Assembly (NCBI GenBank): GCA_001820095.1
Contig: MHOO01000003.1
Span: 66,987 to 110,704 of the forward strand
Source of the DNA: Candidatus Staskawiczbacteria bacterium RIFCSPHIGHO2_01_FULL_39_25
GTDB taxonomy: Bacteria > Patescibacteriota > Minisyncoccia > Minisyncoccales > Staskawiczbacteraceae
Length of the DNA: 43,718 nt
Reading direction: 5' to 3'
Part shown: one piece after another, positions 1-43,718 of the stretch
Layout of the letters: each line of letters begins with the position of its first letter
Numbering within the stretch: the stretch's first letter is position 1
Notes under the pieces: model-generated
What the model was told of the DNA's origin: nothing
Seen by the model: only the letters and a program-made list of their open reading frames with translations
Database searches by the model: none
Made by a program: the position numbers and the translations under genes

Positions 1-1447
1 TTTTGGTAATCGCGGGAATCGTTACAATAAATTCACTTCCTTTATTTTTTCCTTCGCTTTTTGCCTCAATGCTGCCTTGGTGCATGGTAATTAAGTTTTT
101 CACAATATTCAGGCCGATTCCCAACCCTCCTATGCCCATAACCATTTTATTAGACCCGCTGAATAGTTCAAATATCTTATCTATTTTTTTAGCATCCATG
201 CCTACTCCATCATCTTGTATCTTAATGATTATTTTTTCCTGTTTTATAGCCGAAGTTACCTTAATATGGCCCAATGTCTTGGTATATTTTGAGGCATTGT
301 TGATAAGGTTGACAATGATCTGTTCAAAACGCAGCGGGTCTACATATGCATACATAGGGTTGCTTTTAAAAACAACTGATAACTTCTGCCGCCGGTTATT
401 TATCAGCGGCATAGTGGCCTGGGTTGCATGATTGATAATTTCGCATATATTTTTAATTTTCTTTTTCAGTTTTATTTTTTGGCGGCTTAATCTGGCCACA
501 TCTAAAATATCATCTAAAAGGTATGCCATATTTTTAGATTGGCGCTCTATGATGTTAACTGATTCCCTGATGGCTGGATCTACGTTGTCTTGTTTGGCGA
601 TCATGGAATTAATGAGCTGGGTATTAGCCAGTATGGGGGTCAGGGGATTGCGCAACTCGTGGGACATAATGGATATAAAATTGTTTTTTTCTTCTTCTGT
701 TTTTTTCCGATGGGTAATATCTGAAAATATTAATGCAATCTGGTTTTCGTTGGGCTTGTAGGCATATAGTTCAAAATATTTATTTAAATCTTTATGATAG
801 GTTTCAAAGGAAAGAGGTTTGCCGGTAAGGGCAACGTTATCATAGTTTTTCCTGTTTTTAATGCTATCGCTGTGGCTTAATGTTGAAGGTATTTGGCTGA
901 TGGTTTTTCCTACTACGTCTTTCCTTTTTAATTTAGTTAATTTCTCAAATGCCGGGTTCACATCTAAAAAGCGGTAATCAGCGGGCTTGCCATTTTTGTT
1001 ATACAGTATCTCCTGCAAGGCGTATCCGTAATTCATGCTATTGAAGAGCATGTGATAGCGTTTCTCGCTTTCTTTTAAATTTTCATCAGCTTGCTTTCTA
1101 TCGGTAATGTCAGAACCGTATACAATTATTGAGTTAAAGTCGGGCATATAGTAAAAAAAATGCCTGAACCACCGGTTATTAAATTTTATTTCTCTGGAAA
1201 AAGACGATTTCCCTTTTTTTAATTGCTTAACAATATATGGCAAACCAGACAAATATTTATGTTTTGCCCCTTTCTTTTTTAAATCAGAAAAGATATTAAC
1301 AGAGCTGGGATTTTCGTACATTATATTCCCTTCTAAGTCAATCTCAATGACAGGCCTTGGATTGAATTCGGTGAAGGAAGCCAATCTCGCTATTTTTTCT
1401 ATTGGTTTCTGTTTAGGAAATATATTATTATGGTCTGAAGATTTCAT
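1..1447 (-). CDS. PAS-domain sensor histidine kinase, cytoplasmic (runs off the window at its C-terminus)
   Basis: Absent from the ORF track; read by hand on the minus strand from ATG at 1447 (MKSSDHNNIF). Contains PAS-like segments (FNPRPVIEIDLEGNIMYENP; YRFLDVNPAFEK), H-box FISIMSHELRNPLTPI and HATPase C-terminus SEGKNKGSEFIVTIP, all in one frame. Confidence 0.9.
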   Translation of the reverse strand, partial: MKSSDHNNIFPKQKPIEKIARLASFTEFNPRPVIEIDLEGNIMYENPSSVNIFSDLKKKGAKHKYLSGLPYIVKQLKKGKSSFSREIKFNNRWFRHFFYYMPDFNSIIVYGSDITDRKQADENLKESEKRYHMLFNSMNYGYALQEILYNKNGKPADYRFLDVNPAFEKLTKLKRKDVVGKTISQIPSTLSHSDSIKNRKNYDNVALTGKPLSFETYHKDLNKYFELYAYKPNENQIALIFSDITHRKKTEEEKNNFISIMSHELRNPLTPILANTQLINSMIAKQDNVDPAIRESVNIIERQSKNMAYLLDDILDVARLSRQKIKLKKKIKNICEIINHATQATMPLINNRRQKLSVVFKSNPMYAYVDPLRFEQIIVNLINNASKYTKTLGHIKVTSAIKQEKIIIKIQDDGVGMDAKKIDKIFELFSGSNKMVMGIGGLGIGLNIVKNLITMHQGSIEAKSEGKNKGSEFIVTIPAITK

Positions 1448-1466
1448 AGATAATGATGTAGCTATA

Positions 1467-1518
1467 TTTATATATAATTACAAAGAAGTTTGCAATATTT
1501 TATTAATAAGGGTAGCAT
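1467..1518. promoter_or_regulatory. Divergent sigma70-like promoters sharing one palindromic -35 (TTGCAA 1490-1495)
   Basis: Plus strand TTGCAA-17-TAGCAT (1513-1518); minus strand TTGCAA-17-TATAAA (1472-1467). Confidence 0.5.
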
Positions 1519-1565
1519 GATTACAAGTACCTGAACCTTGACACTTTCATAGGAGCCTTAACGTC

Positions 1566-2105
1566 ATGACTATTTTAGCGCTCACTCATGCTGGCAGATT
1601 CAATTTTGCCAATGCATTTCATACCAAAGGGGGGCTGGAAGATCTGCATAAACTAAAAGAAATAGTACTTTCTTTTCTTTCTGGCAAAGAAGAAAAAATC
1701 AAATCGCTTGCAACCGGTGTTGGTAAAAAATATGAAGAAATTTTAGAGCTTTTTCTGGATTCAAATATTTTTATACCTGAAAAAATTGTGTTATGCCCGT
1801 ATCTTGGCGGCGCAGAATCTACCATAAAAGGAGGCACGATCATCAGTCCTAGCGGCAATGAGTATGCAAATTATCTAGGGTTGAGCGATACCGCATCTTG
1901 GGATCCATGGGCATTCTTAAAGGAGAATTTTTGCGGCAACGAAGACGATATTGCTATTTTATGTACAGGAAAACAGTTTTTACGGGCCTTAGGCAAGGAA
2001 AAATACTTTAAAGTTGCTTCTATGTATGAATTACTGACTGATGTAAAATCCATCTCATGGAAGGCAAAAGCAGGGAAGCTATTAAAAAAACCAATTATTG
2101 GATAG
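1566..2105 (+). CDS. Hypothetical protein, possibly degenerate histidine-phosphatase/SixA fold
   Basis: 179-aa ORF with AGGAG upstream and a terminator downstream. ILALTHAG, EKIVLCPYLGGAEST and IAILCTGK align by eye with the RHG, SPxxRA and SH motifs. Confidence 0.7.
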   Translation: MTILALTHAGRFNFANAFHTKGGLEDLHKLKEIVLSFLSGKEEKIKSLATGVGKKYEEILELFLDSNIFIPEKIVLCPYLGGAESTIKGGTIISPSGNEYANYLGLSDTASWDPWAFLKENFCGNEDDIAILCTGKQFLRALGKEKYFKVASMYELLTDVKSISWKAKAGKLLKKPIIG

Positions 2106-2106
2106 C

Positions 2107-2134
2107 GCCTAACGGAAATTCGTTAGGCTTTTTT
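2107..2134 (+). terminator. Rho-independent terminator
   Basis: GCCTAACG/CGTTAGGC stem followed by a T-run. Confidence 0.75.
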
Positions 2135-2190
2135 ATGTAGAACTTATTATATTATAAGGATATTCTATGAATTTTTGATTAAATTGGTAT

Positions 2191-2223
2191 TTAATGAAAT
2201 TTTAATTGAATTTTAATGAAGTA
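2191..2223 (+). promoter_or_regulatory. Three 11-bp direct repeats, candidate OmpR/PhoB-family binding site
   Basis: TTAATGAAATT / TTAATTGAATT / TTAATGAAGTA upstream of the response regulator gene. Confidence 0.45.
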
Positions 2224-2257
2224 TGTTTTAGGATGAAGGTAGCATTATTATTAATTT

Positions 2258-2431
2258 ACTTTGAGTTACGAAATGTTTTCATGGGATTTTCTCTAAATTT
2301 CAGAACGAAAATTTGATAGAATTATTCGGCATAGCCGTAGGCTTCTGTCGAATAATTATAGCGAATTTGCAGTTGAAATTTAGAGAAAAGACCTGAAATC
2401 GACATTATTTAGGCATTTCGTAATTCAAAGT
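2258..2431. mobile_element. MITE-like inverted-repeat element, copy 1
   Basis: Ends ACTTTGAGTTACGAAATG ... GCATTTCGTAATTCAAAGT; internal homology to 14958-15244; central palindrome. Confidence 0.6.
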
Positions 2432-2442
2432 AATTTACATCT

Positions 2443-3111
2443 ATGAGAATACTCATTGTAGAAGATGAAGAAAAATTAGCTCAATTAATGAAAGATACCC
2501 TGAAAAAAGAAGGGTATGCGGTTGATTATTTAACCGATGGGCAAAAGGCCCAACGGCGCATTCAGCTAAGCCATAATGAATACGATGTTATTATTTTAGA
2601 TTTAATGCTGCCAAATAAAGGGGGATTGGAAATTTGCAAAGAAATAAGGCAGTTGAATGTAAGCACCCCTTTTTTGGTATTAACGGCAAATAATACCTTA
2701 GAAAGCAAGGTGACATTACTTAATTCAGGAGCAGATGATTACTTGGTAAAACCCTTTGAATTTGAAGAGCTTTTAAGCAGGATTAGGGCTATCAGCCGAA
2801 GGCCTAAGCAGGCATTGCATACCGAATTAAAAGTTTCTGGCGTAGCGCTGAATACGGCTACCCAAAAAGTATCGGTGGGAGGCAGGGAAGTTAAGTTTAC
2901 GTTGCGAGAGTTTCGTATTTTAGAGTATCTCATGAGGAACCCCAATATCGTACTATCTCGTGAAGAAATCACCAGCAACATATGGGATTTTAACTATGAC
3001 TCGTTCAGTAATGTCGTGGATGTGTTTATCAATAAGATACGGGGCAAGGTAGATAAAGATAATAAGCTCATAGAAACGGTGCGGGGAATAGGGTACCGGC
3101 TGAATGCTTAA
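2443..3111 (+). CDS. OmpR/PhoB-family response regulator
   Basis: Receiver motifs LIVEDE, LDLMLP, GADDYLVKPF and winged-helix end VVDVFINKIR...IETVRGIGY. Confidence 0.97.
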   Translation: MRILIVEDEEKLAQLMKDTLKKEGYAVDYLTDGQKAQRRIQLSHNEYDVIILDLMLPNKGGLEICKEIRQLNVSTPFLVLTANNTLESKVTLLNSGADDYLVKPFEFEELLSRIRAISRRPKQALHTELKVSGVALNTATQKVSVGGREVKFTLREFRILEYLMRNPNIVLSREEITSNIWDFNYDSFSNVVDVFINKIRGKVDKDNKLIETVRGIGYRLNA

Positions 3112-3118
3112 GCTTTGC

Positions 3119-3313
3119 TTAATTTTTGCTTAATTTCTTAAGCAAGTTTTTGATTTTTTTGCTTTCAGAGAGTATTATTTTAAGATACTTTTTTTTCTGG
3201 CCGTATCCTTGCCGCACCAGCAATTCAGCGGAAAGCATAACGCTGGTTAAAAGGTTGTTTAATTTATGAATAGTTTCTGAAGGCTTTATTTTTTTCTTTT
3301 TGTTGGTTTTCAT
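3119..3313 (-). CDS. Small stand-alone HisKA (DHp)-like protein
   Basis: 64 aa; IHKLNNLLTSVMLSAELL resembles an H-box helix; a second helix follows; no ATPase domain; candidate promoter upstream. Confidence 0.65.
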   Translation of the reverse strand: MKTNKKKKIKPSETIHKLNNLLTSVMLSAELLVRQGYGQKKKYLKIILSESKKIKNLLKKLSKN

Positions 3314-3339
3314 ATAAAGGTATTTTATCGTGTGATTTC

Positions 3340-3388
3340 ATAGTACTTTTTTATAAGCATTTGACAATATTTGATAAATGGTTAAAAT
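3340..3388. promoter_or_regulatory. Overlapping divergent promoters for khpA and the HisKA-only ORF
   Basis: Plus strand TTGACA(3361)-16-TAAAAT; minus strand TTGTCA(3367-3362)-16-TACTAT(3345-3340). Confidence 0.5.
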
Positions 3389-3394
3389 GTAAAC

Positions 3395-3449
3395 ATAGCT
3401 ACTTTACCGGATCTCACCGAAAGAGAGAATCCAAGAAAGGTCGGGCTAT
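3395..3449 (+). ncRNA. Candidate structured 5' leader of khpA-trmD
   Basis: ATAGC/GCTAT outer stem, ACC/GGT and GGATCTC/GAGAATCC inner stems, starting at the predicted TSS. Confidence 0.35.
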
Positions 3450-3487
3450 CAAAAAAGAATAAATGTTTAAACTAACCGCACAGACAC

Positions 3488-3802
3488 ATGGCAAAAGAAA
3501 ATGACAAAGAGTTCCTTGAATATATTGTGAAAGAGTTAGTTGATAATCCTAAAGACGTCAAAGTAGAAAGAAAAGTTGACGAAATGGGAGTCTTGCTTTC
3601 ATTGACCGTAAACCCAGAAGATATGGGCCAAATCATTGGAAGAGAAGGATCAACAGCTAAGGCAATAAGGAATTTAGTCCGAATTGTAGGATTAAAAAAC
3701 CATGCTCGGGTAAACCTTAAAATTGAGGAACCAGAAGGTGGCCGAGTTCAAAGAACCGAGAAAAAAGAAGTATCAGAAGATATTGAAAATATTTCTCTGT
3801 AA
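3488..3802 (+). CDS. khpA: KH-domain RNA-binding protein (KhpA/YlqC family)
   Basis: LEYIVKELVDNP, DMGQIIGREGSTAKAIR GxxG loop; upstream of trmD. Confidence 0.92.
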   Translation: MAKENDKEFLEYIVKELVDNPKDVKVERKVDEMGVLLSLTVNPEDMGQIIGREGSTAKAIRNLVRIVGLKNHARVNLKIEEPEGGRVQRTEKKEVSEDIENISL

Positions 3803-3809
3803 ATTAAAG

Positions 3810-3838
3810 GCAAAAAGCGCCCGAGTGGCGCTTTTTGC
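3810..3838. terminator. Terminator-like hairpin
   Basis: GCAAAAAGCGCC/GGCGCTTTTTGC. Confidence 0.65.
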
Positions 3839-3862
3839 TTTTATATGGTATAATTTTTTCCA

Positions 3863-4546
3863 ATGATTAAGTTTGATATCATCACTATTTTTCCAAAAAT
3901 ATTTGACTCATATGTAAAAGAGTCGCTGATTTCTCGCGCCCAAAAAAAGAAACTTATAAAAATAAATATACATAATCTGCGAAAATGGACCACTGATAAT
4001 CATCAAACAGTTGATGACAGGCCATTCGGCGGAGGATTGGGAATGGTAATTAAGATTGAACCGGTGTACAAAGCGGTTCAATCTTTAAAATTAAAATTCA
4101 AAAATCAAAATGCAAAAAGAACGAAAGTTATCCTTTTTACACCAAGAGGTAAGAAGTTTACGCAAAAAATCGTTACCCAGCTTGCAAAATTAGATCAAAT
4201 TATTTTTATCTGTGGCAGGTACGAGGGGGTTGATGAAAGGGTAGCAGAAAAAATCGCAGATATGGAGTTATCTATTGGCGACTATGACCTTATGGGCGGA
4301 GAATTGCCGGCCATGGTTGCCATAGAAACCATTTCACGATTGATCCCAGGCGTTTTAGGGAAAGAACAATTATTAAAGGAACGGATTACCAAAAGCGGGG
4401 GATTCATTGAATATGCGCAATATACTCGTCCGGAAGTTTTTTCGCCGGTTAAAAATAAAAAATGGAAAGTTCCGCCGGTTTTATTATCGGGAGATCACAA
4501 AAAGATAGAAGCGTGGAAAACAAAGCACAGCAAAGTTATTGAATAA
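3863..4546 (+). CDS. trmD: tRNA (guanine-N1)-methyltransferase
   Basis: VDDRPFGGGLGM, ICGRYEGVDER, SIGDYDLMGGELPAM, QYTRPE, VPPVLLSGDH. Confidence 0.98.
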   Translation: MIKFDIITIFPKIFDSYVKESLISRAQKKKLIKINIHNLRKWTTDNHQTVDDRPFGGGLGMVIKIEPVYKAVQSLKLKFKNQNAKRTKVILFTPRGKKFTQKIVTQLAKLDQIIFICGRYEGVDERVAEKIADMELSIGDYDLMGGELPAMVAIETISRLIPGVLGKEQLLKERITKSGGFIEYAQYTRPEVFSPVKNKKWKVPPVLLSGDHKKIEAWKTKHSKVIE

Positions 4547-4577
4547 TTGTATTTTTTATGATAGAAATATAGCTATT

Positions 4578-4867
4578 GGGCAGTTGGCTGAGCAGCAAAG
4601 GCACTAGACTGTCAAAAGGCAGCTTCTTAAGGAAACTTAGGTTGAAAAACTTCGGGATATCGGTGAAACCCCAAATGTTCAATATCGATTATTGAATAAG
4701 GGCAATACCGAGGGAACCGAGTACTGGTGATAGTACTTGGGCTCCGTAGAGACTAGATACCGAAGCACCCGAAAGGGTGATGATATAGTCCATGCCTTAG
4801 GGAACTAAGGAAAAACATGAAATCTAGCGGGTCCTACCCTTCGCAGGTGCAAGTCCTGCACTGCCCA
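4578..4867 (+). tRNA. tRNA-Tyr(GUA), intron-split; exons 4578-4612 and 4820-4867
   Basis: Acceptor GGGCAGT/ACTGCCC; joined exons give CTAGA-CT-GTA-AA-TCTAG; long variable arm typical of Tyr; Tyr-Thr(GGU) tandem is a conserved arrangement. Confidence 0.92.
4613..4819 (+). ncRNA. Group I intron (207 nt, no ORF) between anticodon nt 35 and 36 of tRNA-Tyr
   Basis: 5' exon ends in U, intron ends in G; P1 CUGUC-AAAA-GGCAG with U.G wobble at the splice site; P7 elements CGTAGAGACTAG and GATATAGTCC. Confidence 0.9.
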
Positions 4868-4889
4868 CAGTTTTTTAAAAACTAAATAT

Positions 4890-5153
4890 GCCGATGTAGC
4901 TCAGCCAGCAGAGCATTTCCATGGTGGGTCGCAAACCCCTGCCCACTATATAGGTGACTATATAGTGAATCCCGAATTACGGTTAATAGTCAAACTATTT
5001 TGGCCAAGACCGTGGCGTTAAAATATTAAAAACGCCCGAACGACTGACAAGGGAAGCTTAAAAAAGTTTAAGATACAGTCTAGCCCTCTTATATATAAAA
5101 AAAAGAGGTGTAAGCGAAGGAAAAGGTCCGCAGTGCAAATCTGCGCATCGGCT
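4890..5153 (+). tRNA. tRNA-Thr(GGU), intron-split; exons 4890-4925 and 5117-5153
   Basis: Acceptor GCCGATG/CATCGGC; joined exons give TTTCC-AT-GGT-AA-GGAAA; T arm CGCAG/CTGCG. Confidence 0.9.
4926..5116 (+). ncRNA. Group I intron (191 nt, no ORF) between nt 36 and 37 of tRNA-Thr
   Basis: Exon ends in U, intron ends in G; P2-like CACTATATA/TATATAGTG; P7 elements CGACTGAC and GATACAGTCT. Confidence 0.87.
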
Positions 5154-5162
5154 CAACGTAAT

Positions 5163-5249
5163 ACATTTAACAATTAACATTTAACAATTGACAGTAAATG
5201 GCTAACGGTTTTTGTCACATGTCAAATGTCAATGGTCAAATGTCACATT
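5163..5249 (+). repeat. 7-nt periodic hairpin, type A (CAATTGA/TGTCAAA)
   Basis: Left arm ACAATTAACATTTAACAATTGAC, right arm GTCACATGTCAAATGTCAATGGTCAAATG, running into the rpmG ATG. Confidence 0.85.
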
Positions 5250-5411
5250 ATGGCTACAAAAAAACCGTTTTTAAAAATGCAATGTACGGTGTGTAAAAAA
5301 GTGAATTATTTTACCAAAAAATCCAAATTGCTTGCAGAAAAAAAGTTAGAGATGTCAAAATTCTGCAACCGCTGCAAAAAGCACACCCTGCACAAGGAAA
5401 GTAAAAAATAA
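5250..5411 (+). CDS. rpmG: 50S ribosomal protein L33 (Zn-ribbon type)
   Basis: CTVC...NYFTKK...KFCNRCKKHTLHKE. Start moved to ATG 5250 because the 5226 start lies in the repeat. Confidence 0.95.
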   Translation: MATKKPFLKMQCTVCKKVNYFTKKSKLLAEKKLEMSKFCNRCKKHTLHKESKK

Positions 5412-5535
5412 TTTATTGTGCGACAAAAGATGCAAAAAGCCGGCTTTTACCGAGTCGGATTTTTTGTTTATGCAATCTGTGGATTATTTTTTGTTGTTAA
5501 TATATTTTCTAATGCTATAATAAAGTAATTATTTT

Positions 5536-6762
5536 ATGAATCAACCCATTCAAAAAAATCAAGGCGAGAAAGGATTTTTACCGATTATATTAATAGTAAT
5601 TATTGGGGTAGCAGTTATCGCGGCAGGAGGCGGTTTTTGGTATTATCAGCAGTCGGCTAATCAATCGGCTGATCAAAGCGAAGTTTCTGCTCCAGATGAA
5701 CAGTCACAACAAGCCGGCAAAGAAGAACAATCAGAAAAAACGGAGGTATCAAAACCAGCAGAAAAAGCTGCTGTACAAAAAGAAGCCCCAAAGACTGCCG
5801 CAGAGCAACTTTCTCAAACTTCTTCTGCTACTCCTACCCCTGCTCCCAAACCCAGTACTTGTGATCTAATTCCCCGCCCAAAAAAATTTAACAAGACCCC
5901 TTATTATACGGGCCAGCTTTTTGATGCCCACTTCCACGTGCCTAATCTTTCCGAAGTCAGCTTAAACAAGCTTCTATGCATATTTGATAAAGAAAAGGTA
6001 AAGGGAACAATTCTTTTTTACTGGAACTCCCAGCTATCGTTGGAAAAAAGGCTGGCCGAAGCAGAATCCATAAAGAATGCTTCTTTACAAAAAATCCGTA
6101 TGTTCTTATCGCCTGTTCAATATAATTTAAAAGCATTGGAAGATATTGAAGCTGCCCATAAAGGACTGTTCACCGGCTATGGTGAAATGGCTTTTTACAA
6201 CCGTGGCGATCCCAGCCAAAGTTATTACCCTAAAAGGCCTGACGAGCAACAGTTTCTTGATATATACGCCTTAGCTGAAAAAAATAATTTTGTTGTAATG
6301 ATTCATCCTGACCGGGGGCAGGAACAAGCCATTGAAAACATTCTAAAGAAATATCCTAATGTAAAGTTTTATTTCCACGGAGACGAGATAGAGAATGTCA
6401 TTATTGGCTTGATGGATAGATACCCAAACGTCTATTATTCAATAGACGCAGTTTTATCCCGGCTTCCTTTTCCTCCAGCGGACGCACTCCATATATCAAG
6501 CTCTGAAAATGATTATGTAACAAAGATAACGCAAAACTTTTCTGCCATATTAGACGGAGCTGTAAATGAATGGAAAGCAAAAATTGAAAAGCATCCCGAC
6601 AGATTCACCTGGGGAACAGATAGGGGAGGGTTTGCTTGGCACTATGGTGAAGAAGTAAGCCGTTTATTTGAAGAATTATCCCGGTCATTTATTGGCCGGC
6701 TTGATCCTTCAGTGCAAGAAAAGTACGCCTATAAAAACGCTGAAAGTTTGCTACAAAAATAG
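5536..6762 (+). CDS. Membrane-anchored/exported amidohydrolase-family metallohydrolase
   Basis: N-terminal KGF plus hydrophobic helix, low-complexity linker, metal ligands DAHFH, MIHPD, FHG, WGTD. Confidence 0.8.
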   Translation: MNQPIQKNQGEKGFLPIILIVIIGVAVIAAGGGFWYYQQSANQSADQSEVSAPDEQSQQAGKEEQSEKTEVSKPAEKAAVQKEAPKTAAEQLSQTSSATPTPAPKPSTCDLIPRPKKFNKTPYYTGQLFDAHFHVPNLSEVSLNKLLCIFDKEKVKGTILFYWNSQLSLEKRLAEAESIKNASLQKIRMFLSPVQYNLKALEDIEAAHKGLFTGYGEMAFYNRGDPSQSYYPKRPDEQQFLDIYALAEKNNFVVMIHPDRGQEQAIENILKKYPNVKFYFHGDEIENVIIGLMDRYPNVYYSIDAVLSRLPFPPADALHISSSENDYVTKITQNFSAILDGAVNEWKAKIEKHPDRFTWGTDRGGFAWHYGEEVSRLFEELSRSFIGRLDPSVQEKYAYKNAESLLQK

Positions 6763-6864
6763 GTTACTGGTATTGGAAACACACACCACATACAGAGGCA
6801 AAAGGCTTAAGAAATAAAAATCGCCAATTGGGTGATTTTTGTTTTTAATAGATTGCCAAATGGC

Positions 6865-6894
6865 TTGACAAATCATTATCTATTATGCTATAAT
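6865..6894 (+). promoter_or_regulatory. sigma70-like promoter
   Basis: TTGACA-18-TATAAT with TG extension. Confidence 0.7.
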
Positions 6895-6941
6895 TAACTT
6901 ATAGGGTAAAAAACAGCACATTTCAAAAAAAGGAGCTTCGT

Positions 6942-7859
6942 ATGTGGGATTACATGCGGGAAAAGCTTGGCGAAGAAAATTCAAAAAGAGCTTTAGTTTT
7001 CCTCGTAGCATTTCTTATCGGAGCATGGTCATTTAAGGGATGCAGCCCAAGTGTTGAAAAAGCAACTTTCGACGAAAACAAGAAAGAACTAGAAATCTTC
7101 AGAAAGGAAAAAGCAGAGCAAACGGCCCAAGAAAAAGCCGAAAAAAAGTTAGATCCCAAAATTACCGAGCTTACCAACAAGCTTAATGAAGCGGAGAAAA
7201 GCCTAGCTGCTTTCAAAGCCAAAGAAGAGCTGGAAAAGCTGCGGACCGAAGAAGCCAAAAAGGCTAAGATGGCCTTCGATGAGAAAGAAAAAGCCTTGGA
7301 AAAAGAGCGGGAAAGCCTAAGAACTAAGGAACGAACTCTAGAGGATCGGGAAAGAAGCATAAAGAAAAAAGAAGAAGAATTAGAGAAGAAAAAAGTCGCA
7401 GCGCCTCCGGTTATAGAAAAGCCGGCGGTTGCCGCAAAAAAACCAGAAAGGATGGTGGGCCAGCCGTTTCAGAGCACGAGCTTTCAGGGTAGCGAGAGAA
7501 GCTATAATGCCAAACTCAAGGCAATGCTTGAAGTTTCCCGCAGCCGGCTTGCGTTCTACGCGCAGCAGCAAAAGAGAAGGCATCTCTATGAACTCCAGCT
7601 TAAGAGGCAGTACTCTCAAGTTGAATGGGTTCAGCCCACGAGCTCCGTTACGGGCTTGCCAATCCGAGGAGTAGCGGCCTATACCAGAGTTTCCTCTCCA
7701 GCACAGCTCTTGAAGATAGGGAGCTTAATGGAGGCGTTTGATCTCCAACAAGCTCAAGAAAATCTGGATTTTGAGAATTGCCTTAATCTTTCCGAAGCTT
7801 CATTTGATTTGCAGCTTCAGAAGGCAAGGCCGCTTTCAAAAGGCTTCAGGGGCTTCTAA
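6942..7859 (+). CDS. Hypothetical coiled-coil protein with N-terminal membrane/lipoprotein-like anchor
   Basis: AAGGAG SD, hydrophobic stretch ending FKGCS, E/K-rich coiled coil, terminator after the stop. Confidence 0.8.
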   Translation: MWDYMREKLGEENSKRALVFLVAFLIGAWSFKGCSPSVEKATFDENKKELEIFRKEKAEQTAQEKAEKKLDPKITELTNKLNEAEKSLAAFKAKEELEKLRTEEAKKAKMAFDEKEKALEKERESLRTKERTLEDRERSIKKKEEELEKKKVAAPPVIEKPAVAAKKPERMVGQPFQSTSFQGSERSYNAKLKAMLEVSRSRLAFYAQQQKRRHLYELQLKRQYSQVEWVQPTSSVTGLPIRGVAAYTRVSSPAQLLKIGSLMEAFDLQQAQENLDFENCLNLSEASFDLQLQKARPLSKGFRGF

Positions 7860-7950
7860 TCCTGAAGATTAACCTCGCTGATCGCCATCAACGAGGTTTT
7901 TTTTGACCAAACGCCAGAAATTTGATACTATAAAATTAAAATTCGGTCTC

Positions 7951-8021
7951 GGGGTCATAGTTCAATGGCAGAATAAAGGTCTCCAAAACCTTTGATCAAG
8001 GTTCGAATCCTTGTGACCCCG
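7951..8021 (+). tRNA. tRNA-Trp(CCA)
   Basis: GGGGTCA/TGACCCC acceptor, AAGGT-CT-CCA-AA-ACCTT, GTTCGAATC T loop. Confidence 0.95.
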
Positions 8022-8022
8022 C

Positions 8023-8095
8023 CTTCGCTTCGCCGAAGCTTTAGCGAAGGCGAGCTTCGCTAAAGTTCGTCAAAGCTACGGCGAGGCAAGCCCGC
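8023..8095. repeat. REP-like GC-rich palindrome cluster
   Basis: TTCGCCGAAGCTTTAGCGAAGGCGA (8029-8053) recurs exactly at 23416-23440. Confidence 0.8.
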
Positions 8096-8100
8096 TTAAC

Positions 8101-8334
8101 ATGTATTACGTCTATAGTTTAAATTGTAAAGATGGTTATTATCTTGGCTGTACTGATAATTTGAAAGATAGGATCAATAGGCATACTAAGGGACAAGTAT
8201 TAGCAACGAAAGATCGCTTACCAATAACTTTAGAATTTTATTTTGCAATTGCAGACAAATATAAAGCTTTCGAATTCGAAAAATATTTAAAGTCTGGTTC
8301 GGGTAGAGCATTTATAAATAAACATTTTGATTAA
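8101..8334 (+). CDS. Small GIY-YIG nuclease-family protein
   Basis: YYVY...YLGCTDNLKDRINRH...EKYLKSGSGR. Confidence 0.9.
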   Translation: MYYVYSLNCKDGYYLGCTDNLKDRINRHTKGQVLATKDRLPITLEFYFAIADKYKAFEFEKYLKSGSGRAFINKHFD

Positions 8335-8353
8335 GTATTTTAAATACATAAAA

Positions 8354-9367
8354 ATGGATAAAAAACTTAAGAAAAATTTAAAAATCGGCACAGCCCTATT
8401 TATGGGTGTCGTTTTAGGTTCTGTAGTATGGGGAATGTATATTCCTAAGTCTTTTCAAGAAAGCTCGCCATTGGCATATGAAGCAAAAGAAGGCATGGGA
8501 TATCGTGAAATCGCATCGGATTTAAAAAATCAGGGGCTTATTAAAAGCAAATTGTTTTTTGAGTTGTATGTCCTTGCATTAGGGGATCAATCCAAGCTCC
8601 AGGCGGGCACCTATAGCGTATCTTCGCTTATGTCGGCTGCCGCCATTGCCAAAAAGTTTGTGATGGGGGACATTATGAAAGAAAAAATCACCATTCTTGA
8701 GGGATGGGATATAAAACATACCGCCCAATATTTAGAAAGCAAAAAATTATTTTCACAAGCAGATTTCCTGGCTGCCGCAAAAAAAGATTGGAGTTACTAT
8801 TCTGATATTTTAAAAGACAGGCCGAAATATGTGGGCATAGAAGGATACCTGTTTCCTGATACCTATAAAGTTCCTGTAGGCTCAACGCCAGAAGAAGTGA
8901 TACCCTACATGCTTTCTAACTTTAACCGGAAATTGACGCCTGAATTAAGAAAAGAAATTGCCCGCCAGAAAAAGTCGGTTTTCCAGATCGTAACCATGGC
9001 ATCCATGCTTGAAAAGGAAGTAAGAAGCCTGGAAGATAAAAAAATGGTGGCCGGCATTTTATGGAAGCGCATGGAAACCGGCATGCCCTTGCAGGTAGAT
9101 GCCACGGTTAACTATGCTACTAACAAGAACACCGTTAATATTACTACGGCCGATAAAAAAATTAACTCTCCGTATAATACCTACAAATACAAAGGCTTGC
9201 CGTTGGGGCCGATTTCCAACCCCGGCATAGACAGCATTATGGCGGCTGTTTATCCCACTAAAAGCCCGTATTGGTACTATCTTTCGGCACGGGGTACGGG
9301 CAAGACTATTTACAGCAAAACGTTCCAAGACCACCTTCTTGCTATTGTAAAGTACCGAAGTTCTTGA
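8354..9367 (+). CDS. mltG: Endolytic transglycosylase MltG (YceG family)
   Basis: ITILEGW, EGYLFPDTY, MASMLEKE, LQVDAT, SPYNTYKYKGLPLGPISNPG; ATG start 8354 preferred. Confidence 0.95.
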   Translation: MDKKLKKNLKIGTALFMGVVLGSVVWGMYIPKSFQESSPLAYEAKEGMGYREIASDLKNQGLIKSKLFFELYVLALGDQSKLQAGTYSVSSLMSAAAIAKKFVMGDIMKEKITILEGWDIKHTAQYLESKKLFSQADFLAAAKKDWSYYSDILKDRPKYVGIEGYLFPDTYKVPVGSTPEEVIPYMLSNFNRKLTPELRKEIARQKKSVFQIVTMASMLEKEVRSLEDKKMVAGILWKRMETGMPLQVDATVNYATNKNTVNITTADKKINSPYNTYKYKGLPLGPISNPGIDSIMAAVYPTKSPYWYYLSARGTGKTIYSKTFQDHLLAIVKYRSS

Positions 9368-9392
9368 CATTAATAAGATAGTAGATTAAGAT
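9364..9392 (+). promoter_or_regulatory. rplJ promoter
   Basis: TTGACA-17-TAAGAT. Confidence 0.65.
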
Positions 9393-9409
9393 TCAAGTAT
9401 CTAAAAAGG

Positions 9410-9560
9410 GGCCGCAGACAGCAGGTTTTCCTAATAACTTTGATTTACGAAAAACGTTTTAAATGGGCATTTCGTGATTCAAAGTGGTAAGGAAAATAAA
9501 TCCTGCCGAGGTAATAATGAGAAACACATTTCTTTTATTATTTGTCTGCAGTCGCAGACT
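9410..9560 (+). ncRNA. L10 leader (ribosomal protein autoregulatory RNA)
   Basis: GCCGCAGACAGCAGG ... CCTGCCGAGG motif pair upstream of rplJ; downstream TGTCTGC can pair with GCAGACA. Confidence 0.8.
9437..9485. repeat. Minimal copy (ends only) of the MITE-like element inside the L10 leader
   Basis: ACTTTGATTTACGAAA ... GCATTTCGTGATTCAAAGT matches the ends of 2258-2431. Confidence 0.6.
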
Positions 9561-9593
9561 TTTTTATTTGTTTTAAAATTATTAAAGTGAATA

Positions 9594-9707
9594 TAGAATC
9601 TTGTATCTGGAAGCTAGAATAGAATAAAGAGTAGAGAATTTAAAACCGATATTCTAAATTCAAAATTCTATTCAAGATACTAGATACTAAATTCAAGATT
9701 CAAAAAC
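9594..9707 (+). repeat. 7-nt periodic hairpin, type C
   Basis: AATCTTGTATCTGGAAGCTAGAAT ... ATTCAAGATACTAGATACTAAATTCAAGATTC, ending at the rplJ start. Confidence 0.8.
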
Positions 9708-10217
9708 GTGGCACTGACCAAAGAAAAAAAACAAAAATCATTAGCAGATTTAAAAGAAAAGATTTCCAAGCAAAGATCGGTGGTTTTCGCTGATTTTTCA
9801 AAAGTGAACTCTAAGGATTTATTTGCATTGAGAAAGCAATTAAAAGAACAGGGGTGCCTTTTGAAAGTAGGAAAGAAGACATTAATCAGGATAGCTTTTG
9901 GGCAGTCTAACATTTCTTTTTGGAATAAAATAAAGGCTAGTATTCCCGGACAGTTAGCATTGGTTTTTGGTATTGACGATGAAGTAGCTCCGGCAAGAAT
10001 TTCCCACCAATTTACAAAAACGAATGAGAATTTTAAGATTTTAGGAGGAATATTTGAAAAAAGATTTATAGATAGAGAAAGGGTATTGGTACTAGCTAAC
10101 ATACCTTCAAGGAATGAATTGCTAAGTAAATTGGTCGGTTCTTTGGCAAGTTCCATGATAGGTTTTGTGACGGTATTGGACCATATAAGGGAAAGTAAAG
10201 AAAAAAGTAGTAACTAA
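9708..10217 (+). CDS. rplJ: 50S ribosomal protein L10
   Basis: VVFADFSKV, LKVGKKTLIRIA, LANIPSRNELLSKL. Confidence 0.95.
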   Translation: MALTKEKKQKSLADLKEKISKQRSVVFADFSKVNSKDLFALRKQLKEQGCLLKVGKKTLIRIAFGQSNISFWNKIKASIPGQLALVFGIDDEVAPARISHQFTKTNENFKILGGIFEKRFIDRERVLVLANIPSRNELLSKLVGSLASSMIGFVTVLDHIRESKEKSSN

Positions 10218-10221
10218 AAAT

Positions 10222-10308
10222 ATGAATCTGGAATCTGGTATCTGGTAGCTAGAATAAAAAATAACGCATTCAAGCTTCAAGATACAAAATTCAAGATTCT
10301 CACTAAAC
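10222..10308 (+). repeat. 7-nt periodic hairpin, type C
   Basis: AATCTGGAATCTGGTATCTGG ... TTCAAGCTTCAAGATACAAAATTCAAGATTC. Confidence 0.75.
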
Positions 10309-10746
10309 ATGGCAGACGAACAAAAAATAACTGCCGCCGACGGCGGAGTTCCACAAGATGCGGCCAAGGTGCCAACTAAATTCAAAAGTTTAGTTGAAGA
10401 AGTAGAAAAGATGTCAATTGTAGAATTGGCAGAATTGGTAAAGGTTTTGGAAAATAAATTTGGCGTATCGGCAGCGGCCCCCGTAGCTGTGGCTCAAGCT
10501 GGCAGCGCGGCCCCGATAGAAGAAAAAACCTCTTTCAATATTGAATTAAAAGAGGTGGGAGCCCAGAAGATTGAGGTTATTAAAGTGGTCAGGGATGTTA
10601 CGGCAAAAGGATTGAAAGAGTCAAAAGATTTGGTTGATGCGGCAGCCGCAGGTCCTCAAATGGTAAAAGAGGGAGTGAAGAAAGACGAAGCGGAAGCAAT
10701 CAAGAAGAAATTTGAAACCGCAGGAGCTAAAGTGGAAATTAAATAG
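10309..10746 (+). CDS. rplL: 50S ribosomal protein L7/L12
   Basis: [44 protein letters not shown]. Confidence 0.98.
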
Positions 10747-10785
10747 ATAGCGCTTGCTAGTTCATTCGTGGAGCACAAGCAGTGA

Positions 10786-10811
10786 AAAAGTCCCCAAAAA
10801 GGGGCTTTTTT
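10786..10811 (+). terminator. Terminator after rplL
   Basis: AAAAAGTCCCC/GGGGCTTTTTT. Confidence 0.7.
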
Positions 10812-10829
10812 GTATACTGCGTAAAGCCC

Positions 10830-10858
10830 TTGACAAGAAACTATAATGGGTGTATAAT
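10830..10858 (+). promoter_or_regulatory. Consensus sigma70 promoter
   Basis: TTGACA-17-TATAAT with TG extension. Confidence 0.8.
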
Positions 10859-10914
10859 TAAAGAATGAGGGTAAAACAATGGGTTTTTCCTCAAAAATGT
10901 AAAAGGAGGTTTTT

Positions 10915-11043
10915 GTGCAGATGCTCAAAGACAAAATGGTTGTGGCGATCATCATTCTGACAGCCTGTATCGCAATTTTGGAAGCCTTTCAAAGGCCTGC
11001 CAGGCAAGCGGCGGCCCAAGCTCGGGCAACGCAACAAAAGTGA
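10915..11043 (+). CDS. 42-aa small membrane protein (not in ORF track)
   Basis: AGGAGG 5 nt before GTG; MQMLKDKMVVAIIILTACIAILEAFQRPARQAAAQARATQQK; own promoter and terminator. Confidence 0.7.
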   Translation: MQMLKDKMVVAIIILTACIAILEAFQRPARQAAAQARATQQK

Positions 11044-11066
11044 TTTCGGCAAAGCGGAATCAGCAG

Positions 11067-11093
11067 AGGGTTATCTTCGGATAACCCTTTTTT
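11067..11093 (+). terminator. UUCG-loop terminator
   Basis: AGGGTTATC-TTCG-GATAACCCT followed by a T-run. Confidence 0.85.
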
Positions 11094-11141
11094 CATTCCT
11101 GCGCTTATTGCACATTGATATGAACATGATAAAATGGATAA

Positions 11142-11492
11142 ATGAGTTTACCGTATCGAAAAATCCAGTGGACCGAACACGCGAAGCTGAAAATGAAACA
11201 GTACGGCCTTTCTAAGAGTAAGATTATCAACCTAATGCATAGACCAGAGAGAAGGGAAGCGGGTATAGCTCCCGGGACTATCGCGGCAATGCAGACGAAT
11301 AAGCTGTATTCAAATGCTAAGGCTAAAAGAACGCCCGGAGAAATCTGGCTCATGTATAAAGACGTAAAAGAGTTTAGAAAAATTATCAGCGCGTGGCGGT
11401 ATCCGGGAATTTCTAAGCCCGGAGAAGATATTCCTATTCCAGAAGCCATACGCGCAGAATTATTAGACGCTTTGAATAATGGAGATATCTAA
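11142..11492 (+). CDS. Hypothetical protein, DUF4258/RelE-like fold suspected
   Basis: IQWTEHAKLKMKQYGLS and IISAWRY resemble that family. Confidence 0.6.
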   Translation: MSLPYRKIQWTEHAKLKMKQYGLSKSKIINLMHRPERREAGIAPGTIAAMQTNKLYSNAKAKRTPGEIWLMYKDVKEFRKIISAWRYPGISKPGEDIPIPEAIRAELLDALNNGDI

Positions 11493-11931
11493 AAAGTCCG
11501 CCTTGCCGCAGGCTTCCGCCTTTAATAAACCTTCGGCGGGACAAGCCGGCGTGGCAAAGGAAAATATTATTGTTGCGTGGTGTGTCTGGCATTTTTATGA
11601 AATGCCTAAGTTTTTGCTTTCCGTGTGGGAAAACTATATTTCATTTGCCTTGTATTTCTTTTCACTGCCCCTTCTGCTTGCTACCCTTTTTTCACCGTGG
11701 AAAAAGTATTCCTGGAATTACCCGAGAGGATTCAATATAGCGGAATACTTTAACATCCTTTTCTCTAATTTATTCTCCCGGATTATCGGCGCTGTCTGCA
11801 GGCTTGTTCTTATTCTATTTGGCATTATCGTGCTTGTATTCATCCTGCTAGCAGGGATTATGGTTATGGCGTTTTGGCTGCTACTGCCGTTTATTGCAGC
11901 CGGATTGGCCACCTATTTTTTTGTAAATTAG
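11479..11931 (+). CDS. Hypothetical integral membrane protein
   Basis: Hydrophobic segments; overlaps the previous gene by 14 nt. Confidence 0.8.
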   Translation: MEISKKSALPQASAFNKPSAGQAGVAKENIIVAWCVWHFYEMPKFLLSVWENYISFALYFFSLPLLLATLFSPWKKYSWNYPRGFNIAEYFNILFSNLFSRIIGAVCRLVLILFGIIVLVFILLAGIMVMAFWLLLPFIAAGLATYFFVN

Positions 11932-11943
11932 TAAAAATTTGCC

Positions 11944-14496
11944 ATGGCATTTCACTTTGATACTAGGACTACATTAATCTCAAAAGCGTTAAGGATATCT
12001 TCGTTCCCGTTATTTAAGCAGGCGAGCCTTTTAAGCCAGCTCTTTTTTTATTTATTTATCATATCTTCAGTGTTGCTGGGCGTTTCTTTTTTCGGGCTTC
12101 TTGCAGGTCCCGCAGCTATCAAGATACCCATAATATTCCTGTTTTGGTTTATGGTTTTCTTGGAAATCCACCTGTTCACCGAATTAAAAATTAAAAACCC
12201 TCCTATTGTCGCCCGCCTTTCAGAGGCGCTTTCAGATCCAGCCCCTTATAACTTGGCAGAATTTTTAAGTTTGCAGTCATGTGAAATGGTGGAAGAGAGC
12301 ATTAAAGTTTGCAAGAAAAGAAGGCTGTCTTCAGTAGGTTCAGAAGCTCTTTTATATGCTTCTTTGGTAAAAAATAAAGATGTCCAGATATTAACTTTCA
12401 GGCTGGGCATAGATTTAAAAAAACTGCAGGCGGACCTGAAAAACTATTTGGAAAAGCAGCCGCGCCAGCAAAAATTTACCCTGGCGCTTTCAGAGCCTTT
12501 CCAGCGAACGATGCTTCAGGCAGCCAAGATAGCTCATGAACGCGGGCATGAGAAGATAGGGGAGAAAGAAATTTTGTTTGCCCTTGCCAAAGAAGATGAT
12601 TTTTTTAAAAAGGTATTAATAGAGAATGATTTAAAAGAAAAAGATATTGAAAATCTAACCACATGGTTGGATTCTGTGGAGCAGAAAATAAAATCTCGGG
12701 AGAAATTCTGGACCAAAGACAATTTAGCGCGATTCGGGTCCTTAGGGAAAGACTGGGCGGCCGGCTTTACGGTAACCTTAGACCAATTTTCTGTTGATTT
12801 GGCCCACACTTCGGGCCAGAGCATTTTTAATGAAATTATCGGCCACAAAAAAGAAATAGATGAGCTTGAAATTATTTTAGCCAAATCAAGCTTGAGCAAC
12901 GCGTTGATTGTAGGAGAGCCTGGCGTAGGAAGAAAAAGCGTAGTGGAGGGGCTAGTTCAGCGGTGCTACACGGGGACCAGCTTGCCCGAGTTAAATGGAA
13001 AAAGGGTGGTTCAGCTTGATATTGTTGCGTTGCTATCACGTCTTACTGAATTTGAAAAAGTGGAAAGCACATTAAACCAGATTTTTGGAGAGGTGCTGGC
13101 TTCAGATAATGTTATTTTAGTCATTGATGACTTAGATAACTTTGTTGAGCAAAAAGTGTTAAAGCCGGGAACCGTTGATATTTCGGGGATCTTGTCAAAA
13201 TATCTGCCGTTGCCCAACTTTCATTTTATTGGCATTACTTCGTTTGACGGGCTCCACCGCAAATTAGAGCAGAATCCTTCGTTCTTGGAATCGTTCAGGA
13301 AAATTGAAGTTTCAGAAATATCAGAACTGGAAACCATACGAACCTTGCAAGACTTGGCTTTAGGCATGGAAGCCCGGTATAAAATTATCATACTGTATCC
13401 AGCCATCCGGGAAATCGTAAACTTGACGGGCAGGTATCTTCCCAGTTCGCCGTTCCCTAAAAAAGCCATTGATGTGCTGGAAGAAGCGGCGGTGCATGTG
13501 AAAGTTTCAAAAGAGAAAGTGCTTTTCCCTCATCATATCGCAACCATTATTTCCAATAAAACCCAGATTCCCATTGGAAAAATGAAGTTTCGCGAGAAGC
13601 AGGTATTGCTCAATTTAGAAAACCTAATCCATCAAAGGATTGTTAACCAGCAGGAATCAGTGCAGGAAATATCCACGGCCATGAGAAGAGCGCGGGCTGG
13701 CATTGCCTCTAAAAAAAGGCCCATGGGAGTATTTATGTTTCTGGGGCCTACGGGCGTGGGAAAAACCGAAACGGCAAAAGCGTTAGCAGAAATTTATTTT
13801 GGCGGGGAAGAAAAAATGATACGGCTGGATATGTCTGAATTCCAGGCTATTTCAGATATCCCAAGGCTCATAGGCGCCATCAGCCCGGTAGAGCAGCAAG
13901 GGATCCTGACAACTCCGGTGCGGGAAAAGCCTTTTTCATTGGTCTTGCTTGATGAAATAGAAAAAACCTATCCCGATATTTTAAATTTATTTTTGCAAGT
14001 TTTTGACGAAGGCCATATTACCGACGGCCAGGGGAGAAAAGTGGTTTTTACCAATACCATTATTATCTGCACTTCTAATGCCGGAGCAGACCTTATTTTT
14101 AAGTCAGCTGAATCGGGCAATAAGGTGGAAAAAGATAAGCTATTAGAACACCTTTTCGCAAAAAATATTTTCAGGCCAGAATTCATCAACCGTTTTGATG
14201 CTACGGTTATCTTTAATCCGCTAACGCCAGAGCATTTGCTTCAGATAGCCCAGCTCATGCTTTCAAGCCTCCAGAAAAATCTTAAAGAAAAAGAAATTGA
14301 TTTTATGATTACCGACCCTTTAAAGCAAAAGATTGTTGAGCTTTCTTATAAACCTCAGTACGGAGCCAGGGAAATGCGAAGGGTGGTGCAGAGTCAAGTA
14401 GAAGATAAGATTGCCCAAGCTCTGCTGTCTGATACCATTACCAAGGGGGATAAAATTGAAATTAATTCAGAAAATTTTGAAGTAGTAAAATTGTGA
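11944..14496 (+). CDS. ClpA/ClpB-family AAA+ ATPase with N-terminal transmembrane segments
   Basis: NBD1 GEPGVGRKS/VIDD; NBD2 GPTGVGKTE, RLDMSEFQ, LLDEIEK, FRPEFINRFD, YGAREMRR. Confidence 0.92.
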   Translation: MAFHFDTRTTLISKALRISSFPLFKQASLLSQLFFYLFIISSVLLGVSFFGLLAGPAAIKIPIIFLFWFMVFLEIHLFTELKIKNPPIVARLSEALSDPAPYNLAEFLSLQSCEMVEESIKVCKKRRLSSVGSEALLYASLVKNKDVQILTFRLGIDLKKLQADLKNYLEKQPRQQKFTLALSEPFQRTMLQAAKIAHERGHEKIGEKEILFALAKEDDFFKKVLIENDLKEKDIENLTTWLDSVEQKIKSREKFWTKDNLARFGSLGKDWAAGFTVTLDQFSVDLAHTSGQSIFNEIIGHKKEIDELEIILAKSSLSNALIVGEPGVGRKSVVEGLVQRCYTGTSLPELNGKRVVQLDIVALLSRLTEFEKVESTLNQIFGEVLASDNVILVIDDLDNFVEQKVLKPGTVDISGILSKYLPLPNFHFIGITSFDGLHRKLEQNPSFLESFRKIEVSEISELETIRTLQDLALGMEARYKIIILYPAIREIVNLTGRYLPSSPFPKKAIDVLEEAAVHVKVSKEKVLFPHHIATIISNKTQIPIGKMKFREKQVLLNLENLIHQRIVNQQESVQEISTAMRRARAGIASKKRPMGVFMFLGPTGVGKTETAKALAEIYFGGEEKMIRLDMSEFQAISDIPRLIGAISPVEQQGILTTPVREKPFSLVLLDEIEKTYPDILNLFLQVFDEGHITDGQGRKVVFTNTIIICTSNAGADLIFKSAESGNKVEKDKLLEHLFAKNIFRPEFINRFDATVIFNPLTPEHLLQIAQLMLSSLQKNLKEKEIDFMITDPLKQKIVELSYKPQYGAREMRRVVQSQVEDKIAQALLSDTITKGDKIEINSENFEVVKL

Positions 14497-14500
14497 AGCA

Positions 14501-14683
14501 ATGCCTGAAAACCCTCAGAAAAATTTTACGGGAAAGATTGTATCAATAACCTTGGCAGTTACTGGATTGCTCATCATTACCTCAATTATTATTGGAGGAG
14601 CTCTTTTGGCAAGCAGAAAATGGGATCCTACATGGAATCCATTCAGGCCAAAAGCAGAAAGCAGATTACCGGGAACATACTAA
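14501..14683 (+). CDS. 60-aa single-pass membrane protein
   Basis: One hydrophobic helix followed by WDPTWNPFRP; starts 4 nt after the clp stop; terminator follows. Confidence 0.65.
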   Translation: MPENPQKNFTGKIVSITLAVTGLLIITSIIIGGALLASRKWDPTWNPFRPKAESRLPGTY

Positions 14684-14749
14684 TATCTCATCGTGAAGAA
14701 AAACCGTTTCAAGTGAAACGGTTTTTTGCTATAAAGAACTCTCCCTAGA

Positions 14750-14933
14750 GTGGGAAATAGGAGAATTTAGTATTTCCGAACAAAGTATAGAAATTCAACT
14801 GTGGATAAATGGGGGATAAATAAGCCATTTTACGACTAAAATAACTTTTTTAAGTAAAGTATTGACCCATCCTTATAAAATAGGATATAAATAATATGAA
14901 GTGGAGAATAGTGGATAAGTGTGGGAAAAGTAG
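14750..14933 (+). promoter_or_regulatory. MraZ-binding GTGG(G/A) boxes at 10-bp spacing and dcw promoter
   Basis: GTGGA 14901, GTGGA 14911, GTGGG 14921; further boxes near 14750 and 14801; TTGACC...TATAAA at 14862-14891. Confidence 0.75.
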
Positions 14934-14957
14934 CTAAAAGAGGGGAGAAACTCCCTT

Positions 14958-15244
14958 ACCTTGAATTACGAAATGCTTTCGCGGTATTTTTTCCAAATTT
15001 GGAAGGCGAAAATTTGATAGAATTCCAAAACGTAGCAAGCTACGTTTTGGAATTATAACCGAGGATAGCGAAGGCAGGAAAATGTGAATGAGTAACAATG
15101 AAAATTTATTTTCACTGTTATGAAATTCATATTTTATTGCCGAGCGACGCAGGTTATATGCTTTGCATATTGCGGATTTTCGACCCAAATTTGGAAAAAA
15201 GACCCGAAAACTATTTTTTAATGGTGCATTTCGTAATTCAAGGT
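14958..15244. mobile_element. MITE-like inverted-repeat element, copy 2, in the mraZ 5' leader
   Basis: Perfect 19-bp terminal IR ACCTTGAATTACGAAATGC/GCATTTCGTAATTCAAGGT; shares CGAAAATTTGATAGAATT with copy 1. Confidence 0.65.
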
Positions 15245-15256
15245 TTTAATAAGTTT

Positions 15257-15688
15257 ATGTTAATAGGGCAATACCAACACACTATTGATACTAAGAAGCG
15301 CTTGGCGCTCCCGGTAAAATTCAGGGGTGAGTTAGGCGGCAAGGTAATCATTACCAAAGGCATTGAGCATTGCTTAGTAGTATATACCGAAAAAGAGTGG
15401 GAGGTATTTTCACAAAAACTGGCAAATTTGCCTATATCCCATATTGAAGCGCGGTCATTCTCAAGGAATATCTTAGCAGCCGCTATGGAAATTGTGCTGG
15501 ATAAATTGGGCAGGATACTTATTCCTGATTATTTAAAAGAATATGCTGGCTTGAAAAAAAATGTAGTGATCTGCGGATTGTCTAATAGGTTAGAAGTTTG
15601 GGATGAAGAAAAGTGGGAAAGTTATAGGAAGAGCGCAGAGAAGGGAGTGGAAGAAATTGTATCAAAATTGGGTCCCTTAGGAATATAG
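15257..15688 (+). CDS. mraZ: Transcriptional regulator MraZ
   Basis: 143 aa from ATG 15257: MLIGQYQHTIDTKKRL, DKLGRILIP, NRLEVWD. Confidence 0.97.
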   Translation: MLIGQYQHTIDTKKRLALPVKFRGELGGKVIITKGIEHCLVVYTEKEWEVFSQKLANLPISHIEARSFSRNILAAAMEIVLDKLGRILIPDYLKEYAGLKKNVVICGLSNRLEVWDEEKWESYRKSAEKGVEEIVSKLGPLGI

Positions 15689-15835
15689 TTCTAATTTGAA
15701 ATTTACAATTTGAAATTTGAATTCAATATATCAATATAACAATATCTTAATTTGAAAACACGAAGTCGAGTTTTAAATATTTCAAATTTAATTATTTCAA
15801 ATTGATTTCAAATTGTAAATTTCAAATTTCAAATT
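15689..15835 (+). repeat. 7-nt periodic hairpin, type B (AATTTGA/TTTCAAA)
   Basis: Near-copy of 29514-29648 with a central AAAACACGA..TCG.GTTTT palindrome. Confidence 0.85.
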
Positions 15836-16720
15836 ATGATACACATCCCGGTTCTTATCAGGGAAGTATTGGAATATTTAGACCCTAAGCCAAATGAGAA
15901 TTTTATTGATGGTACGGTGGGAGAGGGCAGCCATGCCATTGAGATCTTAGAAAGGAATAAGCCGGAGGGGAAGGTGCTAGGCATAGATTGGGACGCAAAA
16001 CAGGTTGAGAATAGCAAATTTTATACTTCGCGGTTTAAAGAAAGAATAATCGTAGTCAATGGTTCGTATGCAAATATGAAAGATATTGCAGAAAGAATGC
16101 ATTTTACGCCCGTGCATGGCATATTGCTGGATTTAGGGTATTCATCATGGCAGATAGAGCAATCAGGAAAGGGATTTTCCTTTAATAAAGATGAAGCATT
16201 GGACATGAGGTTTAATGCGCACAATCCGGTAACGGCGGAAAAAATTATCAATGAATATTCGGAACTAGCAATAGAAAAAATAATAAGGGAGTACGGAGAA
16301 GAAAAATTTTCAAAGCAGATTGCAAGGGAAATTGTACGGCAACGGAAAATAAAAAAAATACAAAGCACCTTTGAATTAAACAATGTTATAGAGCGGGCAA
16401 TGCCTCTAAAGTCCAGGCATGGCAGAATCCATTATGCGACTAGGACATTTCAAGCCTTGCGTATTGCCGTAAATGGGGAGCTGGATAATCTGCAAAAAGG
16501 CTTGCTTGAAGCAATTTCAATTTTGTCTCCTGGAGGAAGATTAGTAGTCATCTCTTTTCATTCTCTAGAAGACAGGATTGTGAAAAATGCTTTTAAATAT
16601 GCAGTCAATAACAAAATGGCCAACCTGCTAACTAAAAAGCCCGTAAGGGCTTGGGCAAAAGAAATGGCAGTTAATCCCAGGGCACGGTCAGCCAAACTAA
16701 GAGCACTTATTAAGATATAA
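15836..16720 (+). CDS. rsmH: 16S rRNA m4C1402 methyltransferase
   Basis: HIPVL, DGTVGEGSH, LLDLGYSS, LDMRF, FQALRIAVNGEL, ISFHSLEDRIVK, NPRARSAKLR. Confidence 0.98.
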   Translation: MIHIPVLIREVLEYLDPKPNENFIDGTVGEGSHAIEILERNKPEGKVLGIDWDAKQVENSKFYTSRFKERIIVVNGSYANMKDIAERMHFTPVHGILLDLGYSSWQIEQSGKGFSFNKDEALDMRFNAHNPVTAEKIINEYSELAIEKIIREYGEEKFSKQIAREIVRQRKIKKIQSTFELNNVIERAMPLKSRHGRIHYATRTFQALRIAVNGELDNLQKGLLEAISILSPGGRLVVISFHSLEDRIVKNAFKYAVNNKMANLLTKKPVRAWAKEMAVNPRARSAKLRALIKI

Positions 16721-16731
16721 CTCATTAAAAT

Positions 16732-17082
16732 ATGACAACCGCAACATTAGCCTATCGAGCCATCGGCAGTAAACTTGCTTGGACACAACCTCTGCGGGTG
16801 AATTGGAAAGCAATGTACATTCTGGGAATTATATTTGCTTTATTGTTTTGCGTTACTTATATATTTGGAATCAACCAATTGACAAGGGGCGCCTATTTAA
16901 TTAAAAATTATAATAAGGAAATAAGCAGCCTTTTAGAAGAAAATAGGAAGTTAGAAATTGATTTTGCTGAAAGCGGATTTTTGGGCGGAGTGCAAGAAAA
17001 GGTAAAACAACTTAGCTTTGAGAAAACTAAAGGGGTAAAATATGTGCAAATCTTAGATAATTCTTTGGTATTATCCAAGTGA
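16732..17082 (+). CDS. FtsL-like cell division protein
   Basis: Single TM plus coiled coil, positioned between rsmH and the PBP gene. Confidence 0.7.
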   Translation: MTTATLAYRAIGSKLAWTQPLRVNWKAMYILGIIFALLFCVTYIFGINQLTRGAYLIKNYNKEISSLLEENRKLEIDFAESGFLGGVQEKVKQLSFEKTKGVKYVQILDNSLVLSK

Positions 17083-17083
17083 C

Positions 17084-18778
17084 ATGAAACCGTGGAGGTC
17101 ATACATAATATTTTCAGTGTATTTTTTGTTAGCGGCAATTATTATTAGCCGCTTATTTTATATCCAGGTGATTAATGGCAAATTATACCAAGCCCAAGCT
17201 TTGGGCCAGCAGGTTGCCTTTAGGGAAGTAAAAGGGGATCGGGGGGAGGTTTTCTTTGAAAATAGCAAGGAAAGCTATGGCAAATATGGTTCAGGCCAAT
17301 TAAAAAGCCTGGCGGTAAACCAGCAAGAGTGGTTAATGTACGCCATACCAAAAAAAATTCCCGATAAAAATGCGTTTGCAAAAACGCTTAGTGAAAATAC
17401 CAAACTTACAAAAGAATTTATCCTTGCCAAACTGGGGGAGTCTGAATCATATGTAATTTTAAAAAAAGAGCTCTTAGAAGATGATGTTGAGCCCTTAAAA
17501 AAATTACAATTGGAAGGGCTCTATTGGGAGAAATCTTCGGGCAGGTACTATCCGCAAGAACGGCTGGCTTCCCAGGTAGTAGGATTTTTAGGGGGAAATT
17601 TACAGGGCCAGTATGGCTTAGAAGGGCATTATGAAGAAATATTGAAAGGAAAAGAGGGGATAGAAGAAGAAAAAAGCGGTTTGGCGCTTATTGATTCTGA
17701 TCAAACCCAGCGGTACTTGAATGGATCAGATTTATACCTAACCATAGATTATAATATCCAGTTCCAGGCAGAATCCCTTTTAAAAGAAGCTAAAAAAAAT
17801 ATTGATATAGAGTCAGGCCAGATTATTGTGTTAAAGCCCGATTCTGGCAGAATTTTAGCCTTAGCTAATTTTCCTTCGTTTGATCCCAACAAATATTCAC
17901 AAGAAACCGGCTTTGATATTTTCCAGAATTCGGCGATCCAGAAAATTTTTGAACCCGGGTCGGTGTTCAAGCCTTTTACCATGGCCATTGCCCTCAATGA
18001 AGGGAAGGTTATCCCGGAAACAACGTTTAACGATACTGGTTCGGTTACCATAGGCCCTGATACGATCAATAATTTTGACCATAAAAAATACGGCCTCCAG
18101 AAAATGTCGGGCATTTTAGAAAAGTCTATTAATACGGGCGCGGTATTTCTTTCTAAATCAGCATCTCGCCAAACGTTTATAGATTACTTAGAGAAGTTTG
18201 GTTTTAATAATAAAACCGGAGTTGACTTGCAGGGAGAAGTCGCTTCTAAAAATGACCTTTTGAAAAAGGGTTCAGAGTTTGGTTTTGCCACTGCTTCCTT
18301 TGGGCAGGGGATTGAAATGACGCCTATACAGCTTGCCCGATCCTTTTGCATCTTTGCTAACGGTGGAAGATTAGTAAAGCCCTATATTGTTGAAAAAATT
18401 GTCCATGGAGCAGAAGAAATGATGATTAAGCCCGACATTTCAGGGCCGGTAATTTCAGAAAAAACAGCGTCAGAGGTTACCGCCATGCTTATTAACGTGG
18501 TAGACCGGGGGTTTGGAGATGTGGCAAAAATTAACGGGTATTATTTAGCGGGAAAAACGGGAACGGCCCAAGTTCCCTTTAAAGACAAGAAGGGGTATTA
18601 TCCGGATAAAACAATCCAAAGCTTTATTGGTTTTGGCCCGGCATTGAACCCGCAGTTTTTAATACTGGTAAAACTAGATAATCCAAAAGTTCCCAAATCA
18701 GCCCTTTCAGCAGCGCCTATTTTCAGAAAACTAGCCCAGTATATTATCAACTATTGGCAGATACCGCCTGACTACTAG
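17084..18778 (+). CDS. ftsI: Class B penicillin-binding protein (FtsI/PBP2 family)
   Basis: RYYP, GLEG, LTID, EPGSVFK (SxxK), KSIN (SxN), KTGTAQ. Confidence 0.9.
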   Translation: MKPWRSYIIFSVYFLLAAIIISRLFYIQVINGKLYQAQALGQQVAFREVKGDRGEVFFENSKESYGKYGSGQLKSLAVNQQEWLMYAIPKKIPDKNAFAKTLSENTKLTKEFILAKLGESESYVILKKELLEDDVEPLKKLQLEGLYWEKSSGRYYPQERLASQVVGFLGGNLQGQYGLEGHYEEILKGKEGIEEEKSGLALIDSDQTQRYLNGSDLYLTIDYNIQFQAESLLKEAKKNIDIESGQIIVLKPDSGRILALANFPSFDPNKYSQETGFDIFQNSAIQKIFEPGSVFKPFTMAIALNEGKVIPETTFNDTGSVTIGPDTINNFDHKKYGLQKMSGILEKSINTGAVFLSKSASRQTFIDYLEKFGFNNKTGVDLQGEVASKNDLLKKGSEFGFATASFGQGIEMTPIQLARSFCIFANGGRLVKPYIVEKIVHGAEEMMIKPDISGPVISEKTASEVTAMLINVVDRGFGDVAKINGYYLAGKTGTAQVPFKDKKGYYPDKTIQSFIGFGPALNPQFLILVKLDNPKVPKSALSAAPIFRKLAQYIINYWQIPPDY

Positions 18779-18866
18779 AAGATGGAAGCTTGCAGCTAGA
18801 AGCTGATCTTTAGTTTCCAAGAAAAAAGCGAAGTGGTTAGCTTCGCTCTATTTTTTACTCTAGGTT

Positions 18867-19403
18867 TTATTTCCCTAATGGATATCCTCCAATCTGCATC
18901 CAATCCTGAGCTTCACCTTCGGTGCGATACAGATAGACCTTGTCTACCAGAAATTTCATACTGGCTGGTAGTGACAACGATGCAATCATCTTCTCCTTGA
19001 TAGACTGCGGAACGTTGCCGTAGTACAGGCTTAAATGTGGCATATAGGCATTCACATCCTGCACGCCGAACATTTCCAACGCCTTTTGGTGATATTCTTC
19101 CATTTTGGCGTTGGGTTCTGCCTTGCAGTACAACGCTCGGAAGTAGGCATCTTCAATAAGGATTTCTTTTGGTTCAACCTCAAATGGTTGCATCGTAGCA
19201 GCAAGCTGTTGGGTTTTGGCGACGAGTTCAGCTTCTTCGGCTTTGGGAATCCGTGCTAACAAGGTCAGGTGCGGTTCAAACTTCACGCCACTGTACTTCT
19301 CGGCGAGTGTATTGATAGTGCTTTGCAGGCTATCAAAGAGTTCTCCTTGAGGAAGGAAGAATAGGTGATAGCCGATGGTTTTGCTGTCTTTTGGATCAAA
19401 CAT
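18867..19403 (-). CDS. 2H phosphoesterase (cyclic phosphodiesterase / 2'-5' RNA ligase family)
   Basis: Two HxT/S motifs, FEPHLTL and YMPHLSL; GGAG SD. Confidence 0.88.
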   Translation of the reverse strand: MFDPKDSKTIGYHLFFLPQGELFDSLQSTINTLAEKYSGVKFEPHLTLLARIPKAEEAELVAKTQQLAATMQPFEVEPKEILIEDAYFRALYCKAEPNAKMEEYHQKALEMFGVQDVNAYMPHLSLYYGNVPQSIKEKMIASLSLPASMKFLVDKVYLYRTEGEAQDWMQIGGYPLGK

Positions 19404-19478
19404 GGTTTTTCTCCATTGTAACTGGTTTCCAAAAAAGAAGAAAGCGAAGCATCTGAGCTTCGCTTTTACTAAAAGGAT

Positions 19479-19640
19479 TCAACGTGGTTCACCTGTGATG
19501 ATAATCTTGATGATCATCACAAATGCAAATCCAATCGCCAAGAAGCCACAGGTGAGGAAAATTCCAAACACCCACGCACTTAGCGTTGGATGCCCGATCA
19601 CTTCGGGTTCTTCCAGACGGGAATACGATTCTTGAGGCAT
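19479..19640 (-). CDS. 53-aa single-pass membrane protein (not in ORF track)
   Basis: Purine-rich AAAGGGGG before ATG; MPQESYSRLEEPEVIGHPTLSAWVFGIFLTCGFLAIGFAFVMIIKIIITGEPR. Confidence 0.6.
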   Translation of the reverse strand: MPQESYSRLEEPEVIGHPTLSAWVFGIFLTCGFLAIGFAFVMIIKIIITGEPR

Positions 19641-19668
19641 ACCATTCCCCCTTTCTTATTTGAAGTTA

Positions 19669-20124
19669 TTATTGCTTTTGAATCAGCGTTACCACAAGCA
19701 ACGCAATCCATAGAACAATAATACCAAAGTAGACAAGTGTAAGCCCCCGAGTATGAGTGACGAATGGCTGAAACCTCTTACCCCTGCGTGGAGAAATTTC
19801 GGCAATGCGATGAAAAAATCCATTGGGAATCCCTAATTGGAACTCAAGTTCATTCCCTCGCTGAAGCAAAGCAACAAACAAATGGATTGTGCGTCGTTCT
19901 ATAATCACCAGAGCTACCCAGAAAATCATTGCCAAGCCAAAGATGGCAATACCCATAGAAGTATTTTCTTTGATAGTCTGATTATAGAAATTCAGAAGAG
20001 CTGATTGAATGCTCATCGCGAAAGCTGCCGTGAGAAAACGGATGTTTACGAAGAACTTATATCCGTCAAACACTAGCTTATACTCGTCCCGAGAGTTCTG
20101 TTGGTCTGGTGGGTCTGTAGTCAC
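19669..20124 (-). CDS. Hypothetical multi-pass membrane protein
   Basis: Start reassigned to GTG 20124 after AAGGAG; about 3 hydrophobic helices; promoter TTGCTA-17-TAATAT at 20196-20168. Confidence 0.7.
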   Translation of the reverse strand: MTTDPPDQQNSRDEYKLVFDGYKFFVNIRFLTAAFAMSIQSALLNFYNQTIKENTSMGIAIFGLAMIFWVALVIIERRTIHLFVALLQRGNELEFQLGIPNGFFHRIAEISPRRGKRFQPFVTHTRGLTLVYFGIIVLWIALLVVTLIQKQ

Positions 20125-20185
20125 GATTGACTCCTTGTTAAGTTGTTTAAGAGCGAATGTGGTTTTTATATTACCACAAGATATA

Positions 20186-20776
20186 TTAAATAGCAAGCTC
20201 TCTAATCTCCGCAGTTTCCAGGTGTGGGACAAGCCGATGATGACTTACGGGCTTTCCTGAAAAGTGTGTGTGTAGGATTTGGAGCACATCACCATGCGAA
20301 ACAAGTAGTATTTTTTTACCTTTATACTTTTTATCTAATTGCTTAATTAGGATTAGAACTCTTTTAAGGATTTTATTTGGGCTTTCCGCTCCTCGGTGTT
20401 TATGGTTAGCATTTTTCTTATCGTAGTCCCACACGATTTTGATATTATCCAACGAGGTCTTATCATATTTGCCAAAATATCTTTCTCGCAGATTTTTATG
20501 AAAGTTAATCTTTTTTGCACCAATTAATTTGCGTGCGATCTCAGCTGTTTCTTTTGCTCTTAAAAAATCTGACGAATAGATAACAACATCAGAATCTAAT
20601 ATCTTCTTTTTCTTGTTTTTTGAAACAGAATCTTTGACTTGCTTTTTCCCTTTTGGCGAAAGCCCATAACTAACCGTACCCTCTTTTGGATGGCTTAAAA
20701 GAATATGTGCCACATTTGCCTTGCTTTCTCCGTGGCGGATAATAAAATACCTGTTTTTAAGTGATTTTGTTGCCAA
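20186..20776 (-). CDS. Histidine phosphatase superfamily protein
   Basis: IIRHGES, YSSDFLRAKET, LRERYFG, GAES, LLVSHGD. Start moved to TTG 20776 because the longer ORF runs into the tRNA. Confidence 0.9.
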   Translation of the reverse strand: MATKSLKNRYFIIRHGESKANVAHILLSHPKEGTVSYGLSPKGKKQVKDSVSKNKKKKILDSDVVIYSSDFLRAKETAEIARKLIGAKKINFHKNLRERYFGKYDKTSLDNIKIVWDYDKKNANHKHRGAESPNKILKRVLILIKQLDKKYKGKKILLVSHGDVLQILHTHFSGKPVSHHRLVPHLETAEIRELAI

Positions 20777-20809
20777 GTTTTTAAAATTATAGCGATATAT
20801 TTTGCTTTG

Positions 20810-20884
20810 CGGTCCCAACCGGATTTGAACCGGTGTTACATGGATGAGAACCATGCGTCCTAGACCGGGCTAGACGATGGGACC
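20810..20884 (-). tRNA. tRNA-Glu(CUC)
   Basis: GGTCCCA/TGGGACC acceptor, CATGG-TT-CTC-AT-CCATG, GTTCAAATC. Confidence 0.93.
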
Positions 20885-20978
20885 ATGGAATGATTATTAC
20901 TAATTTACCATATTTTACCTGCTTTGGAAAGATGACGTTGTTGTAAATAATAGGGTTGTATAGTAGAATTAACCTACT

Positions 20979-21200
20979 ATGAAGATTATTATCAAAGCAA
21001 AACCGGGAAGCAAGGAAGATAAAATTGAAAAGGTAGATGAGGCGAATTATACCGTATATGTAAAAGCGCTTCCGGTAGATGGAAAAGCTAATGCGGCGAT
21101 TATTAAAGTTCTTGCAGATTATTTTGATATTAGCCAGTCTTTAGTGGAGATAATCTCCGGCCATATGGCAAGGAGCAAGGTAATAGAAATCAGCAACTAA
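20979..21200 (+). CDS. DUF167 (YggU/UPF0235) protein
   Basis: KAKPGS, VKALPVDGKANAAII, IISGHMARSK. Confidence 0.9.
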   Translation: MKIIIKAKPGSKEDKIEKVDEANYTVYVKALPVDGKANAAIIKVLADYFDISQSLVEIISGHMARSKVIEISN

Positions 21201-21346
21201 AATCTGTTTTACAAAACAAAAATCAACTTCAAGGTTGATTTTTTGCTGTAATTTTGTTAGAAATAACCCGTATCGTTGTTCTTTTCCAATGTAAGTGGAA
21301 AAATCCGTCAGTTCTTGGTTTAAAACCCCAACCAAAGGAGAAAGCC

Positions 21347-22003
21347 GTGAATGAAAAACCAGTCATTGAAATGTTTGAAGATTGTGATGCAATTTGGATG
21401 CATGATGGCAATCCCAAAATGCCCCATGCCGAATTGACCACAGGCTTTTGCAGTAATGGATACTTTGATTGCCGCAGGGTATTAATGTATCCATGGCTTT
21501 GCAGAAAACTTGCGGAAAGGCTTTGCTATAAAATGGTTATGGAAGGCATTACAAACTATGTACACTGGAGTGCAGGGTCCTCTTACTCTGCCATAACGTT
21601 TTCCTACGAACTTGCCGGGATGTTCAGAGTAAAACACGGATTTACTGAAAAAGACCCTTTAGACCCAATAGGTAAAAAAATGATTTGGAAAGGAGGAGTA
21701 ATTCCTCCGGAAGAAAGGGTTCTGCAAATAGAAGAACTCATTACCACTAGCCATACTTTATTTGAAGTTCGCCGGGCTATTCAAGAGGCAAATCCTAATC
21801 CGGTCAACTTCTTGCCGGTCGTGGGCTGTATTGTTCACCGACCTAAAAAACTTCCCGTTCATTATGAGGGAATCAAAATAATTTCTTTAATTGAGAAGGA
21901 AATTTGGACAGAAAAACCGGAAAATTGCCCTCTTTGCAAAACAGGTTCAAGGCGGTTACGCCCTCGGGGCAATTGGAAAGAATTAACAACCGGCAAGAAA
22001 TAA
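21347..22003 (+). CDS. Type I phosphoribosyltransferase, orotate PRTase-like
   Basis: AAGGAG plus GTG start; HAELTTG..SNGYFD, IEELITTSHT (PRPP loop variant), CPLCKTG tail. Confidence 0.75.
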   Translation: MNEKPVIEMFEDCDAIWMHDGNPKMPHAELTTGFCSNGYFDCRRVLMYPWLCRKLAERLCYKMVMEGITNYVHWSAGSSYSAITFSYELAGMFRVKHGFTEKDPLDPIGKKMIWKGGVIPPEERVLQIEELITTSHTLFEVRRAIQEANPNPVNFLPVVGCIVHRPKKLPVHYEGIKIISLIEKEIWTEKPENCPLCKTGSRRLRPRGNWKELTTGKK

Positions 22004-22034
22004 TAACTTGCTAAAAGTTTAATAGTGCAAATAA

Positions 22035-22063
22035 AGCCGTTGGTTTCCCTACGGCTCTTTTTT
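22035..22063 (+). terminator. Terminator
   Basis: AGCCGT/ACGGCT stem plus T-run. Confidence 0.65.
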
Positions 22064-22109
22064 ACAGTTAAGGCTTGAAAAAAAACTTTAAAAATGTACA
22101 CTGAACTTA

Positions 22110-23792
22110 ATGAAAATAAAGAAAAAGAAGGTAAAAGTAAAAAGAATCCCAAAAAAGAAAAAATTGCCAAAAGCAAAGAAAGTTTTTATTAAAGCTAAAA
22201 AAAGCAAATCAGTTAAAGCAGTAAAGAAACCTGTAAAAAAGAAAAAAGTTCTGAAGCGTTCCGTAAAACGTATTGCAAAGAAAAAATCTTCAGCGAAAAC
22301 CAAAGCCCGTAAAAAAGTTGCAAAAATTAAAAAGAAAACACCTAAGCCCAGAAGAACATTAGCAATCAAGAAAATCATTAAAAAGAAACAGCCGCCAAGA
22401 GCATTCAAAGCCAGCAGGCCAAAAGAAGATTTCCCGGCAGAATCATTTTTCAAGGCGAAGATAAAAGTCATTGGCATTGGCGGGGGCGGGGGGTCTATTG
22501 TTTCAGAAATCGGCAGATCGCTTAACAAGGCCACATTTGTCATTGCCGATACCGATATGCGGGCTTTTAAAAAACGTTCTGGCATTAAGTATTTTTTATT
22601 CGGGCAGGAGCTTACCCATGGTTTGGGTACCGGGTTAAACCCCGTATTAGCAAGAATTGCCGCTGAACAGGAAAAAGACCGGATTGCCAAGCTGTTTGAA
22701 GACCAGGACATTGTTATTTTTATTGCCTCATTGGGCGGCGGGCTGGGGTCGGGGGCTACTAAGGTATTTGCCGAAACCTTAAAGGATTTTGGCGGCATTA
22801 CGTTTGGCATCTTCACCTTGCCTTTTAAATTTGAAGGAAAGCATAAGTACAAAATAGCCTATAAAGCACTGCGGGAATTACGAAAATCACTGAATGTTTC
22901 CATTACCATACCCAATGAAAGAATCTTTAAGATTATTGACTCAAATACGGCCATTACCGAAGCCTTTTCCATTGTCAATAAAAATTTAATTGGGTCGCTG
23001 GAAAGCCTCATTGACCTTATTTATAACCCGGGAGTCATTAACATTGACTTTGCCGATTTGCGGGCTATCCTACGGGGAAAGGGGAATTTGGCGTTCTTAA
23101 ATACCGCCGAGGTATCAGGCAAAGACCGGGTGGAAAAAATATCCCAGGAAATTTTATATAACCCTTTATACCAAAGCAATAATTTCATTGCGGAGAAAAT
23201 TTTATTTAATATTGCCGGGTCAGGAAGCCTAAGCATGCTGGAAGTTGATAAAATCAGCAGCGCCATTGCCAAAACAAACCCCAAAGCAAAAATTATTTTT
23301 GGCATTTCCAAAAATGCAAAATATAAAAATAAGATAAAGGCAACTTTGTTAATGACCGGATCGCCAAGCATTGCCGATGTTTTGGTGGCAAAAGAGGAGG
23401 CAAAGCCAGCTTCGGTTCGCCGAAGCTTTAGCGAAGGCGACTTAAAGATTGAAAAGAAAAAGGCAAAAAGTAGCCCCGCCAAAGCAAAAAAGAAACCGGC
23501 AGTAAAAAAAGAACCAGCGCCAACAGAAAAAAGCGAAGAACTAACGCCTTTGCTAGAACCCTTAACTCCAGTTGGTTTTAATGTTGTGCCACTTGATGCG
23601 GGTTTGAAAAAGTTAAATATTATTGATGCTGCTGCCGACCCTGCGCTCAATAGTGCCGTGGCAGACCAGCCTAAAAAAACTATACGAAGGACCGCTCTAG
23701 AAATAAAAAAAGCCCAGGATTCAGAAGAAAATAAAAAAACCCGGCAGGAGGAAGAGTGGGAAATCCCGGCGTTCCTAAGGGTGAAAAAATAG
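22110..23792 (+). CDS. ftsZ: FtsZ, divergent, with long Lys-rich N-terminal extension
   Basis: KVIGIGGGGG, DTD, SLGGGLGSG, LPFKFEG, INIDFAD and C-terminal WEIPAFLR. Confidence 0.92.
   Translation: MKIKKKKVKVKRIPKKKKLPKAKKVFIKAKKSKSVKAVKKPVKKKKVLKRSVKRIAKKKSSAKTKARKKVAKIKKKTPKPRRTLAIKKIIKKKQPPRAFKASRPKEDFPAESFFKAKIKVIGIGGGGGSIVSEIGRSLNKATFVIADTDMRAFKKRSGIKYFLFGQELTHGLGTGLNPVLARIAAEQEKDRIAKLFEDQDIVIFIASLGGGLGSGATKVFAETLKDFGGITFGIFTLPFKFEGKHKYKIAYKALRELRKSLNVSITIPNERIFKIIDSNTAITEAFSIVNKNLIGSLESLIDLIYNPGVINIDFADLRAILRGKGNLAFLNTAEVSGKDRVEKISQEILYNPLYQSNNFIAEKILFNIAGSGSLSMLEVDKISSAIAKTNPKAKIIFGISKNAKYKNKIKATLLMTGSPSIADVLVAKEEAKPASVRRSFSEGDLKIEKKKAKSSPAKAKKKPAVKKEPAPTEKSEELTPLLEPLTPVGFNVVPLDAGLKKLNIIDAAADPALNSAVADQPKKTIRRTALEIKKAQDSEENKKTRQEEEWEIPAFLRVKK
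23416..23440. repeat. REP-like unit inside the ftsZ linker (encodes RRSFSEG)
   Basis: 25-nt exact match to 8029-8053. Confidence 0.85.
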
Positions 23793-23795
23793 GTC

Positions 23796-23891
23796 TGCGT
23801 CAGTTTCGCGTAAAGTTTCGCGTCAGTTCTGCGATACATGACTCCGCAAAACAAACGCTAAATATAACGCAAAACAGACGCGAAAAATACC
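23796..23891 (+). repeat. Periodic hairpin variant (TTTCGCG/CGCAAAA units)
   Basis: CTGCGTCAGTTTCGCGTAAAGTTTCGCG ... CGCAAAACAAACGC...CGCAAAACAGACGCG before the galU start. Confidence 0.65.
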
Positions 23892-24776
23892 ATGGAGAAT
23901 AACGAGGAAGTGAGAAAGGCTATCATTCCCATTGCCGGCTTAGGCACGCGGTTTTTGCCGTTGTCGCTGGTTCTTTCCAAGGAATTTTTTCCCTTGGCCG
24001 ACAAGCCCATCATCCAATATATTATTGAAGAGGTAAAAAACTCGGGAATTAAAGAGGTGGTTTTTGTGGTAAGCCCGAAGCAAAAAATGGTCATGAATTA
24101 CTTTAAAAAATCTCCCGAAGTGGAAAAAGTTTTAATCCGCAGGAAAAAAGAAGCCCTATTAAAAGAACTGAAAGATTTTGAAGAAATGTTTGAAGGAATT
24201 TCTTTTTCTTTTGTCACCCAAAAAACGCCTAACGGTGATGGCCATGCCATTTTGCAAGCAGGAAAACTCCTCAAAAATGAACCGGTTGCCGTTTCTTTTG
24301 GAGACGATATTATAGCTTCCACAGAACCTGCCTTGGCCCAGCTCATCAATATTTTTAAGACCTGTAATGCCCCTATTATTGCCCTAAAAACCGTGCCAAG
24401 GGAAAAAGTGCCGGCATATGGTTCTGTGGCGGTAGAAAAAATTGCCCATAACCTGTATAAGATTAAAAAAATCATAGAAAAACCGGATCCTTCCCAGATA
24501 GAATCAAATTTAGTCATCGTAGGCAAATATGTTTTGACTCCCGAAGTATTTAGCTACCTAAAAAAGGCCCATCCTTCCAAAAAGGGAGAGGTTATTTTGG
24601 GCGAGGTTTTTGATAAAATGCTTAACGATGGCATTCCTATTTATGGGTACGAGGTAAAAGGGGATTGGCTTGAGTGTGGAGACAAGTTAAAATGGCTGAA
24701 ATCTTTCTTCTACACTTCTCTAAAAGACCCTATTTTCGGCAAAGAGTTGAAAGACTATCTCAAGAGCATTAAGTGA
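23892..24776 (+). CDS. galU: UTP--glucose-1-phosphate uridylyltransferase family
   Basis: KAIIPIAGLGTRFLP, KEFFPLADKP, GDGHAI, FGDD, IEKP, GKYVLTP, ECGDK. Confidence 0.88.
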   Translation: MENNEEVRKAIIPIAGLGTRFLPLSLVLSKEFFPLADKPIIQYIIEEVKNSGIKEVVFVVSPKQKMVMNYFKKSPEVEKVLIRRKKEALLKELKDFEEMFEGISFSFVTQKTPNGDGHAILQAGKLLKNEPVAVSFGDDIIASTEPALAQLINIFKTCNAPIIALKTVPREKVPAYGSVAVEKIAHNLYKIKKIIEKPDPSQIESNLVIVGKYVLTPEVFSYLKKAHPSKKGEVILGEVFDKMLNDGIPIYGYEVKGDWLECGDKLKWLKSFFYTSLKDPIFGKELKDYLKSIK

Positions 24777-24907
24777 GTAAGCCAAGTATTTATACTGGGA
24801 AAAAAGTGGGACGTCGGACGTCCCACTTTTTTAGTACGCCCTAACCCTAATTTTTAGTTTTTATAGTCGGGAAATAGTCCGTTTTAGGGCTATTTAATCC
24901 TAAAATC

Positions 24908-24936
24908 TTGACAGACATGCTTGAATATAGTATAAT
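24908..24936 (+). promoter_or_regulatory. Consensus sigma70 promoter
   Basis: TTGACA-17-TATAAT. Confidence 0.8.
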
Positions 24937-25082
24937 TAAGATATAGGGTAAAGACGGTCTTTTCCCTATAAAAAGCACACAAAAACCCGAATTTTCGGAC
25001 GGCCCCCACACCAAAAACTTCGGTTTTTGATAGGGGATAAACAACTCGGAAGCCGTAATTCCGATTATGGAGGAGGTGGCAG

Positions 25083-25331
25083 ATGAAGCACTTTGCATTG
25101 AGAGGCAAAACAAGCGAGGGAATCCATACCTTCAAGGAAGACGATCGGCTTGATCCTCGATTTGTCAGGGCGCTCTGTGGAAGGCTCTTCAAGAAGAGCA
25201 TTATCGCAGAGCATCATAGGGATAACGCAGGCTTTTGGTGCATGGAGTGCATGAAAAAGGAGGAGGATCTCGCAAAAGCCTCCTCTGACATCAAGAAGTC
25301 CCGGATTCGTTTTCCAGGAATGAAGCAATGA
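25083..25331 (+). CDS. 82-aa hypothetical protein, putative H-C-CxxC zinc finger
   Basis: GGAGGTGG SD; IHTF...ALCGR...CMEC. Confidence 0.75.
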   Translation: MKHFALRGKTSEGIHTFKEDDRLDPRFVRALCGRLFKKSIIAEHHRDNAGFWCMECMKKEEDLAKASSDIKKSRIRFPGMKQ

Positions 25332-25470
25332 CCTGAATACGTCACAAAGCTGCTTAAAGGTTACGGGAGAATACCTACATTAAATTTCTTCGCCACAACA
25401 AGGCCCCAAGGAAATATATTTTTCCGGGGCTTTTTTCTTTTTTAAAAATATTGTAGAATTGTTAAATACT

Positions 25471-26472
25471 ATGAAGGTTGCTTTTTTTGAAGTGAAAGAT
25501 TGGGAAAGGGAGTATTTAACAAACCAGCTCAACGATGTTGATGTTGCTTTTTTTTCAGAGAAACTTTCGGCAGAAAATGCTGATATGGTAAAAGAATGTG
25601 AAATTATTTCGGTTTTCGTAGATTCGCAAATTACCAAAGAAGTTATTGAAAAATTGCCAAATGTAAAAATGATTGCAACGCGATCTACCGGCTTTGACCA
25701 AATTGATATGCAGGCTTGCAAGGAGCGTAATATTACGGTATGCAATGTGCCTTCTTATGGGGAAAATACGGTGGCCGAACATACCTTTGCCCTGATTTTA
25801 GCGTTATCAAGGAAAATTTATCAGTCAGTTGACCAGGTAAAAGAAGAAGGTTTTACGATTAGCGGTTTGATTGGGTTTGATTTAAAAGGAAAAACTATTG
25901 GCATTGTGGGAATGGGGCATATTGGCCAGCACGTAGCGCGGATTGCCAAAGGCTTTGAAATGAATGTGGTGGCTTATGATACCAAACAAGATAAAAAACT
26001 GGCCAAAAAAATTGGATTTACGTACGTAAGCCTAGAGGATTTGCTAAAAAGTTCTGACATTATCACTTTACATTTGCCTTATAATGAAAAAACGCATCAC
26101 CTTGTCAGTGCTTCAAATATTAATTTGATTAAAAAGGGTGCTTATATTATCAATACTTCGCGGGGAGGTATTATTGAAACCGCAGCGTTAATTGAGGCGC
26201 TGGGTAAGGGAATTATTGCAGGCGCCGGCCTTGATGTACTGGAAGAAGAGTGTTTTATTAAAGAAGAAGCGCATTTGTTATCAAAAGATTTTTCTGAAAC
26301 GTGTGATATAAAAACGATGCTGCAAAACCATATTTTAATGGATAGAAAAGATGTTATTATTACTCCGCATAACGCATTTAATTCAAAAGAAGCGCTGGAG
26401 AGGATATTGGAGACAACTGTAACTAATATTATTTCATTTAATAAGGGTAGGAAGGTTAATATGGTTTCTTAA
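25471..26472 (+). CDS. D-2-hydroxyacid dehydrogenase (D-lactate dehydrogenase-like)
   Basis: ATRSTGFD, NVPSYG, VAEH, GIVGMGHIG, INTSRG, GLDVLEEE, TPHNAF. Confidence 0.93.
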   Translation: MKVAFFEVKDWEREYLTNQLNDVDVAFFSEKLSAENADMVKECEIISVFVDSQITKEVIEKLPNVKMIATRSTGFDQIDMQACKERNITVCNVPSYGENTVAEHTFALILALSRKIYQSVDQVKEEGFTISGLIGFDLKGKTIGIVGMGHIGQHVARIAKGFEMNVVAYDTKQDKKLAKKIGFTYVSLEDLLKSSDIITLHLPYNEKTHHLVSASNINLIKKGAYIINTSRGGIIETAALIEALGKGIIAGAGLDVLEEECFIKEEAHLLSKDFSETCDIKTMLQNHILMDRKDVIITPHNAFNSKEALERILETTVTNIISFNKGRKVNMVS

Positions 26473-26477
26473 AATTA

Positions 26478-26601
26478 TTTTGAATCTAGAATTTCGTATC
26501 TTGAAGCTTGAATTGAATAATGAATTTAGAATGTGAATTTTTACATTCAGTATTCTTGATTCTATTCTAGCTTCCAGATTCAAGATACTGAATTCACGTT
26601 T
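26478..26601 (+). repeat. 7-nt periodic hairpin, type C
   Basis: Similar to 37126-37244 and 9594-9707 (CAAGATACTGAATTCA). Confidence 0.8.
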
Positions 26602-27543
26602 ATGATTTACGATCTCATTATCATTGGTGCAGGTCCCGCGGGAGTTTCTGCGGCCGTATATGCGGCCAGACAGCGCCTTTCCATGCTTATTATCTCAAAA
26701 GATATCGGCGGACAGGTGGCAAAAAAAGCGGTGGATATTGAAAACTATCCCGGTTTTGACAAAATTTCAGGGCCAGAATTGGTTGAGCTTTACCAAAAAC
26801 AACTGAAAGCAAATAATCTTGAAGTTACCCAAGATGAGGTAGTAGGCATTGAAAAAAAGGATGCTAAATTTTTAATTTCCACGAAATCGGGAAAAACATA
26901 TGAAGCCATTTCAGTTATTATTACGTCGGGGGCGAGCTCGCGGCTGATTAATGTGCCCGGCGAAGAAGAATTTGCCGGCAAGGGGGTAAGCTACTGTTCA
27001 TTATGCGACGGGCCGGTGTTTAAAAATAAAATAGTAGCCGTGATTGGCGGAGGAAATAACGGCTTTGAATCAGCGCTATTTTTATCTAATTATGTGCCAA
27101 AGGTGTATATTTTAGAATATGGCGCAAAAACCAATGCAGACCAAGAAAATACTGAATTGGTGGCAAAACATAAAAATATTGAAATTATTACGAATGCAAA
27201 AGTGGTAAAAATTGAAGGAAAAGTATTTGTAGAATCAATCACGTACCAAGACTTAACCGCTAATACTGAAAAAACATTGGAGGTAAAAGGAGTCTTTGTT
27301 GAAATTGGATATATTCCAGCAACGACATTTGTAAATGGTCTTGTTGATTTAAATAATAAGGGTGAAATAATGTTTGATGCTAACACATTGGCAACGAAAA
27401 CCCCAGGCCTTTTTTCAGCGGGGGATTGCAATGTCTCAAAATATAAGCAGATTGTCATGGCATCAGGGGAAGGGGCGAAAGCCGCGCTGTCAGCGTATGA
27501 ATATATTAAAAAGCAGAGCATTATAAAAAATCATTATGAGTAA
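26602..27543 (+). CDS. trxB: Thioredoxin reductase
   Basis: GAGPAG, IENYPG, GKGVSYCSLCDG, IGGGNNG, FSAGD. Confidence 0.95.
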   Translation: MIYDLIIIGAGPAGVSAAVYAARQRLSMLIISKDIGGQVAKKAVDIENYPGFDKISGPELVELYQKQLKANNLEVTQDEVVGIEKKDAKFLISTKSGKTYEAISVIITSGASSRLINVPGEEEFAGKGVSYCSLCDGPVFKNKIVAVIGGGNNGFESALFLSNYVPKVYILEYGAKTNADQENTELVAKHKNIEIITNAKVVKIEGKVFVESITYQDLTANTEKTLEVKGVFVEIGYIPATTFVNGLVDLNNKGEIMFDANTLATKTPGLFSAGDCNVSKYKQIVMASGEGAKAALSAYEYIKKQSIIKNHYE

Positions 27544-28765
27544 AATTAAATCTATAAAAGCTTCCGAAATCAAAGACTCGCGCGGCAAGCCGACGGTTGA
27601 GGTTGAGCTAATTACTGAAAAGGGCAGTTTTGTGGCGTCTTGCCCTTCGGGCGCTTCTACGGGAAAAAATGAGGCTTTAGAATTAAGAGATGCAGATGGC
27701 AGGGGAGTTTCAAAGGCTATAGAAAATGTAAATAAGATTATTGCGCCAAAATTAGTTGGCAAAGACCCTTCAAATCAAAAAGAACTGGATGATTTGATGA
27801 TTGCCTTAGATGGTACTCCCAATAAATCAAAATTAGGCGCTAATGCTATATTACCCGTTTCCATGGCTATTTGCAGAGCCGGCGCTGCCGCAAAGAAAGT
27901 TCCTCTTTATCAGCATATTGCCGATCTCTCCGGATTCAATCTTCCAGCTTCCAGCTTCAAGCTTCCATTAGCTTGTTTTAATATTTTAAACGGCGGCGCT
28001 CACGCTAAAAATGATTTAGAGTTGCAGGAATTTATGGTAGTACCCATGAAAAATACATTCCAGGAAAATTTAGTATTGGGAAGCCAAGTATTTAATGCGC
28101 TGACTGAATTGTTAAAGCAAACTCCTGGCGGAGTGCCCAATATGGGAGATGAAGGAGGATATGCTCCGCAAATTTCAACCGCAGAACAGGCACTATTTTT
28201 AATTAAAAGCGCTATTGGCGAGCATAAAGAAGTGAAAATCGCATTGGATTGCGCAGCTTCAGAATTTTACCGAGATGGAAAGTATGAAGTTGAAGAGGGC
28301 AAACAGTTGTCGCGCAACGAAATGATTGAATTTTATAAAGATTTAGCTGGCAGGTTTCCAATTATATCTATTGAAGATGCGTTTTCAGAGGAAGATTGGG
28401 AGGGTTTTAAGGAAATCCGCCATGAACTTCCCGAGGTAATTATTATCGGTGATGATTTGACTACCACCAATATTAGTAAAATAAAAGAAGCCCAAAGCAA
28501 GCAGGCCTGCAATGGAATTATTATAAAACTAAACCAAATCGGGACGGTTTCAGAAACCATTGAGGCGGTAAATTTGGCGAAAAGTTACGGTTGGAAAATT
28601 ATGGTAAGCCATAGGTCAGGTGAAACATTAGATAATTTTATTGCGGACTTGGCAGTGGGAGTTGGTGCGGATTTTCTAAAGGCAGGAGCTTACACAAAAG
28701 AAGAAAGGATGGTAAAATACAATAGGTTGTTGGAAATAGAAAGTGAATTTGCTAAAAGCAAATAA
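27536..28765 (+). CDS. eno: Enolase
   Basis: DSRGKPTVEV, PSGASTG, LGANAIL, GDEGG, IKLNQIG, SHRSGET. Confidence 0.98.
   Translation: MSKIKSIKASEIKDSRGKPTVEVELITEKGSFVASCPSGASTGKNEALELRDADGRGVSKAIENVNKIIAPKLVGKDPSNQKELDDLMIALDGTPNKSKLGANAILPVSMAICRAGAAAKKVPLYQHIADLSGFNLPASSFKLPLACFNILNGGAHAKNDLELQEFMVVPMKNTFQENLVLGSQVFNALTELLKQTPGGVPNMGDEGGYAPQISTAEQALFLIKSAIGEHKEVKIALDCAASEFYRDGKYEVEEGKQLSRNEMIEFYKDLAGRFPIISIEDAFSEEDWEGFKEIRHELPEVIIIGDDLTTTNISKIKEAQSKQACNGIIIKLNQIGTVSETIEAVNLAKSYGWKIMVSHRSGETLDNFIADLAVGVGADFLKAGAYTKEERMVKYNRLLEIESEFAKSK
27941..27968 (+). repeat. Four heptamers (CTTCCAG-like) inside eno
   Basis: CTTCCAG CTTCCAG CTTCAAG CTTCCAT, encoding LPASSFKLP. Confidence 0.7.
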
Positions 28766-28850
28766 ACATTTGACCATTGACATTTGACAATTGACAACGG
28801 AAAAACGAAACGACGGTCAAATGTTAATTGTCACATGTTAAATGTAATAT
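28766..28850 (+). repeat. 7-nt periodic hairpin, type A
   Basis: CATTTGACCATTGACATTTGACAATTGAC ... GTCAAATGTTAATTGTCACATGTTAAATG; fills the whole eno-gpmA gap. Confidence 0.85.
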
Positions 28851-29519
28851 ATGGCTAACTTATTTTTACTAAGGCATTTAAAATCACAGTGGAACCAAGA
28901 CAACCGCTTTGCGGGGTGGGTGGATAACCCTTTATCAAAAGAGGGGATTTTAGCGGCAAAAGAAATTGCTGGAAATTTGAGCGGTGAAAAAATTGATGTG
29001 GCCTATACGTCGTCATTAATCAGGTGCCAAGAAACTATTTTACGGATTTTTGAGCATATGGGCAATAAATATCCGCTTTTTTTGCATTTAGACGGCGGAG
29101 CCATGGAGAAATGGGGGAATTTTACTGGCATCGGGCAGAATGATATGCCGGTGTATGTTTCAGAAAAATTGAATGAAAGGTACTACGGAAAAATACAAGG
29201 GTTGAATAAAGAAGAAACCATGGAAAAATATGGCAAAGATTTAGTGCACGTATGGAGAAGGGGATACAACGATAAGCCGCCGGGAGGAGAATCGTTGAAA
29301 GATGTCTATAAAAGAAGCGTTCCGTTTTTTAAAAAATATATTGAGAAGGATTTAACATCGGGCAAAGATGTTCTTTTGGTGGCAAGTCATAATAGCTTGC
29401 GTGCTATCGTAAAATACCTCGAAGGCATTTCTGATGAAGACATTGCCAATGTAGAGCTGCCTTTCGGCGCATTAGTACGATACGATTTTGATGGAGAGTC
29501 TTATAAAAAAATAATTTGA
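28851..29519 (+). CDS. gpmA: 2,3-BPG-dependent phosphoglycerate mutase
   Basis: LRH..SQWN..NRFAGW.D, LNERYYG, GESLKD, SHNSLR. Confidence 0.93.
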   Translation: MANLFLLRHLKSQWNQDNRFAGWVDNPLSKEGILAAKEIAGNLSGEKIDVAYTSSLIRCQETILRIFEHMGNKYPLFLHLDGGAMEKWGNFTGIGQNDMPVYVSEKLNERYYGKIQGLNKEETMEKYGKDLVHVWRRGYNDKPPGGESLKDVYKRSVPFFKKYIEKDLTSGKDVLLVASHNSLRAIVKYLEGISDEDIANVELPFGALVRYDFDGESYKKII

Positions 29520-29648
29520 AATTCGAAATTTGAAATTTGAATTCAATATAAAATATTACAATATTTCAATTTGAAAACACGACGTCGTGTTTTATTTATT
29601 TCAAATTCAACCATTTCAAATTGATTTCAAATTGTAAATTTCAAATTG
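29514..29648 (+). repeat. 7-nt periodic hairpin, type B
   Basis: Near-copy of 15689-15835; centre AAAACACGACGTCGTGTTTT. Confidence 0.85.
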
Positions 29649-29705
29649 TGTTGCATTAAATTCTTTTTATACTATAATTAGTTATTATAATTAAGCAACT
29701 AACTT

Positions 29706-30782
29706 ATGTTCCAATTTAATAGAGATATGTTCACTAAGGAAATGATAAATAAAAACGTCATCAGTAAAATTAATAGAGATTCAATGCTTTTAGGGTTGGC
29801 CGTTTTGAGCATTATTATCACCGGATTCCTTATTATTGCTAATACAACCTCTTATAATATTCTCGGATTTTTGCAATTCGGTCCGTCTAAAGAAGAAATT
29901 GCCCAAAAATCCATAGATTACCTCAATGCTAACATATTGCAAGATGGGCAAACTGCTACGTTAGGCGAAGTCAAAGAAGAAAGCGGGATAATAAAGATAC
30001 AAGTTAAAATTGGAGAAAATACCTACGATAGCTACATTACCAAAGATGGAAAATACTTTTTCCCGGAAGCATTTGAATTAACGGCGGATATGGGTGCAGC
30101 TGCCAATCAAGATCAAGGAGATCAAGTAGCTCTCAAGCAAGAGGCTTGCGATAGTCTAAAAAAAGCGGATAAGCCCATGTTGGAGGCTTATGTTGTAAGC
30201 AGGTGCCCGTATGGCTTGCAGATGCAACGGGCCATGGCTGATGCTGTAGCAAGTGCTCCTTCCATTGCGCCATACATAAAAGTAAGATATATGGGTTCTG
30301 TAGTAAATGGGGTGGTAACCGCTATGCATGGGGAAGCAGAAGCAATGGAAAACTTAAGGCAAATATGCATCAGGGAAGAGCAAAACAGTAAATATTGGGA
30401 CTATGTGGCTTGCCAAATGAAAAGCGGCGATACAACAGGATGTGAATCATCAACCGGAGTTGATGCAGCTAAGCTAAGCGGCTGCATAAAAGACAGCAAG
30501 AGGGGAGTAGCCTATGCTAAAGAAGACTTTGCGTTGAATGCTAAATATAGTATTCAAGGTTCGCCTACTTTGATATTAAACGGAAGCCAGGTTTCAGAGT
30601 TTGACTTTGGCGGCAGGTCATCTATGTCAGTTAAAAATATGTTAGCTTGCTCGTCTACGACAGCTCCGGATTTTGCTTCAAAAGAATTAAATAGCGCTCA
30701 GGCGGCTACTTCATTTTCGCTAAGCTATGCCGGGACGAATTCGGGGAGCGCCAATACTGCAGCTAATTGCGTGCCGCAATAG
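29706..30782 (+). CDS. Membrane-anchored thioredoxin-fold (DsbA-like) protein
   Basis: N-terminal TM; VVSRCPYG and IQGSPTL motifs; extra Cys pairs. Confidence 0.7.
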   Translation: MFQFNRDMFTKEMINKNVISKINRDSMLLGLAVLSIIITGFLIIANTTSYNILGFLQFGPSKEEIAQKSIDYLNANILQDGQTATLGEVKEESGIIKIQVKIGENTYDSYITKDGKYFFPEAFELTADMGAAANQDQGDQVALKQEACDSLKKADKPMLEAYVVSRCPYGLQMQRAMADAVASAPSIAPYIKVRYMGSVVNGVVTAMHGEAEAMENLRQICIREEQNSKYWDYVACQMKSGDTTGCESSTGVDAAKLSGCIKDSKRGVAYAKEDFALNAKYSIQGSPTLILNGSQVSEFDFGGRSSMSVKNMLACSSTTAPDFASKELNSAQAATSFSLSYAGTNSGSANTAANCVPQ

Positions 30783-30802
30783 CGAATTTTTAATTTCAAA
30801 TT

Positions 30803-31033
30803 ATGGTAATCATTTATTCAACTCCAACATGCGTATATTGCAATTCTCTTAAACAGTATCTTACTGACAAGAATATTGCATATAAAGAAATTGATGTATC
30901 CCAAAATGAACAGGAGTTAGAAAAAATGGTGGCTATTTCAGGCCAAATGGGGGTTCCCGTGGTTGATATTGATGGAAATATTGTCATTGGGTTTGATAAA
31001 GTGAAGATAGATGAGTTATTAAAATTAACCTAA
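30803..31033 (+). CDS. Glutaredoxin (NrdH/YruB-like)
   Basis: YSTPTCVYC, GQMGVPV, IGFD. Confidence 0.93.
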   Translation: MVIIYSTPTCVYCNSLKQYLTDKNIAYKEIDVSQNEQELEKMVAISGQMGVPVVDIDGNIVIGFDKVKIDELLKLT

Positions 31034-31125
31034 TTGACCTAATTATTCTAATTAACCTAATTAAATCCTAATTCGTAAAATTCGTTTTAGAATAATTAGT
31101 ATAATTAGAACAATTAGAATAATTT
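31030..31125 (+). repeat. Periodic hairpin variant (CCTAATT/AATTAG units)
   Basis: ACCTAATTGACCTAATT ... AATTAGTATAATTAGAACAATTAGAA before gap. Confidence 0.7.
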
Positions 31126-32136
31126 ATGCCAATCAAATTGGCTATCAATGGTTTTGGCCGAATCGGCCGGCAAACGTTCAAAAGAATACTGGAAAAGTAT
31201 CCTGATTTGGAAGTAGTTGCCATCAATGATTTAACTGACACTAAAACGTTAGCCCACCTTTTAAAGTATGACTCTAACTACGGAACTTTTAATAAAGAGA
31301 TAAGTTCTACCGAAGATACGATCTTAATTAATGGAAAAGCGTATAAGATTTTAGCGGAGAAAAGCGTAGAGAAATTGCCATGGAAGAAATTGGGCGTGGA
31401 TATTGTGCTAGAATGCACGGGTCTTTTCACGAGCAAAGATGAATCAAAAAAACATATTAAAGCCGGAGCCAAAAAAGTTATTATTTCAGCTCCTGCCAAA
31501 GAGAAAGAAATTCCGGGTTTTGTGTTGGGGGTAAACGCAGATTTATTTGATCCCGAAAAAAATGATGTCATAGATATGGGTTCTTGCACTACAAATTGCC
31601 TGGCGGTTATGGCTAAGGTGTTGCACGATGAGTTTACGATAGTAAAAGGGTTTATGACCACGGTTCATAGCTACACCAATGACCAAAAAATTCTTGACTT
31701 GCCCCATAAAGATTTACGAAGGGCAAGGGCCGCAGCCGTAAATATTATCCCAACCAGCACGGGAGCGGCGCGGGCTATCGGGAAAATGATTCCAGAATTA
31801 GATGGAAAATTAGATGGAATTGCCATGCGCGTGCCGACTCCCGTAGTTTCTGTTCTTGATTTAATCGTAGAAGTTGGGAAATCAACTACCAAAGAAGCTG
31901 TAAATGAAGCGTTTAAAAAAGCTGCCAGTCAGGAAAGCTTCAAGGGAATTTTGCGGGTTGAAGAAAATCCATTAGTTTCTTCGGATTTTAAAGAAGATAG
32001 CCACTCGGCTATTATTGACGCAAACGAAACGATGGTAAAAGATAATCTCGTAAAAGTAGTCGGCTGGTACGACAACGAGTGGGGTTATTCATGTAGGTTA
32101 GCCGAGTTTGCTGATTTTGTGGGTAAAAAACTTTAG
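31126..32136 (+). CDS. gap: Type I glyceraldehyde-3-phosphate dehydrogenase
   Basis: INGFGRIGR, SCTTNCL, NIIPTSTGAA, WYDNEWGY. Confidence 0.99.
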   Translation: MPIKLAINGFGRIGRQTFKRILEKYPDLEVVAINDLTDTKTLAHLLKYDSNYGTFNKEISSTEDTILINGKAYKILAEKSVEKLPWKKLGVDIVLECTGLFTSKDESKKHIKAGAKKVIISAPAKEKEIPGFVLGVNADLFDPEKNDVIDMGSCTTNCLAVMAKVLHDEFTIVKGFMTTVHSYTNDQKILDLPHKDLRRARAAAVNIIPTSTGAARAIGKMIPELDGKLDGIAMRVPTPVVSVLDLIVEVGKSTTKEAVNEAFKKAASQESFKGILRVEENPLVSSDFKEDSHSAIIDANETMVKDNLVKVVGWYDNEWGYSCRLAEFADFVGKKL

Positions 32137-32143
32137 TTTTTTG

Positions 32144-32171
32144 AAAACAGGTCCTTATGGGATCTGTTTTT
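32144..32171 (+). terminator. Terminator after gap
   Basis: AAAACAGGTCC/GGATCTGTTTT. Confidence 0.65.
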
Positions 32172-32262
32172 GTTTTTAGAAAGCAATTTCGTAATTTAGT
32201 TATTGCATTAAAGCATTGCGGTAACATTTTTAATGCGTTATAATTGATTAAATTATTACAAA

Positions 32263-34665
32263 ATGGAAGAAAAAAGTAAAAAAAATATAGTGTGGTTTAA
32301 GGATTTGAGCATCAAAGATGTTGCGCTGGTTGGCGGCAAAAATGCTTCGCTGGGTGAAATATATAATAACTTAGTGCCTTACGGCGTGCGCATTCCTAAC
32401 GGGTTTGCCACTACGTCCGAGGCATATTTTTTGTTTTTAGATGCGACAGGATTAACAAAAAAAATACAAGAAATTTTAAAGTATATTAATGTCCACGATC
32501 TGAAAACTTTACAGGAAAAAGGTAAAAAAGTAAGGGGATTAATTATGAGCGCGGAACTTCCCTTGGATTTAAAAAATGAAATTGTGGAAGCTTATAAAAA
32601 ATTATCAGAAGAATATAAATCTAAAAATGTGGATGTTGCTGTTAGGTCATCGGCTACTGCTGAAGATCTGCCGGGGGCTTCTTTTGCCGGCCAGCAGGAA
32701 ACTTTTTTAAATATTACCGGAGAAAAAAACGTATTGGAGGCCGTAAAAAAATGTTTTGCTTCCCTTTTTACCGATAGGGCTATAGTTTACCGGCAAGAAA
32801 TGGGGTTTGGCCATACTAAAGTAGGGTTATCGGCTGGAATACAAAAAATGGTAAGGTCCGATGTGGCATCTTCCGGAGTAATGTTTTCTTGTGATACCGA
32901 ATCGGGTTTTGCTGATGTTGTGTTGATTAATGCAAGTTTTGGCCTGGGAGAAAATGTGGTATTGGGCAGGGTTGAACCAGATCAATATTATATTTTTGAG
33001 TCTACGTTAAAAAAGGGATTTAAGCCGGTTATTGAAAAGAAGATCGGGTCAAAGCTGATAAAAATGGTTTATACTGCTAATCCGAAGGCGCCGACAAAAA
33101 ACGTATCAACATCGGCTAAAGAAAGACAGAGTTTTGTGTTATCTGATGATGAAATTTTGCAATTGGCCGAATGGTCACTGTTGGTTGAGGAACACTATCA
33201 AAAGCCTATGGATATGGAGTGGGCAAAAGACGGCAAAAACGGAAAATTATATATTGTGCAGGCGCGGCCGGAAACCGTGCAAAGCAAACGGAATGTTAAT
33301 GTGCTAGAAAATTATGTTTTGCAAAAGACCGCCAGCGCAAAAATTCTCGCCAAAGGAATGTCAGTTGGAAGTAAAATAGGTTCAGGAAAAGCCAATAAAA
33401 TAATGTCAGCAAAAGACATTAATAAATTTAAAAAAGGAGAAGTGCTGGTAACGGGCATGACTGATCCTGACTGGGTGCCAGCGATGAAATTGGCCTCGGC
33501 TATTATAACTGACCAAGGCGGAAGAACGGCGCATGCGGCCATTGTGTCACGCGAATTGGGAATTCCTTGTATTGTGGGAGCTTCAAATGCCACCAAAACT
33601 ATAAAAACGGGCACCGAAATAACCGTAGATTGCTCGGGCGGCGAACATGGGCTAGTGTATCAAGGGCTTATTCCATTTAAGGTCAATAAAACTGATATTT
33701 CAAAAATAGAAAAACCAAAAACAAAAATACTCATGAACTTAGCCGATCCTTCACAGGCATTTAATTTAAGTTTTATACCTAATGATGGAGTGGGGCTAGC
33801 CCGCGAGGAATTTATTATTGCTAATACTATAAAAATCCATCCTAGCGCGCTGATTAATTATAAAAAATTGCCTTCCGCACTGCGTAAAAAAATTGATGCG
33901 CTTTCGGTTGGCTATGAAGATAAGACGCAGTTTTATGTAGATAAGCTGGCCGAGGGAGTTGGAAAAATTGGAGCGGCATTTTATCCTAAGCAAGTTATTG
34001 TGCGATTCTCTGATTTTAAAACGAATGAATATCGGGGATTGATCGGCGGAGAATTGTACGAACCTGAAGAAGAAAACCCTATGATCGGCTTTCGCGGAGC
34101 TTCACGATACTATCATGAAAAATTCAAGGAAGCCTTTATATTAGAATGCAACGCTATTAAGAAAGCAAGAGAAGAATTTGGCATAGATAACATTGCGGTT
34201 ATGGTGCCATTTTGCAGAACCGTAGAAGAAGGTAGAAAGGTACTAGAAATAATGGAAGCAGCAGGTTTAAAAAAAGGCGAACGCGGCTTAAAAATATTTG
34301 TCATGGCTGAAATTCCTGCAAATATTATATTGGCCAAGCAGTTTTTGGAAATTTTTGATGGATTTTCTATTGGCTCAAATGACTTGGCCCAATTAACGCT
34401 GGGACTAGACCGTGATAATTCAGAAATAGCGGCTGTGGGAAATGAAAAAAATGAAGCAGTAAAAGAACTGATTAAAGAAGTAGTAAAGGTTTGTAAAGAA
34501 AAGGGCAAGTATTCGGGAATCTGCGGCCAAGCGCCGAGCGACTTTCCCGATTTCGCTGAATTTCTGGTAGAATTAGGAATAGAGTCTGTTTCTTTAAATC
34601 CGGATTCCATTATTAAGACAATGTTGGTAGTTTCAGAGAAAGAAAAACAGTTAAGCGACAATTGA
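32263..34665 (+). CDS. ppsA: Phosphoenolpyruvate synthase
   Basis: GGKNASLGE, RSSATAEDL, QARPETV, GGRTAHAAIVSRE, GFSIGSNDL, ICGQAPSD. Confidence 0.98.
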   Translation: MEEKSKKNIVWFKDLSIKDVALVGGKNASLGEIYNNLVPYGVRIPNGFATTSEAYFLFLDATGLTKKIQEILKYINVHDLKTLQEKGKKVRGLIMSAELPLDLKNEIVEAYKKLSEEYKSKNVDVAVRSSATAEDLPGASFAGQQETFLNITGEKNVLEAVKKCFASLFTDRAIVYRQEMGFGHTKVGLSAGIQKMVRSDVASSGVMFSCDTESGFADVVLINASFGLGENVVLGRVEPDQYYIFESTLKKGFKPVIEKKIGSKLIKMVYTANPKAPTKNVSTSAKERQSFVLSDDEILQLAEWSLLVEEHYQKPMDMEWAKDGKNGKLYIVQARPETVQSKRNVNVLENYVLQKTASAKILAKGMSVGSKIGSGKANKIMSAKDINKFKKGEVLVTGMTDPDWVPAMKLASAIITDQGGRTAHAAIVSRELGIPCIVGASNATKTIKTGTEITVDCSGGEHGLVYQGLIPFKVNKTDISKIEKPKTKILMNLADPSQAFNLSFIPNDGVGLAREEFIIANTIKIHPSALINYKKLPSALRKKIDALSVGYEDKTQFYVDKLAEGVGKIGAAFYPKQVIVRFSDFKTNEYRGLIGGELYEPEEENPMIGFRGASRYYHEKFKEAFILECNAIKKAREEFGIDNIAVMVPFCRTVEEGRKVLEIMEAAGLKKGERGLKIFVMAEIPANIILAKQFLEIFDGFSIGSNDLAQLTLGLDRDNSEIAAVGNEKNEAVKELIKEVVKVCKEKGKYSGICGQAPSDFPDFAEFLVELGIESVSLNPDSIIKTMLVVSEKEKQLSDN

Positions 34666-34745
34666 CCATTGACAATTGACAATTAACCATTAGCCGCGTT
34701 TTATCGTTGGTCAAATGTTAAATGTCAAATGTTAATTGTTATATT
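34660..34745 (+). repeat. 7-nt periodic hairpin, type A
   Basis: ACAATTGACCATTGACAATTGACAATTAAC ... GGTCAAATGTTAAATGTCAAATG; the left arm overlaps the ppsA stop. Confidence 0.85.
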
Positions 34746-35750
34746 ATGTACGACATCATCACCTTTGGTTCAGCGGCTAAAGATATTTTTGTAAAGCCTA
34801 AAAAGCTTACGGTGTTAAAGTACGATAAAGATTTCTCAACCAATGAGGGAATTTGTTTTCCTTTAGGTTCTAAAATTGATGTTGAGGAAATACAGTTTAA
34901 CACTGGCGGGGGAGGCACTAATGCTGCGGCTACTTTCTCAAAACAAGGATTTAAAACGGCGTTCTGCGGAGCTATAGGCACAGATTTGGCAGGGCAGGAT
35001 ATTATTAATGAATTAAAGGCGCTAAAAGTAGATGCTAGGTTTGTAGTAAAGAAGCGTGAAAAATTAACGAACCATTCGGTAATAATTCTTAATGAGGGGC
35101 AAGATACTACTATTTTAGCGTATCGCGGGGCGGCAGAATTATTAGATAAAAAAGATATTCCGTGGAAAAAATTAAAAACTAAATGGATCTATTTAGCTCC
35201 GCTCTCGGGTTTATTGTGCGACAGCTTTGAAGAAATAGTTAATTTTGCACAACAAAATAAGATAAAAATTGCGGCAAACCCAGGAATGGCCCAGCTTGCT
35301 TTGGAGCATTTTCCTGAAATCGCTAAAAAAATTGATGTATTGATACTTAACCGGGAAGAAGCCAGTTTTTTAACGAAAATTTCCTATGAACAAGAAAAAG
35401 AAATTTTTAAAAAACTAGATGAAATGTGCCCGGGTATTGCGGTGATGACCAAAGGAGGGGATGGCGTAGTTGTTTCTGACGGAAAAAATATATATTCTGC
35501 AAGGCCCCTCAAGGACAGAAAAATTGTTGATACTACGGGAGCGGGGGATTCATTTGCGTCAGGGTTTATTTCAGATTTCATACGGGAGAACGGTAATATA
35601 GAGAAAGCAATCCAGTTTGGACTGGCAAATTCCGCGGGGTGCTTATCCCAGATTGGCGCCAAGGGGGGGCTGTTAAAAAAAGGTGACATATTTGAGAAGA
35701 TTCAGGTTGTTAAGGAAGAATGCGACAATAATGTTTGTATCGTAAAATAA
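34746..35750 (+). CDS. PfkB/ribokinase-family carbohydrate kinase
   Basis: GGGGTNAA, LNREEA, DTTGAGDSFASG; start ATG 34746. Confidence 0.92.
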   Translation: MYDIITFGSAAKDIFVKPKKLTVLKYDKDFSTNEGICFPLGSKIDVEEIQFNTGGGGTNAAATFSKQGFKTAFCGAIGTDLAGQDIINELKALKVDARFVVKKREKLTNHSVIILNEGQDTTILAYRGAAELLDKKDIPWKKLKTKWIYLAPLSGLLCDSFEEIVNFAQQNKIKIAANPGMAQLALEHFPEIAKKIDVLILNREEASFLTKISYEQEKEIFKKLDEMCPGIAVMTKGGDGVVVSDGKNIYSARPLKDRKIVDTTGAGDSFASGFISDFIRENGNIEKAIQFGLANSAGCLSQIGAKGGLLKKGDIFEKIQVVKEECDNNVCIVK

Positions 35751-35757
35751 TTCGCTC

Positions 35758-35882
35758 GCTAGTTTCATTCGTGGAGCACGGCGTCGTTTGAAATTGCAGA
35801 TATTTTATGCAATTTCAAACGCGCCTATCTCTCGCCCCGCACAACGGCGGGGCTCCGAGGTGCTCCACTCATAAAACTAGCT
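35758..35882. repeat. Nested inverted-repeat element
   Basis: Outer CTAGTTTCATTCGTGGAGCAC/GTGCTCCACTCATAAAACTAG with two inner hairpins; left end also at 10756-10776. Confidence 0.7.
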
Positions 35883-35963
35883 CGCTTCTTATTGTAAAAT
35901 AAAAAAGGAGTAAATCATGGCGGCCATGATTCACTCCTTATGATTGCATCTTCGCGGGCATAA

Positions 35964-36194
35964 CTATCCCGCCAGCCTGGGCCTCATGACCGTAATTTGG
36001 TCTTTGACGACCGGGGCATCGTTGAGCTTATACCACTGCTCCCTGATGGCAATGTCGTTGCCGAATTTCCTCTTGAGCCGTTCCACTTCTTTTTGGGCTT
36101 GAGCTGGCGCCTCGTTGTCGCTGGGGGCGTAAAAGTTGTGCGGCAAAACTGCCAGAGTCTCGAAATCTTGGACGAAGCCGATCCGGTACTGCAT
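35964..36194 (-). CDS. 76-aa hypothetical protein inserted antisense in the glycolytic cluster
   Basis: AAGGAG plus ATG 36194; promoter TTGACT-17-TATGAT (36270-36242); hairpin and T-run downstream. Confidence 0.7.
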   Translation of the reverse strand: MQYRIGFVQDFETLAVLPHNFYAPSDNEAPAQAQKEVERLKRKFGNDIAIREQWYKLNDAPVVKDQITVMRPRLAG

Positions 36195-36271
36195 GGGAAA
36201 CTCCTTTTGGGCGAAGATAGGTTGGCGAAGATCCAATTAATATCATATAACAAAGTATTAAATAAGTCAAT

Positions 36272-37132
36272 ATGAAGCCACTAAAATACTATTTTAAAAA
36301 AGCATATAAAGAAAAATTTGCGATTGGGCAGTTTAATTTCTCTACGTTTGAGCAGGTGAAAGGAATTGTGGCTGCGGCGCAGAATTTGAAAAGCCCTATT
36401 ATTTTGGGGACTTCAGAAGGGGAAAGCAAGTTTGTAGGCTTGCAAGAAGCAGTGGCGCTACGTAACGTGCTACGTAACAAAACAGGGTTGCCGATTTTTT
36501 TGAATTTAGACCACGGCAAATCTTTTGATTATTTAAAAAAGGCTATTGCGGCAGGGTATGACATGGTGCATTTTGACGGATCAAAATTGCCATTGGAAGA
36601 AAATATAAAAATAAGCAGCCAAGTGGCAAAATATGCCAAATGGCGAAGCGTGGTAGTAGAGGGGGAAGTAGGCAGGTTTGGCACGGATGCTTCCCGTTTA
36701 TATACAGAAAAATTTGAGATAAAGGAAGAAAATTTAACCAAGCCAGAAGAGGCAAAACAATACCTCCATATGGCTAACGTAGACGTTTTAGCGGTGAGCG
36801 TGGGAACATTCCATGGTTTGGATGTTAGCGGCGCCTCTCCCCATATTAGATTAGAAAAGCTGCAAGAAATTAATGCGATTGGTGTGCCATTAGTATTGCA
36901 CGGGGGATCGGGAACTCCAGAAGAAGATATAAGAAAAGCCATACAATCGGGCATTGTAAAAATCAATATTAATACAGAATCACGGGTTGCATTTTCCCAT
37001 ACGTTAAGAAAAACATTGGAAGCAAATAAAGAAGAAATAACCCCGTATAAGTATCTGCAAGATTCAGTGCAAGCAGTACAACAGGTTGTAGAGGAAAAAA
37101 TAAAGCTGTTTGGAAGCAATAATAGAATCTAG
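36272..37132 (+). CDS. fba: Class II fructose-bisphosphate aldolase
   Basis: LDHG, DGS, VEGEVG, AVSVGTFHG, LVLHGGSG, KININT. Confidence 0.95.
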   Translation: MKPLKYYFKKAYKEKFAIGQFNFSTFEQVKGIVAAAQNLKSPIILGTSEGESKFVGLQEAVALRNVLRNKTGLPIFLNLDHGKSFDYLKKAIAAGYDMVHFDGSKLPLEENIKISSQVAKYAKWRSVVVEGEVGRFGTDASRLYTEKFEIKEENLTKPEEAKQYLHMANVDVLAVSVGTFHGLDVSGASPHIRLEKLQEINAIGVPLVLHGGSGTPEEDIRKAIQSGIVKININTESRVAFSHTLRKTLEANKEEITPYKYLQDSVQAVQQVVEEKIKLFGSNNRI

Positions 37133-37244
37133 AATCTTGTATCTTGAAGATTGAATGGAATAAAGGAATAATGAATGTGAAAAACGTTCGTATTCTAAAT
37201 TCAAAATTCTATTCCAGCTACTAGATACTGAATTCAAGATTCTC
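37126..37244 (+). repeat. 7-nt periodic hairpin, type C
   Basis: AATCTAGAATCTTGTATCTTGAAG ... CTAGATACTGAATTCAAGATTC. Confidence 0.8.
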
Positions 37245-37290
37245 GTTAAGAGTATTTACAAATCCAAATAAATATATTAAGATTCTAACC

Positions 37291-37959
37291 ATGATTTCAT
37301 TACAAGCAGTCATTAGAAAAGATTTTGGCAAAAAGATAAAATCTATGAAAAACCAAGGGAAAATTCCTGCGGTGGTTTATGGCCCTGGTGTAAAAAATGC
37401 CTCGGTTGAGATTGATGAAAAAGAGTTTATAAAAATCTTCAGACAAGCTGGTGAGAGCTCTTTGATTGAATTGAAGGTTGAAAAAGATAAGCGGCCGGTA
37501 TTAGTGCATGAAATCCAAAAAGACCCGGTTTCAGATAAAATAATCCATATTGATTTTTACCAGGCTGATTTGAAAGAAGAGGTTGAGGTTGCCGTTCCTT
37601 TGGTATTTGAAGGTGTAGCTCCCGCTGAAAAAGATTTGGGCGGAACCTTAAACAAAAATATGCTAGAGGTTGAAGTGAAGGCATTGCCCCAGAACCTTCC
37701 CCATGAAATTAAAGTATTGGTGGATAGCTTGAAAACATTTGAAGATCATATTTTAGTGAAAGACTTAGTGGTTCCAAAAGACGTAACCATATTAAAAAAT
37801 CCAGATGAGATTGTAGCTTCCGTTTTGCCTCCTCAAAAAGTAGAGGAAGAATTGGCAAAGGAAATTACCGAAAATGTAGAAGACATCGAGAAAATAGAAA
37901 AACCAAAGAAGGAAGATGAAGTTGTAGAGCCCGTTAACGAGGAAAAAGCAGAAAAATAG
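37291..37959 (+). CDS. rplY: 50S ribosomal protein L25/Ctc
   Basis: IPAVVYG, IIHIDFY, LPQNLPHEI; long form. Confidence 0.95.
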   Translation: MISLQAVIRKDFGKKIKSMKNQGKIPAVVYGPGVKNASVEIDEKEFIKIFRQAGESSLIELKVEKDKRPVLVHEIQKDPVSDKIIHIDFYQADLKEEVEVAVPLVFEGVAPAEKDLGGTLNKNMLEVEVKALPQNLPHEIKVLVDSLKTFEDHILVKDLVVPKDVTILKNPDEIVASVLPPQKVEEELAKEITENVEDIEKIEKPKKEDEVVEPVNEEKAEK

Positions 37960-37991
37960 CTTTTATACCCAAATATTAATGTTATATTAAT

Positions 37992-38013
37992 AAAGCCCTT
38001 TACAGGGCTTTTT
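37992..38013 (+). terminator. Terminator after rplY
   Basis: AAAGCCCT/AGGGCTTT. Confidence 0.65.
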
Positions 38014-38067
38014 GTTTTTGGTACAAGGAAATATAGGGTATAAATTTTTAAATTCAAGCTTTAACTA

Positions 38068-39456
38068 ATGCTTTTACGGCTTAATAAATTACTCTTCCTA
38101 TCTTTCATAGTACTGCTTTTCCCTGCTTTGGTTATAGCAGAAGATTTGGCGGTTATGTGTGAGCAGATTTCGCAAACCAAAGATTCATGCCAAAATTTAA
38201 CTACGTCGCAGTGCCAGGAGATATTGCAGAAATGCGCCACGTATTATGATAACCAATCGGCGGAAATTGCCAAAGATATCACCAAAACCCAGCAGCAAAA
38301 GAATACCCTCCAGAATGCGATTTTTTCTTTGCGTAAAAAAATTACTGGCTTGGAATCCCAAATAAAACAGGGGACATTAATGGTAAAAGACCTGAATATC
38401 AAGATAAACGATACCCAGGCTTCCATAGATAAAACTTCTTTGAACATTCAAGAATCTCAGCGCCAAATTACCGCGATTTTACGGGAAATTTCCGAAGAAG
38501 ACAAAAAACCGGCGTTAGTGGTTTTACTTGAAGGAAATTTATCTGATTTTTTTAGCAATATAGCATACTTAGAAAATTTAAATGCCAGCGTAAGCAGTTT
38601 GCTAGAAAGTACTACCAACTTAAAAGCTTATTTAGAAAACCAGAAAATAAAAATAGATACGGAAAAAACCCAGGTGCAAAAAACCCTTCAAGTCCAGAGT
38701 CTGCAGAAACAGGAAAATGAACAGAATAAAAAAAAGCAGGAAAATTATCTTAAGCTTACCGAAGTCCAATATCAACAACATCAGAAAGAAAAAGCAGAGG
38801 CCGATAAAAACGCTGCTGCCATCAAGGCAAGAATTTTTGACTTAATTGGAGTTTCTAAGGCTCCTACCTTCGGAGAAGCGCTGGAAATTGCAAAATATGT
38901 ATCAGGTATTACCGGGGTTAGGCCAGCGCTTTTGTTAGCGATATTAACCCAAGAATCAAGCCTTGGAAGAAATGTGGGGCAGTGCTATGTTACTGATTTT
39001 GCCACAGGAAATGGAACGAATTTGCAGGGAACCGCAAAGCAGCGGGTCATGAGTCCAAGGACTATTCCAAGTTTTATAGAGCTTACCGGAAGCCTTGGCA
39101 TGACTTCCCAAAAAACTCCGGTTTCATGCTGGATACCTCTGTATTCAGGAGGAGTGCCGTACGGCTGGGGCGGAGCCATGGGGCCTGCTCAATTTATTGC
39201 TTCCACATGGAATCTTTATAAAGGCAAAGTATCGCAAATTGTAGGCACTATTGCTAACCCCTGGAATATACGCCATGCATTTTTGGCATCGGGGTTATTA
39301 TTGCGTGATAACGGGGCTGCCACCAGTGAATTTGTCGCTGCCGCTAAATATTACTGCGGAGGAAGCTATGGGCGGAGTGAATGCCGGGGATACGCGAATT
39401 CAGTATTGCGGTATGCTGCCCAGTATGAGGCGGATATTAAAGCTATCGGCGAGTGA
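38068..39456 (+). CDS. Exported coiled-coil lytic murein transglycosylase
   Basis: Signal peptide, long coiled coil, ILTQES catalytic Glu, GAMGPAQFIASTW. Confidence 0.88.
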   Translation: MLLRLNKLLFLSFIVLLFPALVIAEDLAVMCEQISQTKDSCQNLTTSQCQEILQKCATYYDNQSAEIAKDITKTQQQKNTLQNAIFSLRKKITGLESQIKQGTLMVKDLNIKINDTQASIDKTSLNIQESQRQITAILREISEEDKKPALVVLLEGNLSDFFSNIAYLENLNASVSSLLESTTNLKAYLENQKIKIDTEKTQVQKTLQVQSLQKQENEQNKKKQENYLKLTEVQYQQHQKEKAEADKNAAAIKARIFDLIGVSKAPTFGEALEIAKYVSGITGVRPALLLAILTQESSLGRNVGQCYVTDFATGNGTNLQGTAKQRVMSPRTIPSFIELTGSLGMTSQKTPVSCWIPLYSGGVPYGWGGAMGPAQFIASTWNLYKGKVSQIVGTIANPWNIRHAFLASGLLLRDNGAATSEFVAAAKYYCGGSYGRSECRGYANSVLRYAAQYEADIKAIGE

Positions 39457-39573
39457 GTGGGCGTTCGTTGTTAGTTTTTAAAGTACCGATAGTCAAAAAT
39501 TCCAAGGATTTTCAAAATCAGAAAATAAAATGTAGCATATATTTAAAAGCTTTTAAAAAGATGCTATTTTTCA

Positions 39574-39605
39574 GTGGTCAAATGTTAATGGTCAAATGTC
39601 AATTG
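39574..39605. repeat. Type A heptamer arm at the prfA 3' end
   Basis: GTGGTCAAATGTTAATGGTCAAATGTCAATTG. Confidence 0.7.
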
Positions 39606-40342
39606 TTTTTCAAGGCTTTCGTAAATGCCTTGAAAATGGGTTCCATTTTTCCGTCAATAATGCTTTCTAAATCGTGCCAGGATTTGCCGATGCGGTGGTC
39701 GGTAATCCTATTTTGCGGATAGTTATAGGTTCTCGTTTTTTCTGAACGCTTTGCCCAGCCTATTTGGGCCCGCCTTGCTTCGGTTAATTTTGACATATCG
39801 GACTCCTGCTGGGCTTGCAAAAGGCGCGCAGCCAAAAGCGACATGGCGTTTTCTTTATTCTGGAGCTGGCTCCGTTCAGTTTGGGAGGTTACCACTAGGC
39901 CGGAGGGCTTATGGGTGATTCTTATGGCAGATTCCGTTTTATTAACGTATTGGCCGCCGGCCCCCGAAGACCGATAGGTATCTATCCTAAGGTCTGAAGG
40001 GTTGATATTAATATCCATTTTCTGGGGTTTTTCCAGCACGGCAATGGTTACGGTTGAGGTATGCACTCGGCCCTGTTTTTCTGTTTTAGGAATCCGTTGT
40101 ACTCTATGGACTCCGCTTTCATATTGCATCAAGTCAAAAACACCAGGCCCAGTAAATTCAAAAACGATTTCTTTATACCCGCCAATATCTGATTGATTTG
40201 AATCTAAAATCCGTTGGCCCCAGTCTTGTGAGGTGGCATATTTTGAATACATTCTATATAGGTCGCGTACAAAAAGCCCGGCCTCGTCTCCACCGGTTCC
40301 AGCGCGAATTTCTATAATAGCTGATTGCTTTTCATTTTCCAT
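39599..40342 (-). CDS. prfA: Peptide chain release factor 1, N-terminally short (247 aa)
   Basis: IRAGTGGDEA, ESGVHRVQRIPKTE (PxT), GAGGQYVNKTESA, RTYNYPQNRITDHR. Confidence 0.92.
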   Translation of the reverse strand: MENEKQSAIIEIRAGTGGDEAGLFVRDLYRMYSKYATSQDWGQRILDSNQSDIGGYKEIVFEFTGPGVFDLMQYESGVHRVQRIPKTEKQGRVHTSTVTIAVLEKPQKMDININPSDLRIDTYRSSGAGGQYVNKTESAIRITHKPSGLVVTSQTERSQLQNKENAMSLLAARLLQAQQESDMSKLTEARRAQIGWAKRSEKTRTYNYPQNRITDHRIGKSWHDLESIIDGKMEPIFKAFTKALKNN

Positions 40343-40399
40343 TATGATAATATATCACAAGTTCTTGTTCTTGAAAACCCTGTTATTTGGAGAGAGTCT

Positions 40400-40657
40400 A
40401 TGCGCGCAGTTATGCTATCAAACGAACTTGTGGATTTACTTAAGCGCATCTTTGAGGGTCATCCAATCCAGCACTTGAATGGCCATTCAGAAGAATACCT
40501 TTTTTACCTTCTTGAGCACATTGAAAAGAAAGCAAAATCAATTGAGGGAGAATTGCTCCGCAAGGAGTTAGCGCATTTGGCTGACCAAATTTGGTCTCAT
40601 ATTGACAACCTCGCTAAACTGACATATCCAGACCAACCTCCTATTGAGGTAGATTAA
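40400..40657 (+). CDS. 85-aa hypothetical helical protein
   Basis: GGAGAG SD before ATG 40400; candidate promoter TTGCTT-17-TAATAT (40325-40353) overlapping the prfA start. Confidence 0.65.
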   Translation: MRAVMLSNELVDLLKRIFEGHPIQHLNGHSEEYLFYLLEHIEKKAKSIEGELLRKELAHLADQIWSHIDNLAKLTYPDQPPIEVD

Positions 40658-40787
40658 CTCTTGTCTGCGGACGCGAAACCAGACACAAGGCAGGGTGCAG
40701 AATTGTACCTTGCATTTTTTTACGCAAGGTATTGCTTTTATTTTAATCTCTTGTTAATATTACCAGTATCGTATATAATAATTTCGC

Positions 40788-41036
40788 ATGAAGACTGATA
40801 TACACCCAAAATATTTTCCAAAAGCGAGCGTGAAGTGTGCCTGCGGCAACACGTTTTTTGTTGGATCAACCAAAGAATTCATAGAAACTGAAATTTGCGC
40901 AAAATGCCATCCTTTTTATACCAAGCAAGAAAAGGTTTTGGATACCTTGGGCAGGGTGCAAAAGTTTAAGGAGAGAATGGCTAAAAAATCAGATAAGCCT
41001 AAGAAGACTAAGAAAGTAAAAGAAAGGAAAAAATAA
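40788..41036 (+). CDS. rpmE: 50S ribosomal protein L31 (Zn type)
   Basis: [28 protein letters not shown]. Confidence 0.97.
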
Positions 41037-41045
41037 AGGGAATTT

Positions 41046-41741
41046 ATGGTAGATGATATTAAAATAAACTTAAATATAGAAGAGATGCAAAAGGCAGGCT
41101 TGAATTTTGGTCACAATGTTTCCCGCTTGCATCCAAGAATGAAGCCGTATGTGGCGGGCATTAAAAATAATGTCCACATGATAGATTTGGAAAAAACAGC
41201 CAAAGAATTTGAACGGGCGCTGAAATTTATTGCAAAATTAGCCGGCGAAGGGAAAACAATCTTATTTGTTGGCACTAAAATACAGACAAAAGAGCTCGTG
41301 AAAGCAACCGCAGAAGATTGTAAGATGCCGTATGTGGCGGAGCGGTGGCTTGGCGGAACGTTTACGAATTTTGAAACGATATCAAAAAGAGTGGCGTATT
41401 TTAAAGAGCTTGAACATAAAAAAGCAAGCGGGGCATTGGAAAAATATACTAAAAAAGAGCGCGCAAATTTTGACAAAGAAATAGAATCTCTAAGGATTAA
41501 GTTTGAGGGGATTAAAAACCTCGCCAAGATTCCTGAAGCTGTGTTAATTTTAGACATTAAAAAAGATATTACTTGCGCCAGGGAAGCAAAAAGGAAAAAA
41601 ATTACGATTATCGGGGTGACTGATACCAATATTGACCCTGCGCTGGCCGATTATGCTATACCGGCAAATGATGATGCAATATCGTCCGTTAAGTATATTT
41701 TAGAGAAAATTCAAGAAGTAATACTTAACGGAAAATCCTAA
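41046..41741 (+). CDS. rpsB: 30S ribosomal protein S2
   Basis: AGLNFGH, LFVGTK, RWLGGTFTN, DTNIDP, IPANDDA. Confidence 0.98.
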   Translation: MVDDIKINLNIEEMQKAGLNFGHNVSRLHPRMKPYVAGIKNNVHMIDLEKTAKEFERALKFIAKLAGEGKTILFVGTKIQTKELVKATAEDCKMPYVAERWLGGTFTNFETISKRVAYFKELEHKKASGALEKYTKKERANFDKEIESLRIKFEGIKNLAKIPEAVLILDIKKDITCAREAKRKKITIIGVTDTNIDPALADYAIPANDDAISSVKYILEKIQEVILNGKS

Positions 41742-41832
41742 GCACGAAGCACGAAATTCGAAACAAATTCGAATTTTCTAAATTCTAAATTTAAGTATTG
41801 TTTTCGAATTTTTATATTCGGATTTCGAATTT
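41742..41832 (+). repeat. 7-nt periodic hairpin, type B variant (CGAAATT/TTTCGAA)
   Basis: GCACGAAGCACGAAATTCGAAAC ... GTTTTCGAATTTTTATATTCGGATTTCGAATT. Confidence 0.75.
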
Positions 41833-42417
41833 ATGATTAATATTGAAGATATTAAGAAATTAAGGGAAGAAACTGGTGTCTCGCCAGTAGAAATAAAAAA
41901 AGCTTTAGCGGAAGCTAAGGGTGATGCGCAAAAAGCCAAAGAGCTTTTAAGGGTTTGGGGCAAATCAGTCGCCGGTAAAAAAACTGCGCGGGAGGCAAAA
42001 CAGGGGATTATCGATTACTACTTGCATCCTAATGCGAAAACAGGGGTGTTGCTGGATATTAGGTGTGAATCTGACTTTGTTGCTAAGTCTCCGGATTTTA
42101 AGCATTTAGCCCATGAAATCTGTTTGCAAATTGCGGCTATGAAGCCGTTATTTGTATCAGAGGAAAGTATTCCGGAAGAATTTTTAGATGGTGAAAAAAA
42201 AATCTACTTAGAACAGCTTAAGGATTCCGGAAAACCAGAAAACATTGTAGTACAAATTCTTGAGGGAAAACTGGAAAAATATAAAGAATCAATTTCTTTG
42301 TTAAACCAAGCATGGATAAAAGATGACTCAAAGACAGTAAAGAATTTAATTGAGGAAACTATTTCTAAGGTAGGGGAGAATATAGAAGTGAAAAAATTTG
42401 TAAGATACGAAATATAG
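41833..42417 (+). CDS. tsf: Elongation factor Ts (short form)
   Basis: IKKLREETG, RCESDFVA, LLNQAWIKD, GENIEVKKFVRY. Confidence 0.97.
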   Translation: MINIEDIKKLREETGVSPVEIKKALAEAKGDAQKAKELLRVWGKSVAGKKTAREAKQGIIDYYLHPNAKTGVLLDIRCESDFVAKSPDFKHLAHEICLQIAAMKPLFVSEESIPEEFLDGEKKIYLEQLKDSGKPENIVVQILEGKLEKYKESISLLNQAWIKDDSKTVKNLIEETISKVGENIEVKKFVRYEI

Positions 42418-42496
42418 TTTAACAATTAACAATTAACAATTAACAATTGACCAACGGTTGTCAAAGGTCAAATGTCAATGGTCAATTGTCGTTAAA
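42417..42496 (+). repeat. 7-nt periodic hairpin, type A
   Basis: (AACAATT)x4 GACC ... GTCAAAGGTCAAATGTCAATGGTCAATTGTC. Confidence 0.85.
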
Positions 42497-42817
42497 ATGG
42501 TTCAGCTTATTGCTTTCATTATTTTCATACTTTCTGTTGGCGGGATTTTTTTTATTTTGTATAGGAAAGTTCCGGTATTAATTCAGTTGCCCCAGAATGG
42601 GCATCATGGAATTAAAAAGCATGAGTTTATTGCAACCGTAGAGAAGAAGATAAAAGAAGTTTATTTCCACCTATTTTCAAAACAAATGCTCTTGCATAAA
42701 GTACTCTCTAAGGTAAGAATTTGGACATTAAAAATAGAACGGAAAATTGATACTCTCTTGCATGGCATTAGAAAAAAGGCCCAGGAACTAGATAAGCAAG
42801 TGAAAAAGAAAAAATAA
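42497..42817 (+). CDS. Hypothetical protein with N-terminal TM helix
   Basis: Start ATG 42497 (the 42458 start lies in the repeat). Confidence 0.75.
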   Translation: MVQLIAFIIFILSVGGIFFILYRKVPVLIQLPQNGHHGIKKHEFIATVEKKIKEVYFHLFSKQMLLHKVLSKVRIWTLKIERKIDTLLHGIRKKAQELDKQVKKKK

Positions 42818-42822
42818 GTGAT

Positions 42823-42894
42823 GCCGGTGTAGCTCAGCGGTAGAGCAACGCTTTTGTAAAGCGTGGGCCAGGTGTTCGAATCACCTCACCGGCT
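42823..42894 (+). tRNA. tRNA-Thr(UGU)
   Basis: GCCGGTG/CACCGGC, ACGCT-TT-TGT-AA-AGCGT, GTTCGAATC. Confidence 0.95.
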
Positions 42895-42912
42895 CATGAT
42901 AAGGAAAAGGTA

Positions 42913-42940
42913 TTGACAATGGTTTTATTTAGAATAGAAT
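42913..42940 (+). promoter_or_regulatory. rRNA operon promoter
   Basis: TTGACA-16-TAGAAT upstream of 16S. Confidence 0.65.
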
Positions 42941-43071
42941 AGTAAGTGCAGATAAAATTAAACAAACAACTAAGACCAATATATTTTAAAAACTAAATTA
43001 GTTTTAAAAATATCCGCGTCCCGATGTAATGCAAGCATCGTATCGGGACGCGGGTGTTTTTTTCCATAGTC

Positions 43072-43094
43072 TCGCCGAAGGTCGGCGAAGGCGG
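43072..43094. repeat. REP-like variant in the rrn leader
   Basis: TCGCCGAAGGTCGGCGAAGGCGG resembles 8030-8053. Confidence 0.6.
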
Positions 43095-43311
43095 AACCCG
43101 GCCTGCTAAATTTATATTTGGCCAGCTGAAAAAGTACCTTAATAAATACACTCATGATTGCAAAGTGCAACATATGGGCATATATTGAATCCCAATTTTG
43201 GAAAACCATCCTAAAATTGGGGAAAATATCTTGATTAAAGAATCAAGATAGGTAATTAGTTTTTTAAAGTTGTCTCGAATAAGCGTTTATTAACTGCTTT
43301 AAGTTAATAGT

Positions 43312-43718
43312 ATATTTGAGAGTTTGATCCTAGCTCAGGGTGAACGCTGGAAATGTGGATACCGGCATGCAAGTCAAGGGGCAACGCATCACTTTGCGAG
43401 TGATGCGACGGTTGACAATTAACATTTAACAATTGACGACGAGTTTTTTAAAAAGCTCAATAAAGTCAAATGTCACATGTCAAAGGTCAAATGTTGCGCA
43501 TCGCGCGCAGCGTGATGCGTTGCACCGGCGAACGGCTTAGTAACACGTAGATACATACCCAAAAGTGGGGCATAGCTCGTCGAAAGACGGGGTAATTTCC
43601 CATAGTCCTGCAAAGGTAAAGGCGCAAGCCGCTTTTGGAATGGTCTGCGGTCTATCAGCTAGTTGGTGAGGTAATGGCTCACCAAGGCTATGACGGATAG
43701 GGGGCGTGAGAGCGCGAC
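43312..43718 (+). rRNA. rrs: 16S rRNA, 5' part (start approximate, truncated by window)
   Basis: AGAGTTTGATCCTAGCTCAG, CATGCAAGTC, GGCGAACGG, TAGTTGGTGAGGTAATGGCTCACCAAGGC. Confidence 0.97.
43381..43523 (+). other. Enlarged V1/helix 6 of 16S containing a type A heptamer hairpin
   Basis: GCAACGCATCAC/GTGATGCGTTGC closing stem encloses ACAATTAACATTTAACAATTGAC ... GTCAAATGTCACATGTCAAAGGTCAAATG. Confidence 0.85.

Follow-up and report, generated by a model that had tools for sequence, protein, structure and literature searches.

Adjacent tRNA-Tyr and tRNA-Thr genes of a patescibacterial genome very probably split by two unrelated group I introns

This genome, from a member of Patescibacteria whose closest named relatives are Candidatus Staskawiczbacteria, has one tRNA-Tyr(GUA) gene and one tRNA-Thr(GGU) gene, which lie in tandem downstream of trmD in the window (the whole stretch of DNA analysed, 43,718 nt). 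The anticodon loops of both genes are very probably split by group I introns that contain no ORF and are unrelated to each other. The features of the locus are as follows (a hyphen within a pairing marks the splice site).

3863..4546, plus strand: trmD, tRNA m1G37 methyltransferase, upstream neighbour (Pfam PF01746, E 1.5e-50)
4578-4867, plus strand: tRNA-Tyr(GUA), whole gene, with a 207-nt intron between positions 35 and 36
4578..4612, plus strand: tRNA-Tyr(GUA) exon 1, positions 1-35, ending in CUGU (ARAGORN on the spliced sequence)
4613..4819, plus strand: Tyr group I intron, 207 nt, IC3-like, without an ORF (RF00028, model R2, MFE, empty sites, covariation)
4609..4622, plus strand: P1 of the Tyr intron, CUGU-C with the internal guide GGCAG and the U4612.G4619 wobble at the splice site (read from the sequence)
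4751..4790, plus strand: catalytic centre of the Tyr intron, P7 GACUA (4751-4755)/UAGUC (4786-4790), P3' CCGAAG, P8 hairpin, and J8/7 AUGAUA
4820..4867, plus strand: tRNA-Tyr exon 2, position 36 to the discriminator A, beginning with AAA (spliced-sequence call)
4868..4889, plus strand: 22-nt spacer from tRNA-Tyr to tRNA-Thr
4890-5153, plus strand: tRNA-Thr(GGU), whole gene, with a 191-nt intron between positions 36 and 37
4890..4925, plus strand: tRNA-Thr(GGU) exon 1, positions 1-36, ending in AUGGU (ARAGORN on the spliced sequence)
4926..5116, plus strand: Thr(GGU) group I intron, 191 nt, with a divergent core and without an ORF (RF00028, model R1, homologues, MFE)
4923..4943, plus strand: P1 of the Thr intron, GGU-GGG with CCC[U]GCC and the U4925.G4941 wobble (comparative alignment)
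5042..5080, plus strand: catalytic centre of the Thr intron, P7 GACUG (5042-5046)/CAGUC (5076-5080), P3' GGGA, P8 hairpin, and J8/7 AAGAUA
5117..5153, plus strand: tRNA-Thr exon 2, position 37 to the discriminator U, beginning with AA (spliced-sequence call)

The coordinates, intron lengths, insertion sites, and 22-nt gap given in the initial annotation of this DNA were correct to the base. It had also expected that standard tRNA finders would overlook both genes, and neither was seen by ARAGORN at default settings or by the Rfam tRNA model; the Rfam search of the whole window with default filters reported no group I intron. When the exons were spliced in silico, ARAGORN called tRNA-Tyr(gta) and tRNA-Thr(ggt). 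In the case of the Thr gene, a hand check of the possible choices of U(-1) and G(omega) found that only the 36/37 junction gives a 7-nt anticodon loop. In its intron mode, ARAGORN took tRNA-Thr for Arg(gcg), placing G at -1, and the split tRNA-Asn gene described below for Thr(tgt); both calls were discarded on the grounds of P1 pairing, acceptor-stem identity, the size of the anticodon loop (7 nt), and the U(-1)/G(omega) rule. A scan of the plus strand upstream of the pair revealed no consensus promoter.

Both introns have the previously noted U before the 5' splice site, terminal G, U.G wobble in P1 (CUGU-C/GGCAG and GGU-GGG/CC[U]GCC), and P7 pairings (GACUA/UAGUC in Tyr and GACUG/CAGUC in Thr). 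In the Tyr intron, P2 is capped by a GAAA loop, P3 is CUUCGG/CCGAAG, P4 is UCGGUG/UACCGA, and P8 is CACCC-GAAA-GGGUG (hyphens here delimit the loop); the 3' end is ...CAUG, with omega G at G4819. The Thr intron has P2 with a GUGA loop, P3 UCCC/GGGA, P4 ACGGUU/GACCGU, P5 GUC/GGC, and P6 GGCGU/ACGCC. P8 and P9 were also found, and the 3' end is ...AAGCG, with omega G at G5116. Most of the expected helices were recovered by folding each single sequence (MFE z = -5.68 for Tyr and -4.61 for Thr). A search with the Rfam group I model RF00028, which had been proposed as a check, gave a divided result. In a permissive search of a 751-nt region, the Tyr intron scored 52.2 bits (E 2.6e-12), above the gathering score of 50 bits, whereas the Thr intron scored only 23.9 bits (E 7.6e-4), below it. 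Against their own covariance models, the Tyr intron scored 136.8 bits (R2) and the Thr intron 116 bits (R1; a core model, built instead of a full-length model). Each model gave a single match at the locus, with no cross-match between the two introns, in agreement with the earlier statement that they are dissimilar.

Comparison with homologues defined the Thr type further. R1 was searched against 150 genomes chosen to sample the phylum evenly, and eight of them had one copy each, at 78-109 bits. The family now spans 15 genomes from at least eight families, in which the P3/P7 pseudoknot, J8/7 AAGAUA, and the terminal G are conserved. All 15 homologues are inserted after CCAUGGU of tRNA-Thr(GGU), at 36/37, and omega G precedes AAGG in all 14 whose 3' junction could be located. 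Covariation was scored in one alignment of seven full introns and in a core alignment of 15 members. In the full introns, 99.4% of the cells were paired and 11 pairs had changed on both sides (slid controls, 35-51% paired); P1, P2, and P9 covary, and the third intron pair of P1 occurs as GC, AU, CG, or GU. In the 15 cores, 98.6% were paired and eight pairs had changed on both sides: P3 covaries from C-G to U-A at two positions, and covariation was also seen throughout P5 and in three P6 pairs. No variation occurs in P4 or P7 among the 15 members; these two proposed helices are supported by their conservation and fit rather than by covariation. For the Tyr type, 18 Tyr and Asn intron cores were aligned, of which 94.5% of the cells were paired and 18 of 23 pairs had changed on both sides. 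The splice-adjacent +1 pair of P1 varies among C-G, G-C, and G.U across the Tyr homologues. Across the covariation tests, slid controls were 20-51% paired.

The L2 loop of the Thr type tracks the form of P8: GAAA loops occur with a CUAAG...UAUG internal loop in P8, and other GNRA loops (e.g., GUGA here) occur with a plain P8 helix, with few exceptions. An L2-P8 tertiary contact is known in IC3 introns, and we read the coupling as probably representing this contact.

The divergence of the Thr type bears on another reading, that the introns are real and that one or both, chiefly the Thr type, need a host protein (a maturase-like factor or an aminoacyl-tRNA synthetase). The low RF00028 score of the Thr intron would fit such a need, as would the lack of the usual GUAGA J6/7, the J7/3 of 4 nt, and the loss from this copy of the GAAA loop and receptor-like P8 pair common in its homologues. 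However, the core, including the P3/P7 pseudoknot, J8/7, and terminal G, has been kept with compensatory changes throughout the 15 genomes, and no gene for a possible cofactor was identified in linkage with the locus. We therefore consider a protein requirement unlikely, and prefer the reading that both introns act as ribozymes.

The whole-genome search with RF00028 revealed a third split gene, the only tRNA-Asn(GUU) gene of the genome, in which the intron follows CUGU between positions 35 and 36.

C11:155208-155482 (L002), minus strand, outside the window: third group I intron, 200 nt, in tRNA-Asn(GUU) (RF00028, 46.5 bits)

The Asn and Tyr introns of this genome are homologous (76.5% identity over the conserved core columns). 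R2 matched 40 of 151 genomes of the phylum (this genome counted). The best matches were mostly in tRNA-Asn at 35/36, and some were in tRNA-Met(CAU) and tRNA-Phe, both at 33/34. In G078, from another family of the phylum, the match lay in tRNA-Tyr at 35/36, with a split tRNA-Thr 22 nt downstream. R2 did not match the Thr intron at the locus, and it gave weak cross-matches (30.6-37.9 bits) on two Thr-type homologues. The terminal G was kept in all nine other Tyr/Asn homologues extracted. The family of the Tyr intron targets CUGU in tRNAs with GUN anticodons; that of the Thr intron is distinct and occurs only in tRNA-Thr(GGU). Because the introns belong to two different lineages, the suggestion that Tyr and Thr were invaded independently is upheld, and relatives carry one intron, the other, or neither.

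A tree of the Tyr/Asn cores contained two subtypes at 100/99 support, and the Tyr and Asn introns of this genome both fell in subtype A. The Tyr intron was 70.9-84.5% identical to other subtype-A Tyr and Asn introns over 103 conserved core columns. Monophyly of the Tyr introns, a group named after inspection of the tree, gave p-AU 0.047 on these 103 columns, and sisterhood of the Tyr and Asn introns of this genome was not rejected (p 0.11), the 103 columns being too few to resolve the tree. Subtype B includes tRNA-Asn introns of two congeners, G012 (L027) and G005 (L031), in each of which an ORF encodes an HNH-like motif (CANCH); this ORF fills the P1 loop and extends into the internal guide ACGCAG.

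Nakagawa, Amikura, Omae and Suzuki reportedly deal with tRNA group I introns of Patescibacteria in a preprint from 2025. The known host sites had been raised from 4 to 21 by Williams 2020 (10.1101/2020.01.27.920355), whose seed alignment includes Tyr.4Ug, Thr.5Ug, Asn.4Ug, and Asp.4Ug. Both intron types found here (Tyr 35/36 and Thr(GGU) 36/37) are therefore already catalogued, and the locus is a further example, not a new kind of element as the initial annotation had implied. The Tyr intron resembles Tyr.4Ug, Asn.4Ug, and Asp.4Ug in its 35/36 insertion after CUGU, U(-1), and terminal G; it differs in genome and in sequence, and here Tyr and Asn copies coexist in one genome. The representative Mba143.Tyr.4Ug and the Tyr intron have the motifs GAUAnCGGUGAA, CAAUACCG, CCGUAGAGACUAGAUACC, and GAUAUAGUCCAUGCC in common, and they are plainly members of the same family. 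The Thr intron resembles Thr.5Ug in its site, tRNA-Thr(GGU) 36/37, and in the GCC guide pairing to GGU. However, the core of Rba53, which represents Thr.5Ug, is GC-rich and of the classical IC3 kind (AAAUUCGGGGAAACC, GUAGAGACCAGA), unlike that of the Thr-type family here (ACGGUUAAUAG, CGAACGACUGACAAGGG, AAGAUACAGUC).

In comparison with the IC3-type core, GUAGAGACUAGA, CGGUGAAACC, CAAUACCGA, and AUAGUCC of the Tyr intron match rows of Williams' alignment; in the Azoarcus tRNA-Ile row, GUAGAGACUAGA is identical and AUAGUCC is also shared. The Thr intron has the same helix order, with different sequences in J6/7, J7/3, and P4-P5. Like the IC3 introns of Azoarcus tRNA-Ile(CAU) and cyanobacterial tRNA-Leu(UAA), those at the locus are small anticodon-loop ribozymes without ORFs, with the same helix plan and an L2 tetraloop with a probable P8 partner; the host tRNAs and sites are different (Leu 34/35; Ile 36/37). 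Splicing has been experimentally shown for the Azoarcus and cyanobacterial introns and is predicted for those at the locus.

The tRNA-Tyr/tRNA-Thr(GGU) tandem is conserved in 60 related genomes, and many relatives, including species of the same genus, have uninterrupted Tyr and Thr(GGU) genes with identical junction sequences. Because these same-genus species carry uninterrupted copies, the intron boundaries are fixed. Tyr exon 1 differed from uninterrupted Tyr genes of relatives by 0-5 mismatches; the exons of G008 differed from those here by 0-2 bases, with a single-base difference in Thr exon 1. The Tyr intron occurs alone in G011, and the Thr intron occurs alone, at the same site, in G006, G013, G014, G015, G016, and G036. 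We surveyed 80 named genome loci that hold trmD, of which 43 had both tRNA genes called. Both genes were intact at 37 of the 80 loci, Thr alone was split at five, and Tyr alone at one; none of the 43 loci with both genes called had both split. Splitting of both genes in the tandem is thus uncommon, and the one other genome found is G078.

No ORF of at least 50 aa lies within 4613-4819 or 4926-5116, so neither intron contains an endonuclease ORF, as had been noted, and no endonuclease gene adjoins the tRNA-Tyr/tRNA-Thr pair. Elsewhere in the window, a 77-aa GIY-YIG protein (PF01541, E 4.7e-11) is encoded at 8101-8334, directly after tRNA-Trp. In the relatives G014 and G018, similar small GIY-YIG genes separate tRNA-Tyr from tRNA-Thr, and in G036 and G026 this position is occupied by a protein that combines HTH and LAGLIDADG-like parts. 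The present genome has two homologues of the latter, ORFs of about 225 aa at C11:6893-7252 (L073) and C4:74940-75209 (L074), just upstream of uninterrupted tRNA-Phe and tRNA-Gln(UUG) genes. The window also contains the beginning of a 16S rRNA gene (43312-43718), in which helix 6 (V1) has a 122-nt insertion relative to the Rfam model.

The genome is about 0.74 Mb, in 12 contigs, and the assembly is 99.25% complete. ARAGORN found 41 uninterrupted tRNA genes in it, none of them for Tyr, Asn, or Thr(GGU), and in a BLAST search of the assembly each exon of the Tyr, Thr(GGU), and Asn genes occurred only once. The Tyr and Thr(GGU) genes are single-copy in the assembly, and the proposed search for intron-less copies found none. 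With the split genes counted, the tRNA set comprises 44 genes for all 20 amino acids. TAY, AAY, and ACY codons account for 3.21%, 4.87%, and 3.17% of 174,499 codons (11.25% in total), and all three classes are used in 422 of 427 long ORFs. Because the genes are single-copy in an assembly of this completeness, decoding of Tyr, Asn, and ACY codons should depend on the splicing of the three introns; an extra copy missing from the 12 contigs is unlikely.

The draft state of the assembly and the host dependence of Patescibacteria also leave room for the view that the split genes are decaying pseudogenes, the tRNAs being derived from unassembled genes or from the host of the cell. We regard this as extremely improbable, given the completeness of the genome, exons almost identical to functional-looking uninterrupted orthologues, ribozyme cores under clear structural constraint, and the need for outside supply of three separate isoacceptors. 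We therefore retain the reading of the split genes as working genes.

The tRNA set has two further features. Five of the 44 tRNAs (Tyr, Thr-GGU, His, Cys, and one Met-CAU at C2:10628-10699) have UGC in the T-loop (G55) together with AG in the D-loop in place of G18-G19, and the remaining tRNAs have D-loop GG with T-loop UUC. No exception to this coupling was seen in the ARAGORN-called Tyr and Thr genes of relatives, among which tRNA-Thr switches between the two forms. From this pattern, it looks as if an A18.G55 pair may replace the G18.Psi55 elbow pair, independently of the introns. In addition, tRNA-Ile(UAU) is present and there are only two CAU tRNAs, which suggests that a lysidine-modified tRNA-Ile2 has no part in decoding AUA.

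Given what is known of group I intron chemistry, we infer that both introns at the locus would self-splice. After transcription, each intron would fold into the group I core (P3-P9), and the internal guide would pair with the end of exon 1 (CUGU in Tyr and GGU in Thr) to form P1, in which the U.G wobble marks the point of cleavage. The 5' splice site would then be cut by a free guanosine, bound in P7 as the cofactor, after which the terminal G of the intron (G4819 or G5116) would replace the cofactor and the exons would be joined, restoring the loops CUGUAAA (Tyr) and AUGGUAA (Thr).

If splicing proceeds in this way, all the tRNA for Tyr, Asn, and Thr-ACY codons (11% of codons) passes through ribozymes that depend on a guanosine cofactor. 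For this reason, one might imagine splicing as an inherent brake, through which translation capacity would follow the guanosine nucleotide pool in a bacterium that has a tiny genome and is metabolically dependent; we hold this idea to be quite improbable. More modestly, the tRNA-Asn intron may have switched sites onto the shared CUGU target and so given rise to the Tyr intron.

Our finding suggests a practical difficulty in annotating such genomes: default tRNA finders miss the split Tyr, Thr, and Asn genes, and the genome would seem to have no tRNA-Tyr and no tRNA-Asn. If the introns splice as inferred, the locus would be a clear case of essential decoding that relies on ribozymes in a minimal genome. 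The presence and absence of the introns within one genus offer clean material on the gain, loss, and target choice of group I introns without ORFs.

Follow-up and report, generated by a model that had tools for sequence, protein, structure and literature searches.

The window analysed here is a stretch of 43,718 nucleotides of Candidatus Staskawiczbacteria bacterium RIFCSPHIGHO2_01_FULL_39_25 (GenBank assembly GCA_001820095.1, contig MHOO01000003.1, positions 66,987 to 110,704). Its operon junctions are repeatedly occupied by hairpins with arms of short tandem repeats, and the question is what these hairpins are and how they came to lie there. The original prediction described them as a family of heptamer hairpins and took them for non-autonomous copies of a mobile or expanding element that acts at the RNA level. 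The genome, obtained from groundwater, has a size of 743 kb and is 99.25% complete. Repeats in the window were detected with Tandem Repeats Finder and an inverted-repeat scan, folding was expressed as z against dinucleotide shuffles, and gene calls follow a crude ORF rule.

The inverted-repeat scan joins the period-7 arrays of the window into paired arms. The presence of a heptamer hairpin family was confirmed: 14 of the 15 sites fold as single long hairpins (MFE -16 to -37 kcal/mol, z -2.2 to -6.0). None of the 15 elements contains an ORF. Flavour A (arms ACAATTR/ACATTTR and GTCAAAT) is found at 5150..5255, ending 0-3 nt before the start of rpmG (L33) (MFE -23.9, z -3.1), at 28764..28850 between the genes for enolase and phosphoglycerate mutase (z -5.05), at 34655..34745 between ppdK and a pfkB-family kinase gene (MFE -26.9, z -4.8), at 42415..42495 on the 3' side of tsf (z -2.4), where the TTAACAA arm pairs weakly in the sense RNA (A.C oppositions), and on the forward strand at 43409..43497 within the 16S rRNA gene. 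Flavour B (GAATCTN / NAGATTC) lies between the L10 leader (9394-9575) and the rplJ start at 9588..9702 (MFE -31.2, z -5.95), occupies the gap from the rplJ stop to the rplL start at 10222..10301 (z -5.6), and recurs at 26477..26600 between genes for a 2-hydroxyacid dehydrogenase and a thioredoxin-reductase-like protein (MFE -36.7, z -5.65) and at 37118..37256 between those for class II FBP aldolase and ribosomal protein L25 (MFE -36.5, z -4.8). Flavour C (AATTTGA / TCAAATT arms with a conserved apical stem) is represented twice, both times on the forward strand: at 15689..15836 between mraZ and rsmH (z -4.5), with 98.6% identity to a copy at C12:17405 whose flanks are unrelated, and at 29508..29652 (TAATTTGAAAT...), which begins at the gpm stop codon (z -2.8).

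The junction genes (L10 leader/rplJ/rplL, mraZ/rsmH, ftsZ, eno/gpm, grx/gap, ppdK/pfkB, fba/L25, rpsB/tsf) agree with the original description of the flanks. Period and build had been described as conserved throughout; this holds for the period-7 arrays that Tandem Repeats Finder reports at the other coordinates, but not for two sites. The hairpin at 23796..23882, between ftsZ and an NTP-transferase gene (MFE -31.1, z -4.7), has the same build with non-heptameric arms of period 11-12 (TTTCGCGTCAG), and the one at 31011..31127, between glutaredoxin and GAPDH (z -4.8), has period 9 (CTAATTANN / TTAGAATAA). The arms of the latter are also those of an IVP cassette at C11:49368. The hairpin claimed at 39574 is a lone flavour-A arm without partner (GGTCAAATGTTAATGGTCAAATGTCAATTGT, 39571..39603, z +1.5), located at the 3' end of a release-factor gene. 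The hairpin between rpsB and tsf (41738..41832, MFE -18.2, z -2.2), assigned earlier to flavour C with units AATTTGA/TTTCAAA, is an AAATTCG-type variant.

Across the genome, 157 tandem runs of period 7 were counted, compared with seven of period 6, one of period 8 and ten of period 9; the period-7 excess is far above chance expectation. The census comprises about 93 periodic hairpins, with a median length of 110 nt, a median stem of 39 bp and an MFE near -30 kcal/mol; they make up 1.39% of the genome and occupy 75 of the 585 co-oriented junctions. Period 7 is seen in 95 of 111 arms, with a median of 3.9 units. Arm length varies little, a median of 4.1 units (IQR 3.6-4.4) also being obtained, and seldom exceeds five units. 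Stops in all three frames are present in 46% of 5' arms. Some arms stand alone, and there are half copies as well. The hairpins lie close to both codons: at the median, 3 nt separate the upstream stop from the 5' base of the hairpin, and 7 nt separate its 3' base from the next start. Co-oriented junctions are modestly enriched (79/91 hairpins vs 585/785, p 0.009), and some copies lie at convergent or divergent junctions. Intrinsic terminators, with a GC-rich stem and a U tract, were rejected as candidates, since these stems are rich in AT and a start codon comes within a median of 7 nt.

Larger copies that carry an ORF were looked for and found, which supports the view of the hairpins as non-autonomous copies. 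This genome has four genes for PF05635 four-helix-bundle proteins, all outside the window and each between periodic inverted arms (flavours A and B, a 9-mer and TTAGGGT). PF05635/TIGR02436 genes ("23S rRNA IVS protein") are present in 25 of the 26 genomes of the genus, and the number bracketed by periodic arms is put at about 100. With a threshold of at least 11.5 for the inverted repeat score, 61 of 77 such genes are bracketed; for control genes the figure is 10 of 212 (Fisher p 1e-36). Elsewhere in the order, other families give 10 of 18. PF05635 is the sole gene ever found between the arms, and each main flavour has a full-size counterpart with this gene inside the same arms. The genomes of the genus (0.4-1 Mb) contain one to nine cassettes each and gene-less copies by the dozen. 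The loop ORF matches XCC0516 (2GSC) with E 4.5e-24. The DGR accessory protein Avd was considered and rejected, the scores being 24 and 20 bits against an NF033474 cut-off of 80; the only reverse transcriptase of the genome is on another contig and does not adjoin any IVP gene.

Aligned to the B cassette, the gene-less B copies are colinear with it at either end. An IVP gene with flavour-C arms is absent from this genome; C-armed cassettes occur in three others (G011, G035, G003). Their first 30 nt are identical to those of the gene-less C element described here, and at the 3' end ~66 nt resemble it closely. In four genomes with many gene-less C copies (G000, G002, G007, G016), the IVPs found include none with C arms; either the element does not strictly need its cognate protein in that genome, or the cognate gene was not assembled. 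Only 12 of 46 junctions have an exact string of at least 14 nt in common with an IVP arm from their own genome.

Comparison of empty and filled sites favours mobility. The rplJ-rplL spacer measures 1-25 nt in seven of 25 species, with TAATATG in G009, and 40-147 nt in the remaining 18, where it consists nearly always of hairpins from at least 12 unrelated families. Of 24 species, 21 have a filled and three an empty junction of L10 leader and rplJ, and among metagenome relatives 17 spacers of at most 30 nt and 35 of more than 60 nt were found. The same 80-150-nt sequences, non-repetitive apical parts included, are found again in other species and at loci that are unrelated, and B-armed IVPs of 89-91% identity lie at non-orthologous sites. 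Elements appear and disappear at orthologous sites, and near-identical copies stand at unrelated ones.

We consider it likely that the hairpins are gene-less miniatures of a small palindromic cassette family, of the same kind as the ORF-bearing rRNA IVSs. Such a family would reside mainly at stop-start junctions within operons, and in addition at the tip of 16S helix 6. The IVP would recognise its own repeat arrays, and this interaction would maintain or propagate the element. The stem of roughly 39 bp could fold the insert out of the transcript and keep a stop codon and the start codon that follows it, or both sides of an rRNA helix, as close as at an empty site; this would be why the elements persist in junctions and at the tips of helices. 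The stems are probably cut by the RNase III of the genome, by analogy with rRNA IVSs.

The IVPs are under strong purifying selection (dN/dS 0.02-0.13, with dS saturated), and their genes have the same direction as 71 of 73 callable neighbours. Between species with saturated 4-fold sites the arms are 80-95% identical, a figure somewhat inflated by local alignment. In individual comparisons, 4-fold sites are 29-57% identical and the flanking arms match at 41/44, 44/46 or 57/63 positions, among others, again with some inflation from local alignment of repetitive sequence. The arm sequence is conserved far past neutral expectation and more strictly than silent codon positions, and arm unit types coincide with IVP clades. 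Together with the occupancy of junctions and an rRNA helix, this constraint and this correspondence lead to a specific and testable binding hypothesis: IVS proteins may be sequence-specific readers of the 7-nt units, clade and word co-evolving, with binding that copies, protects or retains the cassette and that gives rise to much of the heptamer excess and to the rRNA IVSs. We regard this extension as tentative and rather doubtful.

Another reading is that the hairpins are RNA structures selected by the host, as RNase III sites, 3' stabilisers or devices for translational coupling, hairpin families being interchangeable and mobility incidental. The genome does encode RNase III, REP and IVS stems are established targets of RNases and exonucleases (PMC4990558), unrelated sequences, both periodic and non-periodic, fill the two rplJ junctions in most species, the hairpin bases abut stop and start codons, and the excess at co-oriented junctions, modest as it is, points the same way. 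We nevertheless hold it to be unlikely. The same operon has truly empty sites in healthy relatives, copies also lie in 16S rRNA and at convergent and divergent junctions, and arm conservation beyond what pairing demands is left unexplained, as is the tracking of arms with proteins. The action at the RNA level that had been proposed, as processing sites or initiation platforms, found no support either: gene-less flavour-C copies are random in orientation relative to host genes (five sense, five antisense), and the stem oppositions on the sense strand show no excess of G.U (42, vs 55 A.C), the antisense RNA folding slightly better. The genes behind the hairpins had been said to have no SD. SD sequences are indeed scarce, but this is a property of the whole genome and not of genes preceded by a hairpin; SD-like motifs were found at 11.6% of the genes without a preceding hairpin, vs 6.5% in shuffled upstream sequence.

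Non-autonomous transposons of a conventional type (MITE, REP/REPIN or IS200/IS605-type) that depend on a transposase gene located elsewhere, and in which the four-helix-bundle gene is a passenger, would account for the palindromic build, the dispersal, the occurrence in both orientations and the presence/absence polymorphism, all of which are MITE- or REPIN-like. A Y1_Tnp/RAYT transposase (PF01797) was searched for and had no match in this nearly complete genome, while control genomes gave matches, and no target-site duplication was seen at the ends of 11 full flavour-C copies. A passenger would also be at odds with PF05635 being the only gene between the arms, with its low dN/dS and with its co-directional placement. 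This makes a conventional transposon quite improbable. The MITE, as a derivative of a DDE transposon, is disfavoured by the missing flavour-C duplication and by the sole parent-like element carrying PF05635. Neutral growth in place, in which slippage expands 7-nt repeats in AT-rich spacers and template switching from arm to arm makes palindromes, with neither element nor function, is scarcely credible: slippage has been proposed for the heptamer SSRs over-represented in many bacteria (PMC4692102), Coxiella strains differ in heptamer copy number (PMC4990558) and lone arms and half copies do exist, but it is contradicted by whole copies recurring with their apical parts, by arms far more conserved than 4-fold sites, by the narrow unit number of about four and by the one gene family inside the arms.

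Under the cassette reading, the 16S rRNA copy is one more occupied site. The tip of helix 6 is enlarged to 122 nt, compared with 3 nt in the Rfam consensus, by an insert of about 43383-43521 that includes the flavour-A hairpin. Nine species have the 18-nt AAGGGGCCGCAAGGCACC in its place, and heptamer hairpins of three flavours are found in G000/G007, G016/G033 and G015; in occupancy the helix 6 tip behaves like the operon junctions. It holds one of the 15 window copies, the other 14 being found at the ends of genes or between protein-coding ones. The assembly lacks 23S rRNA.

To our knowledge, the rRNA IVS and its S23p/IVP gene have gone more than 30 years with neither a function nor a mode of spread assigned to them, and we know of no accepted explanation for the surplus of 7-nt repeats in the genomes of bacteria. 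The genus is a compact system in which the two are tied together. The rRNA IVSs (Coxiella burnetii helix 45, Leptospira, Brucella, Xanthomonas; PMC4990558) and the cassettes share a long terminal inverted repeat that forms a stem, a loop ORF of one family, PF05635/TIGR02436, in the sense of the host transcript, tandem heptamers just 5' of the ORF start and a sporadic distribution; one copy here also lies at an rRNA helix tip. In Coxiella, the S23p ORF is preceded by tandem heptamers, the first of which is where RNase III cleaves (PMC4990558); excision here would follow that analogy. In contrast to rRNA IVSs, most copies here lie between protein genes of operons, the ORF is absent from most, through loss or from the outset, and about 93 copies of several flavours share one 743-kb genome. 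The Coxiella ORF is decaying (PMC4990558), unlike the protein here, on which purifying selection is strong.

Inserts in 16S and 23S rRNA of CPR bacteria include 23S_rRNA_IVP ORFs and many uncharacterised ORF-less inserts of less than 200 bp at stem-loop tips, as far as the available text of PMC11270868 goes. The helix 6 insert is one such; that text does not link the short inserts to heptamer-armed hairpins between protein genes. Other heptamer arrays, as given in the accessible parts of PMC4692102 and PMC4679880, are GGGAATC in Xanthomonas, GGGGAYT in Nostoc and TAACTGA in Beggiatoaceae. They and the STRR of heterocystous cyanobacteria resemble the present arms in consisting of few tandem 7-nt units, intergenic, often in inverted pairs and near start codons, variable between close relatives and of unexplained function; the Beggiatoaceae arrays likewise have stops in three frames (PMC4679880). 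Units and host phyla differ, and in those parts the arrays are described as repeats per se, the link to a cassette gene not being made. The hairpins agree with the description of STRR or heptamer SSRs, a descriptive class to which no mechanism is attached. REP/BIME/REPIN, Correia, RUP, BOX and RPE elements are likewise dispersed palindromic intergenic repeats in operons, co-transcribed, tolerated at gene ends and variable in occupancy between strains. Unlike REP/BIME/REPIN, which go with RAYT in Proteobacteria, the hairpins have no RAYT/Y1, their arms are tandem short units, and the protein of their full-size relative is a four-helix bundle and not a transposase.

The elements are relevant to the annotation of CPR genomes as well. 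They lie exactly at stops and starts, extend ORF calls and expand the V1 region of the 16S rRNA gene, and assemblies are likely to break at them. The right arms of flavour A supply spurious ATGs.

Period-7 arrays were detected by Tandem Repeats Finder at nearly all positions where the original prediction had placed 7-nt-periodic hairpins, and an inverted-repeat scan joined these arrays into paired arms within the window. RNA folding gave a single long hairpin at 14 of the 15 sites (MFE -16 to -37 kcal/mol, z -2.2 to -6.0). The site at 39574 is a lone arm, the hairpins at 23796 and 31030 (31011-31127) have arms of period 11-12 and 9, respectively, and the hairpin at 41742 is an AAATTCG variant. 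The flanking genes are also as described, mostly co-oriented genes of translation, glycolysis or division. In the host genome (G000, 743 kb in 12 contigs), the window corresponds to C3:66987-110704. This genome contains 157 periodic runs of period 7, seven of period 6, one of period 8 and ten of period 9. The 93 periodic hairpins, with a median of 110 nt and 39 bp, make up 1.39% of the genome and fill 75 of the 585 co-oriented junctions. Co-oriented genes flank 79 of 91 hairpins vs 585 of all 785 junctions (p = 0.009; genes were called by a simple ORF rule, and copies in one hairpin family are non-independent). From the upstream stop codon to the 5' base of the stem the median distance is 3 nt, and from the 3' base to the next start codon it is 7 nt. 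Three main flavours were distinguished by their arm units: GACAATT/GTCAAAT in A (85-95 nt), GAATCTN/NAGATTC in B (110-130 nt) and AATTTGA/TCAAATT in C, which is about 145 nt long and has a conserved apex. Besides these, several minor families and a 9-mer flavour were identified.

Larger copies with a four-helix-bundle ORF in the loop, proposed as a check, were found as cassettes carrying PF05635 genes, in which periodic arms surround a gene for a "23S rRNA IVS protein" (IVP). G000 contains four PF05635 genes, every one between periodic inverted arms, which are of flavour A (gene at C11:104350), flavour B (C11:167731-168120), the 9-mer type of window positions 31011-31127, and a TTAGGGT type. 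The proteins belong to the family TIGR02436 ('four helix bundle proteins'), with a match to PDB 2GSC (XCC0516) at E 4.5e-24. One to nine PF05635 genes are present per genome in 25 of 26 genomes of the genus. At an inverted-repeat score of at least 11.5, a bracketing repeat was found for 61 of 77 IVP genes in the genus vs 10 of 212 control genes of the same size (p = 1e-36), and three of these ten controls are genes merely situated between two hairpins. Ten of 18 IVP genes in other families of the order are likewise bracketed. Flavour C lacks a PF05635 gene in G000, and C-armed IVP cassettes are present in three other genomes of the genus (G003, G011 and G035). The G035 cassette is identical to the gene-less C of G000 over the first 30 nt and highly similar over about 66 nt at the 3' end, including the stretch directly past the stop codon. 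Gene-less copies of flavour B align colinearly with the B cassette at both ends. In the related genome G034 a 35-nt exact string is common to a gene-less hairpin and an arm of a cassette in the same genome, and 12 of 46 junctions share an exact match of at least 14 nt with an arm of an own-genome cassette, where the background median is 9. IVP genes run in the same direction as their neighbours in 71 of 73 callable cases, unlike the gene-less copies.

IVP genes have dN/dS values of 0.02-0.13 with saturated dS. Fourfold degenerate sites are 29-57% identical, and the adjoining non-coding arms of the same species pairs are identical at, for example, 41/44, 44/46, 57/63 and 42/44 positions, as counted in local alignments of repetitive sequence. 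In a maximum-likelihood tree the IVP clades coincide with the arm unit types, and the size of the arm arrays is narrow, with a median of 4.1 units (IQR 3.6-4.4). Neutral slippage as the origin of the hairpins is excluded by this arm conservation, the match of clade and arm type, the narrow size and the strings shared with cassettes. The same sequence comparisons argue that the arm sequence, beyond pairing alone, is probably read by something, and the co-inherited IVP would be the obvious candidate for the reader. The notion that arms have five units to suit a pentameric protein was dropped on account of the median arm size. Stop codons in all three frames occur in 46% of the 5' arms (shuffles 18%) and 4% of the 3' arms (shuffles 16%) of the 93 G000 hairpins, in either reading direction; the same property is described for TAACTGA repeats (PMC4679880). 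All-frame stops were rejected as the cause of period 7, since the copies are non-independent and a TTATCAA family in a relative is of the opposite class.

Both empty and filled states were seen at three orthologous sites in relatives. The rplJ-rplL spacer is 1-25 nt long in seven of 25 species (TAATATG in G009) and 40-147 nt in the other 18. Nearly all of these longer spacers are hairpins, from at least 12 unrelated families that include flavours B, C and 9-mer. Between the L10 leader and rplJ, three species have an empty junction and 21 a filled one, with many families. In a set of 60 metagenome relatives, the rplJ-rplL spacer is at most 30 nt in 17 and longer than 60 nt in 35. Two close metagenome pairs from other lineages (94.5% and 90.8% nucleotide identity) differ by one hairpin each, both non-periodic. 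No strain-level empty site was found for the species of G000, whose closest metagenome relative has 87% amino acid identity, and insertion boundaries are inexact because the closest relatives are 70-87% identical at best. Two flavour-C copies in G000 are 98.6% identical with unrelated flanks; relative to the surrounding genes, this flavour has five copies in sense and five in antisense orientation, and no target-site duplication was found at its copies in G000. B-armed IVPs with 89-91% identity are located at non-orthologous sites. As dS of the B cassette is saturated between species, this high identity reflects constraint and not recency, and recent horizontal transfer of the cassette was rejected on the same ground. 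RAYT/IS200-type mobilisation was rejected because no Y1 transposase was found in G000, and a link to diversity-generating retroelements (DGR) via Avd because the IVPs score below the Avd cut-off and the reverse transcriptase is located elsewhere. A PrgI/T4SS-like operon (G000:C11:48400-49760, outside the window; syntenic loci L024, L026, L027, L033 and L037 in relatives) is a cassette hot spot, with IVP cassettes at consecutive stop-start junctions, two in G000 and three each in G007, G033 and G001. One junction of this operon holds cassettes of different IVP clades and arm types, depending on the species. In three species (L031 in G002, L032 in G016 and L034 in G009), the IVP clade beginning MYNFEKL (TAGTTNN arms) directly precedes a tRNA gene.

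The predicted action at the RNA level left no sense-strand signature of selection in folding and G.U tests. The sense RNA is not the stabler strand in G000 (23 vs 39 elements, p = 0.013 in favour of antisense), and stems show no significant G.U excess in the sense strand (42 vs 55 A.C). Absence of a Shine-Dalgarno (SD) sequence, proposed as a trait of genes that follow the hairpins, is not specific to them, as SD-like motifs are scarce across the genome (11.6% vs 6.5% in shuffled sequence); one of 66 genes after hairpins has such a motif. RNase III is encoded in G000, and its cleavage of the hairpins is plausible by analogy with the Coxiella IVS stem, which is cut by this enzyme at the first tandem heptamer (PMC4990558). 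Insertion at junctions may be tolerated because stop and start would lie at opposite strands of the stem base. With this geometry, which fits the model, and with empty spacers of 1-25 nt, a folded insert would restore the original closeness of stop and start.

Among known kinds of element, the ORF-bearing IVS of rRNA comes closest. For CPR, a survey of rRNA genes describes IVP ORFs and numerous unexplained short inserts without an ORF (PMC11270868). Cyanobacteria, Xanthomonas and Beggiatoaceae are known to carry heptamer arrays, for which there is no accepted explanation (PMC4692102, PMC4679880). Among the papers searched, none was found that ties genes of PF05635/TIGR02436 to heptamer hairpins scattered between genes. 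New here are a census of the hairpins over the whole genome, the comparison of empty and filled states at three orthologous sites, the correspondence of protein clade and arm type, arm conservation in excess of silent sites, and the difference in orientation between copies with and without a gene.

In the window, a flavour-A hairpin occupies the tip of 16S rRNA helix 6 (122 nt vs 3 nt in the Rfam model). The short form of this helix, present in nine species, is the 18-nt AAGGGGCCGCAAGGCACC; helix 6 hairpins are of flavour A in G000 and G007, of TCAAAAA type in G016 and G033, and of CACGAAT type in G015. The insert (43383-43521; L109 in G007 and L110 in G016) is nested. On each side, G000, G007 and G016 have a GC-rich extension in common (GCGCATCAC...GTGATGCG), with a flavour-A tip in the first two and a TCAAAAA-type hairpin in the third. 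The 23S rRNA is absent from the G000 assembly.

The right arms of flavour A (5226-5249, 28816-28850, 34710-34745) contain an ATG each 7 nt (AAATGTC), so that longest-ORF calls push the starts of rpmG, gpm and pfkB 20-35 nt into the hairpin; these ATGs are a likely source of mis-annotated starts. Partnerless heptamer arrays are located within the coding sequences of enolase (CTTCCAG x3.9, 27941-27967) and trmD (AAAATCA x4.6, 4087-4118). The sole RNase III gene of G000 (C4:46212-46607) has a periodic hairpin on either side (C4:45580-45654 and C4:46849-46976), of which one is heptameric and the other of 9-mer type. The match of the release-factor gene (39599-40342, minus strand) to PCRF begins only at model position 96, and the N-terminal part lies outside the ORF, which may be the usual programmed +1 frameshift of prfB or a break. 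Immediately after the stop of the pfkB-family gene lies a non-periodic GC-rich multi-helix element (35734-35905) with 46-nt outer arms (TTCGCTCGCTAG.../...CTAGCTCGCTTC) and two inner hairpins. It resembles the CGCTCGGCAAC...GTTGCCTCGC hairpins at the rplJ-rplL junctions of relatives.

Follow-up and report, generated by a model that had tools for sequence, protein, structure and literature searches.

The window analysed here is a 43,718-nucleotide stretch of contig MHOO01000003.1 from the 743-kb genome of a Candidatus Staskawiczbacteria member of the CPR/Parcubacteria. An open reading frame (ORF) on its forward strand (22110..23792) encodes a 560-residue FtsZ, referred to below as FtsZ2. The Tubulin/FtsZ GTPase domain (PF00091) covers residues 117-277 (22458..22940; 108 bits, cut-off 33), and the FtsZ C-terminal globular domain (PF12327) covers residues 328-417 (23091..23360; 44.8 bits, cut-off 27); the Pfam search of the protein returned no domain besides these FtsZ ones. 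Both domains are also seen in the AF2 model, which is confident in the core (pLDDT ~85-96 over the GTPase domain), and FtsZ chains in the PDB match residues 116-417 with E = 1.6e-54. An earlier sequence-only reading had proposed an FtsZ with about 115 residues ahead of its GTPase core, and the ORF and Pfam analyses agree with it. FtsZ2 scores 235.8 bits against the NCBIfam ftsZ equivalog TIGR00065, under the cut-off of 295.2.

The nucleotide-binding motifs have been compared by residue-level alignment with FtsZ of B. subtilis (2vam) and an enterobacterial FtsZ (8h1o). The T1 loop GIGGGGGSIV (22473-22502) has GIGGGGGS where 2vam and 8h1o have GGGGNN and GGGGGN, and T3 (22620-22643) reads GLGTGLNP instead of GLGAGANP. 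T4 (22734-22754) reads GGGLGSG instead of GGGTGTG, keeping the glycine backbone while replacing the threonine, and does not match the tubulin signature GGGTG[ST]G. All three alterations had been noticed from the sequence, as had the retention of T7 and of the C-terminal WEIPAFLR, and the alignment upholds each of them. The T7 synergy loop NIDFAD (23040..23057) conforms to NxDxxD with both catalytic aspartates present. The FtsZ2 core is basic, with a pI of 9.6 compared to ~5 in canonical FtsZ.

The globular core is followed by a basic C-terminal linker (residues 421-523; 23370..23678), which AF2 predicts to be disordered (pLDDT 36-43). A 31-nt REP-like palindromic element (23410..23440) lies in frame within it, is translated as ..ASVRRSFSEGD.., and is 97% identical to an intergenic copy at 8023-8053. 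The protein then ends with a helix (residues 529-551; pLDDT ~85) and the motif WEIPAFLR (residues 550-557), together spanning 23694..23780 and supported by the alignment; the C-terminal end reads EEEWEIPAFLRVKK. Residues 431-560, comprising linker, helix and peptide, carry a net charge of +9. R526, R527, L530, Q546, E547, E549, W550, E551, P553, F555 and R557 are invariant in a 48-sequence alignment, and W[ED]xPAFLR recurs throughout the family. Judged from its motif, WEIPAFLR is an FtsA-binding-type peptide.

The GTPase domain is preceded by a polycationic N-terminal tail (residues 1-115; 22110..22454), recognised by its composition and by predicted disorder (AF2 pLDDT 40-51 across residues 1-113). 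The tail contains 47 Lys, 8 Arg and 3 Asp/Glu, giving a net charge of +52. Counting also reproduces the composition first reported for residues 1-100, namely 45 Lys, 7 Arg and no acidic residue. The joint between the tail and strand S1 is formed by a conserved FPAESFFK (residues 108-115; 22431..22454), in which F108 and F114 are invariant or nearly so in an alignment of 48 sequences. The start codon ATG (22110..22112) has an in-frame stop upstream at 22089. A promoter-like site on the same strand (22075..22102), consisting of TTGAAA, a 16-nt spacer and TACACT, ends 7 nt before the ATG in a leaderless-type geometry. The corresponding arrangement, TTGn-16..19-TAnnnT-5..8-ATG, is found at 46 of 84 FtsZ2 loci and at none of the 82 FtsZ1 loci of the order. 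The only other common start ahead of the core is a TTG at codon 19, and there is no in-frame ATG, GTG or TTG between codon 19 and the G-box. Because start codons are absent past codon 19 and the leaderless-type promoter at the ATG is conserved, the tail, as the layout of the gene indicates, must be translated; its avoidance of AAA-AAA dicodons also speaks for translation. A start near the core, which the sequence-only reading had named as a way in which its interpretation could fail, is thereby discarded. A 254-aa ORF on the opposite strand (22088..22852) is a Phe-rich mirror of the Lys codons and not a gene.

The ftsZ2 gene lies outside the dcw cluster. Its neighbours are a DUF167 gene, an unassigned 249-aa ORF and galU, which encodes UTP-glucose-1-phosphate uridylyltransferase (23892..24776, forward strand; Pfam NTP_transferase), in keeping with the earlier remark that neither ftsA nor ftsQ is adjacent. 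galU is a conserved neighbour, being found downstream on the same strand at 54 of 86 FtsZ2 loci. A terminator-like site was not found on the forward strand of the ftsZ2-galU gap.

Basic character, rather than sequence, is what the tail conserves among relatives. All 120 closest homologues have such a tail, of 15-176 residues with a median of 100; the sequence-only reading had asked for its conservation in relatives to be checked. A basic N-tail is present in nearly all FtsZ2 proteins examined, with lengths of ~7-230 residues, in 62 of 63 order members with paired genomes and in ~95 representatives at 50% identity; the N-ends of canonical FtsZ are short and acidic, and every single-copy FtsZ examined is without such a tail. 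The tails vary in length and share little alignable sequence, but the charge is conserved. They are longest (80-132 residues) in the host's own family of the order, and genus tails consist of 36% Lys, 8% Val, 7% Ala and 7% Ile.

The sequence-only reading had raised the possibility of a paralogue, and the genome search that it called for located a second ftsZ directly after ftsA on another contig. The product, FtsZ1, is ~306 residues long and ends at the globular core, having no linker, no FtsA-binding peptide and no tail. The C-terminal extension is 1-8 residues in all FtsZ1 examined, whereas complete FtsZ2 ORFs have an extension of 60-260 residues ending in the peptide, which is kept in essentially all FtsZ2 examined. 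T7 is also unevenly preserved. Among 63 paired genomes, both T7 aspartates are present in every FtsZ2 but in only 46 FtsZ1 proteins. The tree calls for no fewer than 9 losses of a T7 aspartate from FtsZ1, one of them in the host lineage; no such loss was seen among 44 single-copy FtsZ. In this genus the FtsZ1 loop reads TIDFAS, as against NIDFAD in FtsZ2, and is the predicted equivalent of E. coli D212S; E. coli D212A keeps 7% of GTPase activity (PMC8142252). It had been suggested that FtsZ2 might be a low-GTPase paralogue. As the main explanation this lacks support: the catalytic aspartate is lost from FtsZ1 and not from FtsZ2, and the T4 position at which FtsZ2 has Leu for Thr varies freely, being T, V, L, A, M, F or I across the family. 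T4 variants occur in FtsZ1 as well.

The FtsZ1/FtsZ2 pair is, in the sequences sampled, specific to one order of the CPR/Parcubacteria. Of the 91 genomes sampled from this order, ~80 carry two ftsZ copies, whereas each of the 115 other matching genomes from the class carries a single one, as do the other classes sampled. FtsZ1 and FtsZ2 form one clade in the trees (SH-aLRT 97 and 99), within which FtsZ2 is monophyletic (SH-aLRT 99 and 100), its long stem measuring 1.05 changes per site. FtsZ2 is nested within the sampled CPR FtsZ and is either sister to FtsZ1 or derived from it (SH-aLRT 97-100). Three single-copy genomes of the order whose FtsZ retains the C-terminal peptide branch outside the FtsZ1 plus FtsZ2 clade. 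These data show that the pair arose from one duplication within one order and that FtsZ2 is its fast-evolving member. Before it duplicated, the single FtsZ began with a short acidic N-end and possessed a linker and a C-terminal xIPAFxR peptide. After the duplication, FtsZ1 remained beside ftsA, while its linker and FtsA-binding peptide disappeared. FtsZ2 was relocated beside galU with its linker, its peptide and both T7 aspartates, relaxed the T4 threonine and acquired a basic core and a disordered polybasic N-tail.

Several division and nucleoid proteins went undetected. Searches of the host genome gave no hit for MinD, SepF, ZapA, ParB_N, HU or DivIVA. HU is present in 30 of 91 genomes of the order, compared to 91 of 97 in the rest of the class. 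Within the order, neither the length nor the charge of the tail is related to the presence of HU (p = 0.5-0.7). A role of the tail as a replacement for HU has been rejected, as length and charge are alike in genomes with and without HU and the charge carried is estimated to be small relative to the genome.

The complementary losses in the two copies suggest that FtsZ1 and FtsZ2 co-assemble into a single division filament. The C-terminal peptide of FtsZ2 would tether this filament to FtsA and the membrane, and its T7 loop would trigger hydrolysis of the GTP held by the subunit below. The supply of T7 by FtsZ2 is of particular importance in this genus, whose FtsZ1 has TIDFAS. In FtsZ generally, the N-end exits the subunit on a face roughly opposite the C-terminal tether; the tail, with its net charge of +52, would then reach out into a crowded cytoplasm and most likely bind nucleic acid by charge, either chromosomal DNA or possibly RNA, or another polyanion. 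Binding to DNA would link the ring to the nucleoid or set its position with respect to it; Min, ParB/Noc, ZapA, SepF, DivIVA and HU have gone undetected in this cell. Taken by itself, binding of the tail to nucleic acid or another polyanion is probable. The combined proposal, in which the two proteins co-assemble, FtsZ2 gives the anchor and T7, and the tail binds a polyanion, is our preferred reading, at slightly better than even confidence.

A stronger form of this proposal, which we regard as unlikely, holds that the order divides by an obligate two-subunit FtsZ filament, with FtsZ1 as a GTP-holding filler and a tail that grips the chromosome, replacing Min, Noc and ParABS. FtsZ2 would then be the only subunit both activating hydrolysis through T7 and reaching FtsA, and the treadmilling ring would also position or clear the nucleoid. 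Such a filament would resemble α/β-tubulin and BtubA/B, in which two paralogous subunits build each filament and the catalytic T7 works on one only. The likeness to α/β-tubulin holds in this genus, where FtsZ1 has TIDFAS and FtsZ2 has NIDFAD. However, T7 has been lost in about a quarter of FtsZ1 lineages, uncoupled from the T4 change in FtsZ2, and, unlike in the two tubulin systems, an obligate 1:1 dimer is unsupported. Because loss of T7 in FtsZ1 is not associated with loss of the T4 threonine in FtsZ2 across 63 genomes (Fisher p = 0.25), strict complementary decay of the tubulin type has been set aside as unsupported.

The tail might instead act as an electrostatic membrane tether that binds anionic phospholipids and serves as a second, FtsA-independent anchor. 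Acidic lipids are bound by polybasic stretches; basic character extends over the tail, the linker and both FtsZ cores, and FtsZ1 has no tether of its own. This is a doubtful alternative, because strict conservation of the FtsA-binding peptide means that a tether already exists. Moreover, an amphipathic helix in the tail has been dismissed, as periodicity does not exceed that of shuffled sequences (mean z 0.5 at 100 degrees; z > 2 in only 10% of tails), aromatic and lipidation motifs are absent from the tail, and the N-end would face away from the C-terminal tether.

There is a small probability that the tail serves FtsZ2 as a bundling or condensing device of its own, which cross-links filaments directly or via polyanions and replaces Zap proteins and SepF. 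FtsZ is bundled in vitro by polycations, and the basic C-terminal variable region of B. subtilis FtsZ favours lateral association. ZapA and SepF were not found in the genome, and a tail that is free in length but conserved in charge is what a charge-driven interaction would lead one to expect. However, both cores are basic rather than acidic, with net charges of +2 here (median +6) for FtsZ1 and +13 here (median +11) for FtsZ2. Unless a polyanion forms the bridge, there is therefore no obvious acidic surface on either protein for a cationic tail to bind, and an acidic FtsZ1 core as the partner of the tail has been eliminated.

It is improbable that FtsZ2 functions independently of FtsZ1, building a cytoskeletal or DNA-moving filament of its own outside the ring that is TubZ-like in logic. 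The gene is unlinked to dcw genes, has its own promoter and the conserved galU neighbour, and its product sits on a long stem branch; hits to ParB and to MinD/ParA-type proteins are absent from the genome. However, FtsZ2 alone carries the FtsA-binding peptide, which the ftsA-linked FtsZ1 lacks, and it is difficult to see why FtsZ1 should have lost T7 aspartates in several lineages if no other subunit provided T7.

There is likewise only a slim chance that the tail has no specific target and is an overgrown basic leader, lengthened by slippage in Lys codons and by small inserts. The wide range of lengths with little alignable sequence fits such an origin, as do the in-frame REP-like palindrome in the linker of the same gene and a proteome that is basic as a whole. 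Because both FtsZ cores are basic and the median pI of the proteome is 8.8, part of the basic character of FtsZ2 may indeed be compositional drift. On the other hand, basic tails occur in all but one of the 63 order members with paired genomes and in none of the single-copy FtsZ. Among ~800 ORFs of the genome, comparable polybasic ends are found only in the primary sigma factor and ribosomal proteins, so that, outside the ribosome, such a leader is confined to two proteins, and a proteome-wide quirk of Lys tails has been ruled out here. In addition, KK dicodons in the tail avoid AAA-AAA, the longest A-run being 7, and a KKVLVKKK-like motif is semi-conserved in 48 of 120 genus tails. The chance that FtsZ2 is an annotation artefact starting near the core or a decaying, non-functional gene, as the low TIGR00065 score and altered signature might suggest, is negligible, given the lack of start codons near the core, the conserved promoter geometry at the ATG, and an intact frame that over 80 genomes conserve, T7 and the C-terminal peptide being invariant. 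Decay of this copy was the other outcome by which the sequence-only reading would have failed, and the intact T7 loop in 63 of 63 paired genomes together with the retained peptide argues against it.

FtsZ2 shares with canonical bacterial FtsZ the two-domain GTPase fold, T7 of the form NxDFAD, a disordered linker and xIPAFLR. It differs in its 115-residue polycationic N-tail in place of ~10 acidic or neutral residues, in T4 GGGLGSG, T3 GLGTG and T1 ..GS, in its position outside the dcw cluster, in its score below the equivalog cut-off and in the co-existence of a second FtsZ. Textbook bacterial Z rings contain a single FtsZ, and rings with two have been known in chloroplasts and archaea. Here, a whole order of ultra-small bacteria has two, with the anchor peptide and an always-intact T7 on one copy and neither the peptide nor the catalytic loop reliably present on the other. 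Santana-Molina et al. 2023 (PMC9871819) noted a divergent, long-branched second FtsZ in some CPR genomes, inferred that it derives from CPR FtsZ and handled it as a branch of unstable phylogenetic position; it very probably belongs to the same family as FtsZ2. The terms "N-terminal" and "lysine" were not found in that paper, and a search for literature on CPR FtsZ paralogues or on an FtsZ with a lysine-rich N-tail yielded only its one-paragraph mention. What the present analysis adds to PMC9871819 is the N-tail, the disappearance of the C-terminal peptide from FtsZ1, the uneven preservation of T7 and the confinement of the pair to a single order.

In plant chloroplasts, FtsZ1 and FtsZ2 co-assemble as heteropolymers in a shared ring, whose attachment to a membrane protein depends on a conserved C-terminal peptide retained by FtsZ2 alone (TerBush & Osteryoung 2012, PMC3494859; Porter et al. 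2021, PMC8142252). The same division of labour is proposed here, with co-assembly of the CPR proteins suggested indirectly by the relaxed T7 of FtsZ1, and the pattern of two retained paralogues with the tether peptide on only one is found in the order, where ~80 of 91 genomes have both. However, the chloroplast duplication was independent, and the CPR pair occurs in a free-living-type bacterial lineage, not an organelle. Plant FtsZ1, unlike CPR FtsZ1, keeps the T7 aspartates and the linker; N-extensions of plant FtsZ are transit peptides, and a polybasic N-tail has not been described for them. The CPR pair is a natural, repeated experiment on the conversion of a homopolymer into a heteropolymer, the step that led to α/β-tubulin. 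As something that might connect the ring directly to the nucleoid, or to another polyanion, the extremely polycationic tail of the anchor-bearing FtsZ2 is a simple candidate, and FtsZ1, FtsZ2 and the tail could be expressed and assayed in vitro with no need for the organism in culture.

The tail had also been called histone-like, which holds only in part. Lys-rich tails of histone H1 (C-terminal), mycobacterial HupB, Streptomyces HupS and actinobacterial TopA bind DNA by charge (PMC7398561, PMC3643593), and the FtsZ2 tail is likewise long, disordered, dominated by lysine, free of acidic residues over its first 100 positions and attached to a folded domain. The resemblance is one of composition only, as the Ala/Pro-rich H1 sequence and the PAKK repeats differ from it, and FtsZ2 has neither S/TPKK nor a globular histone or HU domain. 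AT-hook and S/TPKK motifs have been rejected as features of the tail, being absent here and rare among relatives: the AT-hook GRP core occurs in none of the 120 genus tails, this one included, and [ST]P[KR][KR], absent from this tail, occurs in 7 of the 120. In favour of nucleic-acid binding, AT-hook-like sequences were nevertheless seen in relatives, with two copies of GRGRPRKRGRPKK in the tail of L038 and a GRP core in P0131.

The tailed FtsZ of the window, hereafter FtsZ2, is encoded by an intact open reading frame of 560 residues (22110..23792, plus strand). The sequence-only reading had described a strongly basic N-terminal tail and altered GTP-binding motifs, and both are borne out by direct counts and by aligning the protein with FtsZ structures from B. 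subtilis and enterobacteria. Among residues 1–100, 45 are Lys, 7 are Arg and none is Asp or Glu, and the net charge of residues 1–115 is +52. The loops read GIGGGGGS (T1), GLGTGLNP (T3), GGGLGSG (T4) and NIDFAD (T7), and the C-terminal end is EEEWEIPAFLRVKK. By Pfam, the Tubulin/FtsZ GTPase domain spans residues 117–277 and FtsZ_C residues 328–417; against the NCBIfam ftsZ equivalog model, residues 114–430 score 235.8 bits, under the cut-off of 295.2 bits. AlphaFold2, run on a 48-sequence alignment, predicts the core confidently, residues 1–113 and 421–523 as disordered (pLDDT 36–51), and a helix at 529–551 running into WEIPAFLR.

The 743-kb source assembly (Candidatus Staskawiczbacteria, Parcubacteria group of CPR) is 99% complete, and the second ftsZ that the same reading had proposed to look for lies directly after ftsA on contig 8, outside the window (31098–32015 of the contig; locus L001:1492-2412). 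This second copy, FtsZ1, has about 306 residues, starts with MNPKIKVVG and carries a canonical GGGTGSG signature. Because it ends with the last strand of the core (..ITVIATKF), it has neither the linker nor the FtsA-binding peptide. Its T7 loop is TIDFAS, and throughout the genus the loop follows T/S/N-[IV]-D-F-A-S, in which the last, catalytic aspartate (D212 in E. coli) is replaced by serine. The D212A variant of E. coli FtsZ has 7% of its GTPase activity left (PMC8142252). The suggestion that the tailed protein is a low-GTPase paralogue thus holds for paralogy and is not supported for the GTPase, since it is FtsZ1, not FtsZ2, that loses the T7 aspartate.

The tail is a conserved property of the family. 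All 120 closest homologues have a K/R-rich, acid-poor N-terminal tail of 15–176 residues (median 100), a conserved FPAESFFK-like junction and a EKEWEIPAFLRK end. In a survey of 150 representatives of 50%-identity clusters, about 95 are FtsZ2-like, with a basic tail of about 7–231 residues, T1 ..G[SN]I, T3 GLG[TC]GM, T4 GGG[T/V/L/A/M/F/I]GSG, T7 NIDFAD and the C-terminal end W[ED]xPAFLR. Where both copies are present, the net charge of the FtsZ2 tail is positive in 62 of 63 genomes; the median tail length in these is about 36 residues, and the longest tails (80–132 residues) occur in the family of the source genome. Tails of the genus consist of 36% K, 8% V, 7% A, 7% I and 7% R; canonical FtsZ N-termini have 8% K and 15% D+E. 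A scan of about 800 open reading frames for polybasic segments singled out just two proteins besides the ribosomal ones: FtsZ2 and the primary sigma-70-type factor (contig 11, 152006–153190, outside the window), a protein of 394 residues whose first 40 or so are nearly pure Lys/Arg/Pro. Sigma-70 proteins usually have the acidic region 1.1 at their N-terminus.

Several lines of evidence indicate that the tail is translated. An in-frame stop lies upstream, at 22089, and just two common start codons precede the core: the ATG at 22110 and a TTG at codon 19. No common start codon was found between codon 19 and the G-box, which argues against a start near the GTPase domain. Between a sigma-70-like site (TTGAAA, 16 nt, TACACT) and the ATG lie 7 nt, the geometry expected of a leaderless mRNA. 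The orthologues have the same promoter arrangement ahead of their first ATG, and over the order the pattern TTGn-16..19-TAnnnT-5..8-ATG occurs in 46 of 84 FtsZ2 loci versus none of 82 FtsZ1 loci. Furthermore, AAA-AAA is avoided at the Lys-Lys dicodons of the tail (5 of 20, versus 54% genome-wide), and no A-run exceeds 7 although the tail has 47 lysines, which fits selection on the translated sequence.

Matches to FtsZ were found in 40 of 41 genomes (the source and 40 relatives), nearly all with two proteins, of about 310 and 420–600 residues, and about 80 of 91 sampled genomes of the order have two. Among 120 genomes of the class, two copies occur in only five, all from the order of the source genome; the other 115 with a match have one FtsZ of 350–514 residues. 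Across the phylum (150 genomes), two copies of the FtsZ1/FtsZ2 type were likewise seen only in genomes of this order. The single-copy FtsZ of CPR has an N-terminus of 10–11 residues (MPQIKPDIETF or MEIKPEIETF) with one K/R versus two or three D/E, and it retains a linker and a DIPAFIRRK-type end. In a tree of 100 sequences (LG+C20 PMSF, quick search), FtsZ1 and FtsZ2 together form one clade (SH-aLRT 97) nested among the sampled CPR FtsZ; FtsZ2 is recovered as monophyletic (99), with a stem branch of 1.05 changes per site, and FtsZ1 is a short-branched grade. A 150-sequence tree is concordant, with a support of 100 for FtsZ2. Four genomes of the order (G317, G355, G362, G356; loci L196-L199) have a single FtsZ of 362–384 residues with a short, non-basic N-terminus and the end EEWE[VI]PAFLR. 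A branch with a support of 99 separates three of them from the FtsZ1+FtsZ2 clade, and these three therefore look like the state before duplication. The pair thus goes back to one duplication inside the order, followed by loss of the linker and peptide from FtsZ1 and by fast evolution of FtsZ2. Three representative FtsZ proteins, P0230, P0245 and P0254, combine a GGGTG[ST]G signature with N-termini of 21–59 residues that are moderately basic. They are placed just outside the FtsZ1+FtsZ2 clade, so that in some sister lineage a basic N-terminus may be older than the duplication.

The two copies have diverged asymmetrically. Both T7 aspartates are kept in 46 of 63 FtsZ1 and in 63 of 63 FtsZ2 of the paired genomes, and FtsZ2 is accordingly not a decaying copy; it is a paralogue whose basic tail is real and whose anchor peptide is retained. 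The canonical T4 GGGTG[ST]G is kept in 46 of 63 FtsZ1 and 27 of 63 FtsZ2. On the tree, T7 is lost in 16 of 56 FtsZ1 sequences, in at least nine changes across lineages of the order, and in none of 50 FtsZ2 or 44 single-copy FtsZ. The T7 constraint is thus relaxed only in the copy co-existing with FtsZ2 and never in FtsZ2 itself. The simplest reading of these sequences is that FtsZ2 would supply T7 in trans, so that both proteins would stack in one filament; FtsZ1, having no tether, would depend on FtsZ2 to reach the membrane. No support was found for a stricter model on tubulin lines, as loss of T7 in FtsZ1 and of the T4 threonine in FtsZ2 are unassociated (Fisher p = 0.25, 63 paired genomes). 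A comparable division of labour exists in chloroplasts, where too only FtsZ2 retains the C-terminal peptide, and where FtsZ1 and FtsZ2 co-assemble (PMC3494859). FtsZ2 belongs to a known superfamily and very probably to the divergent 'second FtsZ' of some CPR genomes, which has one mention in the literature (Santana-Molina et al. 2023, PMC9871819). A term search of that paper turned up nothing on the tail or the split of parts, and the papers searched appear not to describe the tail, the complementary losses or the two-FtsZ system of the order.

The tail is polycationic and predicted to be disordered, and its charge rather than its sequence is conserved. The cores of FtsZ1 and FtsZ2 are also basic (median charge +6 and +11), compared with −9 for single-copy CPR FtsZ and −11.5 for other bacteria; the proteome has a median pI of 8.8. 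With a net charge near +73, FtsZ2 would bind nucleic acid in a cell packed with DNA and ribosomes. In FtsZ the N-terminus probably emerges on the face that points away from the C-terminal tether, and the tail would most likely contact the nucleoid or RNA. Within the overall explanation, nucleic-acid binding by the tail is proposed tentatively, at somewhat short of an even chance. Neither AT-hook nor S/TPKK motifs were found in the FtsZ2 tail. Two AT-hook-like GRGRPRKRGRPKK repeats in the tail of one relative (L038, genome G027) are the only hint of DNA binding at the level of sequence in the tails examined; another relative, P0131, has a GRP core. Lower weight is given to a tail that binds the membrane, to one that bundles filaments, to FtsZ2 as an independent filament and to a tail with no specific target. 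Amphipathic periodicity was not found in the tails (mean z 0.5 versus shuffles). A search of the source genome for MinD, SepF, ZapA, ParB_N, HU (PF00216) and DivIVA gave no match, and FtsK was found. Within the order, HU is present in 30 of 91 genomes; elsewhere in the class the count is 91 of 97. In the genus, 22 of 24 genomes gave no HU match. Compensation for HU loss is not supported, because tail length and charge do not differ by HU status.

The neighbours of ftsZ2 are a DUF167 gene, an unassigned 249-residue open reading frame and galU; ftsA and ftsQ are not among them in the window, as initially noted. A class B penicillin-binding protein gene (transpeptidase and PBP dimer domains; 17084–18778) is located some 3.3 kb upstream; oppositely oriented genes stand in between, and it is not an operon partner. 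galU (23892–24776) follows ftsZ2 in the same orientation after a gap of 99 nt, in which no terminator-like site was found, and the two genes are paired in this orientation in 54 of 86 FtsZ2 loci of the order. In B. subtilis and E. coli, FtsZ is under UDP-glucose-dependent control, so this link may be functional. Within ftsZ2, a 31-nt REP-like palindrome, CTTCGGTTCGCCGAAGCTTTAGCGAAGGCGA (23410–23440), lies in frame in the disordered linker and is a 97% copy of an element at 8023–8053, which belongs to a cluster of intergenic palindromes. Unusual peptides in the tails of relatives (FAKALASRRKK and PAKAGIQ..SGSPIKSGMT) may share an origin by palindrome insertion.

Follow-up and report, generated by a model that had tools for sequence, protein, structure and literature searches.

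A heptamer-hairpin element, probably of the intervening-sequence kind, in helix 6 of a Staskawiczbacteria 16S rRNA gene

The 16S rRNA gene of Candidatus Staskawiczbacteria bacterium RIFCSPHIGHO2_01_FULL_39_25 carries a genuine insertion in helix 6 (V1), a block of 139 nt located at positions 43383-43521 of the analysed window. The window is a stretch of 43,718 nt (G000:C3:66987-110704) in a genome, referred to as G000, of 743 kb and 12 contigs. We regard the block, with moderate confidence, as a gene-less insertion of the intervening-sequence (IVS) type, which would adopt the shape of a rod of about 65 bp and would probably be cut out by RNase III.

Introduction

The discovery of IVSs in rRNA genes and of the small S23p/IVP genes dates back to about 1990; to our knowledge, there is still no agreement on the origin and function of these IVSs. 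IVSs excised by RNase III are found in helix 25 and helix 45 of 23S rRNA in Salmonella, Yersinia, Leptospira and Coxiella, and rare cases are known in 16S rRNA. The Coxiella IVS features tandem heptamer repeats at the RNase III cleavage site, as well as an S23p/IVP gene; cleavage by RNase III occurs at the first of these repeats, and degradation of the excised RNA follows (PMC4990558).

In CPR bacteria, short rRNA insertions occur at known IVS sites, and short non-intron insertions at the corresponding sites of 23S genes are thought to be IVS-like (PMC11270868). 23S_rRNA_IVP ORFs have been recorded in insertions of both 16S and 23S genes in this group (PMC11270868). Short insertions lacking ORFs were catalogued in the same survey and left uncharacterised (Tsurumaki et al. 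2024, PMC11270868); neither "repeat" nor "hairpin" appears as a word in its main text.

Results

Extent and components of the helix 6 insertion

The 16S gene is truncated by the contig end at position 304 of the Rfam model. The first 407 nt of the gene lie on this contig, and the 3' end is found on contig C5. Of the helix 6 hairpin, it is the tip that is enlarged, with 122 nt against 3 positions of the Rfam model. The stretch reaching from GCATGCAAGTC to GGCGAACGG measures 151 nt (43376-43526), and the net gain of helix 6 due to the inserted block is 133 nt. A preliminary description of this DNA had placed an expanded V1 of about 143 nt at 43381-43523, which is essentially right. The parts of the insertion and its surroundings are as follows.

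43312-43718, plus strand: 5' part of the 16S rRNA gene (RF00177, 197.7 bits, E 6.6e-59, model positions 1-304)
43378-43382, plus strand: native base of helix 6, 5' strand GGGGC, pairing with 43522-43526
43383-43521, plus strand: inserted block of 139 nt, replacing the 6-nt tip of helix 6 (C-GCAA-G)
43385-43407, plus strand: left GC-rich clamp hairpin, CGCATCAC-TTTGCGA-GTGATGCG
43412-43437, plus strand: left heptamer arm TTGACAATTAACATTTAACAATTGAC, read as TTGACAA TTAACAT TTAACAA TTGAC (type A, AATT-type units)
43442-43459, plus strand: AT-rich apical hairpin GAGTTTTTTAAAAAGCTC, taken from the fold
43465-43494, plus strand: right heptamer arm GTCAAATGTCACATGTCAAAGGTCAAATGT, read as GTCAAAT GTCACAT GTCAAAG GTCAAAT GT (type A, AAAT-type units)
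43497-43519, plus strand: right GC-rich clamp hairpin, CGCATCGCGC-GCA-GCGTGATGCG
43522-43526, plus strand: native base of helix 6, 3' strand GCACC, from Rfam and the sister alignment

The 139-nt copy contains no ORF, and hence no PF05635 ORF within its stem. None of the group I and group II intron covariance models reached its gathering score in the window, and the intron interpretation was ruled out for lack of such a match; a group I intron in the 16S gene of a relative (G007) was detected by the identical search.

Other features of the rRNA loci were noted. Between a tRNA gene (42823-42894) and the 16S leader, positions 43013-43064 combine a strong GC-rich hairpin with a subsequent T-run and look like an intrinsic terminator immediately in front of the rRNA gene. 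The 3' end of the 16S gene features an insertion of about 466 nt near E. coli position 1400 (C5:11810-12275), which includes neither an ORF longer than 80 aa nor heptamer arrays and may be an intron-type element. On C5, about 10 kb of gene-containing sequence separates the 16S 3' end from the start of the 23S gene, both being on the same strand.

Helix 6 in related genomes

Sixty relatives were searched with the 16S fragment, and the stretch from GCATGCAAGTC to GGCGAACGG was extracted and compared. Helix 6 is a GCAA-capped hairpin of 18 nt in eight genomes of the same genus, and the sequence AAGGGGCC-GCAA-GGCACC (18 nt) was read in G002, G006, G008, G009, G011, G021 and G023. Several further relatives have 20-22 nt at this place. 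Aligned with these sister sequences, which have the 18-nt hairpin at the same site, the block proves to be a derived insertion. Extra sequence at a helix tip that is missing from close relatives is a hallmark of IVSs.

Two relatives share parts of the insertion. G007, the 16S gene of which is 87% identical to that of G000, has a homologous 163-nt version of helix 6 with TTGACAA-type arms, and two metagenome contigs from other samples contain exactly this form. In G016, both clamps found in G000 are present but enclose another hairpin, made of AAATCAA-type units. A rough rRNA tree places G000, G007, G016 and G002 together, with weak support; G002 lacks the insert, and the distribution of the helix 6 insert is therefore patchy. 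No target-site duplication is visible when filled and empty helix 6 sites are compared; judging from its distribution, the element may be mobile.

A second 16S site, located about 80 nt downstream of helix 6 (43607-43616), is occupied by a 10-nt hairpin, CCTGCAAAGG, in G000. Inserts of about 210 nt featuring a third clamp type, CCAAAAC..GTTTTGG, are found at this site in G007 (L002) and G021 (L017), with heptamers of the AAATCCT type in the former and of the CTAATTA type in the latter. In G002, the site is masked (N).

A dispersed family of heptamer hairpins

The core of the insertion belongs to a family, called type A, of about 27 paired hairpins in G000, three of which are in rRNA genes and 24 outside. 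Members consist of TTGACAA-like left units and GTCAAAT-like right units placed around a short AT-rich centre. The 16S copy has this layout, with four plus four heptamer units around the AT-rich tip; TTTTT/AAAAA palindromes resembling this tip are found centrally in other members. Besides rRNA, type A copies occur on contigs C3, C4 and C11. The majority occupy the gap separating two genes, and most stop no more than about 20 nt short of the next start codon. The gene upstream takes its TAA stop codon from the first unit (TAACAAT) in 9 of the 27 copies. When read in the direction of the neighbouring genes, about 20 of 24 copies have the AATT-type arm as the 5' one. Four members lacking clamps are present in the window.

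5167-5246, plus strand: type A hairpin upstream of rpmG, containing the exact 23-mer discussed below
28763-28841, plus strand: type A hairpin in a gap between two genes
34655-34742, plus strand: type A hairpin in a gap between two genes
42419-42492, plus strand: type A hairpin in a gap between two genes

The identity over 23 nt with the left arm upstream of rpmG, claimed in the preliminary description, is exact. The 23-mer ACAATTAACATTTAACAATTGAC starts at positions 5170 and 43415, and the left arm of the 16S copy includes the sequence common to 5170-5192; none is expected by chance (100 shuffles). The right arm (43465-43494), said to match the type A consensus, fits the right arms of other members. 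In addition, the 16S copy has exact runs of 17-23 nt in common with eight other members. Among 325 family pairs, 28 have runs of at least 23 nt in common; the longest common run of a pair has a median length of 16 nt. Since matches of 23 nt are ordinary inside the family, the identity with the rpmG copy, as a sequence match, indicates family membership only, and the rpmG copy was rejected as the donor.

Type A copies in the 23S gene

The start of contig C5 is occupied by the 5' part of the 23S gene (857 model positions), which is encoded on the minus strand and contains two type A elements.

C5:265-417: type A element in 23S helix 25, with the same layout as the 16S copy and GC clamps
C5:829-973: type A element in the 23S linker after GGAGGAAAAGAAA (Rfam model positions 225-232), likewise with the layout of the 16S copy and GC clamps

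Helix 25 is a classical IVS site. We take the linker site (model positions 225-232) to lie between H11 and H13 on the E. coli map; the label "helix 9" was rejected for this copy, as the site follows GGAGGAAAAGAAA at these model positions. Helix 6 of 16S rRNA may be such a site as well.

Both 23S sites are empty in some relatives and filled in others. Helix 25 is empty in G008, G012 and G024 (13-19 nt), as is the linker site in G012 (17 nt), and inserts of 200-570 nt are found at the two sites in other relatives. Among the inserts at one given 23S site, the clamps are common, and the heptamer type and the cargo vary.

Helix 25 inserts of 430-550 nt were observed in G016, G010, G019, G006, G002, G007 and G023 (L041, L043, L046 and L048-L051, respectively). 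They have common clamps and different heptamer types, and contain small ORFs of 62-98 aa. Several of these cargo ORFs are antisense to the rRNA and are found beside a conserved TTGACA-containing stretch, the sequence of which looks like a promoter.

GC-rich clamps are specific to rRNA copies

Within the type A family of G000, GC-rich clamps flank all three rRNA copies and none of the 24 copies outside rRNA. The energy of the duplex formed by the flanks ranges from -25 to -39 kcal/mol in the three rRNA copies (-38 kcal/mol in the 16S copy) and from -3.8 to -13 kcal/mol in the 24 others. The 16S copy thus departs from the intergenic members in its location in an rRNA gene and in the possession of clamps. 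The clamps bear on the proposal, made in the preliminary description, that the insertion derives from an intergenic repeat. The part of it that stands is that the core is found in the dispersed type A family. The insert is more than a copied intergenic repeat, as the rRNA copies add a clamp pair that is missing in the 24 non-rRNA copies and recurs in rRNA of several CPR lineages. A direction from intergenic DNA to rRNA does not follow.

The clamps are also found outside G000. The left (L) clamp motif is present in the 16S genes of G007 and G016, in metagenome 23S contigs and in rRNA of other CPR lineages. Matches to the pattern of the right (R) clamp were obtained at 14 CPR loci, each of them part of an rRNA gene, and come from Saccharibacteria, Nomurabacteria, Paceibacterota and Staskawiczbacteria. 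The pattern matched metagenome contigs four times, always in rRNA; two of these matches, in a 23S gene, have the clamps of the G000 16S copy around CTAATTA-type heptamers.

A slightly degenerate R-clamp pattern, searched in public genomes, matched 26 contigs. Ten of the 26 are CPR contigs, and all ten matches are inside rRNA genes; besides the four groups just named, these contigs include other Patescibacteria. Most of the CPR matches feature CATCAC-ATTGCAT-GTGATG as the L clamp, lineage-specific heptamer arms, and CATCGCGC-GCA-GCGTGATG as the R clamp; the L clamp was not recovered by pattern in two of the ten. Among the non-CPR matches, 15 of 16 are in GC-rich DNA and feature neither an L clamp nor heptamers; these 15 were treated as chance matches, the other parts of the element being absent.

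The difference between the L and R clamps is identical across distant lineages. Judging from these sequences, L and R are therefore distinct conserved modules, rather than products of a recent target duplication.

Two loci are described separately. A contig labelled Elusimicrobia NORP122 (L074, NVTF01000182.1) has a complete clamped element with type A-like arms, ACAATTGAC and GTCAAATGT, the heptamer type being that of G000; this may be a misbinned CPR contig or a sign of transfer. The Patescibacteria MAG S139_169 (L080) has two clamped hairpins of 117 nt, 100% identical to each other, at two sites of one 23S gene, with arms consisting of GTTGATA x3 and CTAAAAA x3.

Predicted fold of the insert

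RNA corresponding to 43377-43525 folds into a single long helix of -65.4 kcal/mol, compared with -37.2 +/- 3.3 kcal/mol for shuffled sequences (z = -8.6). The insert thus has the extended double-stranded stem, fit for RNase III, that is typical of IVSs. For all three rRNA copies, the fold of minimum energy is a single long rod (-65.4, -92.8 and -77.7 kcal/mol). According to the folding model, the clamps pair with each other, which allows the 16S insert as a whole to become a rod of about 65 bp. The clamp portion of this rod (12+5+11 bp) is almost perfect, and the heptamer stem is imperfect, with about 19 of 26 positions paired.

The clamps may also fold locally. For each of the rRNA copies, the rod is favoured by 11-14 kcal/mol over a four-way junction in which L and R form local hairpins, and the clamp duplex is more stable than both local hairpins in each of the 19 elements tested. 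The local hairpins of the consensus clamps are fully Watson-Crick, and the rod includes two A-C and three G-U pairs; in the helix 25 insert of G023, it is the long-range pairing that is perfect. Clamp substitutions point both ways between the rod and the local hairpins.

Hairpin energies and G-U counts, determined for both strands of 26 copies, revealed no bias towards the transcribed strand, so that the palindrome may be a feature of the DNA rather than a selected RNA structure. The motif GUGAUG prompted a comparison of the clamp with a C-box or K-turn, which was ruled out, as the partner strand is fully complementary.

Heptamer types and IVP genes

The heptamer type found in V1 recurs in the same genome in other relatives as well. 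The V1 inserts of G016, G019, G050 (AAATCAA-like), G015 (CACGAAT) and G041 (TCGAAAT) match 8-32 other places in their own genomes, and the controls G008 and G006 gave 0-1 matches. By sequence, the V1 heptamer type is thus, in each of these five genomes, that of the genome's own dispersed family. In G041, the copy in 16S helix 6 and one within the 23S gene have 98% identity over 134 nt. G041 is a relative from another family; its two copies map to C8:26896-27029 and C9:61867-62002, the 23S one in a domain I hairpin (model positions ~152-177), and about 30 more diverged copies are found elsewhere in the genome.

Four PF05635 (23S_rRNA_IVP) genes are present in G000, on contig C11 (48499-48807, 49368-49655, 104350-104664 and 167767-168081), and their heptamer arms are of four different types. 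One of them is part of a cassette with type A arms (C11:104294-104832; PF05635, 94.8 bits), in which the IVP is encoded at C11:104330-104704. When the IVP proteins of G000 and G007 are compared, identity is 85% for the type A-armed pair and 92% for the ATCTTGA-armed pair, and does not exceed 53% for every other pair. Identity tracks the type of arm, and gene and arms therefore travel together. PF05635 genes are found in 24 of the 25 genomes of the genus. G000 also has an RNase III gene (PF14622, 126.7 bits, 242-aa open frame, C4:46212-46607).

The link between the family and rRNA IVSs, proposed in the preliminary description, is borne out by the two 23S copies, by the IVP-bearing member and by the similar situation in five other genomes. 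A long V1 in relatives devoid of repeats was not encountered: G007, which has a V1 insert, has the repeats, too.

Discussion

Excision or retention of the insert

In every feature that could be tested, the 16S insert is like a bacterial rRNA IVS, and its removal from mature rRNA is predicted by analogy. The element would be transcribed as part of pre-16S rRNA. Clamps and heptamers would pair into a rod, and RNase III would cut at or near the boundary between clamp and heptamers, as extrapolated from Coxiella. Cleavage would leave the 16S rRNA in two pieces split at helix 6, one of about 75-95 nt and the remainder, which the ribosome and the clamps could keep together. The element is made of two layers. 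The outer layer is formed by the L and R clamps, present only in rRNA copies and recurring in several CPR lineages; the inner layer is the type A hairpin, a gene-bearing family member of which carries 23S_rRNA_IVP (PF05635).

Reasoning by analogy, we put excision at somewhat better than even, ahead of retention as an expansion segment, which we regard as a clearly less probable outcome. If retained, the insert would protrude from the small-subunit spur into solvent as a rod of about 65 bp, which would either be neutral or offer a binding surface to a protein, for instance the cognate IVP. Helix 6 is peripheral in the ribosome structure and points into solvent, which makes a retained rod physically possible; the rod is highly stable, RNase III might act poorly on the heptamer stem because of its mismatches, and the insert is conserved in two species, G000 and G007. 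In some Firmicutes, moreover, insertions in V1 reportedly remain part of the rRNA. Set against these points is the tendency of the genus, which otherwise reduces helix 6 to 18 nt. One of the two sister copies in the 23S gene is at helix 25, where IVSs are known to be excised (PMC11270868), and, among characterised elements with heptamer repeats, the closest relative is one that RNase III excises (PMC4990558). Removal of CPR rRNA insertions from transcripts has also been reported, in the words of the survey that cites Brown et al. for it (PMC11270868).

Other accounts of the insert fare worse. Helix 6 may have been lengthened in place by replication slippage, the resemblance to the family being due to convergence in AT-rich DNA. 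Heptamer arrays are indeed prone to slippage, and the number of units differs among copies, yet this account appears highly improbable: the exact 23-nt match and the many matches of 17-20 nt to the family have an expectation of 0 by chance, and the core of arm, AT-rich tip and arm is found in other copies, too. The 98% identity of the 16S and 23S copies in G041, the two 100%-identical copies in a single 23S gene of L080, and the identical clamps at different rRNA sites argue against it as well. Least probable of all is an assembly chimera, in which a copy of the repeat was misjoined into the 16S gene near a contig end. Although the contig ends 197 nt past the insert and the remaining 16S sequence is on another contig, both flanks are collinear with 16S, and the insert is placed exactly at the helix tip. 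A homologous insert is found at the same place in G007 and in two metagenome contigs from different samples, and the same clamps are found at helix 6 in G016; a chimera is therefore very unlikely.

CPR rRNA IVSs in general may be built on a conserved chassis of two hairpins that has two working states, an idea that we advance as speculative and rather doubtful. Pairing of L (CATCAC-ATTGCAT-GTGATG) with R (CATCGCGC-GCA-GCGTGATG) would extend the heptamer stem into an RNase III substrate, and, after the cut, each clamp would refold into a perfect local hairpin, capping the new 3' and 5' rRNA ends against exonucleases. The exchangeable arms would be recognised by the cognate IVP four-helix-bundle proteins of the genome, which would keep rRNA and intergenic copies alike.

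Comparison with known elements

The insert shares several features with IVSs excised by RNase III, such as an extra stem-loop on the tip of a surface helix, a long double-stranded stem and a patchy occurrence across species. G000 also has a sister copy in 23S helix 25, and close relatives lack the insert. The combination of heptamers and S23p/IVP known from Coxiella has a parallel elsewhere in the G000 genome, where type A arms bracket a PF05635 gene. In contrast to classical IVSs, the copy discussed here lacks an ORF and is inserted in 16S helix 6, its excision being predicted by analogy. A further difference is that the core occurs about 24 times outside rRNA, and that the rRNA copies have a conserved pair of clamps.

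The short CPR insertions surveyed earlier (PMC11270868) are similar with regard to host group, size (<200 bp), location at the tip of a stem-loop and absence of an intron signature. However, the links to a heptamer family, to cognate IVP cassettes and to shared clamps are drawn here and not in that survey. In the literature searched, which covers IVSs, Coxiella heptamers and short CPR insertions, we found no tie to genome-wide heptamer hairpins, and neither cognate IVP cassettes nor shared clamps were found described.

As small hairpin repeats present in dozens of copies in both orientations, the elements are reminiscent of Rickettsia palindromic elements, REP/REPIN and ERIC-type sequences, and MITEs. 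Like such dispersed palindromic repeats, they are located between genes and sometimes in structural genes, and are gained or lost between close species. Unlike them, they have arms made of tandem 7-nt units rather than unique inverted repeats, show no target-site duplication at helix 6, and are associated with a gene encoding a four-helix-bundle IVP.

Significance

The present analysis adds the occupation of three rRNA sites in one genome and the corresponding empty sites in sister species, as well as clamps that are specific to rRNA copies and recur across several CPR lineages. The element offers testable handles, namely a defined RNA substrate for RNase III, defined RNA ends, and cognate pairs of IVPs and heptamers. 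V1 insertions of this kind alter amplicon length and alignment in CPR 16S surveys. In a single small genome, one sequence family is found in four settings: helix 6 of the 16S gene, two sites of the 23S gene, about two dozen intergenic gaps, and the two sides of an IVP gene.
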